Assembly (NCBI GenBank): GCA_000320545.1
Contig: ADNK01001003.1
Coordinates: forward strand, 20,698 to 84,697
Direction of reading: 5' to 3'
From: Bigelowiella natans CCMP2755
Taxonomy: Eukaryota > Protista > Cercozoa
DNA: 64,000 nucleotides
Shown here piece by piece: positions 1-64,000 of this stretch. The stretch's first letter is position 1; each line of letters opens with the position of its first letter. The notes beneath the pieces were generated by a model. That model saw only the letters and a list, made by a program, of their open reading frames with translations, was not told the DNA's origin and searched no databases. A program made the position numbers and the translations under genes.

Positions 1-325
1 ATCGAGCCTGTAGTGAGAGTAGGAACAAACAGTAATCAAGATGGTGGAGGAGAAGTCAATCGAGTAATAATACGCTCGAGGAGCATTCGCTGGGTGTAGG
101 AGAAATCGCGTGCGTGATTGCACACTTGAGGGCGATTCTAGAGGACATCTCATATGTTAGATATTCTCTCCGCTGCTGCTAGTTGTCGTTGTCGTAGTCG
201 TCACCATCATTAATATTCTGCAAGCTATCCGAACATTCATGTGGTACTGCACGCACCAAACCAACAGCAGTGACGAATGGTGACAACGACGACGACTACG
301 ACGACGAGGAAGACATCGTTACGAC

Positions 326-3300
326 CTGCATCAACACCGTCCTGAATTGTCACGGCAAAGGTAATCGATCGATCGATGGGAAGGGCGTTCTCTGCGATGA
401 CCAAAGATGGCGCTGTGATGGGAGTGAGCACGGCTGTGTTTGTCTCCAGATTCAGCGCTCCGGAGGGGTTGCTCCATCGGTACGTTATCTGATGGTCGTG
501 GTGGTGGTAGTGCATGCGAATTGATAGAATTATGATTCAAGTCAACCATGATGCTACAGATGGCGAATGTTGTCACCGTTGTGCACGGGGCATCAGCATC
601 CTCCTCCTCCTCATCATCATTATTATTCTTATCCCCTCACTGCCACCACTTTTGCACATCACTATCACCATCTCGCGTGAGGCGGAGGCCGTTTCAACGA
701 ATCGCCGTGATCACCACGTCCTACAATTACATCTGTTATTCTTACTGCTATTACTACTACTACCTCATCGGATTCGCCAGGCGTAACCGCTGTTGCACAC
801 CTGAGCATCTCATTCGTGTTAAATGTACCCCCCACTGGGACATTGCAGCCAATGCGGACCGTGGGAATCAATGTAGGGGACGTGAAGACGACCTGCGTAG
901 CATTTGCCCCTCGCAACCTCCCCGCCACGGCCACGCCGGTCACTATGAGCTGGACGATGTACGTCAGGTCGCTGCTGAGGCCCTGATCATCCGTGTTGAT
1001 TACGAGCGTCGACTGGTTCGCCGAGGCCGGGGGCAGGGCAACAGCGTCGCCGAAGGAGCTCTCCATGCGCCACTCGTACTGGAGGGCGTCCTCGGGGCCG
1101 GCTGCGGGGTCAAACGAAGAACTGCCGTCGATCCGGAAGCTCATGGGCTGCTCTTGCAGCACGGGAACAGTGATGCTGCTGCCGCCCTCGATGACAGCGA
1201 TCACTGGATCGATGAGGACGTTGACGACAACACTCGTATTCAAGCCCACGATGCCCTGGGCGTCCTCCTGTTCCACCAGGATGTTAAAACCGTATACCAG
1301 CCCGAATTGAAGGGTGTCGGGGGGGATCCTCAGGTCGCTGTCGGTTGGATTTGGGACCTGAACGGAGTCATTCGTGAGCAGAAGGCCGACGTTTCCTAGG
1401 TTCTCAGCCAGTCGCGTGCCAGGAAATACCTGGAACCACCTAGTTGTCACCGTGTATCCAACCAGCCCGAGATCGCTTGACTCTGTGCATTCCGGCTCGG
1501 CGATGAGCGTGCGCACGTCCAAAGGATCTGACCTCCGTTGGAAGATTGTCAGACCGGTGGGTAGGCGGACATCGGGGACGGGCCCTATCAGCTTCAGGAT
1601 CTCATACGGAATGACGCTTTGAGCCCCCAGCCAGTTGACCAACAGCACCTGCACTGCATGGAGGCCTGGGGGGAGCAAGTCGGAGCTAAAATCCGCAGTA
1701 GTCGTATCGAGTTGTAGGTCCGCATTCACTGCCACGGAATCAGCAGAGCCCTCCACGTAAGTCCATTGATACAATGTAAGCTCTCTACCTGCTGTACCGC
1801 TGTGCGCCATCGCTTGCAACGTGATGAGGATGCACGGACCTACTTCCCGAGGCCCAAGGATCTCCACAGACGGAAGCTTGAGATCGACGGGGGCTTCAAG
1901 TAGCAGAGTTGTCTGCGGGGTGAAGGTAGTGCCACTTCGTGGGTCTGCTGAAGGAAATGTGACCACGTCGCCGAGCACCGTAATCACATCGGAGATATTG
2001 ACGCTGAATTGCGGGCCAAGTTTGATCTCAACCAAGTCTGGGGCGATCCATGCACAGAGAGGCTCTTCGCCTAGCAGCACGATGGTGTTAGCATCGAATA
2101 GCCCGCTGCAGCTTAGTTCGGGCATGTTCGTGGGCTGGCTGAAGCCTACCTCAATCGTGACGTTTTGGTCGTTAAATACGGCCCTGTTAGCAGTGACGAA
2201 GGGCTGGGGCGTTGGCGTCATAGTCAAGGTCGGAGATGTTGTCTGTGGCGAGGCTGATGTTGGATTCGCAGTGGACACGAAGCTTCTCGAAGGTGCGGTT
2301 GTTAACTGGGGGGAGGAAGAGGAGGAGGTCGTCGGTGCCGTGCTAGTGGTCGGGGCGACGGTGGACCCTGTGGGTATCGAAGAAGGTGCTTCTGCCGAAT
2401 TTGTAGATGGGACGGTAGTGGGTGAAAGTGCAGCTGTAGGCGCGCTTGTGATCCCTCCAACTGGGGCTATTGAGGGGGGGAAGGTGCTAACGATTGGGCC
2501 ATCGGTCACAGGGCATCTTGTCGTCGTTGGAGCACTTGAGAAGGGGGATGTGCTTGGAGCAGAAGACTGTGGGAATGCTGTCGAGGTAGGGGCAAATGAG
2601 AAGGAGGAGGAGGAGGAAGAAGGGGAGGCAGTTGTGACCATGGGGGCAGCAGAGGAAGGATTCACTGAAGCAGCAGTGGGGACACCGGTCGGTGCCACTG
2701 GAGCGAGTGTTTGAGGTGAGGCTGTTGGCGATGCTGTAAGTCGAGTTGGAGATTCTGTGACTTGGAGAATAGGTGAAACCGTCGGAGTTGCTGTCGGGCT
2801 ATTCGTCACTTGAACTGGCGAAATCGTCGTCGGACACGTGGTAGGGCCGGAAGTATCAAAACTGGGTTGCGCTGTCTGTGGTACGGAGGTCGGGCTATCG
2901 GTTATTTGAGTGGTGGGGTTGGTAGTTTGTGTCGGCGCCATTGTTGCGGTCGGGCTCAGCGTGTTTCCAGAGCAGGGATACTGTACAGAGACTCGTACTA
3001 CTTCGTTCCATCGAGGTTCGGACCCCGCAAAATAGCTGTAACCGTTGTGAATGATTACACCTTTTCCATATGCGAACAGAGTGACCCAAGCTTGGGTTTG
3101 GTAGCCGTAGAGTACCGTTGCGCTAGCAGGATAACTTGATGAGTCAAATGGCGCAATTGTATTCTGATTGGGCACCAATTCTGGCCCATTTCGGAATAGT
3201 GTTACGCCTGCGGCCCTAGTTCTTAGCGCCAATTCATTCACAGCTGCAACGTCGATAGCCCGTTCGACGTTGATGTTAAAGATCCCTAACAAATCCCTGT

Positions 3301-4476
3301 CTCGATTGTTGAAATCTCCATGCAAGATCAGCACATTACCATCCCTTACGAACTTCCTGAGACCCTGCCTGTCTTCTGAATTCAGGGCTATTTTAAAATC
3401 TCCATTCTCCAGCTCGGGAACTACGAAAACCTCGAAACCACTGAGCAGGCTAGTAAGTGCCCCCTGCTGAAACGTTTCTATCAGTGCGACGCGCGCATAT
3501 TGTTGTACCGCTGCTAATGTGTTTGCAGTGTCTGATTCCCTGTCAGTGAAAGCACTATCCGTCAGCATGGTTGCTAAGGGACTCGCCCGCCCATTTGGAC
3601 ATCGCAACGGTGCTGTAGTAGACGCCGTTGGTGATCTCGGAGTCGGTCCAAATGTAGGCAAAGAGGGTGCGGTTCCAGGGCATCCCATCATCACAGACAG
3701 TTGCTCTACTAGATCCCAGTCTGGCTGAGAACCATCGAAGTAACTATATCCGTTATAAACTATGTTTCCCTGCCCATAAGGGAAAACGGTTACCCAGGTT
3801 TGGGTGCCATTGTCGTATATTGACTTTGCGGTCGGGGGTAGAGAGTTCATATCGATTGGAGTAACAATTCGCTCTCGGGGAAGTGAGGGCGGACCCTGAG
3901 CAAAATCCCCATTAGATCCCTCCGTTGAGATCGGAGCACCGAGTAAGACTTCAGCAAATGATGGCACAGTTCGGACGACATCTATTTCGAAAACTGTCAA
4001 AAAGAAACTGCTGAATCGATTGGTGAATTCACCGTGTATAATGAGGATGCTGCCATCATTTACGAAGTCACGTAAGGCTTTCCGATCGTTGGCAGAAAGA
4101 GCAATCCCCCAGTCTCGCCGTTCTAACTCGGGGATCAAGAAAACTCGGTACCCCGAGATCTCTGCCCTCAAGTTATCCGGTTGGAAGGATGTGAATGTAG
4201 TTACTGGTGTGAAAGATTTTACAACGTTGAGATTGCTCAGGGCATCATCTGAAGTGTCCACAAATTCATTGTCGAAGAACACAAGCACCTCTGGAATGGG
4301 AGCATTCCCGTCGCACGTTGGAAAATTACTGGAACACACACACAAAATAAATGAAAAATTAGAGACCTTTGGAGAATAATGTTGATGATCTCCAAGTACC
4401 TTTGCTGGGCAAGTATTTGAGGCAAAAGGCCTAGCAATACAAGGTTCAGCAGCAGAAAGGGCCAGACCCTTGGCAT
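326..4476 (-). CDS. Secreted or cell-surface protein: signal peptide, two tandem ~200-aa globular domains, Ser/Thr/Pro mucin-like stalk, REJ/PKD-like region (polycystin-1-like architecture). 3' partial, probably continues past the left edge.
   Basis: Exon 1 (4476-4400) encodes hydrophobic MPRVWPFLLLNLVLLGLLPQILAQQ. A GT-AG intron at 4399-4329 joins it in frame to the 1226-aa ORF (S-NFPTCD). A second intron at 763-489 joins ...TPGESDE|ITYRWSNPSG... in phase 0, and the next donor is at 325. REJ-like motifs include IDGSSSFDP..L.YEW and LTLYQWT. Confidence 0.8.
2200..2970 (-). other. Ser/Thr/Pro-rich mucin-like stalk (SPT/APT repeats) within the surface protein
   Basis: Translation is rich in SPT, APT and PTS motifs and poly-S. 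Confidence 0.85.
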
Positions 4477-6810
4477 ACGTGAGATTCTTGCGAAGGAGTC
4501 CTTATAAACCTGGCCAATCTGAAGACCCTTTCCCTTCTATCAAGGTAGATTCCAGGTAGAGTGTGCTATAATTAAATAAATCCAAAAACAAGACGACTTT
4601 AGACATGCTGGTATAACTATGTGTTGTTGGTCAAACTTTCCCATTTTACCCATAACAAGATTATTAGATGGGATAATGTGCACGTCCCAGAGGAAAATGG
4701 CATGCCCAGATTTGGAACTCTCAATGCAATGGTCCCAAAAAAAGTAATAGTTTCTAGTAGTGGTTATATTTTCTAATAATCGTATTCATAAACTTTGTAT
4801 TAGCCGTGTAGTGCAAATAGTTTCCCTGTCTGCAACGTAGCTAAGTATTGTGTCGGAGCTTTGTACTGCTCTTCAGCGTCGAAAAAGTAGATACTAACCC
4901 CCCCCCTTTCGTAAAATAAGCATAGACATACATTGGGAATAAACGAGGAGAAAGGATTATCGGAGCTAGTTGCCTGGACTCCGCTCCAATGTAATCGACT
5001 TATTTTTAAACTAAAGGGTCGGGGATGTCGAATGCAATCCAAATTAGGAGATATGGTCCCAAAATACGCCCCTGATGTAGGTAGAAAACTTGGGAAATTC
5101 ATCGTGCGACAGACGGAATCTCCACTGTGTGAGCTTTCTGCGCGTGCGTTGTACATTCTAGCACGCACTACTCCACGATATTCAGCCTGCAAGAGTAACT
5201 ACATGTTTCCGAGAACCAGTACCAGCAACTCCAATTTTCTTCGGATTAGAAATTCGCCATTTGTTCAGATTTCTCAACATTCCAAATGTTATTCTAATAT
5301 GGGGATAAAACTCCATCTAGGTTACAGATGCAAGACGCTGTTAACAAAAATACTCGCTTTCACTCAAATATTTGGATCATTTCTCATCCTTGTAGGTTGA
5401 ACAAAGCCCGCATGCGACAAGTGATGATGGATGTCGACACGCAAAGACACAGACGATTGCATCACTAAAGTTGTAAACATAGATTGAGATACATTTTCTG
5501 CATGTCCTTCTTTTGATGTTCTGAAAATGTCTGTAAAAGACACCCAACCTTTTAAAAAATTTAGGTATTCCATTGTATTCTGGCAACGAAATTCCCAATC
5601 ATGGCTGGTTTAAAATGAGAATTATGTCTCATCCTTCCAAAAGCAAACATTCAGAGTATCGGCTGCCAGATGTTCTCCGTTCTCCACAACAGGCAACAGG
5701 CCAACACGCTTTGGAGGTGAAGAATACACATAAGACATGGAAATTTTGGAAAGTTTTTGGTGTCGTACCCTTTTTGTAAAAATAGGTGAAAACACATCGA
5801 ACGACTTCAAACCATATCAGACAAAGGCAATTTTCACCTTTTTAGAAATGAACAGTAACGACAAAGCAAATTATTTGACGCATGCTTTCAATAAGCTTAG
5901 CCCAGTAATTTAGTTTGTCTCAATTATTCAGTACATTTAACACCATTGGGGGAGATTCGATATGATGGAAATTGTGTAAAAGTGGTAGCAGTTTGTTGTC
6001 GTAACTTATTGAAATCAGAAGAAATTACACGTCTGGATGATATGCTTGATAAAACCTGATCTAAATTACACATCGCAAACTGTTCTGGGCTTAAGATTCA
6101 CATCATCCCGTACAACAATGAATGCCCAAAAAAACCCACCTACGACAGGATTCTTGATTAATTCTTTCATAGAATAGAATGAATATTACCCTGGTTGGCA
6201 TTTGCTAAGTAAATCGCTATTTTGATTTTCGAGGTGAAATCTAGTCTGTTGAAGTTCAGGAGAATCCCAGATTAATCGAAATCTTCTCAGTTTGGGGGGA
6301 TATATTGATATTTTTCTTTGTCGTAACAAAATAAAGTATTGAATTTAGGTCATTTTGTGTCTGTGACGACTTGCTGGTAGTCTGAAGGCAAGGGGATACT
6401 AAACTTGAGGAGAATCAAGACCGTGAGAGGTCCAGGATAGATGAGTTGATGTAGATGAGTTGATGCCAATACTGATGTGAGGAGAAAGCTAAAATAATAG
6501 GGGATGCGATGAGACGATTTAGATGAATTTCCATGATAAAGTAAAGAGAGATGGGGAACCATGCCATGAAATTCAAGGCCAGTTCCAATCCCTCAAATTA
6601 CTTTTATCTCTGAGTTCGCATTTCGAGCAAGGGATCACGGGTTCATTTTGCAGGAGATATAGGGAACAAACTGTTTTTCAACAATTCCATAGCCAAGAAG
6701 TTATCGCTAATGTTGTTTACTTGCGGTCACATTTCTTAGACTTGGCAATAAAGAATAGCACAGATCAATTCTTCTTCAGTGTACCAATTCGACTCGCAGG
6801 ATAATCGACC

Positions 6811-8303
6811 ATGAGCAAGACTCCTATCGTTTGCGATAACGGAACGGGTTTTGTAAAGCTAGGGTATGCTGGCGACTACTTTCCCACTCATGTGTTCCCC
6901 TCTATGGTGGGAACGCCGACCATGAAGTACTCTGAAGAGTTTGAAGATGTAGACTTGAAGAAGGTAACGCAATTATTTGTGCAATTCTCGCCGATTGCAT
7001 GTTTTCTCAACAAATCAACTGTGTGTAGGTCGTTGTCGGAGATGAAGCTCAAAAGTACAGGCATATGCTCGAGGTTAAGTACCCTGTAGCAGCAGGAAAG
7101 ATCCTGTACTGGAAGGGCGACTACTCCATCCACCACATCTGGGAGTACGCATGGAAAGAAAAATTAGAGATCAATCCATCCGAGCACAATATTTTGCTGA
7201 CAGAAGCACCCTCAAACCCAAAGTCAAATAAGCTTAGAATGCTTGAGGCGATGTTGGAGAAGTACCAATTCGCTGGTGCGACATGCGTGATGCAGGCAAT
7301 TCTTGCCCTCTATGCTCAGGGACTAGACACAGGTGTAGTGCTTGACGCTGGTGATGGAGTCTCACATTGTATTCCTGTGTGGGAAGGAGTTATGCTTAAG
7401 AACGAAATTAAGCGACTTGATGTTGCTGGGAGGAACGTTACTGAACGTCTCATTAAGCTTCTGCAAGCCCGCGGCCATAACTTTCATAGATCTGCAGATA
7501 TGGATACTGTGCGTCAGGTATACTTACCTTTCTCCTCTCTTGTGTACTCGTATCACGACGTCAATAATCCTTATTCAGATAAAGGAAAAACACTGCTACA
7601 TTGGTTACGATCTGGAAGTTGAGAACAAGCTGGCTGTTGATACGACATGCTTGACAACAAAATATAAGCTTCCGGATTCGCGAGTCATTACTCTGGGAGC
7701 AGAGCGCTTTCAAGCTCCTGAAGTGCTCTTCCAGGTAAGGAGATGCTTTGACACATAAACTGAATGGCATAAGACATGATGTTCTCCTTTCAGCCACACT
7801 TGGGTGACGAAAAGTACGCAGAGCAGAAAGGAATTCACGAGATGGTGTACAACATGATCATGGGGGTGAGTTTCATTACAGATACGATATTGATACGGTA
7901 CACATAATATGCTTATCAATTTTTGCCAGTGTGATATTGATCTCCGGAAAGATTTCTTCAAGAGGATTGTGCTCTCGGGAGGAAGCACTATGTACCCTGG
8001 ACTTCCGACCCGTTTGGAGAAGGAAATTCAAAAATTGGTGCTTGAGCGGAATTTTAAGGGCGACAAGGCTTTGTTAAAAAAATTCAAGATTAAAGTGGAG
8101 GTGCAATGATGATTTCGTTACAGAATGTGAACATATGTGACAGATATATCTTGTAGGATCCTCCACGCCGGAAGTATATGGTTTTCCTTGGAGGCGCTGT
8201 CCTTGCAGATCTCATGAAAGACAACCAGGAATTCTGGATATCGAAGGAAGAATGGGCTGAAAAGGGAGGAGAAAGGGTTCTTGCCGAGCGTTGGAAAATC
8301 TAA
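6811..8303 (+). CDS. ARP2: Actin-related protein 2 (Arp2/3 complex subunit), 6 exons, 395 aa
   Basis: Exons 6811-6963, 7029-7517, 7579-7734, 7794-7865, 7930-8100 and 8157-8303, all GT-AG and in frame. Motifs: [50 protein letters not shown] and the Arp2-type [17 protein letters not shown]. Confidence 0.95.
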
Positions 8304-8576
8304 ACATTTATTCCCACATATCGACCTCATCTAATCAATGCAAATTAAAGTAGCTATGTTCGTACATTTATCACGAACTTAGCAGTCAGCTCCGCGACAA
8401 AGTAATAAACATCGCAGATATGTAATACCTAGAATACGTCTAGTAATAAGGGCTGGTTACAACATGAGGTAATCCGCGCATTGCACGCACATGTCGTGTT
8501 AATTATTCAAGGCACCAGTAGTCTGCGGCCACATGTCTAGATCGAGCTGAGCATGTGAGCGTACGTAGTTCTTGCC

Positions 8577-8577
<1 letters not shown>

Positions 8578-8616
<39 letters not shown>

Positions 8617-8710
8617 TACACACACAAACATAAATGCATGCATTGTAGCATGAGGTGCATGTATATGTGTGTCCGTGCAGTAAACTGCATGATCGTGTAC
8701 ACAAAACGAT

Positions 8711-8746
<36 letters not shown>
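8578..8746. repeat. (CA)n and (TG)n microsatellites in inverted orientation
   Basis: (CA)n at ~8578-8630 and (GT)n at ~8713-8746. Confidence 0.9.
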
Positions 8747-8750
<4 letters not shown>

Positions 8751-9470
8751 CGCACAAGAATCATGCACGACACTACTAGCTGCACTTGCACATTGTCTGC
8801 GCTACGATGGCACGATGTACAAGTCAAGCAGACGCTGTTCATCACTTGCATGATTTGCTTTAGTGTGCAAACACAACGCAGCTAGTAGAACATGCAGAGC
8901 AGCACGTACAGCAGCTAGAGCGGCTGCGATGCGCTATACGTGCGTGTGCACCTGCCATGATGACAGCTTTGTTATGATGCTAGAATGGGTTTGTTCTGCG
9001 ATAGCATTGTGACTCTCGGCCATTCTAGCGTATCGTAGTGCATGTGTGAAGCATCGCAGCACCCACAATAATTTTCAAACATTATAGCCATTCATCAAAT
9101 ATGCATTATGCATTGCGATCGACTAGTGCGTGCATGTGTACGTTCGTATTGCACACATATGTGGAGCGTGCATCCACGCTAGCTATGTGTACTGCTCACT
9201 ATGTTTCGATGCACCATTATCGTTGCAATGACAGTTCAATTTGTTTACTGTATCATCCACGATCGACAGCATACATGTATCATGCTATATGCATCGCTGC
9301 CAGCGCATGCAAACTTCCCAGCGAAAACACACTATGCTAGCTGGGCCGCAATGTGTCACACATGTCACATTTCGCATTTGTGTCCAAACGTACTACTGTT
9401 GTGATTAGTCATCATTGCTACATCGCCACACTTCACTTTGACATGTAGCAGCTGCATAATACTGGAGGAT

Positions 9471-12400
9471 TCAAGAAAGCACGAATTTAGCTTCGCTCGT
9501 CCTAAATCCACAAGGCTTTAAATTCGAGCTAGAATTTGTAGTCACGGATTTTAATTTCGCCTTTGGCACAAACAGGCCTGGTGCTGCTGGTCCATCCTCA
9601 TCATCGTTCTCCCCATCGTCAGCCCGCGTGTATCTAGAAGAATAGCAGCATGAGATAATTGCAGTTCCCCAACTTAGGCTTATTTATCACTTTCATGTCA
9701 TACCCAATGCAATTGTCATCCAGCATCACTATCTTGGCTCCGAGCCATGCAGAATTATCAGATGAAGAGTTTCCTTCCTATCCACAAAATAATGAGTAAA
9801 TGACGACTATGGTCAGATGCATGGAAAGCCCAACGAGTCTATAGTTGATTGCGTACTTTGCCAGCCGATTCTGCGACGTGCGTCTCCAGGAGCAATCTCT
9901 CTGCTATATGAGACGAAAAGAGATTCCAAAACGCAGACGCCGTTTCCTGTATCAACCCAGTCACCAAAATCAATATTGCCCAGTAGTAAAGGGGTAATGA
10001 TATATTACTGGAATGTCCAGAATGTTTCTCTTTTTACTGTCGCGACAAAGGTCTATAGCAACGAGACTGTTGATGGGAGGAATTTTTGTTGGCCACGTTG
10101 GAAGAACAAGATTTTTCAAGATGGAAAGCTCCATTATGAGTAGGAAGCTGTGTGGGTGCACGCACCTTAATTCTCTCAGAGATATCTGCTTCGAATCGAG
10201 TAATGTTTGCACTCTGTGAGGCGTACCGACCTTCGTTTTATGGGACCAGCATGGAAGATAAGGCAGAACACGGAAACAGACATGGGTGGCAAAATGAGAG
10301 AAGAAAAGAAACACGCAAAGACAAGATAAGAGGAATAAACAGCAGTTAATTTGGAAAAATGAGTATGAGTGTGACCCCGGCAATGACTGGATTATTTTTC
10401 ACATATAGCCCTTGTTCCGCCGGCTTTGAAGACTAGGAGCGGTAACAAAGCAAAAACACCAAACCACCTCATTAGCAATTAAATGACACGACTGGAGTTT
10501 AAAAAGTTGTGGAGAGAAACGAAGCTGACTTTGGCAGAAAGCCGTGCGATGAATTTCTCTCCCCCGAGCTCTGTCCTGAGATCCCTAAGAATTCAGTAAC
10601 GCAATGAACTAAGTTGTGTGAAACTGCGGAGGAACAGCCCGAAACCACCTGCATATTTCCGCAGCACGACCGACACTGCTTGTTAATATCATCAGTGGAA
10701 AGCTTCCAGGGTTGTTCTCGTCCTGGGATCTGCTATGATCAGTACCGTTATTATGACGGACGAGATCTCTGAACCGCATCCTTTGATGACGTGTTGATTG
10801 TTGGCGTCTCTTCGCGTTCAAAACTTCCGGCTGCAGCAACAGCCTCAGTCTTGCCGCCAACGACACGCTCCTCCTTTGTGATCCTCTGCCCCTTTTAAGG
10901 AAGGGAAGATTTGTGATGCAACCTCCCGACGACAAAGTTGCGCTGGTGTTGGGGGAGAGAAAAGAGACTGGCTCCTGTTTCAATCGTCGTCTGTTGTAAA
11001 ACATGACGTTATCGAAAAGTAGATCATCTTTGGCTTCAATCGCCTTCCTAATACAAATTTTGATTCTCGCCCGCTACACATATTTCCCCTTCTTTTTCAC
11101 CCCCTTTTTACCGTTTCGCCGGGTTTTCTTTCCTATCCATGGTTCGTGCACACTTTGCAACCAACCACCGGCCCTAAAAAATGAGATGGAGATGAAGAAG
11201 GAAAAAAGGCAGTTCGATGATGAGAATGAAGTAAAAATGTTCAGGCAATTTCTCCTCAGAGCGCGTTTATTTTTTTTCTCCAGCCATACTCTGACGCCCT
11301 TAATAATTTAGTAGAAAGTTAATCTTGACGACCACCTGTTGATGCGGGGTACAGGTGGAGATGAAATCTGCAATTTCATTCAACTCGCAGTCTACGAGGG
11401 CCTAATGTATGTAGTATGGCATCGTTTCATCAATATCCTGAATGAGCCCAAGATATCCGCTTTTCATGCGCACCTTTCGTTGATTCTTCCCCCTCTCTGA
11501 CTTGATACGAGTTGGAACTGTGCCTGCAGCATCTACTTCTGGTTTTGATTGGAGATGGTTTGTATGCGAGGGAAAGAGCATAGATGCTGCTCCATTTGCT
11601 GTCGTCGGTCCCGTTATTTTACTTGAATTTTCGCATCTGGTAGTGTTGGCAAGCCTGTCGTTTGACCTCTGCTTCTGAAGAGGGGTAGAGCAGTCAGTGG
11701 ATACTCACGAAGAATGGTTTCCGGTGCAAAAATAAGAAAACATGATTACCTTTAACTTGAGCATTTGTCTCCTCTTAGCTCTTCGCTCCTACATTACAAA
11801 GTTCTTGTGACTACTTCTCACAAAAGCACATACATGAGACGATAATTGCTGAAGTATCGTCTGGACTGAACTCACAGCTCACTGCTGGGTACCTTACGGT
11901 CTATCCTTCTCCGGACTTTCGCTTGGTCTAAGTTTTTTTGCATTTGAATGAACTTCCGTTTCCCTGAAGATATAAGAAGCCACCCTTTACGTTTCAGTTG
12001 AGCAAGTACAAGTTGTTGTGTCATCGTACCAGTGTATGATCTTCTGTTCCTCAAAATTATCTGTTTTGCGTGTTAAGATTGTTGTTTTGAAAACTTACTG
12101 AACTCCCGACGCTCAAGAGTTGCTTTTCCCCCTCCTCCACCAGCCTTGATGTAACTAGGCCACAATTGATATGTTGATCGATACTGTGTGCACGGAGAAA
12201 TGTTTCCAGCAAAGGGGCTGACCCTGCTGCGTGGTCTGGAGGTACATCTTGCTGGCCGATTGTCGAATTCTATAATCGAGATGGGGGCTGAAGCCCTTTC
12301 CCGCGTTGACTTGCGATGGAAACTTTCTGAAAGGAGGAGGAACACGGGCAGCATTAGCTGACGATTTCTGGCAGTAGCCAATTTAGATTGCGTTAGTGTA

Positions 12401-12763
12401 CCGCATGGCTGCAAGCGAGGTAGCTGCGATTGTTCTTTTTGAGCCGACACTGATGCGGTGATCGCGAGTAGAGCCAGTGCATATGAGCATATATCAGGAA
12501 GGTCAGCCGCCAAGGTTGCAACACCAGGCACCATCATGAGTGCCTGAATAGAATGATTCGGACAATCAGGGTTGCCGTTCACTAGGTTTACTAGATTTGG
12601 TCTCGTTGTAACCGGCGGTTTTGTGGCGCAGCCTCCAAGCGCAGGAAGGTCGCCCCTCTCGATCAAACGCCTACGCGGCTATAACTCTAACTGGTCAAGC
12701 GATGCTTCTAAGCTTTACTTCTTGCGCATGACAGCGGTTGTCGGAACTCAGTTCTGGCTCCAT
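9471..12763 (-). CDS. Multi-exon hypothetical protein; start and internal exon structure uncertain
   Basis: Series of AG/GT-bounded open segments on the minus strand, e.g. LIERGDLPALGGC, PDCPNHSIQALMMVPG, ALVDCELNEIADFISTC, LKNLVLPTWPTKIPP and EGNSSSDNSAWLGAKIVMLDD. The terminal exon ...DDGENDDEDG...KFVLS ends in TGA at 9471. No family recognised. Confidence 0.5.
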
Positions 12764-13086
12764 GCCGGCTGTCGAGTGCTGATGTTCTTTTCTTTTTTGT
12801 TCGATCAAATTTTTAGAAAATATACGACAAAATATCGTAAGCAAAGTTTTGAGAAACGCAGGCATGGACTGGGATAACCCTGATTTATCTCCCGTGTCCC
12901 TGGAGCCCTATCGGGAGATTCTAAGATATATCTAGTATTAAAGTTTAACAGGATTGGATAGAATATGTGAGCACTGTGTCACGGCGTCGGCTTCTCCCAG
13001 AATAAACGCCCTTTAAGTGTGCGATATTTGCCTATATTTTGATCGATCGACATGGAAATGAAGATGTCGTTTGGTAAAATTGGACA

Positions 13087-13730
13087 ATGACTACTACTCC
13101 ATCTCCAGACAAATTCGAAAATTCGGAAGCACATGGGGATGAACCTGGAGGGAGGCCCCTTGTCAAGTTGCTTTCAGAATTGAATATGAAGGTTGAGCGC
13201 AAAACGATAAACACGGTCCGTAATAGCAACAGGCCCGCGGGAGAATGGTACGATCGCCTTCTACCAAATAAAGAACCAACTTATGTCTTATCGAAGCTGA
13301 TCTCTAAGGATCATGGTGACCTCGACCGTGTCTTCAAGATGATTGCAGATTTCAAGAGGTTGCCGGATTGGAATCCAAGTATCATTAGTGCATCTGAAAT
13401 GGAAAAGAAATTAGAGAACGCAGAGGGAGCTAAACAGATCAAAATTGAAGATTTGGTGGAAATATGCTGCGGTTGGAAGAAAAGAATTTGATAGATGCTC
13501 TCGTGAAATCCGACGAGAAAAGAGGACGTGTCGTTTTTATCGTACCTGACGCCCCGGGTGGAGTTTTTGTTGCACATCAGTACGAAGTTTCGACGACAAA
13601 TCCAGCTGGAATACAAGTTATTGATATGGTGTGGCTTCGAGTAAATTGTTGCCTAAGACCATTCGTTACATCAACAGCTAAAGCATCACATGTCACTGCA
13701 CTGGAAACCTTGTCAATGCATTTTATCTGA
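13087..13730 (+). CDS. SRPBCC/START (polyketide cyclase-like) fold protein with an apparent 1-nt frameshift near 13480
   Basis: ORF 13087-13491 has VFKMIADFKRLPDWNPSI, matching the V+..+.D+...P.WNP motif. It overlaps ORF 13464-13730, which supplies the remaining strands and the C-terminal helix. Adding one A to the A run at ~13480 fuses them. Confidence 0.6.
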
Positions 13731-14145
13731 TATCTATAATGTAATGGCTCGATCGATCGTTAAATTCTTGTCATAAACGTGGCCTTAACACCAGTATCGT
13801 TGGATGTTCACAAGAAGTGTTTGTCTCGCGAGCATATGTCTAAGTGAAGCAATACCCTTCAAGCTATGGTATTAAGACACATATTTATTATCATTGTGAG
13901 AAATGACGAAATAATGATATACGTAAGTGTGTAATCTTTGCGTTAATGATAATATCTGAAAAGCTCGAAATCGTTAAAGACCAGTGAGATAATTGAAACG
14001 GGCTAACATGCGTGTCAATACATTGGTGTTGGTATACGAGACAGGATTATAGACGTGTAATATAATATATATTCAATATATATTGATATTGTGTTACTAT
14101 TTATAATGTATACTATAGTATGTAATGATATCAAAATTTTCGATA

Positions 14146-14148
14146 GAC

Positions 14149-14187
<39 letters not shown>

Positions 14188-14205
14188 ATATATATATATA
14201 TTATA
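14146..14205. repeat. (CA)n(TA)n microsatellite
   Basis: Seen directly in the sequence. Confidence 0.9.
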
Positions 14206-14364
14206 TGTACATAAATCTATGTGTATACGACCACAGCACGCGCTAAGAAGTAGCAACCTATTAATTTTGCATCGTGTCACACATTTGTGCAATGCATCCA
14301 TACATACGCATCATATATAAATATATTATAAATATTAATATATGAGACGGATGTAATGAAATGT

Positions 14365-14666
14365 TTAAATTGTTTCAATGGTCATCCTAATGTAGCTGTG
14401 CAATGCAGCGGCTACAGCGCTTAAATTGTGTCTGTTTGTTTCCTTGGTCACATGGCGCATGCATGAAAATGCATCCTGTTTTGGTCTAGCATGGCGCGCT
14501 TTGCGCGCAGCTTCTCGACTAGTTTTCTCTGCGGTTGTGAGACGCGTGGTCTCGTCATTGCGATCCATGATCGCTGTCAGTTGTTTGTTGATTCTGAGTC
14601 GCTGTGGTCCATGTTTCCTGCATTGCAGAATGTGGTCCATGTCTTGCAATGTGTTGCACACATCGC
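14365..14666 (-). mobile_element. 3' remnant of a non-LTR retrotransposon (C-terminal CCHC zinc knuckle of ORF2)
   Basis: CDVCNTLQDMDHILQC fits the C-x2-C-x7-H-x3-C knuckle at the end of LINE RT ORFs. It is truncated upstream by (AT)n at 14667-14720, with a microsatellite downstream. Confidence 0.55.
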
Positions 14667-14687
14667 ATATATATATATATATATATA

Positions 14688-14723
<36 letters not shown>

Positions 14724-15254
14724 GGCTTCACATATTGCAACCCATACAACAATAAAAATTAGTCACGTGCGTTAGTGGTGTAGTAAGGGTAGCGTAGCAC
14801 GCAGCTTTTGAATCAATATGGATCTTGCATAATGTAGTGACTAGCGCTATAGATGTGTCGTCGCCACATAGTACGTGCGTGGTGTGATGTGCGCACAACC
14901 GATGCATGTCGATGTAAATGTGTGTGCGCAGCAGGGTTGTTAATGTGTACGCCTTTTGCATGTAAATAAACGGCTTGCAAAGAAGGTTTGCTAGAGAAGC
15001 ACATTTATAACAAACTTGCAAGCCTTCACTACAAAGCAAAGCGCATGGCCTGCGACGCTAGTAGCACAGGGTTTTATAGCTAGCGCTACAGGCGGGGAGC
15101 TATGCGAGAACACAAAGATCGATCAGGTACAATGTAGCACGCTGTATTGATTAAATTGCTCGAAGTATGGACTTTTGAATTTGATGCCTGGCTAAAATGC
15201 ACAATTTGCACACAACTTCGTAATGAACTCTACATAGGCTATATATCCGTGGAA

Positions 15255-15730
15255 TTATTCTTTCCACTCATTTGCCTTTTTCCCGTGATATGCAAGAGAT
15301 GCTACCCCCAAGATTGTGTACAATCCAGCTGGGAAGATGGCCCGTGATTTCATGAACTTACTTCCAAACATACCCATTAGAGAGAGAGCAGAGACAGAGG
15401 CCAAAGAATGGCCGTAAAACCCTTCTCCTTTGTTGATAAGAAGCCCTAATAGGTGTCAATATAAGCAAACTGATACGTGTGGATTCTCAATCGATCACCT
15501 GCTCCAAGAAATCCGGCACCCAAAACAGATCCACCAATAAGGGAACCCTTGCTTCCTTTCTGGTAGAAGCACCAGCATCTTTACAAAACAACAAGCAATG
15601 ATTCCGAAAATAAAACCTGCAGGAAGCCAAGAAGTCCTCCACCAATAACAAGGCCACCAACTCCAAAGGCAGGATGAGCTTCCCCTAATTGAATACAACC
15701 TCTTTTAAATGCATTCACTGGTGGGATCAT
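15255..15730 (-). CDS. TMEM14: TMEM14/FAX-family small membrane protein, at least 3 exons; start uncertain
   Basis: Introns at 15616-15560 and 15498-15446. The spliced product is AHPAFGVGGLVIGGGLLGFLQ|KGSKGSLIGGSVLGAGFLGA|GLLINKGEGFYGHSLASVSALSLMGMFGSKFMKSRAIFPAGLYTILGVASLAYHGKKANEWKE*. It carries the GG..G...KGS..SL and PAG family motifs. Confidence 0.85.
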
Positions 15731-16593
15731 TTCTCACTATCCGACTCAACTCTTTGACAAGAGAAGTATCGGAGCGGTTTCGATCAATCAGATCTTGCAT
15801 CCACATCCGCTTATTTTACCCTCCTCCTCTCCCCCTACTTGCGGTGGTGCATGTGCTTCACTGACCAGGCATTCTTGTTGACGTATGCAGTGTGAGGCAA
15901 TCGCAATTCCCGAGAATTCTCGCATTCCGCACTTCAAAAAGCTATGTCTCAGACATAAAAACGCCATGATATTAAATGCTGTCGCTAGGGGAGAAAGGGC
16001 GGTCTCCTGGAAAGTGCTCTTAGTAGTCGGTGAAAAAATCCTCGCGGAGACCGCTTTAATTTTATATTTTCTGGCAAAAATATGACGATTGATTTTCCCG
16101 CACGGCCTCATGCATGACATGACATCTCTCATGGGACTTCCGCACGTTCTGTGTCAGGATTTCCACATGAGATGTCGCGTTGGTAAAAAAGCCCTGTAAT
16201 TTATGACCCTTTCAACTTCCTCTGCTTTTGCAAGACTCAATAATTTTCCCTCCTGGGAAATATCTCTGTAATTTGAGACCCCTCACCCCTCTCCGCACCC
16301 CTGGAAACAAGGCGAGGCAAAGCATTCATTGCTGAGGGGTCGCGAGTATCAATTTAGACCTGATTGAAAACCGAGTTTATTCTGAAACCCTGGAGGATAA
16401 GTAATAACCAAAATCCCCAAGTCCGTGATCAGGTTGCGCTGAGTAGTCAGGTAAAGACTTCATACTTGAAATTTGTAGGTTAAAACTCATTGTAGCCTCA
16501 AACTGAGAATGTCATCGTCGCACCAATTATAATTGTTCTCATGGTTTCTGTGTGCTAAATGTAAATTTCCATATCAGCCTTAAAGCACGAAAA

Positions 16594-19500
16594 ATGGGAG
16601 TTGAAAGCTCGAAATCGAAGCTCGGGGATATTCCTGACATTGACCACTTGGACGAAGATCTCGTAGCAGTCAATAGCTTGAGTGCTCATGAGCTGACAGA
16701 TATTGCCGAAGCGAAGGTTATTCGAGAGATCTTTCAGTTTATGTAGCATATATGTGCTCTCAACTATCGATGCTACCAATATTTTCAGACCTTCAAGCCA
16801 CTTGGGTTGCCGAAGTTTTCGATTTCTGTTCCCGATGATATTGGAAAGGTGGTGTTATTGTTTGGCGAATGCCTGCCAATGAATTGTTATACTATGTATC
16901 GCGTGCATCTACGAAGAGTGCAGGGTGAGGATAGGTTATGCTTCTAAGCGTTGAAAGTTGACTTTGCCCTTTTCTGCACGTTTAATTTGTAATTATTACT
17001 CCATTGCGATTTAGGTGCTCGAGGGCAGGTCTATTATTGACCAGAAATCACTACATCATACTGTAGCGGACATATCACAGCTCAAGACACAGGCGTACTC
17101 CACACTCGAGTTTGTGAATTCTCTTCAGTTCAAGCAACATCAGATGAAGCGCATACACCTTGCCCTGCGGCGGGAGACTGAGCGCGTGGAGAAACGGAGA
17201 GAGTCGAAGGAAAAGGCGATCAAATCTGCGCTGCGGCAAAAAGTCCCATTGTTATCCATGGGGGCAAGGATGGGAATACAAACGTGCGCTGAGTTATTCG
17301 TCCAGAATGTGCAGATCCTGCACATGACAGGTATCGCTGGCTCTGACTACCTTCCTCGAACTCTGAGGACGTTAGACAGACTGCTTAAGATGATGACGCC
17401 ACTTTCGATATGCGACTCACAAGCCTTTTCACCCGATGTGGCCGTTGGCCTCGAGCCAGTACTACAAATGCTGCGTGACATGGCGGACGTGTCCAATCCG
17501 GAATATAAGGGCGCTTTCGTCAACCGAGGTTCTCTTCTTTGGTGTAGCGTGTGTACGACGTTTAATGCCTCCCGTTTTCCTGTTCCCCCATGATATTGAT
17601 AATCGAAATATCTCCTCCTCATTTCCCTCCTCTTCTTCCTCCTACTGCCACTCTCAGGAGTTGATGCAATGTGCCACTTCGCATTGGCGCGGGGTACAGT
17701 GTCCGACGTGCTCGCAGTAGTAGAAGTTCTTTACGACAATAATCGTGCTGAACTATTAGGTAAAAGTAGCGAACAGAAAACTACTACGATGATGATAAGA
17801 TGACGAGATATGATTTTAAACTGGGTGAAATGGAGATTAGATGAATTGCTTCGAACGATAATAATAAATGACCTTCATTCTAGGTACTACTGTGAAAATG
17901 ATAGGAGACAAGAAGAGGAACCAACAAAATGCAGATGGTACTGCAGCCCCTTCTTCATCTTCGTCTTCTCCCCCTCCTCCGCGGGAGTATCCGATTGGGG
18001 GCTTCTTCCGCTACATCATGAATTTCGAGCCCCAGGATCAAGGCATCTCTCTCAAGGCGTACGAGCAGAAGGTAGTGACCTTCAAGACGCTAGAGGACAA
18101 ATACTTATCGTGCCGGGGCCGCCAAGTATCCCTCCGCAGCGACTGTCACGCCTACGAGAAGTTCTATGCCGAGGTACTGGGCGACCGAATTGCTTTCCGC
18201 ACGCACGACCGTCGCTACCTCTCGGCGGGAGACGGGCAGATCGTGCTCACGGAGAGCCCAGGCAGCGCCGAAAAGTTCCGACTCGTTCCAGCGCCACGCA
18301 ACTCGAAATACCCTAATCACGTTGGGGTTCAGACTAACTACAAGACCTTCTTCACGTACCTCCGCGGTCAGGGCATCGTTACGCACGCAAAGCGCTACAG
18401 CGACAACTGCCTCTTTGATATCGAGACCTCCGATGTCGTTCTGGGCAGCGAGGCTGACGAGAAGGACGCCGCAGCCGCTGCTGCGCACTCTTTGAAACCA
18501 TTCCCAGAGAGCTCGGACGAGTTGATGGCTCGTTACGAGAAGGACTATCTTGACATTCGAGCAGACTCAAAGGTTTCCGGCCCTCTCTCTGCAGTCCTAG
18601 TTATGGCTAAGCTCGAGGCGCTCGCCCTTACAGAGGCGCCAGCGGATGATGACAAGGAGCAGCTGCCCGTGATATGCAAGCCGCTCTGCGTCACAGTCTC
18701 CCGCCGCACGATAGTGCACCTCTCTCACATTATCGAGCGCACCTCCACCTCCTACTTCGACTCTAAACACGCGGCACTCGTGTGCCGCAGTATCAACGAA
18801 TACGTCAACGAGATGTACATGCTGCTGGCCGCCCTACGCATCCTCAAGGTGCACCTTTACCAGACGGTCAGATCTCGACTCTCCACAGCGGAGCTCGACG
18901 TCCAGCCCGCAGAGGTGGAACGGCTTCGTGACTTGGTATATGGTCTTCTCAAGAAGCCGCCGGCCGCGTTTAAGCTGCCGAGCGCTGCTGATAGTGATGA
19001 AAACACAACAACCGAGGACGAGAGGGCCGCTATGGAGGCAGCGCAACGCGACGTACTCACGCGACTGAAGCGTGCCGTCCGGCATCAGGTGATGACCACC
19101 GCCTCGGAGGTGTTCGCGGCGGGCTTTGAGTTTTTCTACCCAAACGGATCGGACCAGGTCGGATATCTAGCCGACCTCCTCGACAGAAAAACGGAAAAGC
19201 GCCATTTGCAGAGTGCGCGGTCTGGCCGAGAGCTGTGGGCTTCTGCCTTGCAGAAGCTGGGCGCATCCGACGGGCTGCTCAGGTGCCTCGCGCCCGAGGA
19301 TGATGGCAGAGATTTTAAAACTGCAAATCGCGATTCGGACGTAGGCGCAAGAAGCAGTGAGAATGAGAACCTGACGGTCTCGCACGCAGAGGACAAGCTT
19401 CTGCAGCTACTGCTTTCTCGATTCGCGTCGTTTGGCGCGGGATCACAGCTGATGGATGAGTTGGAAGGGAAGGGCGTGGTCGATAAGAAGAAGTCGTTCC

Positions 19501-22500
19501 TCTCGGTCAATAAGGTCTTCACCTTGCTCCTCAACGTCTGCTCGGAAGAAGCATTCAATCTGCTCGAAGACATCAACAACCAGTTGCAACTGACCAACAG
19601 CGGGAGGGGTACCAACGGTCTGGACCTCACCGACGACAAGCTCTTCACTAAGTCACGCGGGGCGCTTGCGATCCTCGAGAACTTGCAGAAGCAGCTGCTG
19701 GGGCGCGCCGGTCTCTTCGTGCGACCAAGCAAGAAGGAGAGGGAGACTCAGCGGACAGACGGTGTCACCAACTCGACCGTTGGATTTTCGGGAGGGGGCA
19801 GCAGGAAGGCTCATCATCTTGCCTTACAGACGCTCGTTGGTTACGCAGAGGGCCTCATCCACCACGCATCCAAGATCCTCAACCGTGCGCTGGCTATTTC
19901 CGAGGCGACGTTCAACTGCGAGGCCTTGGGAATCATGGGGATAGCTCTCCTGGAGCACACCTTCATCGGGAGACTCGCCCATTCCCTTCTTGCAGCGCTG
20001 CCCATGTTTGCGATGCCGGAGCATCAGCTTCTCGCTTTGCGTTTGCTGCCGGAGCTTTCCCAGCTCACGGCAGCTCTGGATGGACTCGCCGGCGTTCTGA
20101 GCAGGATGCCGGGCGCGCACTCCCTGATGCCGATCCCGAAGAGGCTGACCTTCGAGAGCCGCCATCCATACCGGGGGGGCATAGACCGCAAGTTCCGCGT
20201 GCGCGTGAAGGGCGCCAAGCAGCTACGGATCGAGTTCGACAAGCGCTGTGCCACTCTCGCTAAGCACGACAGCCTGCAGATGATCGACAAGGCGCAGAAT
20301 CCCGTGCACCAGGCGATGCATGGACCCGCTGCAGGCCGCGACTCCAAGAACAACAGCGAGTGGCCTAAGGAGGAGATCGCGGTCAAGGGCGACACCGTTT
20401 TCGTGACCTTCAAAACGCAGAAGGCCTCGAAGGGCGACTTCGCTAACACGGAGCTAGGCTTCGGGTACCGGTTCACGGTGATCGGGTCCGCAATGGAGAA
20501 GCCAATGGGCTGGCTCACGGAATTCAATCAGACCGCACTGCATTGCTCCGGGCTGCTCCTTGCCACCGCCATCGGTGGCTCGCTGCCGTCGGTACGCGAG
20601 GTGCACTACCGCGCGAGGCTGCGGGAGCCTTGCATCCAGGGTGGTTTGTTGAAGACACACCCTCGCTACAATGAGCTCAGCGCGGACTTGTCCACCATGA
20701 TCGTCTCCCCCAGCGATCGGAATTACATTGATGGCCTTATTGCTGGCGGCGCTGTCATCCCCGCTGCGCACACCAAGCTGCTTGAAGATTTGGAGACGGG
20801 CAACGCAAACGGGAAGAAGATGATGAAGGCTTTGTATAAAGCGGGCGATAGAGTGACCTTGGGCCGTGGCAAGGAACAGGAGCTGGCAGAGTTGCTTTCG
20901 ATGAGATATTTTGCCCTCGTTCTGAGGCACACCGCGCAAACCGGCGAAGCTCTCAGCTTCCTCAACAAGAAAGTCACCCCGACTCCTCCGAAACTCCGTG
21001 CGGCCTACGAGCAAGCACTGCGTGTAAAGATGTCCGCACGGTCGTGGTATAAGGACGGCACCAACAGGGCGTCCAAGTTTGCGAAGCTCGTTGAGTACCA
21101 AAACTTTTTCGAAACGAGGTTCGCCTTTATGCGTCACGTGGCGCCCCACCCCCTCCTCACCCAAGCCCAAGCCGACGATGGCGAAGACATGAAGGTGCAG
21201 GAGGCAAAGGAAGAGAAAGGCCACGGAGAAAGTGAAGTGAGCTTTGAGAACTCACTCGAGGCAAAAATCATGGAGTCGCTCTCCTGCTTCTTCAGGCACG
21301 GCAAAGGAGCGCTGTCTGAAAAAGTGATTGACGACCTTGCCATCGCAATGATCACGCAGCGGGAGCGAGCCGTAGCCCGGCTGATAGGCATTAAATACTG
21401 GACAGAGTTTCTCAAGATGCAGGAACCCATGGCCCTCGAGCTGATATGCAAGCCGGCAGCCTCCGCGTTCGTCATCGAATCGGTGAAGGGCCCCCTCAAG
21501 AAGCAGCACCTCCTCGACGGAATCGAGTGCGCGGGAGGTTCCATCAACACGGAGATCTTCGAGTGCTACTACAACGAGGTGCTCCGCCGCCTGTTCCTCG
21601 TTGAGAAGGGCGCCCAGCAGCTCGAGCCGGAGAGGCAGAGCAGGCCTCTGATGATACGAAAAGGCCGTGGCATTGCCCGGCTCGCGGACCTCGTCGTACA
21701 GATGCGGATGGCAGAGGAGAGGAGAATTGGGTACGGCATCAGAGCAATGCTGATCGACCTATGCGCCAACCAGACGTATAAGCTCACTCCCAGCGATTTG
21801 AATGGCCTGGTGCGCGCTGGCGTCGTGAGCTTCATCGGCCAGGCGCTGCACGAAATCCTCCTTGGGTTCGCGGGGACGGACAGCAGCTTGCAGAGCATTC
21901 TCATGCATTATTCTACTACGGAGTCGGAAGAAGAAGGAGAAGGCGGAGATTCGGCTTCTAGCGGGGTGAGAACAAGAGCTAGTGTGTTCGCGTGTTGTTT
22001 TTGTTGTTTTTTGGTGGTGGTTATGGATGATTGAACGACTGATGAATTGGTCTATGGATGATTGAACGACTGATGAATTGGTCGTTGGTTTGATGCACAC
22101 ATGTTGTGCGTGCATGCGTGTGTGCCGGATTGTATGCGCGCGCCTGCACCCTTTTTCTCCTTCGAAGCAGTTTTCTTAAATTGGCCCTGTCGTTCATGCA
22201 ACTCAAACGCTTACTACTTCCTCCTTTGCTCACACCCCCTCAATCCCCATCCCCATCTGCTGCGTCTGCTTCATTTTGACCAGTCCTCGGTAGTCCTGCG
22301 GCGAAGGCCCCTGTACAATCTGTACGGGGTATTTTGCTTATTCCGCCTGCTACTGGCCGTGTCGGCTCAGCATTCCGACACCAGCCTGGAGTCAGCGGTA
22401 TCCCTCTCCTGCCCCTCTTCCTCCGGCCGTGCACATGCCCGGATGCTCAACGAGCAGCTCATGGACATCTTGATCAAGCACCTCTCGGTTCTCAACAAGT

Positions 22501-25500
22501 TCCGTTCACAATCGCTGGAGCACTTCGGTGATATGCCGGCGGCTGCAACGATGGAGGAGGCGCAGCAGCAACTCGCGATTGCTGCTGCGGGTGCCTCTGG
22601 CAATATGGCGTTGGTGAGCCCTAATGACAAGGGAGGCAGCAAGGACGCGATCGACGCAAGAGACAGCAGTAGCGATGGCGGGCTTCTCCTTACTGGCCAG
22701 GTCTCCGAGCAAAAGAAAAGCCCAGCTGTCTTGGCGTTCTGGCGACCCGACCTGCTTGACCCAGAGAACGTGAATAAAAAGGAGACGTCCATGAGCTTCG
22801 CGTACTCCTCCGACTTCGACGAGAATGGAATCATTTTCTTCCTTGGCTCGCTGCGGGGCAAGTGGCACAACCCTGCACTCAAGGGCCGAAACCGGGCTCC
22901 GCCACTGATCAAGCTCTCCGCGTCTTCTCTGAAATCCGACCCGCGATCGCTTTCGCTGCTGTGTGGCCGGACGGCGGGCCGGCTGTTGACCAAAAACGAG
23001 CAGAACGCGTGGTTCCAGCTATATTTCGGCAAGAACAAGCGCATCGTCCCCTCCAGATACACGCTCCGACACTACGCAAGCTACCATCAGGAGTGCCTGC
23101 GCAACTGGAAGTTCCAGGCCTCGAACGACGGCCAGGATTGGATCACCCTCAAAGAGCATGAGAACGATGATCTCCTTAAGGGGAAGGGGGGCACCGCGAC
23201 CTGGCCCATCAAGGTACCCGTGCAGCATCAGCACGGATGGTCGTACTTCCGCGTCATGGTCACGGGACCAAACTCCTCGGGGCGCAACTACCTTTGCCTT
23301 TCCGGCATCGAGATTTACGGTATCTTGCAGGGCAAGTTCCTCGACGAGGACCACGGAGACGCCGGGGACGCGATGGGCGGCGACTACTGGAACCGGCTAG
23401 CAGCCAGCGGCTGCAACTTCAACAACTCACCGACAACCTGTCTCGACGGCAATTCGAGCCAGCCGCTCCAGCTCCTGCGCCCCGATGATAATGACGGGTT
23501 CGGGACTGGCCTCGGCAAGAAGATCTACTCGAGGGGCAAGGTGAATCTGGAATTCAAGATCCCCAAGCTCGAGTTGAAGGACGGCGACACGAGCAAGAAG
23601 GGCCTTATCATCGGTGTAGTCAAGAGCTCCTTCCGGCCGAGACCCGGCACCAGCTTCTACGAGCACGGGTGGGGGATCATCGCCTCCAACGGACACAAGG
23701 CCAGGAACACCGAGACGAAGACGTACGGGGTCAAGTTCGCGAAAGACGCGACGATTGTTGTCCACCTCGACTTCACAGCCAAAACTGTATCGTTCAGTAT
23801 CAACGGTAAGAACAACGGCGTAGCATTTACTGACCTCGAGGGGCCTGTTGTCGCGGCAGTCTCCGTGGAGGTGGGCGCCGCGGTCACCATGACCAAGCAG
23901 AAGCATATCGTCTCTAAGAAGAAGAAAGAAGAGGGCGCCAGCGCCTTTGCTGTGAAGCCCAAGTTCAAGACGCGGAAGGTAACCCCCCTGCACTGGAAAC
24001 GAAGGCTCAAACAGACCGCTCTGCTTGGCTGCTCCCTTGGCTGGTTTCACCACAAGCTTCGGGACATTGGACCCCACGGCCGCACACGAATCCCCAAGAA
24101 AAAAGTGCTCAAAAGGGAGGGCGCCACTATTGATGGCAAGGAAGTGGAGGAAGAGGACCCGGAGAAGAAGGAGGACGAGGAAGACGAGGACGACTCTTCT
24201 GCTCCCGCGGCCCCTTCAACCGCCGACCTCGGCGACAAGAAATTCCTTGTGTTTTGGGACCAGTCGGTGAAGCAACAGGATTGCGAGATCCAAGACAATG
24301 GGCTCACGTACTGCAAGACTTCTGGCAGCAACAGCCAATGGCGTACCTGCCGACTCTCGGCATGGCTATACCCGAACCAGGGCACCTTCAAGTACTCGCT
24401 CAAGGTTGAGAAGAACTCGTCCAAGTGGATGTTCATTGGCGTCGTCGGACACGACTTCGTGAATTGGACGAGCTACGTCGGCAGCGTATCAAACAAGAGC
24501 TGGGGTTATAGCAACGGTGGAACGTCATCAAGCACCACGCGGCTATGGGGGACTGGCCAGCAGTCGGGCCGGTACAACTACCAGCAACAGACCAAGTTTA
24601 AGGATGGCGACGTCGTGACCGTGGAGTTCGACACTAACGCCAAGACAATAAGCTACCACGTCAATGACAGGAACCTTGGGGTCGCGTTCACAAACATCCC
24701 GCTGACGCAGAAGATGGCCATCGCCGTCACGCTGTACAACGTCGGGGACAAGGTGACGTACGTGCCGAAGAGCTCCGAGATCATCGGGGGGGAGGACGAC
24801 GATGAGGAGGACGAGGAGGACGAGGACTTCGAGTTCGAAAGCGACGACGACCTCGATAACCTCGAGACAGACACCGGGCTCGTGAAGCCGGAGGTGGAGC
24901 TCTACATGTATCAGGTCCTCGAGCTACTCCTCCGCTGCTCGGCCACGGCAAGCGTGCAACGACTGCTTTGCCACCACACCGACGCCATCCAGCTCATGCT
25001 TTCCATGCTGTATGCCCCCCACAGGGACGACGAGGTCGACGAGAGCGTGAACGAGCCGGTCTCGCGTGTCGGGCAGATCCTCGTGATTCGCATCCTGTCG
25101 CGAATCCTGCCTAATATTTCCCCTACTGACAAGAATGGCCCCCTCAAAGGGGACGGCCAGGCCCTTCTCGATGGATTCGTTGACATCATCGGCCAGTCGG
25201 CGCTGCGGGAAGTCCTCACGCAGGTACCGAGCGAGGGCAACGACGACGAGGACGAAGCTGGCAAGGGCTCCAAGGCATCATCGTCGGCGGCTGATAAGCA
25301 TGCTCTTGCTGAGACTCCGGTCCCCCCCAAGGACACGACGGTGCCTTCCGAGCTCGTCTCGCTGTGCCGCATCTTGCTTCACTCTCCTCGGTGGAGCAGC
25401 ATCGTCAACAAGACAATCGTCGACAATCTAACGAAGGTATCGCATCTACGATGGAACCCAGATGGCAACGATGAGTTAGCTGGCCAGGATGCTGTAGCGG

Positions 25501-28500
25501 TTGCTGCATCCGGTACAAACCCTAAAAAGGGCTCAGAAGCCGTTGGATCATCAGCCGGGGGCGCAGGCGGCCCCGAGGGAAAGAAGAAAAAAGTTGATGA
25601 TATTGAGATTCTTCATGCAGCGGATGAGTCCGGGCAGGTCACGAATATCGAGGGGCTGCACAAGAAAAGGGGCGCGCTCGCTTGTATCTTTGGCAGCGTG
25701 GGAATCCTTGGAGGCTACGCAGAGGCCCTTCGGGAGGGTGCCAGCATCGGCGTGAATATCAACGGCGAGAGCTTGGGCGGCATCGTAGTGAAGTCGATGA
25801 CCAAGACCCTCGACAACGTCGTCGGGCACTGGTACTGGTTGCGGGACGGCAAAAAGGAGGATGGCTCCCTGGAGCTTAAGGAGGATCTTAAGGTCCTCAC
25901 CAGCTACAAGGAGCCCAAGACCGAGGAGAAGAAGGAGCCCAAGCGCATCACGGGAAAGTGGAAAGCCATCGGGCCCGGCATCCTCACCATCGAGTTCGGG
26001 GGTACCACCTACAAGCTGGAGAAGCAGGATCCGCCCGAGAAGGGGGAGGAAAAGGCGGACAAGAACAGTAAAGACAAAGGCAAGGACAAGGACAAGGACA
26101 AGAAAGCCGACAAGAATGCCCTCAAGGATAAGGACGGTAAGGTGATAAAAGGTGGGGACCGCTGGCTCGTGACGGATCCCACGATGAAGCCTCAGCCCCT
26201 CGCCGTTTACATCGGCGCGAAGAAGTCCTCAGGCGGCGGGTATTCATCGATGTTTAAGAAAGATGAGAAAACGGAAGAGAAGCGAAAGACTGTGCTGGAC
26301 CTCGTGACCTACGTGGACGGCGAGAACGTGAAGGATTTCCAAGTAGAGCAGCTCCACCTCCAGTCGACCATGCACCTGCCTCTCGACCGTCTGGAGCACC
26401 CGGGTGATATCCTCGTCACGCTGGGCCGATTCATCAACCTCGAGCCCCCGACCTCTCAATTGAAGGACAAGGCCATGCGCAGCAAGTGGAAGAAGCAAGG
26501 TCTTCTGGCGTTCCCGCAGCTGCTGCTCTTCTCGAAGCTCCGCGCGCAGGTTTTCAAATGCCTGTACACGATGCTGCAGAAGCCCGAGTTCGTCTCCAGA
26601 TTCACGCGTGACGGCTTCGCCTCCGTGCTTCTCCAGTCGTCCCTGATGGACACGCGCATGCTGCCCGGCGCCCCCGCAAATACCACAATGAACCTTGAGA
26701 ATACGCTCCTTGAGCTGACTGACCACCGCGAGTCCCTCATCTCTGAGATTCGCGCCAAGCTCCGAAAAGAGGAGAGCAAGGCGGCCGAGGCGCAGGAGGA
26801 CGACGGCGGCATCGATAACGATTACGGCGCCGACCAAAATAGCGGCAAGCGGCTCGAGTTCCTGGATGGAGTGTTCAACTGGTTGGGAACCAACCTCGAC
26901 CAGGAACCCTGGCAGAACCCTGCGAAGAGGCGATTCGTTACCATCAAAGCAAGCTCCATCGGCAAAGGGAAGCCGGGCAACTTACTGAACGCTAGAAAGA
27001 TAAAGGACATGGAGTTCGTGACCGACGACAAGCCTGAGCAGTGGATCCAGGTCGGCCTTCTTGGGGGGCTCAAGTGCTGCCCCACCTCCTACTCTCTCCG
27101 CCACCCGCGCAAGTCCAAACGCGGCTTCTTGCGTTCGTGGAAGCTGATGGGATCCAACGACGAGAAGTTCTGGGTCGCACTCTCGATCCATTCCGACGAC
27201 CACGCCCTCACTGAGCGCAACCAGGCCTACACGTGGAAGGTGGAGAGCAAAGGCTTTTTCTTCCGGTACTTCCGCGTCCAGATGACAGGCCTCAGCTCAA
27301 TGGACGACAGCGTCCTCAACTGCTGTGGACTCGAGCTGCAGGGCCGAGTTCTCATGCCTGATGGGACGGTGGAGATCGTCGACCCGAACCAAAGTGTCGA
27401 GGTTTTCGAGCGGCCCCACTTGGAGCACGGCAATATTCTGGGCTACGGCTCGTGCAGCCAGGGCGTCCTTGGCAACGGCTCCCTGCTGAAGCAGACAAAC
27501 CCATGCGCCATTAAGCCCTCGTTCTTTTCCGGGCAGTCCGTTGTGAAGCTCTCGACATTTCACACCCACTGCATTGCACTTACGAGCGCCGGCCATGTTT
27601 ACACGTGGGGGAACGGCTCCACGAATGCCCTTGGCCACCCCAAGCGCGGCCTGAAGGATCTATACCGGCCGACGCGTGTCGAATTCGAGCACAACGAGGA
27701 CCTGACCTTCCTCGACGTGGCAGCAGGTTATGACTTCTCCCTGTTCCTGGACAACGATGGGAAGGTCTGGAGTTGTGGCAAGGGCAGCTACGGACAGCTC
27801 GGAAACGCCAAGGCGACCGTGGCGGCCCCTGCCAAGGCGTGGGAGGAATTCCCGGAGCTCATGCAGAAGGATGTGGTGAGGTTGAGTGCGGGCTATCAGC
27901 ACGCTCTGGCCTTCACAGTCGACAAAAAGCTGCTCGGATGGGGCCAGAACTCCTACGGGCAGCTCGGTTTCGGGAAGCCGACGACGTCCGAGAAAAAGCC
28001 TAAGGAGGTCAAGCGACCCAGTGTCACCACGATTCAGTTCGCACACGGCCAGCGCTTTTCTGCCATTCTCACCGATACGGGGAAGGTGTATGTGGCTGGA
28101 CAGTGGGGTACCACCGGCAACAAGGCTACATTTACTATGCTCACTTTGCCAAAAGATACTGTAATCACACAGATCGACTCCGGATACGACCACCTGCTGA
28201 TGCTGTCGACGAAGGGCCAGGTGCTCTCTTTTGGGAAAAATAAGAGCGGTGCGCTTGGCAACGGCTCCCCCACCAACCCAAGCAACACGCCTCAGATTGT
28301 GGGCGGGGTGCTCAATGAAGTCAAGGCTATTTGGGTGGCGGCAGGCGACACGCACTCTGTTGTGCTCGGCGATGACTCGTCTGTGTACTCATGGGGCCAG
28401 AAGGGACCGTTCCAGGGCCCCTCAAATATTGGCGGCCAAACCCCCGTTAAACAGGAGCTCAAGTTTGAAGAGGCGGCCGACGCGACTCTGCAGGCTGTAT

Positions 28501-31500
28501 ATGCGGGAAGGCAATCGACATTCCTGTTCACGTCGAAGATGCAGAAACGAACGCCAAAAGCCCCCCTTCGCATCCCCATCCGCTACGCCCAATGCGCATA
28601 CCCCACCTTCAGCTTCCTCGAGGGCGCACCGGGCAGCTACTTCAGAGACGATGACAGTAAGAAGCAGGAGCTCTTCGACTTCGTCGGGCTGGCCAACGTC
28701 TCTGCGAAATTCGAGAATTCAGGCGAGATCGACGAGGACACCCGCGGGGTCTTTGTCAATGAGAAATCTCGGCTGGTTATCGACGCGGAATTTCCCGTAC
28801 CGTTTGGCCTTCGCGGCGAACAGATGGAGGATGAGCTGGCCGGTGGCGACGGTATGAATAGCGAGGTCGCGTCGCCGAAGACGCCCAGTGCTCGTAGTCC
28901 CACAAGCCGCGTCGTCCTAGGAAAGGCATTTGACGACGGCGGGGACGTTAAGATGGGATTCCCAGAACCAGAGTCCCCTTCGCTCAGTCTCGACAGCAGC
29001 ACGGGGGCCGGAAACGGAAGCCTGACGGTGGTCTCCTCTGCTCCAACCAAGGGGCGCGACCCATTCACGACCAAGGGTATGACAGCTTCCTTCTTACTCA
29101 GATTCGACCCCACAGAGAAGTTCAGCGGCCCCGTCAAGCTGGTGTCTCTGGGCGCACTACCCGGCGAGAAGAAGACGGGAAAAGGCGAAGGGACGCAAGT
29201 CCAGCTCGCAGAAGCAGAGCCAACAGCGGGCGCCTTCGAGCTCTTCCTAGAAGACGACTCGTCGATGTCGCTGCGGCTGTCTGACGGCAAGCGCAACAAG
29301 CAGCACAAGTTCAGGTTTCCATCGGGCGGGCGGCTGCTCGACAAGTGGTATCATGTGTGCCTGGTCGCGCAGGCGCTCTCGTTGGGCGACGCCGATGCTG
29401 ACTCAAAGGAATCATCCCAGAAACAGGACGAAAGCGAGATGACACCAGTCGTGCAGGTCAGCGCGTACGTGGACGGGCAGGTGGCAAGCACGGTCTCTAT
29501 GGACAAAGCAGAGGTAGAGCTGAGCCTCTCGCACATGGCACGCTGCCTTCCAGGCGGCGGAGCAAAGCGCTCGCGTGTGGTAATATCTCAGGGCCTCCTT
29601 GGGTACATCAAGAGCGTGAACCTGTACGCCTATGAGCTCCCACAGGTCTTCATCTCAAGGCTGGCCGCCAACATGGGCACCAGCTTCACTTACCTCGACG
29701 CCATGCGCAAGAGCGCGTATTCCAAGTCGGTCGAGACCTATGACTTCGGTATGATGCGTCGCCAGCTTCCGAAGAACTTCCGTGTGATCAACACGCCCCA
29801 GAAGGTGGTGGTGGAGGGCGCCAAGACCGACGGTGAGGATAGGTTCGAGGAGGTCAAGGACGATACCAAGCGGGCCGCGCCCACGACCTTCACCGCCGAC
29901 ACAAACATCGAGGTCCCAGAGCTCGTGGACGCTATTGCGAAGTCTTCCGTTACGGGTACAGAATGCTACTCCGTACAGGAAGAGACGTATCTAGAGGTTG
30001 ATCGAAGGCTCGGCGTTGACGAGAACATCAGCGAGGGCGGCGTGCAGAAGCTTAATCGCTACTCCGTCCTTATGGATGTTTGGTTCCCACAGTTGCCGGA
30101 GCGCCGGCAGTCACTCTTTGCGACTAGCCTTGACCGCAAGAAGGTGAAGAAAAAGAATGCCGAGGAGGAGGAAGGAGCCGAGAACCAGGATGGAGGCGCC
30201 CTAGGGGAGCTTGCATCCGGAGGCGGCGGTGGCCCAGGCGGCCTTCCAAAAAAGAAGAAAAAGAAGAAGAAGAAGAAGAGACGCAAGAACTTCAACCAGC
30301 CTGCGAACTGGCAGCGCGTTAATGGAAAATGGGTCAACGTGCAAGAAGGCGGTGGAGGCGGGGGTGGTGGTCAACGAGTGATCATGATGCCTGGAGCCAG
30401 GGGACAGATGATGATGATGATGCCTGGAATGATGATGCAGCAAGGGGGAGGGGGTATGGCTGTTGGCGGCGGCGGCGCTGGCGGCCAGGGCATGAACTTC
30501 CAGCAGCAAATCATGGCTGCTATCTATGGTATGGGGGGGGGAGCTGGCCAGGGCCAAGCGGGCGCTCCAATACCAGGCGCAGGAGGGCAGGCAGGGCAGC
30601 AGCAGCCTGGAATGAATGGAGGAATGGCCGGTGACGGCCAGCCAGGCGAACAAGCAGGACAAGCAGGACAAGCAGGACAAACCGACGGACAAGCTGGCGC
30701 TGAAGGTGACGCGGGCGGAGAGGATCAGGAGCCCGGTGACGGAGAGGGGGGCGACGGGGGCGACAACGCAGAGGCCAACGCTCAGTTGAAAGAGATGCAG
30801 CCCCCCGTGATGAGCCCGGAGGTGTACGTGCGCACGGACGGGAAGGTAGGAGCCCTTGGACAGTTCGGTGGTAAGCAAGCTGCAACCATCTCTGCGCTGG
30901 AATGGCAGAGGCTGATTGTATGCGTCGACCTTGAGAAGAAGATCCTGGACGCGTACGTCAACGGCATTCCTGCCCTCCACCTCGAGGAGACGGCCGCCGA
31001 GAAGTCCTACTTCCAGAAGCAGTCAATGCAGGAGCTCGGTGATGCGCAGGGCGGCGACAAGAAATCCTTCTCCGTCGGCGAGAAGATCAAGGCCTTCTGG
31101 AAGGGCGGGGGGAAGAAGTACGGCGGTGTGGTGAAGAACGACAATCTAGACGGCACCTACCACATCCTGTATGACGATGGAGACGTAGACCAGCGCTGCC
31201 CTGAGGAGCACATCTTCAAGACATACTCACCCCACTTCTGGGACCCGTTCAATTGGGCCACGAAGCGTAAGGGCGAGGGCTTCAAACTCACCGAGAGCAA
31301 TCGGCGTGTGACCTACGAAGGCTCTGGCTGGCAGACCCTCCACGGGGACGCTGTGTGGAAGGCGAAGAGCGGTATTCACGAGTTTGAAATTGTGATTGAG
31401 GAGTGGAAGACCACGGACGACCTGGGAATGGCGCTGGGCCTTGTTCCCGCAGACTCAAAGTTCAAGATCTCCAACCCCATCGGTTACCTCACTACGCCGG

Positions 31501-34500
31501 GGTGGTCGTTCATGCTAGGGAACGGGACAAAATGTCACGAATCGCAGCCCAAGGTGTGGATGGAGAAGGGCTTCCACCAGATTGGTGAACGGATTGGCAT
31601 TCAGTACGACGCCACAGCGGTCAGATGACCGTTCTTCATAACGGTAACGCGCTAGGGACGGCTTTCCACGACATCAAGGGCGACGTACGGCCCGCGGTGT
31701 CGTGCCTCGGGAAGCATCGATTCGCGTCAATCTTCAACAGCAATGCCAAGGTGGGCGTGAAGCACGACAATAACTCCCTTCGGAGCATGACTCTTAAGAG
31801 CAAATTCGAGCGCTTTCAGCTCGGGTCCAAGTTCTGGGTTTTCGCCGACGCGAACAAAAAGTTCTCACGCGCTGCCAAAATCCGCAACTTCCAGCTCATG
31901 GACGTGTATCTGACTGCGAAGGAGGCCGGGGCGATGCAGGCAGCTGGCTCGCGCCTGATGAGCACCGACCACTTGTACTTGATGACGCAATCGCTGCGCA
32001 GCATGGATATGCCCATTCACTGGACGGTCAAGGCGCTTGTCGCAGCAAAGGGCGACCAGCGGCGTGCGAGCGACTGGCTGGTCTTAAACAAGGAGCATCT
32101 TGGGCAGATGGACGAAGTTGAGAGCCAGAAAAAACTCGTTACCCAAGATGTCTTCCAGGACTACGGGCTGAAATACGTGCGAATCGCGCTGCAGAAGTGC
32201 CATGGCGACATCAACGGTGCAGTCCGGTGGCTCAAGACCGCCAAAGGCCATGAGATGTTCCGTGTGAAGAAGGAGCAGAAGCAGAAGAAGGACAAACAGA
32301 CTGAGGAGAAGCTGATGCTCGCCCTCAAGACTCCAGACGACAATCAAGGGGAGGCGGACGAAATCAAGAAGGAGGATGATGACTATGATGGCAGTGACCC
32401 ATCTGACCTCATGGGTGGAAAGGTCTATGCTGTCGGTGGAGGCACGGTAAATAATAAACCTGTGATTTTCTTTTTGAGTGGTCGGTCGGAGCATCGAATT
32501 TGCTCTCCCCCCCCCCCCAAAGTCTCCTACAGCATAGACCGATTGGATTGTGTATGATGATAGTGGCGGTGGTGATGATGTTTAATAGTGATGTACGGGT
32601 GGAGGATAGGCGATAGATCGTGTAGTGTAGTGACATATGATCGGTGTCCGAGTAATGTAATGTGAATGATATAATGATGGATGGTGATAGGTATCTGTAT
32701 CTTGTATAATAGTGAATTCTAGTCGCGTGAGTACCCACATCATAGCATCACACGCCTTCAATACGAAATCAGGGTTACTGCACGGTGCTACCTCCAAACG
32801 GTCAAGCCAACAACTACTACAACGCCTCTACCCTGTTCGAGCACTCATTGCACGACCCAAAGGCGAACATCGTAAAGGTTGCTGCCGCCAATCACCAAGT
32901 CCTCGCCATCACGGACGACGGGAAGCTGATATCGTGGGGAGGCAATGACTCAGGCCTGTGCGGCATCGGATCAGGAAACTCTCGTATCAGGACGCCCATG
33001 GAGCCCGCTGCGCTCAAGGGCAAGACTGTGATCGACGTCTCGGCATGCGACACGATGAGCGCGTGCCTCACCGATGACCACAAGGTATGGGGGTGGGGCA
33101 AGAACGACAGCGGTCAGCTGTGCACCTCAAACACGTACACGACGCAGTGGACTCCAAAGGAGATGCCCTTCCCAGAGAGGGAGTGGGATATGCTATGCTG
33201 CGGGCGGCAGCACTTGATTGTCTCCGACGGCCGAGAGATTTACGGGTGCGGAAACAACCAGTACGGACAGCTCGGCATTGGCAACACGAGCTATCGTAAC
33301 AGCACCCCTCTTCAGATGGCCTGGAAGGCCGAATACGGCCCCATCGTCGCGTTGGCGGCCGCGGACTATGCCTCCGGGGTGCTGACAGGGGAAGGTAAGG
33401 TCTACATCTGCGGGGGGCCATCGCAGCTCTGCGGGCAAAACGGAACCGTGAACGAGAAGTTTATGAAGGAGGTGCCAAATCTCAAGAACGTCGTCGTGCT
33501 CAAGATGAAGAAAAACTACGTCTATGCGATTGACAGCGACGGCAAGCTGTTTGGATGGGGCTCCGGATACATCGGAAATCAGACCAACTGGGGCAGCAAC
33601 CAGAGTGTCAAGTCCCCAGCCCCAATCACAATGGGCGGGCTCGGCAATGAAAGAGTGATCGACGTGAGTAACTACACCCACATCGCCGTCTTGTGCGAGT
33701 CGGGCAAGATCTACAGCTGGGGCTCTGCCTCCAACGCAATGGGCCAGGCTCGGGGTTCCTACAACCCCAAGCTTTCGAATCTGAACACCCAAAGCAAGAA
33801 GTTTTTCTCCATCGAGTGCGGAAACTACACTACCTTCGTGCTCACCAAAGAGACGGGCTCCACCAGCTTTCTCATGCGTAAGCGCATGTCCTTGCGCGAG
33901 AGCAGCAGCTCCGGGAAAAAGGACAGCGCCAAAAGTAGCGTTGAGATGGTGCAGGAGCGTGCCACCCTGCCGCCTTTCCCACACTCCGCCGTGCTCGTAG
34001 GCGACCCTTCTAACCATATGAAGAACGCCAAGGAGCAGTTCTTTAAGCAGGGCGACGTGATCGGCGTGAAGCTGGACATGCGCATCGGGACCCTTGAATA
34101 CTTCAAGAACAAAAAGAGCCTGGGTGTCGCCTTCTTTGGCATCCACCAGAGCGTGCGAGCCGCTATCTCTGGTTTCGGGGTCCAAAACGTCACGCTACAA
34201 AGCCCTGCTCCATGGCTAGAAACTGCCTCGAAAGGGCCTGAAGCTGACCTGGAAACACCTGAGGATGTGAAGATGAAGGCTGACATCGAAGGGCAAAACC
34301 CTTCTGATATAAAAGACTCGGAGCACGATAGCGGGAAGGAAGGTGATGGCGGTTTGATGGAGAAGACAACTACCTCTACAGAGGATAGTGAGGGAGGGGA
34401 TGCTGATGGTACCGGCGCTGGCACTGCTTTATCCTCCGCCATTATCAAAGAGCCGCAGCTTCAGATCGATCTCGAACAGGCTAATAAGAGAATCCTTATG

Positions 34501-37500
34501 ACCTGGATGTACCGCATGCGTCCCAGCTCGCCTTACTCCTCGATTTCCGTCGTCAAGGACCCCGACCCCAAGTCGCTAAAGACGGCCAAGACGTGCTGTC
34601 GCAAGCAAAACCGCGAGCAGGTGGAAGTCGACCGCAAGGTGACCCTCGACAACGGGATGGTCATGCTGCACCTGCGCGACAACTCCGGCTGGATCAACGC
34701 GCACGACTTGCGGGATCCCAAGATGCCGATTCTGGAGCGCACCTCCACGCGCCGTTACGAGACCGCCGGCGACGAGGAGGACGGCAAGGACGGTGGGCTG
34801 CCCACGGACATCGCCGAGGGGGGCTTCGTCTGGCACCCGAAGAAACGCTCCAAGCTCCTGCTCCTCAAGAAGCGCTGCCGCGAGGCTGCCTTCTCACGCC
34901 AGCGCTGGGAGACTGCGATTGGCTCTGAAGTGTTTTACCCAGAAACCAGCGTGTACACGTGGCAGGTTAAGCTCGACCGCGTCGATTTCAAGAAGAACAC
35001 CTGGGGCATCGTCATTGGAGTTGTGCCCTCTGGCTCGGGCGCTGCGGACCAGGTAGATTAGCTGTTAGTAACGAAGAAGAAGAAGAAGAAGTAGTAGAAG
35101 AAGATAGATTTTGGTACGTAATGGTGGTGTTAGCGTCAGCAGTTGGTAGTAGGGGTGAAGAGTACTGGAGAGACAGGAAGAAGATGGGGAAAGTCGCAGA
35201 TGAAATGCACGGTTCTTCCCCTTTTTGGTGCGCTCATATTGCTCATCTCTTCTCTTTCTCCCCTTTGTAGGCTCTCGGAATGCAAGGCAATCCAGGATGG
35301 GGTGTGGTGGTGGGAACCAACCAGCGCGTCACCAATAGCGTGCTCTCCACCTACTACAACCACCAATTAGTTGACGTGCTCACACGCCAGCATACCGTCA
35401 GCGCGATCGAGACGCTGCCCCTGCACCGTCTACCGCCGACAATCAACGATTTCGCCAAGCGCTCGCTCAAAGGCCGCTCCCTGCGCGCCGACGACGTGTT
35501 TAGAATCCAGAAGGCGAGCCTCTCATCCAAGGACCGTGCGGTCGAAGTGAAGGGCAAGAAGCAGCTCGCTGGGTCGACCCGCGTCCGGCAGGTGCAGGAC
35601 GGCTTCCATACGCTCCTGTGCGAACCTTTCCTCGAGACAGGAATCCACTATCTCGAGGTCTTGTTTGTTCGCAAGGGCGCTGACGCCAAGTTCGAGAACT
35701 ACATCGGGATCGTGGACGAGAAGGTAGAGGCCAAGCATCTGAAGGGGAAGACTGTCGCGCAGGTGGGATGGGCCATTGGCATGGACGGCGCGAAGCACAG
35801 GCAGGGCGCGCGCGTATCGTACATGGGGAAAAATTTCGATGTGAACGACCTGGTGCAGGTGGAGGTCGACATGACCAACAAGAGCATTCGCTTCGCGTAC
35901 AACAGCCAATGGTACAGCATGGCCTACGATCAGATCAACGTGAAGAAGGCCCGTTTCGCCATCACGATGCGCTATCCTGGAACCACGATTGAGGTTCGGT
36001 GTAAGAGCAGCTTCGGCTTCGGCATTGATACGCTCAATTTCAAGGACTACAGCCTCAACAAGCTGGCCCTGGAGAAGAAGTCGTCGAGCATGAGTATCGC
36101 GCGAGTCTTGCCGCAGTTGCAGGAAGGTCGGCAGGAATTCGAAGTGCGCGTTGGGCAACTGTCAGAACTCGGCGAGGCAAGGAGCGAAGAAGGAAAGCTC
36201 CGTCACATCGGTATCATAAAGCCAAATGTGACCAATTTCACCAACTCCACTGTCGGGTCCGTCGGCTGGGCGCTGTTGAGTAACGGGCGTGTCATGAATC
36301 ACGGCGTTGTCAAGAAGTACACCGATCCGCTCAAGGCCGGCGATGTGGTCACTGCCCACATCGACACGGAGGCGGGGACGCTCTCCTTTAGCATCAATGG
36401 CGGCCCGAACCTTGGCGATGCGTTCAAGAACATTCCGTCCGTGTTCTACGCTGCCATCTCGCTTTCGACCATCGGCGATCGCATGGAGCTGCTGCACGTC
36501 ACATTGCCAAAGCCCAAGCTCGCAGCGGTGGGACAAGGATCTGGTGGCGGCGATACCGAGCAGGAGCTCAGGCTTCTGTCTGACATTCCTGATGGTCTAG
36601 GCATGGAAGCTGCTGTTGAGAGAGAGCTCAGAAATCCAGGCAAGTTTGTCCCGATAAACCTAGAGAAGGCCGCGAAGAAAATCAGCTCCGCCTTCTTCGA
36701 CGTGAAGGGCAACATGCTGAAGAAGACCCAGTCGCGGCGATATACCGCCGTTCTCGAGGAGCCACTCTATTTTGGCAAGCGATACTGGACGCTCCGCATG
36801 TCCAACATCGAAAACCCGGGCACCACGAGCCAGAACTACATCGGAATCGTAGATGCGGATGCCCGAGCTCTGAATGTAAACTCGAGCCTAGGCTCCTGCG
36901 GGTGGGCGATCACGTGCGTTGGCGATAAGATCGTCAAGGTCGCCAAGGACAAGCAGATGGGCGCCTACGCGCTCAACACGAGCTTCGGCCCCAACGACCT
37001 TGTTCAAGTCGCAGTGGATATGGAGAAGCGCGAGATGTCTTTCTGCATCAACGGCAGGGACCTAGGCGTCGCGTTCACGGACCTACCGGAGCGCATCTTC
37101 CCAGCCTTCTCAATGGACGCTCCGAACTGGAGCATGGAGGTGGTGAAGCAAGGCAAGGACTTCTTACTGGACTCGCTGCGTCGCGGCAAGGTCAGCCTTT
37201 TCAACGGCGGGCGCACGGCCCTCATCGCCAGCGACCAATGGCAAACCGTGCACGGTGACAAGGAGTTTATACCAAACTCCGGAGCATACACGTGGGAGTT
37301 CAAGCTCCACGACTTCGACCTTGAGCGCTCAGAGAGCCTCGTCGTTGGTATCGTGCCCGCCAACCAGTCTTATCTACAACTGGACCCCATCGCGCTGAAT
37401 CTGCAAGGCTACGGCTTGGTCCTCAACACCGCAAGGAAGCAGCGCGTGCGGTTCAAGGGTGTCGCGCAGCCTTACGGGGAGAAAAAGGGCATCAGCGGGT

Positions 37501-39925
37501 TCGTCCCTGGTGACACTGTCGGCGTCTGCTGGGACAGCAAACAGGGCACTATGGAGTTCTTCAAGAACGGGGTAAGCCTTGGAGTCGCCTTTTCGGAATT
37601 GGACACCACCATTCGCTACCGACCTGCGGTCTCTGCAGTCGGCAGGGCGCGCTTCACACTCACAGCGCCCATCCCACTCAACATCACCTGGAAGAGCGAC
37701 TCTTTCGGCGACAACTTCATGCTCGACAAGCAAAGCATGAAGCTGGTGAAGACTTCTCCGGGCCGCGCGACCGCAGTGGCCGAGGCCGAGCTTACACGCG
37801 GCGTGCACAATTGGCGCATTATGTACGAGGCGCCCCCAACCTCGCCTGCGATGAACAACTTCGTCGGTGTCATCGACACCAAGAAGGCAGCAACTGCTAA
37901 GGTCGTGGGGGAAAAGTATCTAGGACTTATTGGCTATGCGGTGTCTACGGCGGGCTTCCGATATAACAACGGCAAGTCCACCCAGTACATGGGCACACAG
38001 CGTGCGGGAGACGTGATCGATGTCCATCTTGACATGGACTCGCGCACGATGCGCTTCAGCCTAAACGGCGTCGACTGCGGCCCCGCATTCACCGACCTTC
38101 CTGAGTCCGTCCGCCCGGCGATTTCAATGCAATTCGCTGAGACATCGTGCCACGTGCTCAGCAACCTCGACGCGAAGACGGAACAAAAGAACCAGGCGAA
38201 ATCCATCGAGGAGGAGATCGACACTATCATGTTCGAGCAAAAAGGGGACTTGAAGGAAGCGGAGGTGGTTGAGCCTCTCCGCTGGTCGCAAACGCGAAAG
38301 CACAACCGCATCACACTCGAGATGGGAGACTCCTACGCGAAGATGGAAAGCAATAATTCGTCCTGTTCCACAGTACTTACGGACGAGGTGTTTACGACTG
38401 GTATACACAAGTTCGACATCAAGGTCACCGCCGGGCAGGCCACTGCCAAGCGCAATTTTATGCTCGGTATTGTTCCAGAGGACCACAATCTGAATGTCAG
38501 TGGGAACGACTACGTCGGAAACTCTCGCATGAAGGGCTACGGGATCTACCTGAGCACCAGCAGTTGGAATTGCTACCACAAGGACAACCCGAAGAGCCTC
38601 AACGATCCAAACTGTAAGGGCAACCAGTTCGAGAGTGCGACCATCGGCGTCGTGCTCAACATGGACGAGCGGAAGGTGACTTTCTTCAGGGATGGATGCG
38701 AAGGCACGCCGATCAATAAAGCCTTCTATGAGAACATACAGGGAGGTCCTGGCTTCCGCGCCTGCCTCTCGCTCTTTGGGGGAGAGGGTTCTATTACACG
38801 TGTAGACGGTAAAATGTCAGGGCCCGAGCAGTTCAATCCCGAGGCCAAGGGGCCGCAGATTGCGCTGACGGACGAGAACTCGTCAGTGTCCTCGATGTCG
38901 ATGTCGCACTCGTGGAACACAGTCTACGGCAGCAAGCTCGCGCGACAGGGCCTGCACATTTGGAAGATACGCGTCGACCGCTACCTCGCGATGGCGCAGG
39001 GGAATAATTGGTGGTGCATCGTCGGTGTGGCCAGCTCGATCCACAACACGATGTCATATCTGTCGAACCACGGCTCCGGGTTCGGCTACATCTTACAGGG
39101 CATGAGGACGGATGGGAACAGCGCCGTCAAGTACGGGAAGCCGGTGAAAGCAGGCGACGAGATCGTCGTGGTGCTCGACCTGAGCAAAGGCACGCTGCGA
39201 TTCAAACTGAACGGCGAAAGCCTGGGCACGAGCCACTCCAACATCCCCAAGGGGTCTTACAGGCTGGCAGTTTCCCTCGGCCATCGCGACACACAACTAA
39301 CGCTTCTGGGCCACCTTGCCGACAGTTCTGTCACTGGAGAGTTCTTCGACCCGATCAAGCATGGCGCTGGTGTGATGATTTCCGAGTCGGGGAACAGTGC
39401 GACCTTCGGGGGAAGCGTCTGGTCCACCGCGCAGGGCTCCACGGTCTGCTAATGCCATCCTTCTGATCTACCTCTTCCTCCCCCTTAACTAACTCCTCTC
39501 CCTAACCCTTTTCCTTTCATTTTACCTTTTCTCCCCCCCGCCCTCTCAACGTATTATATTCGCGGAATAATTTGTGGCATTCATCAGATCATGGAGCCGA
39601 ACACGGGTTTGTACAACTGGTCGGTAAAGATCCGTAATCTGACACCGAGGCCGAACTCTTTCGCAGTGGCCCTTGGCCTCCAGCCTGCAAAGGCTCCTTT
39701 CAACATCTCCGGGGACTGTATCGGCCACAACTTACAGCTCGGGGGCTGGGCACTCATTCTCGGGACTGGGCAGAAGGCCTCGGGCGGAAAGCGCTCCGGC
39801 TACACGCATGCGTTCAGCACAGGGGACGTGGTCGGCCTGCACTACGACTCCAATAATGGCCACCTCAGCTTCAGTCGCAACGGTATCGGGCATTGCTCAA
39901 GAATATACATACGTTTGTGTATGTA

Positions 39926-39956
<31 letters not shown>

Positions 39957-41561
39957 GTTTGTATGTATATTAATTCATGAATACATTGAGAAAGGGGGTG
40001 GGGGGTTAGAGATCAGTAAGGCACTCATTATCATCATTACCATCATCATCATCACCATCATCACCATCATCACCATCATCACCATCATCATCATCATTCA
40101 TGATGTCGTCGTCATCATCATCATCATCATCATCACCGTCTTCAGGCCTCGGACTGGGGCTGGCGTTCATGATTCCCCGCGAGGCCGTGCGCACGGCCGC
40201 CTCTGGGATCTACAACCAGGAGCTCGTCGCCTTCCGTAGCAAGGAGCAACCCCGCGTCGACTTCTCTCAGCCAACGCTTAAGAACTTCTACTTCGAGGGC
40301 AACAATGTGGTGCGCAAGGTGACCAACGAGCGCTGCACGCTTCTATTCGACCCAGAGATCGAGGAGGGCGTACACGTCTTCGAGATCCGCTATCTGGATC
40401 CAGTAGATGATGAGAAGGACAAGAAGAAGGAGGCGGCCATGGGCAAGGACGGCAAGTCCTCCTCCGGCAGCACCGATAAAGGCCAATCAGAGGCCGGAAA
40501 CAACGGCGAGAAGCAGGGATCCTCGAAGGAAGAAGCAAAGAAATCGACCGTCAGTCCAATGGATACTAGCGTTTCCCACCCAATGAATAACTACATTGGC
40601 GTCGTAGATAGCAAGCACGCTGGTAGTGAACTGAATAAGTACTTGGGTGCTGTCGGATGGGCTTATTCCGGGGGATTCGTGTTTAGCAAGGGACGAACGC
40701 GCCGGTGGGGCATCCCTCTCAACCGCGCGGGCGACGTTGTTCGGCTTCGCGTTGACATGGAGGCCAAGCAAGTTCAGTACATCCTCAACGGGCAGGAGTT
40801 CCCGATTGTGCCAGATTACCAGCTTCCCGGCTCCGTGAAGCTCGCAATTTCCATGCAGCACAAAGGCTCGCGCTGTCTGGTTCGCACGGTCCACGAGGAG
40901 AAGGACGACGAGGACTCGGACTCGAAGAGCGGTATGCATCTCGACAAGGTCAACTTGCAGCCGAGCTACTTCACGGTCACCAACAACTTCACTAGGTTCC
41001 GGAAGTTGACCAACGCGCGGTCTACTGTGCGGTTCCTGCCTCTCGTCAAAACCGGGTCGCTCAAGTTCAGCATCAAGATTCTCACGCAGGGCCAATCGAC
41101 CCCCAACATGTACATCGGCTGTGTGCCGGCGTCGTGCGCCGCCAACCGGCTCAAGACCGACTATCTAGGCCGATTGGGTTACGCTTGGTGCTCGGGGGGG
41201 CAGAAATGGCGCACGGGGAGCTCCACCAGCTGCGGCGGCCATAAGTTCAGCGTTGGGGACGTCGTCGAATGTACTATTGACATGAACAAGAAGCATCTCA
41301 GCTTCGCGAAGAACGGCAAGAACTTGGGAATGTTTTACAGCGACCTCCCGAGCGAGGGCGTGTACCCAGCTTTCTCGGTCCACTACCAGAACGCGAGCGT
41401 GCAGGTCATTTACAAGATGGACGCCGACGTGCCCGGCATGGGCTCATCCTCCTCCTCGGATGAGCAACTTGATGAGAAGAAGAAGAAAGAGATGCTATGG
41501 AAGAAGGGCGTGCTGGTTGGCCCCTCCAACACCGTCAGCCTCAAGGTGCTGCTGCTCCCCT

Positions 41562-41652
<91 letters not shown>

Positions 41653-44600
41653 AGCAATTCTCCACCATCATGATCATTCTATCATATTTACCTCCTCCAA
41701 CCCCCTATGATTCTAAAGCATCGTCATCCTTATATTATTGTAACCTCCTCCTCCACATTCCTTTTCTAACGCAAGGTGGTTCCCTTGGAGGAAAAGAAGA
41801 ACCGTATGAAGAACATAAAAGGCGCTGTCGAAGAGCCTGCTGGCCTCACGCTCTCCATGATGATGCGTGTGGACACATCTGTCGGCATTGGTAAACGTGC
41901 CCCGTGCATGCTAATGAGCGCCAAGAGCGCGGTGGGTGAACCCATCTGCCGGCTGGACATGGACGAGACCAGCAACTTTACGCTCGATATCGGCGGCGGC
42001 GCCTCCACTTCTCGCTTCACCTTCGAAGATGCGGACGACGGCAAATGGCACCACGTGTGTGTGGTCCTCAATGATCAGAAGGTCGCTGTCAAGAAGGCAG
42101 ACGGCGGGGACAGCAACAACAACGCCTCCCCACACAGCAAGAAAGCGGGCGCCCCTCCCTCACTCGAAGATGCGCGGCAGCTTGAGGAGAAGGCTAAGAA
42201 GGGAGACGAGGAGGAGAAAGAAGAAGAAAAGGAGGAGGAGAGCCTGAAGGAAATCCAGGTCTTGGTTGCGCGTGTGTTCATTGACAACAAGCTGCAGAAG
42301 GCAGGGTATGTCGACGAGAAGTACGAACGGTTTCAGGCTGTCCTCAAGTCCCTCCCCAAGTTCTGCAAGGAGCCATTGCAGCTGCACTACGTTCAAGGGT
42401 ACACAGGCTACGTCAGAGAGCTCGCGGCCTATCTGTTTCCGATGAAATCCTCCATGCTCCAGTGCCTCACAGATAGCGGGGTCAAGTTCGCGGCCGAGTA
42501 CATGAACCGAGGGCGTGGCGGGCAGGAGAAGATCGTGACCTACACGTTTGGTGACATGTCAGGAAATGCTCGGCTGCCAGACGGATGGGAGGCGCACGGA
42601 AACGAGGACGTTCCAAGCAATCACTGGTTCGCCTTTAAGAACATTGGACTGGTGGAAATGCTCAAAAACAGCGCCAACCCGAAGGTGGCCTCGACGCTGG
42701 ACCAGGATATGATGGAAACAAAGGTCATATCCTGTGCCGCGCCCAAGTCGACGCTCTTCAAGGTCCCAGTGCCGCTCGGGTCCAAGAAAAAGGCTGCGAC
42801 GGACGATTCCGCGGCCGTCAAGAAGTTCGTAAGCTCGAATAAGTTCCAGCTCAAGGGCTCCATGACCTTCGCGCCCAGCGCGCAAAAGGCGGGCAGCTTC
42901 GACACGAGGGGTATCATCCACTACCTGGGGTCGAAGGCGATGAACTCGAGCTCCTACATGAACCCCGCATCGGGCAGCAGTAAGCTGGTGCTGGTACGCC
43001 ACTCGTTACAAGGCTCGCAATCCGCGCCGGAGTCTCACTTGACCAACTACAGCGCAGTCCCCGCGACCAACAAGAAGGGCCAGCCGAGCTGGATCTCGTT
43101 CGACTTTGGCGCGCTGATGGTGAAGCCCACGCACTACGCGCTGAAGCACTGGAACCAAGCCAATTACGCTCTTCGACACTGGTGCTTCGAGGGCTCCAAC
43201 GACAACGTCGAGTGGGAGCAGCTTAACAAGCACACAAACGATGCGTCTCTGTACGCCGCGGGCTCGACGAAGCTCTGGAGCGTCGCGCAGAATAAAGACC
43301 AGTACTTCTCGAAGTTCCGTGTGCGCATGACCGGGCTGAACTCGTCGCAGATGTGGAACATCTGCCTCTCTGGCTTTGAGATCTACGGCACACTCTCCTC
43401 GCCCGACGCGGAGGGAGCTGCGGCGCTCGAGGGGAAGGCGAAGGCCATCGAGATGTCCAATATGAAGCAATACACTGTGATCATGGACGTGATGCTGCCC
43501 TGCCTCCCCACCAACCGCCAGTCGCTCTTTACGTCGGCCCACGCGTACCAGGGCCGCCGCAACAACGCTTCAACAAGCTTCGCCATCGATTCGCAAGAGA
43601 ATGTGCTGGCTTCGCTCGCCTCCGAAGGAGGCGGCGGCGGGGGCGGTGGCGGAGGAGGAGGAGGAGGAGGTGGTGGAAACGGCATGGGAGACGAGCTTGA
43701 CGACATCGACTCTGATGACGATGATGACGACGAAGCAATCGTCGAGGTCCATTTCGTTCCACTACTTTGTATTACAAGACCATATTAAGATCAATCTTAC
43801 TTCTGTACCATCACTACTCTTGCTACTATTACTACTACTACTACTACTTCTACTATTACTACTACTACTACTACTACCGCCACTACTACTACATGACTAT
43901 TACTACCACCACCACCACCACCACCGCCACACAACCAACCCTTACTAATACCCTGCTATTTTGCTGTCAATGTCGACTTATAGGCCGCGGTAGCGAGCAG
44001 TAGTGAGCCTAAGAATGAGCTGGTGAAGCGGACTTTCGCAGAAGTCTTCGTTCGCCCGGACGGCAAAGTCGGCGTCGGTGCCGGCTCCGCCGCCGGAAAG
44101 TTCGGAGGCGGTAACTCCGCTGTGTTGTTCGCAGGCAAATGGCATCGCGTTGTCCTCACCTGCGACATGGAGAAGGGCTACTTCCAAGTCTACGTCGACG
44201 GGGAAACGGTGAGTGGGGTCGAGGGAGGGGTTGGGGGGATATATTCGCAGCATCCACCATCACTATCACCATCATCAACATCATCACTCATCAACGGTTT
44301 AAATCATTCAACCAGGCCATTGCGACCACGTTCAGCGACCACAGCGCGAAGTCACCTTTCAACCTCGGCAAGTACTTCACGCTCCTCGGCGATGAAGACC
44401 CTACACGGCGCCACTCGCTGCGCGCTGAGGTGGCCAACGTACAGGTGCGAGCGTTCGCGGTGAATCAGGGTATCGCGCGAGGGCTCGGCGTCGCGGGCGA
44501 CACACTCCTCGGCGCGGAGTATCTGAAGAGAATGACCAAGTTCCTGTCCAAGATGGGCTACCCAATTGGCTGGAGTATCAAAGCGCTCAACAAAACGGGC

Positions 44601-47600
44601 GGCAACGAGGCCCTCGCCTCCGATTGGATCATCGTAAACCGCGCTGAGCTCGAGGAGGAGGACCGCATGCGCCGACTGCGGATCGTGGCGGCGAAGCTGT
44701 CTCTGATGGGTTACCCGGTGACTTGGTGCATGCGAGCGCTCGAGACGAACAGCAACGACGTCTACGCTGCGACGCAATGGCTGCTGGATCAGGGTCTGGG
44801 AGGCGTCAAGGCGCACGATGCTGAGGAATTCAAGCTGCAGGATGATGAGCAGGCGGACATAAAGCGCGTCCTTGCCACGAGGCTCCAGGAAATCGAGATC
44901 GAGAAGAAGGTGCGAGAGAACTCGCTATTCCGCGTGCTCAACTCCACTTCCGAGCCTATCGATATTGGTCTCGACACGCTGATGATGCGGCCGGAGCCAA
45001 AGCAGCTCACAGACTTCTCGTCCATCAAGCGCATCCGCAATGTTCGCTCTATCGTGCAAAACGTGAAGCTGGCCAACGACAACCTCGCTGTCGTCTACTC
45101 GCGTTTGTGCGTCCTTGCGGTGCTAGAGAACTGGGCTGATGAGGAGCTCTCCAAGTTCTCGCCCTTTGCCGACTTCCACCCGGCCGCTGAAGGGAAAGGA
45201 GCTGCTGAAGATAGTAGCCAACGTCAACAACGACGCCCAGCTAGTACACACAAATCCCGCAAGAAGTATGCGGATGATGAGAACAGCTTTGCAGGCAAGG
45301 GAGGAGAGTCTACAGCCGAAGGGGCAAAGGAAGCAAAGAATAGCAAAAAATCTCGGCGACGGAAGCGGTCTGCGACTCCCTCCACCCCAGGAGCTGCCGC
45401 AGCAGCAACGGCCGCCTCCCGCGTGCTCGGGGACTGGGAGACCACCCAACAGCGCATCTTGGCCGATCCGTACAAGTGCATCGGCGACTTCCTGCAGCTC
45501 GTTGAGTTCTCCGCTCTTTCAGGCGGTCTTGACGTGCTGCGGATGGCTGTACATCGCACACTGCTCCGAGAAATGAAGACTCTAGAGCAGGAGAGGGCGG
45601 GGGGCAAGGTGTCGAGCATGGAGGAGATGTGCAGGCTGGCCCCCGTTTCCCGTGCGATGGTGTGCCAGGCGACGTATCACCTCGTCCAGATCTGCCAGCA
45701 ACCACGCAAGGGCGTGGACTCGGCGCGAACCGAGGGCGACATGCACACGAAGTGGAACGCCGCGATTGTGGTCTGGATCGTCAAGATATTCATCGACATT
45801 CTGAACGAGACGGGCGTCAGTCGGAAGGACAACTGGTACGCACGCTACCTGCTTTCCTCGGAGCTCGTGAACCTCATCTTCGAGTGCATATCGCTGATCT
45901 CCGGCCGCAAGCAGCTGTCGTTCGTGCGACTACTCTCGGCGCTAATTCGGCTGGATGTCGAGTTCGACCCGCAGACCTCAGCCACGCTCAAGGGGCTGAT
46001 GAACCGCACCTTCACCGTGCAGCAGCCCAAGAAGAAATTCACGACCTTCATGCAGGCTCTCATCGAGCTTATGCTCTCCGTAGAGCAAATCGAGATGCAA
46101 CGCGGCCGGCTTGTGGCAACAAATCAATCATCGGCAAAGGTCGCGGAGACCAAAGCCAAAGAAGGCGCGGACGAAAAGGTCGACAGCGTTGTCGTCGAGG
46201 GCAAAGACGGTGGTGGTACAAAGGCGGGCACTTCTTCCTCCTCGGCTTCAAGCGGGGCGGCAGTAATGCGGAGAACACAGTTCTTTGAGCACCAGTACGA
46301 CTTTGACACGAACGGCATTCTGTATTATCTTGGCCTCGAAGGCTCTTCCTCCGACTGGAGCAACCCTGCACTCTGCCAGACGCGTCCCGTACACGTCAGC
46401 TCCTCGCCGATGCTCAAGACCTCGCAGGCTAACACCGCAATCGTGGGCCGCTCCGCTGTCCGCTGCATGACCAAGCCGGTGGTGAAACCGTACTTCACGT
46501 TGGACTTCCACGGGCTCCTCATTGTGCCCACCTGCTACACCGTTCGCCACGCCGCACCTCGTGACTCCGAGGTCATGCGAAGCTGGGTGTTCGAGGGCTC
46601 GCTCAACGGAGAGTCGTGGGTCGTGCTCGACCGTCGTGAGAACTGCCAGGACCTGCAGAAGGCCGGTGATTCACACACGTGGAAGGTCGATTCCACCCAG
46701 GCGCTCATCAGCCAGATCTCCGCCGACGAGGAGAAGCGCAAGAAGGGCGAGAAGGTCCAGGTGCGCTACAACGAGGCGGGCGAGGCGGTGGTGCCAGGCT
46801 ACACGATGTTCCGTGTGCGAATGACGGACAAGAACTCGAGTCGCAGCTGGCATCTCGCGTGCTCTGGGTTCGAGATCTACGGATATGTGACGTTCCCAGA
46901 GCTGTCCGACAAACTCACGTGGGAGGAAGAGGAGATCGGCCGCTCCAAGGGGATGGAGCTCATCCGCTTCTCCAAAGTCATGGCACGACACATCGCCCGT
47001 GACGGCGTCTGGGAGGTCGTGCGGGCATCGCAGTCGCTGGCGTCCGGCCGCCACTACTTCGAGGTCGAGTTCATCGAGCGCGACCTCGACATGCAGGGCG
47101 TCTACGAGCGCTACAAGGGCGACGACATTATCCAGGTCGGTGTGGTGGACGCCAAGTTCAGCATGCAGCACAAGAACCTCCGCATCGGGAAGCCGCAGAA
47201 GGGCTGGGCCTACTCGTCGCGCGGCTGCACGGACCTCAACGACAACTACGGCGAGGCCTACGGACCGGGCGACTGTGTCGGTGTGGAGATCGATATGGAC
47301 GTGGGCACCATTGAGTTCTGGAAAAACGGCAAATCGCAGGGGCTTGCGTACGTCGATGTGACAGGGCCTGTCTACCCCGCGGTCGGCCTCTACCTCCAGT
47401 CGCCGCAAGTGAAGCTGGTGACGAAGAGCGTGGAGAAACTCAAGAAGTCACGCAACCAGAAGTGGTTCGACGACATCCTCCTGCTGCACGATACGCTGGA
47501 GATCCTCAACCACGGAGTCAGAGAAGTGGGAGACTCGGTAGGTGACAAAAAGATCATCACTGCAGGCAAGGGCAAGGGTAGGCCAGCCCTCCCTGCGAGG

Positions 47601-49432
47601 ATGGTCATGCGTGTGGCCGAGCAGTGCTTCCAGCTTGGAATGAACGAGCGCAAGGAGTCGGACGATGCCAACCAAGGCGATCTCGACCAGGGCGAAGATG
47701 ACGAAGATACCGACCTGAGCAGCGAGAGGAAGGCCGCGCGACTGCTTCAGGGGCAATCTGGCAAAGCGAAGGCCGAGCTATTCAAGGACCTCATTGAAGA
47801 GATCAACACCGTCCACCAGATCTTTACCCCCGGTCGCGACAAAAGCCTCGTGGATCTCGTCGACCAGCGTATCTGCGAGCGTCGCAGCACGGAGCAGCGC
47901 ACGGTTCAGGGCACCAACCTCACTCTCACCGAGTTCGATCCGACCGAGCGCGACCTCGAGTATTATCGGCTGTCGCAGCTGCCCAGGCGCGCGCTGCTCG
48001 TGCGTCTGGTGACCCTGCAGGTCCTCAACCGGCAACTCCGAACGACGCTGCCTCTCATCGACTTCTCCGTCCGCGGAGACGTGTCGCGGCTGGCCGGGCT
48101 GGTCCGTGGTGTGCGCAAGCTCATCTTCTGGGGCACCAAGGAGGGCATGTGGAAGGAAGCTCTGGCGGCCTCGCGCGGCCCAGGCGCTGACAAGCAGCCA
48201 GACCAGGTCAAGAACGCACTCACAGTGCCCCTCGACCGCTTTAAGGCGATGCGCTTCAAGGAGAAACTCAAATCGGACTCCCGCGCACGCAAGTCAATAT
48301 TCGGGCAGATGTTCTGCAAGCTCTACTCGCAGACCCCAGCCTTCTACCGCCTCGACCAGGGGGTGCGAGCCTTTTTGGTCGAGTTCCGGGGGGAGGGAGG
48401 AGAGGACGTTGGCGGGCTGTACCGCGAGGCGTTCCACCTCATCTGCAAGGAGCTGCAGCACGACGAATTCCGGCTCCTGCCGCTATTCGTGCCTTGTCCC
48501 AACAAGAAAGCGGATGCAGGGGAGAACCGTGACAAGTGGGTGCCGAACTCAGAATCTACCGAGCCTCTACACATCTCTCTATTCGAGCTGCTCGGTAAGC
48601 TTATGGGGCTGGCGCTCCGGACCAAGAACTCCCTCAACCTCGACCTGCCGCCCATCGTCTGGAAGCTGATCATACGCGACAAGGTCACGGACGCGGACGT
48701 GGAATCGATCGACGTCACCGCCTTCAACAGCGCGCTTGACCTGGCTGGCGTCGCATCGGCGATCCGGGCCGACGCGTCCGTGCCGAAGGACAAGCGTGCG
48801 CTGGAGTTCGAGAACCGTGTCGGAAAGCAATTTTTCGAGACGAGAAACGTGGTTGGCCGCAAGGTGCTGCTAGCTGCTGGCGACGGAACAAACGCAGTGC
48901 CAGGCGGCGGCGGCGACGACAGCGAAGTGAAGAAGACTCGGGTGAGCTGGGACAACTGGCGGGAGTACCGCGGCGCTGTGTCCAGATTCAAACGCACCGA
49001 GTTCGACGTGCAGATCGACTCGATGCGGCGCGGAATGGCCTGCGTGGTGCCGTTCGCCCTCCTTGGCATGTTCACGTGGGAGGAGATCGAGCGCGAGGTG
49101 TGCGGTGAGCGGAAGATGAACATCGACCTGCTCAAGAAGATGACCAAGTAAAAATGATATTATGGATTCGTCGCTGTCGTTAGATAGCACAATGAGAGGG
49201 GAGGGAGGGGTGGGGGGGGGGGAGGGGAATGGGAAGGATGGTGTTCTGGTAGTTTTAAAACGCGTAGAGGTCTTTGTTTTTCTTCTCTTCCTTTTCGACT
49301 CGTCCCCTCCTCCTACTATCACTTAATGATGTCCCTTCAACGGATTTGTTCAGATATGAAAACTGCTTCGCTTCCGACCAGCATATCAAAATATTCTGGG
49401 AGATGCTAGAGGACAGGTCGAGGGGGGAGATT

Positions 49433-49469
<37 letters not shown>

Positions 49470-50216
49470 ACATTGCATTCACGGTTTTCTCAAGAACACA
49501 TAAGAACATCTCATTTATATTGTCCGTTTTGCCTTCTAGATTCAACGAGGCAGAGAGAGCCCTATGGCTGAAATTCGTCTGGGGACGCTCAAGGTAAATA
49601 TCGGTGTGATGACGGCCATAACGCAGCAACAGTGTGCCTCCGCTACGACCTCGTGAAATGCCGGTGTGGTGGGGATCTTGCTGTTTGTATTGATGATGAT
49701 ATTGGTGTAATATGCTATGCTCGGTGGCGTAACTGTACGAGATTAGTTGAGTAATTATTCTCTTTGTGCTCTCCCCACAAAACAACCAGGCTTCCTGTGA
49801 GGGCGGCTGACTTCGATATGAAGTTCTGCATTCAGGTATGTGGTGGGGGTGTGTGTGCGTAGGCGTGTGTATGTGTGTGTGCGTGTGTGTGTGTGTGTGT
49901 GCTGTGCTGTTTTATCGCTGCTGTCCCTTTTCACTGGTGGGCGGCCAATTATTTGCATGTATATAGGTAGCAATGTTAACAGCATGTCTAAAAGATAGCG
50001 AGAGGGTTATATCGTCCTGACAATAATCTCTTCCTCATCTGTTATGTCTCGTGCTACTGCGTGTGTACGATGCTACTACTACTACTACTACTACTACTAC
50101 CAGACGCTTCGATCCGCAGAAGAAAGCCCAAATCCCGACGCGTTCTTGCCCATTGCACATACGTGCTTTTTCTCGTTGCAGCTGCCCAGGTAAAAACCCC
50201 ATAATAAAAATATGAG

Positions 50217-50260
<44 letters not shown>

Positions 50261-50701
50261 TTTATATGATATTATGTGTATATAGTAGCATGCAGGAAGT
50301 GGGGATTGGGGCGGGGTGCAGTAGGATGGGAGAGTCCAAACGGTTTAAAATAAAAATGCAACTGACATGATGGCGATGCTGCAGGTATTCTTCGCTCGAT
50401 GTGATGCATAAACGCGTCCTGTGGGCCATTACGAATTGTGAATCAATTGATGCCGACTTTGCTGCCGGTAAGCAAACGCCCCCCACACTGTAGTTAGTGT
50501 TTGCTGATGAGAAATTGAGGCGAATCAATAGCAGCAGAGGTTGCGCACATGCGAAAGTTCAGATGTAGAGTGCCATCCTATGATCTCCTCTTTAAAATCT
50601 GCATACATAACTTCTTCCCTCATTTTAATCGATTATTCCACTACTCCGTAGGCGAAATTCAAGGACCTTCTACTGCTGGCGACTCGGATGACGAGCATTA
50701 A
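16594..50701 (+). CDS. Giant HERC-like HECT E3 ubiquitin-protein ligase, 19 exons, ~10,200 aa (one frameshift at ~31620)
   Basis: Exons: 16594-16716, 16789-16848, 17015-17528, 17658-17759, 17884-21965, 22284-32446, 32773-35052, 35271-39443, 39588-39882, 40146-41545, 41776-43746, 43984-44208, 44316-49147, 49354-49416, 49540-49593, 49790-49835, 50104-50189, 50385-50467, 50652-50701. All junctions are GT-AG and phase-compatible. HECT motifs: FRGEGGEDVGGLYRE, LLPLFVPCPN, LKFVWGRSRLP, LPIAHTCFFSLQLPRYSS, CESIDADF. Confidence 0.9.
18070..18430 (+). other. Fascin-like beta-trefoil domain in the E3
   Basis: Three repeats of the type VTFKT...YLS...EKF, IAFRTH.RRYLSA...EKF and VGVQT..KTF...CLF. Confidence 0.6.
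20150..20490 (+). other. CUB-like domain of the ZZEF1/MYCBP2/HECTD4 type
   Basis: FESRHPY...V.GAKQL.IEFDKRC.T...D.LQ...WP...V.GD.V...GYRFTV. Confidence 0.65.
22022..22083. repeat. Perfect 31-bp tandem duplication in intron 5 of the E3 gene
   Basis: tatggatgattgaacgactgatgaattggtc occurs twice in tandem. Confidence 0.95.
22795..23335 (+). other. Discoidin/galactose-binding-like domain, copy 1 of 4 (HECTD1-type). Other copies at ~26860-27350, ~42890-43400 and ~46280-46890.
   Basis: Shared motif FD.NG++..LG...W.NPA...P..Y.LRH...LR.W.F+GSND...W..L..H..D..L...TW...FRV.MTG.NS...L.LSG+EIYG. Confidence 0.8.
27430..28540 (+). other. RCC1-like beta-propeller 1. Propeller 2 lies at ~32420-33850 and spans intron 6.
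   Basis: Repeated V.AG..H/FS+.L...G.VY.WG.N.YGQLG motifs. Confidence 0.9.
35590..41420 (+). other. Tandem array of ~10 SPRY/B30.2-like domains (~15 in the whole protein)
   Basis: Recurring G.H.+E+...YIG+V...GWA...G.K...Y...GD++.V.+D+...+.F..NG..LG.AF..+P...PA+S units. Further copies at ~23440, ~24250, ~31230, ~34040/34820 and ~46910. Confidence 0.85.
40026..40136. repeat. (CAT/CAC)n trinucleotide tract in intron 9
   Basis: Seen directly in the sequence. Confidence 0.9.
43822..43930. repeat. (CTA)n/(CCA)n trinucleotide tract in intron 11
   Basis: Seen directly in the sequence. Confidence 0.9.
48220..50467 (+). other. HECT catalytic domain, catalytic Cys codon at 50164-50166
   Basis: AHTCFF motif in exon 17; the domain is spread over exons 13-18. 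Confidence 0.92.
49435..49466 (+). repeat. Poly-G run (~32 nt) in intron 14
   Basis: Seen directly in the sequence. Confidence 0.9.
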
Positions 50702-52557
50702 ATCAACACTTGAGACAACAAACTGAGGCTACTACCCCATCAATGGCGCCTATCCAGAGAACTGAGAAACTTGCAGGAAAGTGTGACCAGTACTGCCACA
50801 TTCGATACAAATTTCTCGATGAACAATAAATAAGAAAATAATATTTTATTGTCAAGATAAAGCATTCTATTTTCAGTAAATCGACGCTAAACATGCGCGA
50901 TTACACCTACAGATTGTGTGTCTGTATGCATTTTACATATAAGTTCGGTGCTTTATAGCATTTATAGTCATTAAGAACTCTTGTCATGATGGCGAGGTTG
51001 TGATGATGGTTACAGCGCTCGTTTGTTCAGCTCCTCTCTACATTTTAGCGCGGTTCATTAGCAGCAGCGGGCTGCTTGGTTAAACCCAGCCTTGCATCGC
51101 TTTTTGCACAAGTCGTCGTCCAGACGTGACGTCCATGTGTGCATCTTTCTAAGCTTTCTAGCGCGCACCTAGCTAGGGTGACTAGCATGCAATTAGGTTT
51201 GCACTCTCTGATGCTTCCATTGTGAAAAAAAATGTTGTTTCTGCGCTGCTAGCTAGCTAGGTTTGTGTAGTTTAGCTTGAGCAGTGCAGTGTGAATGATG
51301 AAATGTGACCTACCTAGCTACCCATCTCGGTGATGCCACATGCTAGCATGCTGCAGCACACGGCTACGCCGCGCATCTCTAGATCTGTAACCTAGCTCTG
51401 GACCCACTAGCTAGCTAGCCTAGCTGCTAGCCTTCCAGCCTGTCGGCATGGCTGATTGCACGTGTGTAGCGACAACAGAGCTGGAGAGTTTCACTTCCAA
51501 CAGCTTGAAGATCGCGTCGCGTCGAGCTGCACCGACATGTGACGTAGCTAGCGTAGATCTGCGATGCCATCATGCTAGCATGCCATGCACGGTGCTAGGG
51601 TGCTGCACGCACGTGCAGAAGATGGATCGATGCATGATGCACACGAGTTGTGTCGGAAGGCACCAGTGCACCAGTCTAGCAGTGCGTTCGCGCCCCAACA
51701 GGCAACGCAACGAGTGTGACGATGCAATGCAATCACATTGTTTCAGCGTTCGCACCCAGATGTTTTCATGCAAAGTGATTTCTGGTCAAACGCGCAGATC
51801 TTGTGTCTGGATGTTGAGACACAGTCGTCGTCGGCCGCCGATCCTGCTAGCCTGCTGAACGCTGGAACGTGCAGGCATCAGAGCCATGCTAGCATGGAGA
51901 GCCTCATCGATGTCCAGACGCGGGCACAACCTGGACAATGCGGTGTCGAAATGAAAGATCGTCATGAAGTGTTTTCAGCAATGGTGCGAGCACGTGAGTG
52001 ATGAACGATCGAATGAAGAAGTGAACAAAGTTGTGATGTTGGTCTGATTGTGATGGCCCAGCTAGCCAGTGGAAAGGATCGTCGGAACCAGGTGCTCAAT
52101 TCCACAACCTCATCGCCCAATCACATCAACATGGCCACCAAGGAAAAACAGAGGATTGATTTGCATGAATGAAATGAATGAATTGCGATTTCAATGGCAT
52201 GGTTGAAAGGATCACGGGAAACGCTAACTCTCCCTCCATCAACCAGCCATGCCAACAAGCCTTTTTCATCTGCATTGCCAGCTGACGTGACGTTTGTCAT
52301 GTCGCAATGTGTAAATTTAGCCTGTTTTTTCCCTCCATGAAACGATCTGACCAATCGAGTCCCCGAAATCCCGATTGAAAATAATAGAACCAAAAATCAA
52401 GTTGATTTCAACCATGCGACAACATTGCTATGGCGACTAATACAAATTGGGAAGCGTGTCGCCCATTCCCCACCATCTTCCACTCCCCTGAGGGAGCCGA
52501 GCCGTTTCGGATTCGGTCGAATTGCCTCCTCCCCTTCGATCGTCCGTTTTAGATACT

Positions 52558-53231
52558 ATGCTTTCATTTGGGACTAACGGTAAGGAGTTGTTCTCGACTC
52601 AAGAGCTGGAGTACCAGCGCCCGCCGTTAGATTCGCGACAGGTCGTAATCAAAAGCCAGCACCAGACATCATTGAATACGCTTCCATTGAAGCTTTAGCT
52701 ATCTCAGTCGAAGATTACAGATTGGTTGTGTCCAGGTTGTTGAGTTGCGTAAACTGTTTGACTTTCTAGAGGAAGGCAAGGTAACATTATCCACTGAAGT
52801 AGTTGAGGCGATGTAGTTCTCTTCGAAGAAAAATGCAGTTGACCACCTAATAATGGTCCTCAGGTTGGAGTTTTAACGCACCAGAAGCTACACAAAGTCT
52901 TCCGAAAACTTGGATTTATGATCAAAATGGAAAGGGTAATCATCATTTCCTCGGTCGGTGCCGCCGCCGTGGTCGGTTTGAACAGCTAAATGAATGGTGT
53001 TGCTGCTGTTCTTCCCACGTCCCAATTCATTAAGGTGCAAGAAATACTGAAGAAATTCAAAGGTTCCATGAAATTCTCGGATTTTCTGGTATGTTAGGGT
53101 GAATCATCTATGCTGGCCGAAATGGACCTTTCCTTCACCATCCATATTGCTGTGGCGACCAAAACGATCTTCCGATCGTCTATAGCTGTGCATAAAGCAT
53201 TCTTCTTCTCATTGCTGTATTATTCCTGTTG

Positions 53232-53262
<31 letters not shown>

Positions 53263-53900
53263 TATCATTATTATTATCATTATTATTATAAATTTGTTAT
53301 TAGGTGATGGTATCCGAGAGAACAAAAGAGTTTAAAGGAGCTGACACAATGACCCATGTAATAGCATTTATCCTCACACCTCACGTAGCAATAGCATATC
53401 TCTCAACCTACAGCGATGTCAAGCCATGAGCTAAATATTGAACGTGATACTTCGCCAGGCGTTCAAAGTAATGGATCACAATCGAGACGGTCTCGTTGAA
53501 GTCTCACGGTAAGCAAGGAGGGGTTGTGCTGTTCCTGTGAATAATGTATGTGTGCCAAAGATGCTAGCTTCTGCAAGCAAAATGATGATGATATAACAAC
53601 TATGGAACGCTAGGTTTAAGTCTGTGTACGAGGTTCTGCTGCCGTCATCATCAAGAGATGAGGTTCAAACCGATATAGCATCATGAAGGCAAACACCGTC
53701 TCACTCAATCAACGGTGCTGTCTCCTTACCTCCCTTAGCCGATTCGAATCTTAAGGAAGATATTCAATCCTGAGAAGAAGTATAACGGGGTAAGTGCGAC
53801 GCCTCACGCAGAGTTCTGTTTTACATTCAAACTGTCCGCATTTATAGATGATGATTTTGCGGAAGTGTATTATTACGGTTGCTGCTGCTCAAAAATGCTG
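52558..53900 (+). CDS. Divergent calmodulin/centrin-like EF-hand protein, multi-exon; 3' end uncertain
   Basis: Exons 52558-52641, 52736-52780, 52864-52935, 53035-53088, 53304-53357, 53459-53508 and 53614 onward join in frame. They give ...DSRQ|VVELRKLFDFLEEGK|VGVLTHQKLHKVFRKLGFMIKMER|VQEILKKFKGSMKFSDFL|VMVSERTKEFKGADTMTH|AFKVMDHNRDGLVEVSRFKSVYE. Confidence 0.7.
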
Positions 53901-54242
53901 TCTCCTTTATAGATGATGAAGACAACGTTGGCTCCTGGAGATCCAGGTCTCAATTTGGCTGGCACTCCGTGCAAAGTACGCAATGCTTGCGAAAGCACAA
54001 TGCATTTTCAGGCAGAACTGAACGCCGCCTGAGACACAACGGAGAACACATGCCCCAAAAAAATATGATATGTACGATAAGATCCTAGCGAGCAGCGCAT
54101 TGGAAATGGCGTGCGAAGACAGCGGGAACATGAGTGCTGGTCTTGCGCTACAATGACACCGTTGTTTTTTTAACCCCAGGTTATCTCCGTTAGTGGGCAA
54201 GCAAAACGTGCAGGTGACGTACATTTTCAGCAATGTTCAAGC

Positions 54243-54320
54243 AGAGAAAGAAAGGGAGAGAGAGAGAGAAAGAGGGAGAGAGAGAGAGAGAAAGAGGGAG
54301 AGAGAGAGAGAGAGAGAGAA
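54243..54320. repeat. (GA)n microsatellite
   Basis: Seen directly. Similar tracts at 59030-59160, 60045-60130 and 61262-61300. Confidence 0.9.
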
Positions 54321-55913
54321 GGCGTTCTGTTGATTATTCAAAAAATCTTGAAGAAAAACATGTTGCAGTGGACTTAAACCTACATTTGTAAAGTTTAATC
54401 TGTCATTGTCTTGTGCATTTATGTTGAGAGATCGTTCCGGTATTTTTAGGTATCCTCCCAGGGTGGATCATCACAAAGTGTGACCGCAAGCAGGTACGTG
54501 GCAAATTTAGACTCGAAAGAAGGAAGAGAACAAAGAGATATTCGAACTCGAAAGGAATCTTTTTCAAGAAAGAAGACGAAAGGCTTGGGAGAAAAAAGCT
54601 AATGAATAATAATGCAACGTGTAGGTCGAGAATGAAAAGGAGGTGGTATCGATTATAAAGCACTTATCTAAGGTAGTAGTAGTATCAGGCTTCGTTATGT
54701 TTCCGGGGATTCACAACTGACATAATAACCACACTACAAGAAAGATGTAACGGCATGCATCTGTCGCCTGATGACGTGCTTGCCAGATCGCAGAGATTTC
54801 GAAAATCTTCCTTTGTCGTGCCCCCATTTGTTGATCATCGTATAATATTTTCTCCTCTTCTTCCACTTTCACAGTCTGGATCACACTTTACAATTGAGCT
54901 CGCATTTGAGAGGGTAACAGCTTCATACGTAACCACATGCACACACACACACACAAACACACACAAAGCTGATTAAATATGTCTGGTCCTTACACGAATT
55001 TATTTGATTGTAATGTGGATTAGGTTATGAGCTTTCGAGAATTTTGTAAGTACGGCCAGCTCACTTATGAAGATTTTGTGAGCGTTATGAGAACTTTCTC
55101 TACATGACAGCAAACTAGCAAAACCTTAAGTACAAGCTCACAAAGCATCCATGCTTGTCATTTTGAGCACATGATTGACATGTGTAGAAACAAAAGAAAC
55201 GTACAAAGAGCTACAATTTGCACGCATACATACTCGTGGTGAGCGGTTGGTGCAACAAGTAGATCTAAGAAAAATCACAAAATGCTCGGTAGCCAGCGCG
55301 AAGTGAGTCAGTCTCAAACAGCACAGATCAACATGGATGGATTGAGGTGATATTGCCAAAACTGTCGGAAAATGTCGCGACTTTGAATTGAGAAATTGCG
55401 AAATCCTGAAATCCTTAAATCCCACTCGGACAGCTTTTGGTAAATATAAATCAATCCATCCAGCTAATCTGTGCTGTTTGAATCCAGAGCAATCGGCTAT
55501 TCAGAATTTGAACTCGGTTGTTGAGCAAATTGTTCATGTGCATTGTTCATTGATCATTGTTCATGTGCACGATGGCGAGCCATGAAGAGCTCAATTCGCG
55601 ACACAAGCTGCAGCGTTCGACGAAACACCTAGATGTGCGCGCGTTGTCAATCCACATGAAACACAGTGCGTGCAGATGCGCGCGTCGTTGTGATTGCAAC
55701 TAACTAGCTAGCGCAAAGTGTGGATCATGGACACAGCAACGTCCGCCCGTGCGAGTCGCACAACAGTCGCACACGCACACGATTGAAGCTCTGTCACTTG
55801 CATGATGATCAACATGCTGAGCCTGAGTTGCACTTTGGCCATGTTAGCATGCGCAACAAGCAGTGCAGCAGATGCTGCATCGATGGTCGCACCGTGCTGT
55901 GCAGTGCACTGCG

Positions 55914-56535
55914 CTACGACGGATCTCTTTCCCCATTTGCTAGATCATGTGTGCTTCGATGCAGCTCCACCAAACCCATCGTGTCCAAGCTGCAGTATTC
56001 CAGCAACGCATCACGGAGAAAGTCCCTCTCCTTTGCCCCTATATGAGAAAGAAACAATGACATGTAGTGCGTATGCGTAGCGAATCGCGACTTAGCCCAC
56101 ACGTCTCCCACCCTCGCAAACACACACAATTCCGACCGCACTCCATGCTGGATAATCAATATTACTACTGCTTCACAATCTGTGACTCTGCCGAAAGGTT
56201 TGCTACCTGTTGATGGATCTAGCATCCTTTCGAACGCCATCACAGCTTCTGCTCCATCGGATATTGCCAGAGACTCGTAGTGACCCGTATATTGCGGGAC
56301 GAGGGCAGGAAGCACAAGCTTCAGCGACGTCCGCCCACGGAATTCGGGGTGCGCGATACAGCTCCCTATCGTGCCTGATGAAGAGCCACTTCGGATCACA
56401 GTAGTATCATAGCAGTAGAGATGGTAACGATGATAAAAAGGTGATGATTAATGAAGATCATTTAGGGGAAACTGTAAGGCATGCGGCAACATTTAGAAGG
56501 AGCGAGTTTGTCTTTCCATCAGCACACAACATATG

Positions 56536-56573
<38 letters not shown>

Positions 56574-57413
56574 TATATTGGTTCCCACGTTCCAAGTCGA
56601 AGATCCTGTCCCTTGCAGCGAGAAGACGCGCAGCCAGATCTGGGTACCTCTCGGATAGCTTCACCATCTGCGTTGCTTCGCTGCTCGAGTACACAATTAT
56701 GGACGACCTCGGATGTTCTTCCAACTGCGATAGAAGTCGGAGGCATAGCTCCCGGAGGGACCCAACCGATCCATCACTAAGATACTCAAAATGCTGCAAG
56801 CTGCTGCTGCTGGCATCACCTCCGCCACAGTAGTCGGAGTCCATCCGATGCAGCGAGAATTGCGTGATTATCGGCTCGAACGGCCTGACCCCGTCGAATA
56901 GAGGAATCGCTGAATGAATTGATATGCAAGGATTAGATGCTCAACGTGAGGAAGCACGATTATCATCAATGCCGTCATCATCTCCGAGGACACATTCTCC
57001 TCGCACTGGCTCTGATATTTGTGTAAGAGCATGCATCTGTCGCCTCTCACTACCGCTGGTGAGATGCTCGAAGTCGAGATAGTAATACGGGGGCCCAGAT
57101 ATGGCGTTCAGACTTGCCATCAAAGCCGTCCTTATAGATAACATGTATGCTTCAATTGCTACATAAATTGCAAGTATGCAGGGCATCTCCCACTGCGGCC
57201 TCTTTGATCCTCTCCCCCCCCCCCCCCTTCTTCGTTTTCTCCAGCATTTTTCTTCTTCTTATTCGTTGTCGACATCACCGATCGTACATCGCCCTCCCTG
57301 AGTTTACCTGGAAATAGGCAACCAATCATGATACCATCCTCGTCATCATCATCATCATTATCCCCAGTAGCAGCAGCACCACGGAGACTCTCTTTTAATC
57401 ATCTCTCTTTCTA

Positions 57414-57460
<47 letters not shown>

Positions 57461-58154
57461 GCGCAATGAGATCTATCTATGTGTGTGTGTATGTGTGTGT
57501 ATGGTGCGTGTGACATATGCGCATCACTCACAGCGGCCCAGTGTCGGCGTTGGTTCGAAGTGAGGAATGCCTTTGATATGGAGCTAATCTCCTTCCCTTC
57601 CTACGACGAAAGCAGTAACAAATTTGTACGATCTGGAGATCGAGAATATATATTTGCCCCGCCTTTATTATCTTTCTTTTCTTCTATGACTACTCCCGAG
57701 ACGTACTTGTGTGAGTATTTTCCGCAGCCGATCGTTTGATAGACGAGGAAGCTCCCAAACAGGATGAGAAAGGCCCTCTCCTAGAGTAGAAGGAGATGGC
57801 AAGTGAGGAGAGAGGGGGGAAGAGGCAGAAAATGTCCGAACGCTGATATTTACCCTCCTCCTCTTTATCTAAATCTATCGGTTATGCTTCTGCTTCTCTC
57901 TCTCTCACATTATGATCGATCACGACAAACAACAACAACAACACCATGAGGCAGCAGCAGTAGTAGTAGTAGTAGTAGGAGAAGTAGTATTAGCAGTACC
58001 AATACACCCTTCAAAAAGAACACAATTCGAGCAGTGTGTGCTCGGTGTTGGCTCCGGAATCTAATACGAAGACGAGGGGAGCATGAAGCGGGCAGACAAG
58101 GAGTATGTTTGTGTTCGGGCGGGCGGGCGTGCGTGCGCTGCTTTTAATATTATA

Positions 58155-58207
<53 letters not shown>

Positions 58208-58414
58208 GGTCTTTCTCGAATTTGGCGTTCATCGTACCATGCTGTCGTCGTCCGTTGCGCTGCCGACTTTATGAACAAGTTTCCGGAATCTTCCCAAATA
58301 CTTGGTGACGTGGCTACTCAAATCGATCCGAACGAAGACTGGCTCGTCGTCGCTGAATCATACCAAAAACATCGCCGTGTGACTGAATATGCACGCCTAT
58401 GTGTGTGCGCGCGC

Positions 58415-58452
<38 letters not shown>

Positions 58453-59030
58453 AAACTAAGCAAGGATCTTCGAGTATATTATGCATCTCTAAGAGATGAT
58501 AATTAGTGCTACCCCATCGTAATCGCATCTCCTCCTCCTCCTCCTCCTCCTCCTCCTCCTCCTCCCCGTATGTACCTAGATGGACAACATTTGTGTTATA
58601 TGTACATTACACATACACACTCATATTTAGATATAAATATAGTTAACATTGCGGGTCTGTTTGTGAATCATCACTTTGGATTGGCCGCTAGCACGAAAGC
58701 TCCCTCGATCTGTGGAAAAGTAAACACACGCACACACACACACACACACACCCGTGTGTGTGTGTGTGTGTGTGTGTGATTGTATCTTCGCGTGCATGCA
58801 TCTGGTGGAGATAATATATTTAAAATCGATCGCATTAACGACGACGACGACGACGACGACGACGACTATACACAGTGCATACGTTATGTCCACAGGATTC
58901 AGCCGCTTGCCACAAGAGAGAAAGCTGCTGCGCGGCCTTTTCTTTAGTTAATGTTTGGAATGAGGAAGAGGTGTAGGAGAATGAAAGAGTGCTATTGGTT
59001 CTGAGTTTATCTCTTTTGCTGAGTGAGTGA

Positions 59031-59074
<44 letters not shown>

Positions 59075-59106
59075 TGATCTCTTTTGCTGAGTGAGTGAGA
59101 GGGAGG

Positions 59107-59160
<54 letters not shown>

Positions 59161-60051
59161 AATAGAGAGAGTGTAGGTAATGATGGTGATGGTAGTGCTT
59201 AACGGTGATTTGAGTAATTTGTGCCGCATGGAAGACGACAGGTATGGTCAAATTGGACCTCCCCCCTCTCCCCTCTCCCGACACTTTTGTATAGGAATCT
59301 AATACTACGTTTATTCTTCAATCGCGATGCTCTGATCAAGCCTAATTGCCAACTTGAGCCGTCCTGTCAGCAGAGAAGAGGACAGAAAATGAAGGTTATG
59401 GCTGGGAGGAGGAGGAGTAGAAACACAAGGGAAAAGGGTATCACGGAAGCAGCTAGTAGGTATTCCAGGAGATGTAAAAGTAGCCACAACTAACACATGA
59501 TCACGGTAGGACCGTAATCGATCATTGTTCATCGCCATAACGATGCTTTTTGCGCTATTTCTAATCTCTCAACCTCCTCCTCCTCCTCCTCCTCCTCCTC
59601 CTCCTCCGCATGTTGCACTAACTAAAAGACTACTCCAACCTGTCCTCTTTCTAGAATGTCGCATCGTCCATTTATGGTTCCGTCGTCAAAGAACGCGTTC
59701 ACAAGGTATCGCAGCCCCCCTGCACCCTCTTCCTCGCTGCTGCTACTATTCTCTTGCATGGTCACTTCTGTCAGTTTCTGGGCCGATTTCTTGTCCAGCG
59801 CTCGGTCCATCTGTGGGTTAGGGCAGAGTGATTCCCTTTTGCTCGTACCTGTGCTGCTTCTCGTTAGGTGTTTCGATAGCAGCAGCTGTATTTTTGAGTG
59901 TTGGGATTGGACCACTTATTAGCATTGAGGTACCACGTGGATGCTCTTTCCCTCAAATGCGGCTAGAACAGCCGCACGGAACTTCTCGGAGGCATGGAGA
60001 GTGAGTCTGTCGTTCGATGTACTTGGCTCTTGCACTTAGATGCAAGAGAGA

Positions 60052-60107
<56 letters not shown>

Positions 60108-60515
60108 GAGAGAGACAGAGAGAGGGAGAAGAGGAGAGTAAGCAGTCATTATGAATCTATCTCCTTCTCTTTCTCGACACCAACGCCATGGATATGATTA
60201 GCACAAACAACAAAGCATCGTCGCTGTTGTCGTCGTGGTCACCATCTCTGTCAGAGGGCATGCCAGACCTTTGGCTCGTCGCCGGTGCCAGGCCTTACGA
60301 AGGCAAATCCGCCCCTCCCTCAAGCACGTGAGAGACATCGCTGGGGGGGGCTTGCATTTCCTCTCGTCACTCTCTGCGCTTGCAGTATTGTATTTGCTGG
60401 TGTTAAAGTCTCTCCATCTAGCTATGCGTCCTGCGACGGGCTGATTCATCGTGGCCGACATGGCGTTGGTGCATCCTCTCCGGAGCATGCGCGATGGCAA
60501 TGGGTTTTGGGGCAT
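55914..60515 (-). CDS. DUF2779-domain protein (bacterial-type, RecB-like N-terminal part plus RNase H-like nuclease part), multi-exon; 5' structure approximate
   Basis: Ordered motifs: SLTCLREGRICLRKAW (~60290-60340), NAFFDDGTINGRCDIL (~59650-59700), PYYYLDFE|AIPLFDGVRPFEPIITQFSLH (intron 57053-56910), LQHFEYL, SIIVYS, RIFDL, HPEFRGRTSLKLVLPALVP, LAISDG.EA and LLEYCSLDT. Confidence 0.75.
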
Positions 60516-60736
60516 GGATGATCTGGTCAATAATATATAGGTATTTACCCGATGAGAAATCGAAAATAAAGTGTACTTTCATGATGGAAAAGTGTGTTCC
60601 GCCTATCATTATCGGTAGAGGCATTACTATAATTAGAATATTAGGTAGTTTCTAGCATGAATTAATTTCTAAAAGACTGGTCGAGATTACCAAACGGCCG
60701 AATCCACCAGGAGAAAGAGCTCCGTGCCCCGAGGCC

Positions 60737-61258
60737 ATGCTGGGGAAGGTACGCTACCTGCTGTTGGATGACTTCCTATGTGGACATTGCACTCCAATCG
60801 TAAGAATAGCCGATCGATCATGCCCCCCTCCCTCCCCCCCCTCCCCCTTCCCACCTTCGGCGGAGCCTGAAGGACTCATACGTGATGTTGATTGGCAGAC
60901 AGCGACCATCTTCGACGGCGGCATCGCGGTTTTGCTGCACAGGCTGAAAGGAGGGAGGAATGTTGTGGCGAGCGGGCCTCTCAAGGACATGCAACACCAG
61001 GCTTTCAAAGGTAGATTTCGCGTCGCATACTGTCGTTCAAACGCCTCCGCCCCCCGCCCCCCCTTTCATTTAACATGAACGGATTTCTTAGCCGTAAGGC
61101 CGAAGCCAGAGCTCGTCAGGAGTGCATACAATGATTTTGCGCGCGCCGGAGTGGATGTTCTGACCACCAGTACGGTAGGGCTCAGGATTGATGATATGGT
61201 ACGTTCATGTCTTGCGCGTCAAACGAACCGGATACATGTTCCGTCACAGCTCTCGCGC

Positions 61259-61304
<46 letters not shown>

Positions 61305-61866
61305 AAGAGAAGGAGAGGACAATAGATGAATACTCGGTATTAAAAAGAAGACAAACGGTAATATCAATGACTGCGATTTTTATATTGCGTTTTAGCGGGA
61401 GAACCGCGACGAGGCGCTCGAGGACATCGTTGCATCAGGTGGTGAAGCAAAATGAAGGAATCGCAATCAGCGACCGTTGCACACATTTCCGAGACATGTA
61501 TGATCTTGTTCGCTCCCCCCCCCCCCTCTCGCCGCTGCTAGTTGAAAACTACCATATCACCAAACAGCCCGTTTGGCGAGGGAGGTAGCACTGGACAACT
61601 CGTCGAAGCGACGAAAGGTCCGCGTGGCTGGCTGCATCCCGGCCCTTCCGATTGTCGAAGATGACGGTTCCGACCCGGCTGTTGTTAAAGAATTCCAGCG
61701 AGCCACGCTGGACACCATAGATGCGATGATGCCATATGTGGACATATGGTTCGTCAAGGATATGGGTACAGCTTACACAAGCGATAAAATGCAACCCCCC
61801 ACACGTGAGAGCGCATGCAGCACTCGCGCAAAACACATGAATCTTGCTACCGCTATCACCATGACT

Positions 61867-61898
<32 letters not shown>

Positions 61899-62821
61899 AA
61901 TCATCATCATGCATGCATGATGATCCGAATCGTCTCTGTTCCAGAATCGAAGGTGCAGGCGACATTCCTCGCCGACCAAGTGTGCTCTCGTAGCGTAAAG
62001 CCGATTTGGGTTTCGTGGAGGATTCAAGGCTGGGAGGATGACCATTATCTCCTGCCAAGCGGCGAGACACTTAAGGACGCGGGTATTTATCTACACCTTT
62101 GATGATTGCGACAACAAAAATGGTCGTGAGAAAACTGGGGCAAAAGTGACTGTAATGATAACAACAACGAGCACAATATTATCGTTTCGATGCTTTTATG
62201 ATGACGCCTTTCTTTGATAAATACTCGGCGTCGTCGTCGTCATCACTCCGATCGACCCCCCCTTACCTCCTGCTCTCTCCTCTTGTTCTTCTCGCTTTTG
62301 TTTGCTACAGTGGTACACCTACATTCGTGGGTCCCCAACATCAAAGCAGTAATGGCGAACATTCAGGGCGAATCGCACGAAAACGGTGCTTGATATCTAG
62401 ATGTTATGAATATTGACGAAGGCGTGATGCGCTCTTCCCCGCTCATATTGTCAACTAAACACAACATGCATTTGTCACTAGCCATTAGCGAGCTTCGCAA
62501 GCACACGATACTGGGCATGGATATTGTGATGGGATGCTATTCTGATGTGGAACCGGAGGCTCAACGGAAGCTGGGAGGCTTTGAAGGGCTCGAAAAGTAG
62601 TAGCTTCTTCGCACGTGTTCTTCAATCATCAAATAGCTGAGATGGTCGTTCTGATTAGAAATCTGTTTTTATTCATACGCTATCGTAGAATGAGCGAGAA
62701 GTACACGGAAGACATGAAAAGGTGGTGGGAAATAGGAGCAAGGACAATTGGCACGGGCGCATTGATGCCGCCTGAGGAAATTGCTGTGATTACGGGAAGG
62801 CGACAGAAGAAAAAGACGTAG
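60737..62821 (+). CDS. Homocysteine S-methyltransferase-fold (S-methyl_trans) protein lacking Zn-binding cysteines, multi-exon
   Basis: Spliced motifs in order: IFDGGIAVLL, PELVRSAYNDFARAGVDVLTTST, VRVAGCIPAL, PYVDIWF, KPIWVSW...LPSGETLKDA, AVMANI, MGCYS, Y...MKRWWEIGARTIGTGA..PEEIAVI. TAG stop at 62819-62821. Confidence 0.75.
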
Positions 62822-63372
62822 CACTCAAGTTTTATATCAATCATTGACGATGCCTCGTTTAATTTGCGATCTGATCAATCGGCAGCCGCTACATCATGCT
62901 TATTCTTTGATGAATGAGTGACGCTCCTGCCCTATTTTGCAATTTGAGCTCGTGGCTCATTCCCGCCCGTCTGCTCTACGATGCGCTGGCAATGAGCTAA
63001 GTAACGCTAGAACGACCTCAATGCAAAACAACAAACATTGGAATCATTTGACATGTCGCCTCGCGGTCGGCGCTCGCACATCGCTGAGCCAATGTAAAAA
63101 TGCAACACGCGCATGCAACAGATGTGCGGGCCGATGTCCACGCATGATGTTTTTTGCCAGCACAAGAGCAACCCACTATGGTGTGTTCTCGCGACTTGCT
63201 TGTCACGCGAAAGCTATGCCAGGCGGCGGTATGTGCGACGAGTAATTACCAACAGCAAAGACATCATAACACCAGCAATGATAATAAGCTTGCATGCTTG
63301 GTTTCTAGTAAACACTTACATCTGATCGACGGCATCACACTGCAAGTCCTTGGCGTGGCTGTGGTGGCCGAT

Positions 63373-63509
63373 TCACGGGCTGGCAACGATGTGCACCAAG
63401 TTGCCCTTTGAATCCTGCATGAGCGTGTCTATCAGCTCGGCGTCGTTATTGAAGAAGTTTAGCACCTCTGGTATGAACAAAGCTTCCTGGAAAACATCCA
63501 CAAGTAAAT

Positions 63510-63551
<42 letters not shown>

Positions 63552-63695
63552 GTGTGTGTGTGTGTGTGTGTATGTGTGTGTGCGCGCGCGCGCGTATGCT
63601 TCAAATTGAATTATGTGCGAGTTAGTTCTCCGCAACATACGTTGTCTTTGCAGCTTATCAAGCATCTCAAGTACTCCTCTAGCTTTTCCTGAACA
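63373..63695 (-). CDS. 3' exons of a probable PX-domain protein; 5' part upstream, possibly beyond the window
   Basis: QEKLEEYLRCLISCKDN|EALFIPEVLNFFNND...IVASP* resembles the PX C-terminal helices (LE.YL..L......V..F). Confidence 0.4.
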
Positions 63696-63718
63696 TTCAC
63701 CACACAGACGCGGTGAGT

Positions 63719-63750
<32 letters not shown>

Positions 63751-63937
63751 GAGGAGGAGGAGGACTGGAAGAGAGCTTCTCATGATACATGAATATACAG
63801 GATGAGTACGTGAGATGATAACAAGCAGCACAAGTATGACGGGAACTAACAGTGTTGAGCGGCACGGCCAAAATACAGCATCCCGAAATGAAGAGATTGT
63901 TAGAAAATGATGGCTCCAAGATGGAAATTGTAGTATT

Positions 63938-63994
<57 letters not shown>

Positions 63995-64000
63995 GTACCT

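What the first reader, a model, noticed from the sequence alone, without database searches (positions are those of the whole stretch)
16594..50701. A ~10,200-aa (~1.1 MDa) HECT E3 ligase, about twice the size of human HERC1/HERC2
Seen: 19 phase-compatible exons sum to 30,602 nt (30,603 after one 1-nt repair), i.e. 10,200 codons plus stop, ending in a HECT domain with an intact catalytic Cys. The ORF track splits this into many separate proteins. Known: large HERCs (~4,800 aa) combine RCC1-like domains with HECT, and HERC1 has one SPRY domain. Inference: the combination of ~15 SPRY, 4 discoidin-like, 2 RCC1-like, LamG, fascin-like, Tudor, SH3 and 4 UBA-like domains suggests a multivalent sensor platform coupled to ubiquitination. 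It could act as an intracellular recognition or defence ligase, or as a quality-control hub, and I do not recognise this architecture.
Basis: partly seen in the sequence, partly recalled or inferred. Interest (0 to 1): 0.85.

Follow-up and report, generated by a model that had tools for sequence, protein, structure and literature searches.

The report
Giant 10,200-residue HECT ubiquitin ligase gene
The alga Bigelowiella natans has one intact, expressed 19-exon gene for a 10,200-residue (1.12 MDa) HECT ubiquitin ligase, about twice the size of the largest HECT ligases described; it is a known kind of enzyme in an unusually large and heavily decorated form.

Summary
Observation confirmed. It has 19 exons (16594-50701, + strand), 18 GT-AG introns and 30,602 nt. 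Three independent runs, two RNA and one DNA, carry an extra A behind 31613. The "1-nt repair" therefore corrects an assembly error. The result is 10,200 codons plus stop, 1.12 MDa.

RNA contigs from two studies splice introns 6 and 7 exactly as predicted. A genomic contig from a relative is colinear from the shared start (MG[VI]ESSK) to the stop at about 49% identity. It lacks all 18 B. natans introns, so the exons form one coding unit.

Domains found: 16 SPRY, 4 discoidin-like, 2 RCC1-like, two UBA pairs, weaker LamG-, fascin- and Tudor-like matches, a CUB-fold module that Pfam lacks, and a complete C-terminal HECT domain with Cys10149. No SH3 was found.

The HECT domain is closest to HECTD3 and HERC2 (class I). 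Half-size relatives (4,200-5,900 aa) occur in other protists, and this genome holds at least 15 paralogous HECT loci. The scan had already reported an 8,100-aa HECT gene elsewhere in this genome.

Verdict: a new, record-size variant of a known ligase class. Function (substrates, defence or quality control) is untested.

The parts
16594..50701 (+). Whole gene from ATG to TAA: 19 exons, 18 GT-AG introns, 10,200 codons plus stop
   Evidence: Model rebuilt. It is colinear with the ortholog contig from aa 1 to aa 10199.
16594..16716 (+). Exon 1. The start MGVESSK fits an N-myristoylation-like MGxxxS pattern
   Evidence: The ortholog starts MGIESSK and the third species starts MGLESSK at the aligned position. 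In-frame stops lie upstream.
16789..16848 (+). Exon 2
   Evidence: The exon 1/2 and 2/3 joins read continuously in the ortholog; the 2/3 join also reads continuously in L002.
17015..17528 (+). Exon 3
17658..17759 (+). Exon 4
   Evidence: Frame-compatible GT-AG sites. This is the least well supported exon because ortholog similarity is weak here.
17884..21965 (+). Exon 5 (aa 267-1627): fascin-like module, helical scaffold and CUB-fold module
18072..18278 (+). Fascin-like beta-trefoil (weak)
   Evidence: Pfam Fascin E 0.0058, below the cut-off. Homolog P0023 has Fascin at E 4.6e-10 at the aligned place.
20127..20498 (+). CUB-fold beta-sandwich with ESxHPY motif, set in a helical scaffold (19368-20780). 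No Pfam family covers it
   Evidence: AlphaFold2 mean pLDDT 80.6. Foldseek matches CUB domains with probability 1.0. The module is shared by more than 100 large proteins, and ten of them scanned gave no Pfam hit.
22284..32446 (+). Exon 6 (aa 1628-5015), 10,163 nt in the window and 10,164 nt in reality
22959..23321 (+). Discoidin-like (F5/8 type C) domain 1
   Evidence: Pfam 33 bits, E 7.7e-8; self-HMM; 38% identity to the HECTD1 SUN-like region.
23532..24755 (+). SPRY domains 1 and 2 (23532-23891 and 24378-24755)
26994..27344 (+). Discoidin-like domain 2
   Evidence: Self-HMM. Pfam is weak at 19.9 bits.
27537..28535 (+). RCC1-like domain 1
   Evidence: Pfam WD40_RLD E 7e-61 and RCC1 repeats.
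30768..31190 (+). LamG-like module, copy 1, with a Tudor-like motif at 31110-31190 (weak)
   Evidence: Internal paralog of 43984-44561. Pfam Tudor E 0.007-0.04, below the cut-off. The fold prediction failed.
31368..31720 (+). SPRY 3. It contains the assembly error: an A is missing behind 31613
   Evidence: Extra A in X15, X18 (RNA) and X2 (DNA). The domain is complete once the frame is restored. The ortholog frame is continuous here.
32009..32248 (+). UBA-like pair 1
   Evidence: Self-HMM match to the pair at 44559-44801. Pfam UBA E 0.014.
32447..32772 (+). Intron 6 (326 nt)
   Evidence: Spliced out in RNA contigs of two runs (X15, X18) and retained in DNA run X2. Absent from the ortholog.
32773..35052 (+). 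Exon 7: RCC1-like domain 2 (32866-33849), SPRY 4 (33985-34200) and the start of SPRY 5
35053..35270 (+). Intron 7 (218 nt)
   Evidence: Spliced out in X15 and X18 and retained in X2.
35271..39443 (+). Exon 8: end of SPRY 5 and SPRY 6-12 (starts at 35637, 36123, 36771, 37278, 37797, 38397, 38946)
   Evidence: Pfam SPRY E 3e-67 with 5 stretches; self-HMM.
39588..39882 (+). Exon 9: first part of SPRY 13, which continues in exon 10
   Evidence: SPRY 13 is complete only across intron 9. The ortholog is continuous here.
40146..41545 (+). Exon 10: end of SPRY 13, SPRY 14 (40538-40882) and SPRY 15 (41051-41407)
41776..43746 (+). Exon 11: weak LamG-like match (41962-42126) and discoidin-like domain 3 (43039-43389)
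43984..44208 (+). Exon 12: first part of LamG-like module copy 2 (43984-44561, across intron 12)
44316..49147 (+). Exon 13: UBA pair 2 (44559-44801), discoidin-like domain 4 (46440-46883), SPRY 16 (47043-47417) and the HECT N-lobe (from about 48438)
   Evidence: Pfam UBA_7 E 2.8e-7, SPRY, and HECT E 3e-22.
49354..50467 (+). Exons 14-18 (49354-49416, 49540-49593, 49790-49835, 50104-50189, 50385-50467): the rest of the HECT domain
   Evidence: Each exon aligns to the ortholog's uninterrupted C-lobe, which matches Pfam HECT positions 195-302 at E 1.3e-27.
50164..50166 (+). Catalytic cysteine codon (Cys10149) in LPIAHTCFFSLQLP
50652..50701 (+). Exon 19: acidic tail and TAA stop
   Evidence: The ortholog ends with a similar acidic tail.

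Best explanation
The region is one nuclear gene of Bigelowiella natans: 34.1 kb, 19 exons, + strand. It encodes a single 10,200-residue, 1.12-MDa class-I (HERC/HECTD3-like) HECT ubiquitin ligase.

Shown. The reading frame is intact, because the only frameshift is an assembly error. The gene is transcribed and spliced. It is conserved end to end in related species.

Inferred from established HECT biochemistry. The C-terminal HECT domain takes ubiquitin from an E2 onto Cys10149 as a thioester and passes it to substrates. The 9,600 residues in front of it act as the recruiting platform. They comprise a helical scaffold with a CUB-fold insert, 16 individually conserved SPRY domains, 4 discoidin-like domains, 2 RCC1-like propellers and several LamG-like modules. 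Each can hold a different partner. The two UBA pairs would hold ubiquitin or already ubiquitinated clients, which would favour chain extension.

More speculative. The conserved N-terminal MGxESSK suggests N-myristoylation, which would give the ligase a membrane-attached end.

Compared with a 5,333-aa homolog that has the same ends, the extra roughly 4,700 residues form a central block. That block holds the second RCC1-like domain and the array of 13 SPRY domains, and it is flanked by a duplicated LamG-like plus UBA module. The size therefore most likely arose by internal duplication.
For: Model. It reproduces to the base, with 19 exons, 18 GT-AG introns and no stop after the extra A. That extra A behind 31613 is present in two RNA runs and one DNA run.

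Transcription. Introns 6 and 7 are removed at the predicted bases in RNA contigs from two studies and are kept in DNA. One RNA contig of 12,151 nt and one of 8,572 nt run on 5.9 kb beyond 36999. RNA-type runs from four studies hold 0.81-0.89 of the words of 30800-36800, against an exonic share of 0.91.

Conservation. The ortholog contig (ENA ERZ28548055, 37 kb, genomic) is colinear from the start codon to the stop. A strict chain covers at least 84% of residues at 49% identity, and the contig has no intron at any B. natans site. A third species is colinear for aa 41-2893 at about 50% identity. An Amorphochlora fragment is 69% identical.

Domains split by introns or by the assembly error become complete only in the joined model: SPRY 3, 5 and 13, LamG-like copy 2 and HECT.

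Domain and family support. Pfam matches for HECT, SPRY, RLD, F5/8C and UBA_7 are above cut-off. The HECT domain is closest to HECTD3 among solved structures (E 1.9e-18) and is 33% identical to HERC2 over 517 aa. The genome is B. natans, because JGI model Bigna1 126110 matches another contig of G000 at 100% identity.
Against: Only 2 of the 18 introns were seen directly in RNA.

No full-length 31-kb transcript and no protein has been seen. Raw reads of the one true RNA-Seq run were sparse: 5 reads from about 6% of the run.

Exon 4 and the exact ends of exons 3-5 have weak ortholog support.

The ortholog contig carries many frame jumps. I take them for long-read indel errors, but I cannot prove that the ortholog is intact.

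Every functional statement is inference from domain families. That covers substrates, use of the UBA pairs, myristoylation, and whether the RCC1-like domains bind GTPases.
Confidence: 0.85

Rival explanations
1. The locus holds two or more adjacent genes on the same strand. For example, an N-terminal scaffold gene, a SPRY-array gene and a smaller HECT gene could only look like one gene because their frames can be joined.
For: Only introns 6 and 7 were seen spliced. The public JGI model of a paralog (Bigna1 126110, 2,121 aa) covers only the front part of another giant HECT locus. Searches found no database protein covering this locus.
Against: In the ortholog the coding sequence runs across all 18 intron sites with no intergenic gap. 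A third species reads through the intron 5 site in one frame. Several domains are complete only across exon joins. One RNA contig of 12 kb spans exons 6 to about 11. All gaps between exons are 72-326 nt with GT-AG ends, which is too short for a terminator plus a promoter.
Confidence: 0.06
2. The gene is real, but the 10,200-aa chain is not the main working product. Internal promoters, alternative splicing or polyadenylation, or proteolytic processing would give shorter proteins, such as a HECT-less scaffold or a shorter ligase.
For: Nothing here measures transcript ends or protein size. Contig depth differs somewhat along the stretch in X18 (37 versus 74). Half-size homologs work with far fewer modules.
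Against: No contig retained an intron or ended at an intron in the stretch examined. The full order of modules is conserved in relatives, as expected if the whole chain is selected as a unit.
Confidence: 0.08
3. The gene is a decaying pseudogene broken by the frameshift near 31613.
For: The window sequence as given has a frameshift inside SPRY 3.
Against: A DNA run and two RNA runs all carry the extra A that restores the frame. There is no other stop in 30.6 kb. The locus is expressed and spliced. The ortholog is conserved throughout.
Confidence: 0.01

Closest known systems
Large HERCs (animal HERC2 and HERC1), described as 'the largest HECT-containing proteins' at close to 5,000 aa (PMC6692442)
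   Same: C-terminal HECT domain, 33% identical to HERC2 over 517 aa. More than one RCC1-like domain. SPRY and UBA occur in HERC1. The CUB-fold module matches HERC2 residues 3601-3708 at 29% identity, E 2e-9.
   Different: Twice the length. 16 SPRY domains instead of 0-1. No WD40, CPH, MIB/HERC2, ZZ or DOC domain was detected. It is therefore a class relative, not an ortholog.
HECTD3, and class I HECTs as defined by Grau-Bove et al. 2013 (PMC3673628), including the protist families HECTHe1 and HECTEx1 with Laminin-G3 plus SPRY
   Same: HECTD3 is the best solved-structure match to the HECT region (E 1.9e-18, against 3e-11 for the next). According to that paper, SPRY is exclusive to class I HECTs.
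   Different: No phylogeny was made here. HECTD3 is 861 aa with one DOC domain. The survey reported B. natans as having many HECTs but little domain diversity, which this gene contradicts.
Uncharacterised 4,200-5,900-aa protist HECT proteins: P0024 (5,333 aa), P0039 (5,858 aa) and Nothophytophthora RLN02302.1 (5,199 aa); also Reticulomyxa filosa 'ubiquitin protein ligase' (2,315 aa)
   Same: Same N-terminal helical and CUB-fold module, and a HECT domain at 33-40% identity. P0024 also shares the discoidin, SPRY, RLD and UBA blocks in the same order.
   Different: About half the size. P0024 lacks the central block of about 4,700 aa that holds RLD2 and the SPRY array.
Other giant HECT genes of B. 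natans already noted by this scan (s1-730537, about 8,100 aa with tandem Tudor modules; s1-721135)
   Same: Same genome, same enzyme class, very long exons. One search shows at least 15 paralogous HECT loci, with open frames up to 4,201 aa.
   Different: Different loci and different decorations. This one is the largest so far and the one with the SPRY array.
HECTD1
   Same: All four discoidin-like domains match the Sad1/UNC (SUN)-like region of insect HECTD1 at 30-38% identity.
   Different: The HECT class and the rest of the architecture differ. There are no ankyrin or MIB domains here.

Membership tests
HECT-type E3 ubiquitin ligases (Pfam PF00632) | A complete HECT domain of about 350 aa at the C-terminal end of the protein | tested here: met
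   Profile positions 2-204 lie in exon 13 (E 3e-22). Exons 14-18 align at 67-83% identity to the ortholog's continuous C-lobe, which matches profile positions 195-302 at E 1.3e-27.
HECT-type E3 ubiquitin ligases (Pfam PF00632) | Catalytic cysteine in the C-lobe motif (LPxAHTCFNxLxLP-like) | tested here: met
   LPIAHTCFFSLQLP with Cys10149 at window 50164-50166. The motif is identical in the ortholog. The Cys lies 51 residues from the end because of a 16-aa acidic tail.
HECT-type E3 ubiquitin ligases (Pfam PF00632) | Forms a ubiquitin thioester and transfers ubiquitin from an E2 | not testable with these tools
   Needs a biochemical assay.
Large HERC subfamily (HERC1/HERC2) | More than one RCC1-like domain together with HECT (definition in PMC6692442) | tested here: met
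   Two RLDs: Pfam WD40_RLD E 7e-61 and 5e-55, and self-HMM.
Large HERC subfamily (HERC1/HERC2) | The signature accessory domains: WD40 for HERC1; CPH, MIB/HERC2, ZZ and DOC for HERC2 | tested here: not met
   None was reported in any Pfam scan of the exons or tiles, even at E up to 1.
Class I HECTs (Grau-Bove 2013) | The HECT domain groups with HERC1/2, HECTD3 and KIAA0614 in a phylogeny; SPRY is present | tested here: inconclusive
   Similarity ranking favours HECTD3 and HERC2 and SPRY is present. No tree was built.
SPRY domain (PF00622) | Significant match to the SPRY profile | tested here: met
   Pfam hits above cut-off in six exons. A self-built HMM finds 16 copies, 14 of them at 70 bits or more.
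CUB domain fold | CUB-type beta-sandwich fold | tested here: met
   AlphaFold2 model with mean pLDDT 80.6. Foldseek probability 1.0 to C1s, MASP and neuropilin CUB domains, TM 0.5-0.69 on the target. This is fold level only: 11-17% identity and no Pfam CUB hit.
   Tudor: E 0.007-0.04, below the cut-offs, with a motif-like stretch conserved in the ortholog. The fold prediction was unusable at pLDDT 35. SH3: no hit at all.

The most novel reading that the evidence does not exclude
This is the largest single-chain ubiquitin ligase yet seen. It would be a membrane-tethered (N-myristoylated) 1.1-MDa hub. Its 16 individually conserved SPRY domains and other lectin-like modules would each recruit a different client. 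One HECT active site would then serve a whole set of substrates, for instance in organelle or endosymbiont surveillance in a cell that houses a complex plastid. The lineage would have built it by internal duplication of a 5,000-aa ancestral ligase.
Probability: 0.25. Interest if true: 0.7.

Novelty: new variant of a known kind. Interest (0 to 1): 0.5.

Why it matters
Reviews call HERC1 and HERC2, at about 4,800 aa, the largest HECT-containing proteins (PMC6692442). This gene doubles that size. It is expressed and it is conserved across species, so the size is selected and is not an annotation artefact.

It offers a natural extreme case for asking how one HECT active site can be served by dozens of recognition modules. 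It also shows how such ligases grow, namely by internal duplication of a module block.

The 2013 HECT survey scored B. natans as poor in domain diversity (PMC3673628). At least for this ligase family, that probably reflects truncated gene models. A paralog's JGI model is visibly only a fragment.

The CUB-fold ESxHPY module is shared with HERC2 and with more than 100 large proteins, and none of the ten homologs scanned matches any Pfam family. It is a candidate new domain family.

Tried and rejected
1. A crude dynamic-programming gene finder gave 16 exons. It invented an intron to jump the frameshift and chose a donor inside a (CT)n(GT)n microsatellite. I replaced it with the ortholog-guided model.

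2. The search for homologous proteins with the 3,183-aa open stretch, the 566-aa stretch and exon 13 found no database protein from this locus and no close ortholog within the allowed length ranges. It found only domain-level hits: HERC2, HECTD1 and Reticulomyxa. A blank here says little, because of the length filter and the word prefilter.

3. I could not scan P0024 or fetch its contig, because it exceeds the 5,000-residue limit. I compared it locally instead.

4. The AlphaFold2 model of 30768-31367 (LamG-like plus putative Tudor) came out at pLDDT 35 with a 5-row alignment. It gives no conclusion on Tudor.

5. The ESM Atlas look-up of 24756-26990 scored 0.83 or less, which is a lead only. 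It pointed at helical scaffolds such as HUWE1 DUF908/DUF913. I did not use it as evidence.

6. The many hits of aa 1010-1190 to ankyrin-rich giant proteins first suggested ankyrin repeats. The fold shows a CUB-type sandwich instead.

7. I first thought RCC1-like domain 2 was split by intron 6, because its Pfam match starts at profile position 85. RLD1 starts at the same profile position inside one exon, so this is not a split.

8. Raw RNA reads (X24) were too sparse to show junctions.

9. The joined 10,200-aa sequence was not sent to any remote search or fold tool. All remote searches were done exon by exon, by reference. The joined translation was used only in local scripts, for the frame check and for local alignment to sequences already fetched.


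Full report
What is there. On the + strand between 16594 and 50701 lies a chain of very long open stretches. One has 3,183 codons, and their G+C content is 55-60% against about 44% in the flanks. Pfam scans of the stretches found two RCC1-like domains, many SPRY domains, an F5/8 type C domain, a UBA_7 domain and the first two thirds of a HECT domain at the end of the last long stretch. I used splice-site inspection and comparison with an ortholog to rebuild the gene model. With one added base this gives 10,200 codons plus TAA, no internal stop and a mass of 1,123 kDa.

The frameshift. The only break in the frame lies inside SPRY domain 3, near 31613. I laid four public runs on 31000-36999. An extra A behind 31613 is present in contigs of two RNA-derived runs (X15, X18) and in a DNA run (X2). 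The window therefore carries a 1-nt assembly deletion and the real gene is intact. With the A in place, SPRY 3 is a complete domain. The ortholog reads through this place in one frame.

Transcription and splicing. Six runs from four studies hold 0.81-0.89 of the sampled words of 30800-36800. The exonic share of that stretch is 0.91. In X15 and X18 the contigs skip 32447-32772 and 35053-35270, which are GT..AG and match the predicted introns 6 and 7. The DNA run X2 keeps both. That result also shows that X15 and X18 are RNA. One X15 contig is 12,151 nt long and extends 750 nt upstream of 31000 and 5.9 kb beyond 36999. An X18 contig of 8,572 nt reaches equally far downstream. The raw RNA-Seq run X24 gave only 5 reads from about 6% of its data, so the expression level is unknown and may be modest.

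Comparative evidence. A full HMMER search with the domain-less N-terminal 1,200 aa found fragments at 55-69% identity. One of them is from the chlorarachniophyte Amorphochlora amoebiformis. Two fragments led to contigs. The first is a 37-kb genomic contig, ENA ERZ28548055 (L001, L003-L005). It is colinear with the whole gene. It starts at a shared start (MGIESSK against MGVESSK) and ends at a shared end (...AHTCFFSLQLPRYSS...DADFAAGE plus an acidic tail and a stop). A strict chain covers at least 84% of residues at 49% identity, and the ortholog coding sequence spans about 29.6 kb. At every one of the 18 B. natans intron sites the ortholog's coding sequence is continuous. That fixes the exon joins and rules out intergenic gaps. 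The contig has divergently oriented neighbour genes upstream, so it is genomic and not cDNA. It also has many frame jumps, which I attribute to indel errors in a long-read assembly (its name says 'pilon'). A second relative (L002, Logan SRR32280804) is colinear for aa 41-2893 at about 50% identity. It reads through the intron 5 site in one frame and starts with MGLESSK. The genome itself is Bigelowiella natans: JGI model Bigna1 126110, a paralog, matches another contig of G000 at 100% identity.

Architecture, as found by Pfam on exons and on 340-aa tiles and by HMMs built from the gene's own repeats. In order along the protein:
- A conserved MGxESSK start.
- A weak fascin-like match. Pfam gives E 0.006, but homolog P0023 has Fascin at E 4.6e-10 at the aligned place.
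- A helical scaffold with an inserted beta-sandwich.
- Discoidin-like domain 1, SPRY 1-2 and discoidin-like domain 2.
- RCC1-like domain 1, followed by weak LamG-like matches.
- A LamG-like module with a Tudor-like motif, then SPRY 3 and a UBA pair.
- RCC1-like domain 2 and SPRY 4-15.
- A weak LamG-like match and discoidin-like domain 3.
- A second copy of the LamG-like module plus UBA pair.
- Discoidin-like domain 4, SPRY 16 and HECT.

No SH3 domain was found. The Tudor assignment stays weak: Pfam E 0.007-0.04, and the fold prediction failed. The 16 SPRY domains are on average 25% identical to each other. Each aligns to its positional counterpart in the ortholog at about 50%, against 23-24% off the diagonal. 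The array is therefore old, and each unit is kept for itself.

The N-terminal module. The part of the N-terminal region shared most widely (aa about 910-1190) matches more than 100 large proteins, and ten of them that I scanned have no Pfam family. An AlphaFold2 model built with a 32-row alignment reached mean pLDDT 80.6 and pTM 0.75. It shows long helices followed by a beta-sandwich. Foldseek places the sandwich with CUB domains at probability 1.0. The alignment consensus carries an ESxHPY motif. The same stretch matches HERC2 residues 3601-3708.

Relatives and class. Among solved structures the HECT region is closest to HECTD3 (E 1.9e-18, against 3e-11 for the next hit). It is 33% identical to HERC2 over 517 aa. 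According to the eukaryote-wide HECT survey, SPRY is exclusive to class I HECTs. That class includes the large HERCs, HECTD3 and protist families with Laminin-G3 plus SPRY (PMC3673628). The gene has two RCC1-like domains like a large HERC, but none of the HERC1 or HERC2 signature domains. I therefore file it as a class-I-like HECT and not as a HERC1/2 ortholog. No tree was built. Proteins of 4,200-5,900 aa carry the same N-terminal module and a HECT domain at 33-40% identity. They come from unnamed protist assemblies and from the oomycete Nothophytophthora. P0024 (5,333 aa) shares both ends and several blocks in order. It lacks the central block of about 4,700 aa that holds RLD2 and the SPRY array, and that block is flanked by the duplicated LamG-like plus UBA module. 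This points to growth by internal duplication. In the B. natans genome the HECT N-lobe finds this locus once at 100% identity. It also finds at least 15 paralogous loci, several within open frames of 2,700-4,200 aa. The scan had already reported an 8,100-aa HECT gene on other DNA of this genome.

How it most likely works. The catalytic step is inferred from HECT biochemistry: ubiquitin passes from an E2 to Cys10149 and then to the substrate. Recruitment by the many beta-sandwich and propeller modules, and ubiquitin binding by the UBA pairs, are inferences from what these domain families do elsewhere. The MGxESSK start is conserved in three species and fits the N-myristoylation pattern, which suggests a membrane-attached end. 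This is speculation. I found no evidence for or against a defence or quality-control role.

Novelty. Reviews call HERC1 and HERC2 the largest HECT-containing proteins (PMC6692442). Literature searches for giant or largest HECT ligases, and for HECT in Bigelowiella, found nothing of this size or architecture. The enzyme class is known and uncharacterised relatives exist, so this is a new and extreme variant of a known kind.

Limits. The joined protein was never sent to a remote search or fold tool. All such searches were made exon by exon, by reference. The joined translation was used only in local scripts, for frame checks and for alignment to sequences already fetched. I could not establish how the public annotation treats this locus, because no database protein from it was retrieved.

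Noticed in passing
window 31613: The assembly lacks one A here. Two RNA runs and one DNA run all carry it. Any gene model made on this assembly will break the ligase in two at this point.
   Followed up: yes
window 19368-20780 (CUB-fold at about 20127-20498): A helical module with a CUB-fold insert and an ESxHPY motif. It is shared by more than 100 large eukaryotic proteins and by HERC2 residues 3601-3708. Ten homologs scanned had no Pfam family. It is a candidate new domain family.
   Followed up: partly
G000:C3665:11341-31500 (another contig of the same genome): JGI model Bigna1 126110 (2,121 aa, no HECT) matches C3665:11341-19400 at 100% identity. A HECT N-lobe lies at C3665:30430-31500 in a 3,989-aa open frame on the same strand. 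The public model is probably only the front part of another giant HECT gene.
   Followed up: partly
L001/L003/L004/L005 (ENA ERZ28548055 contig_26939_pilon) and L002: The ortholog in one relative has none of the 18 B. natans introns over about 29.6 kb of coding sequence. A third species keeps intron 1 but lacks introns 2 and 5. Intron content of this gene therefore differs strongly between relatives.
   Followed up: partly
window 16594-16614; L001 about 5741; L002 about 56: The N-terminus MG[VIL]ESSK is conserved in three species and fits the MGxxxS N-myristoylation pattern.
   Followed up: partly
window 41553-41650, 43830-43930, 49419-49468, 50070-50101, 50228-50258, 32507-32520: Several introns of this gene consist largely of microsatellites and homopolymers: (CT)n(GT)n, (TAC)n, long poly-G, (TA)n and poly-C.
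   Followed up: no
window 43625-43680: A coding GGN repeat gives a run of about 17 glycines followed by an acidic run. The ortholog has the same feature.
   Followed up: no
window 7065-7619 (+) and 668-4345 (-): An actin-family exon (Pfam Actin E 6e-34, profile positions 58-192) lies upstream. A 1,226-aa open frame on the minus strand in a G+C-rich stretch has no Pfam match.
   Followed up: no
window 32261-32373: Two 18-21-nt stretches match a different, very deep contig (depth about 1,200 in RNA run X15) with loose ends on both sides. This is probably a chance match or a short shared repeat.
   Followed up: no
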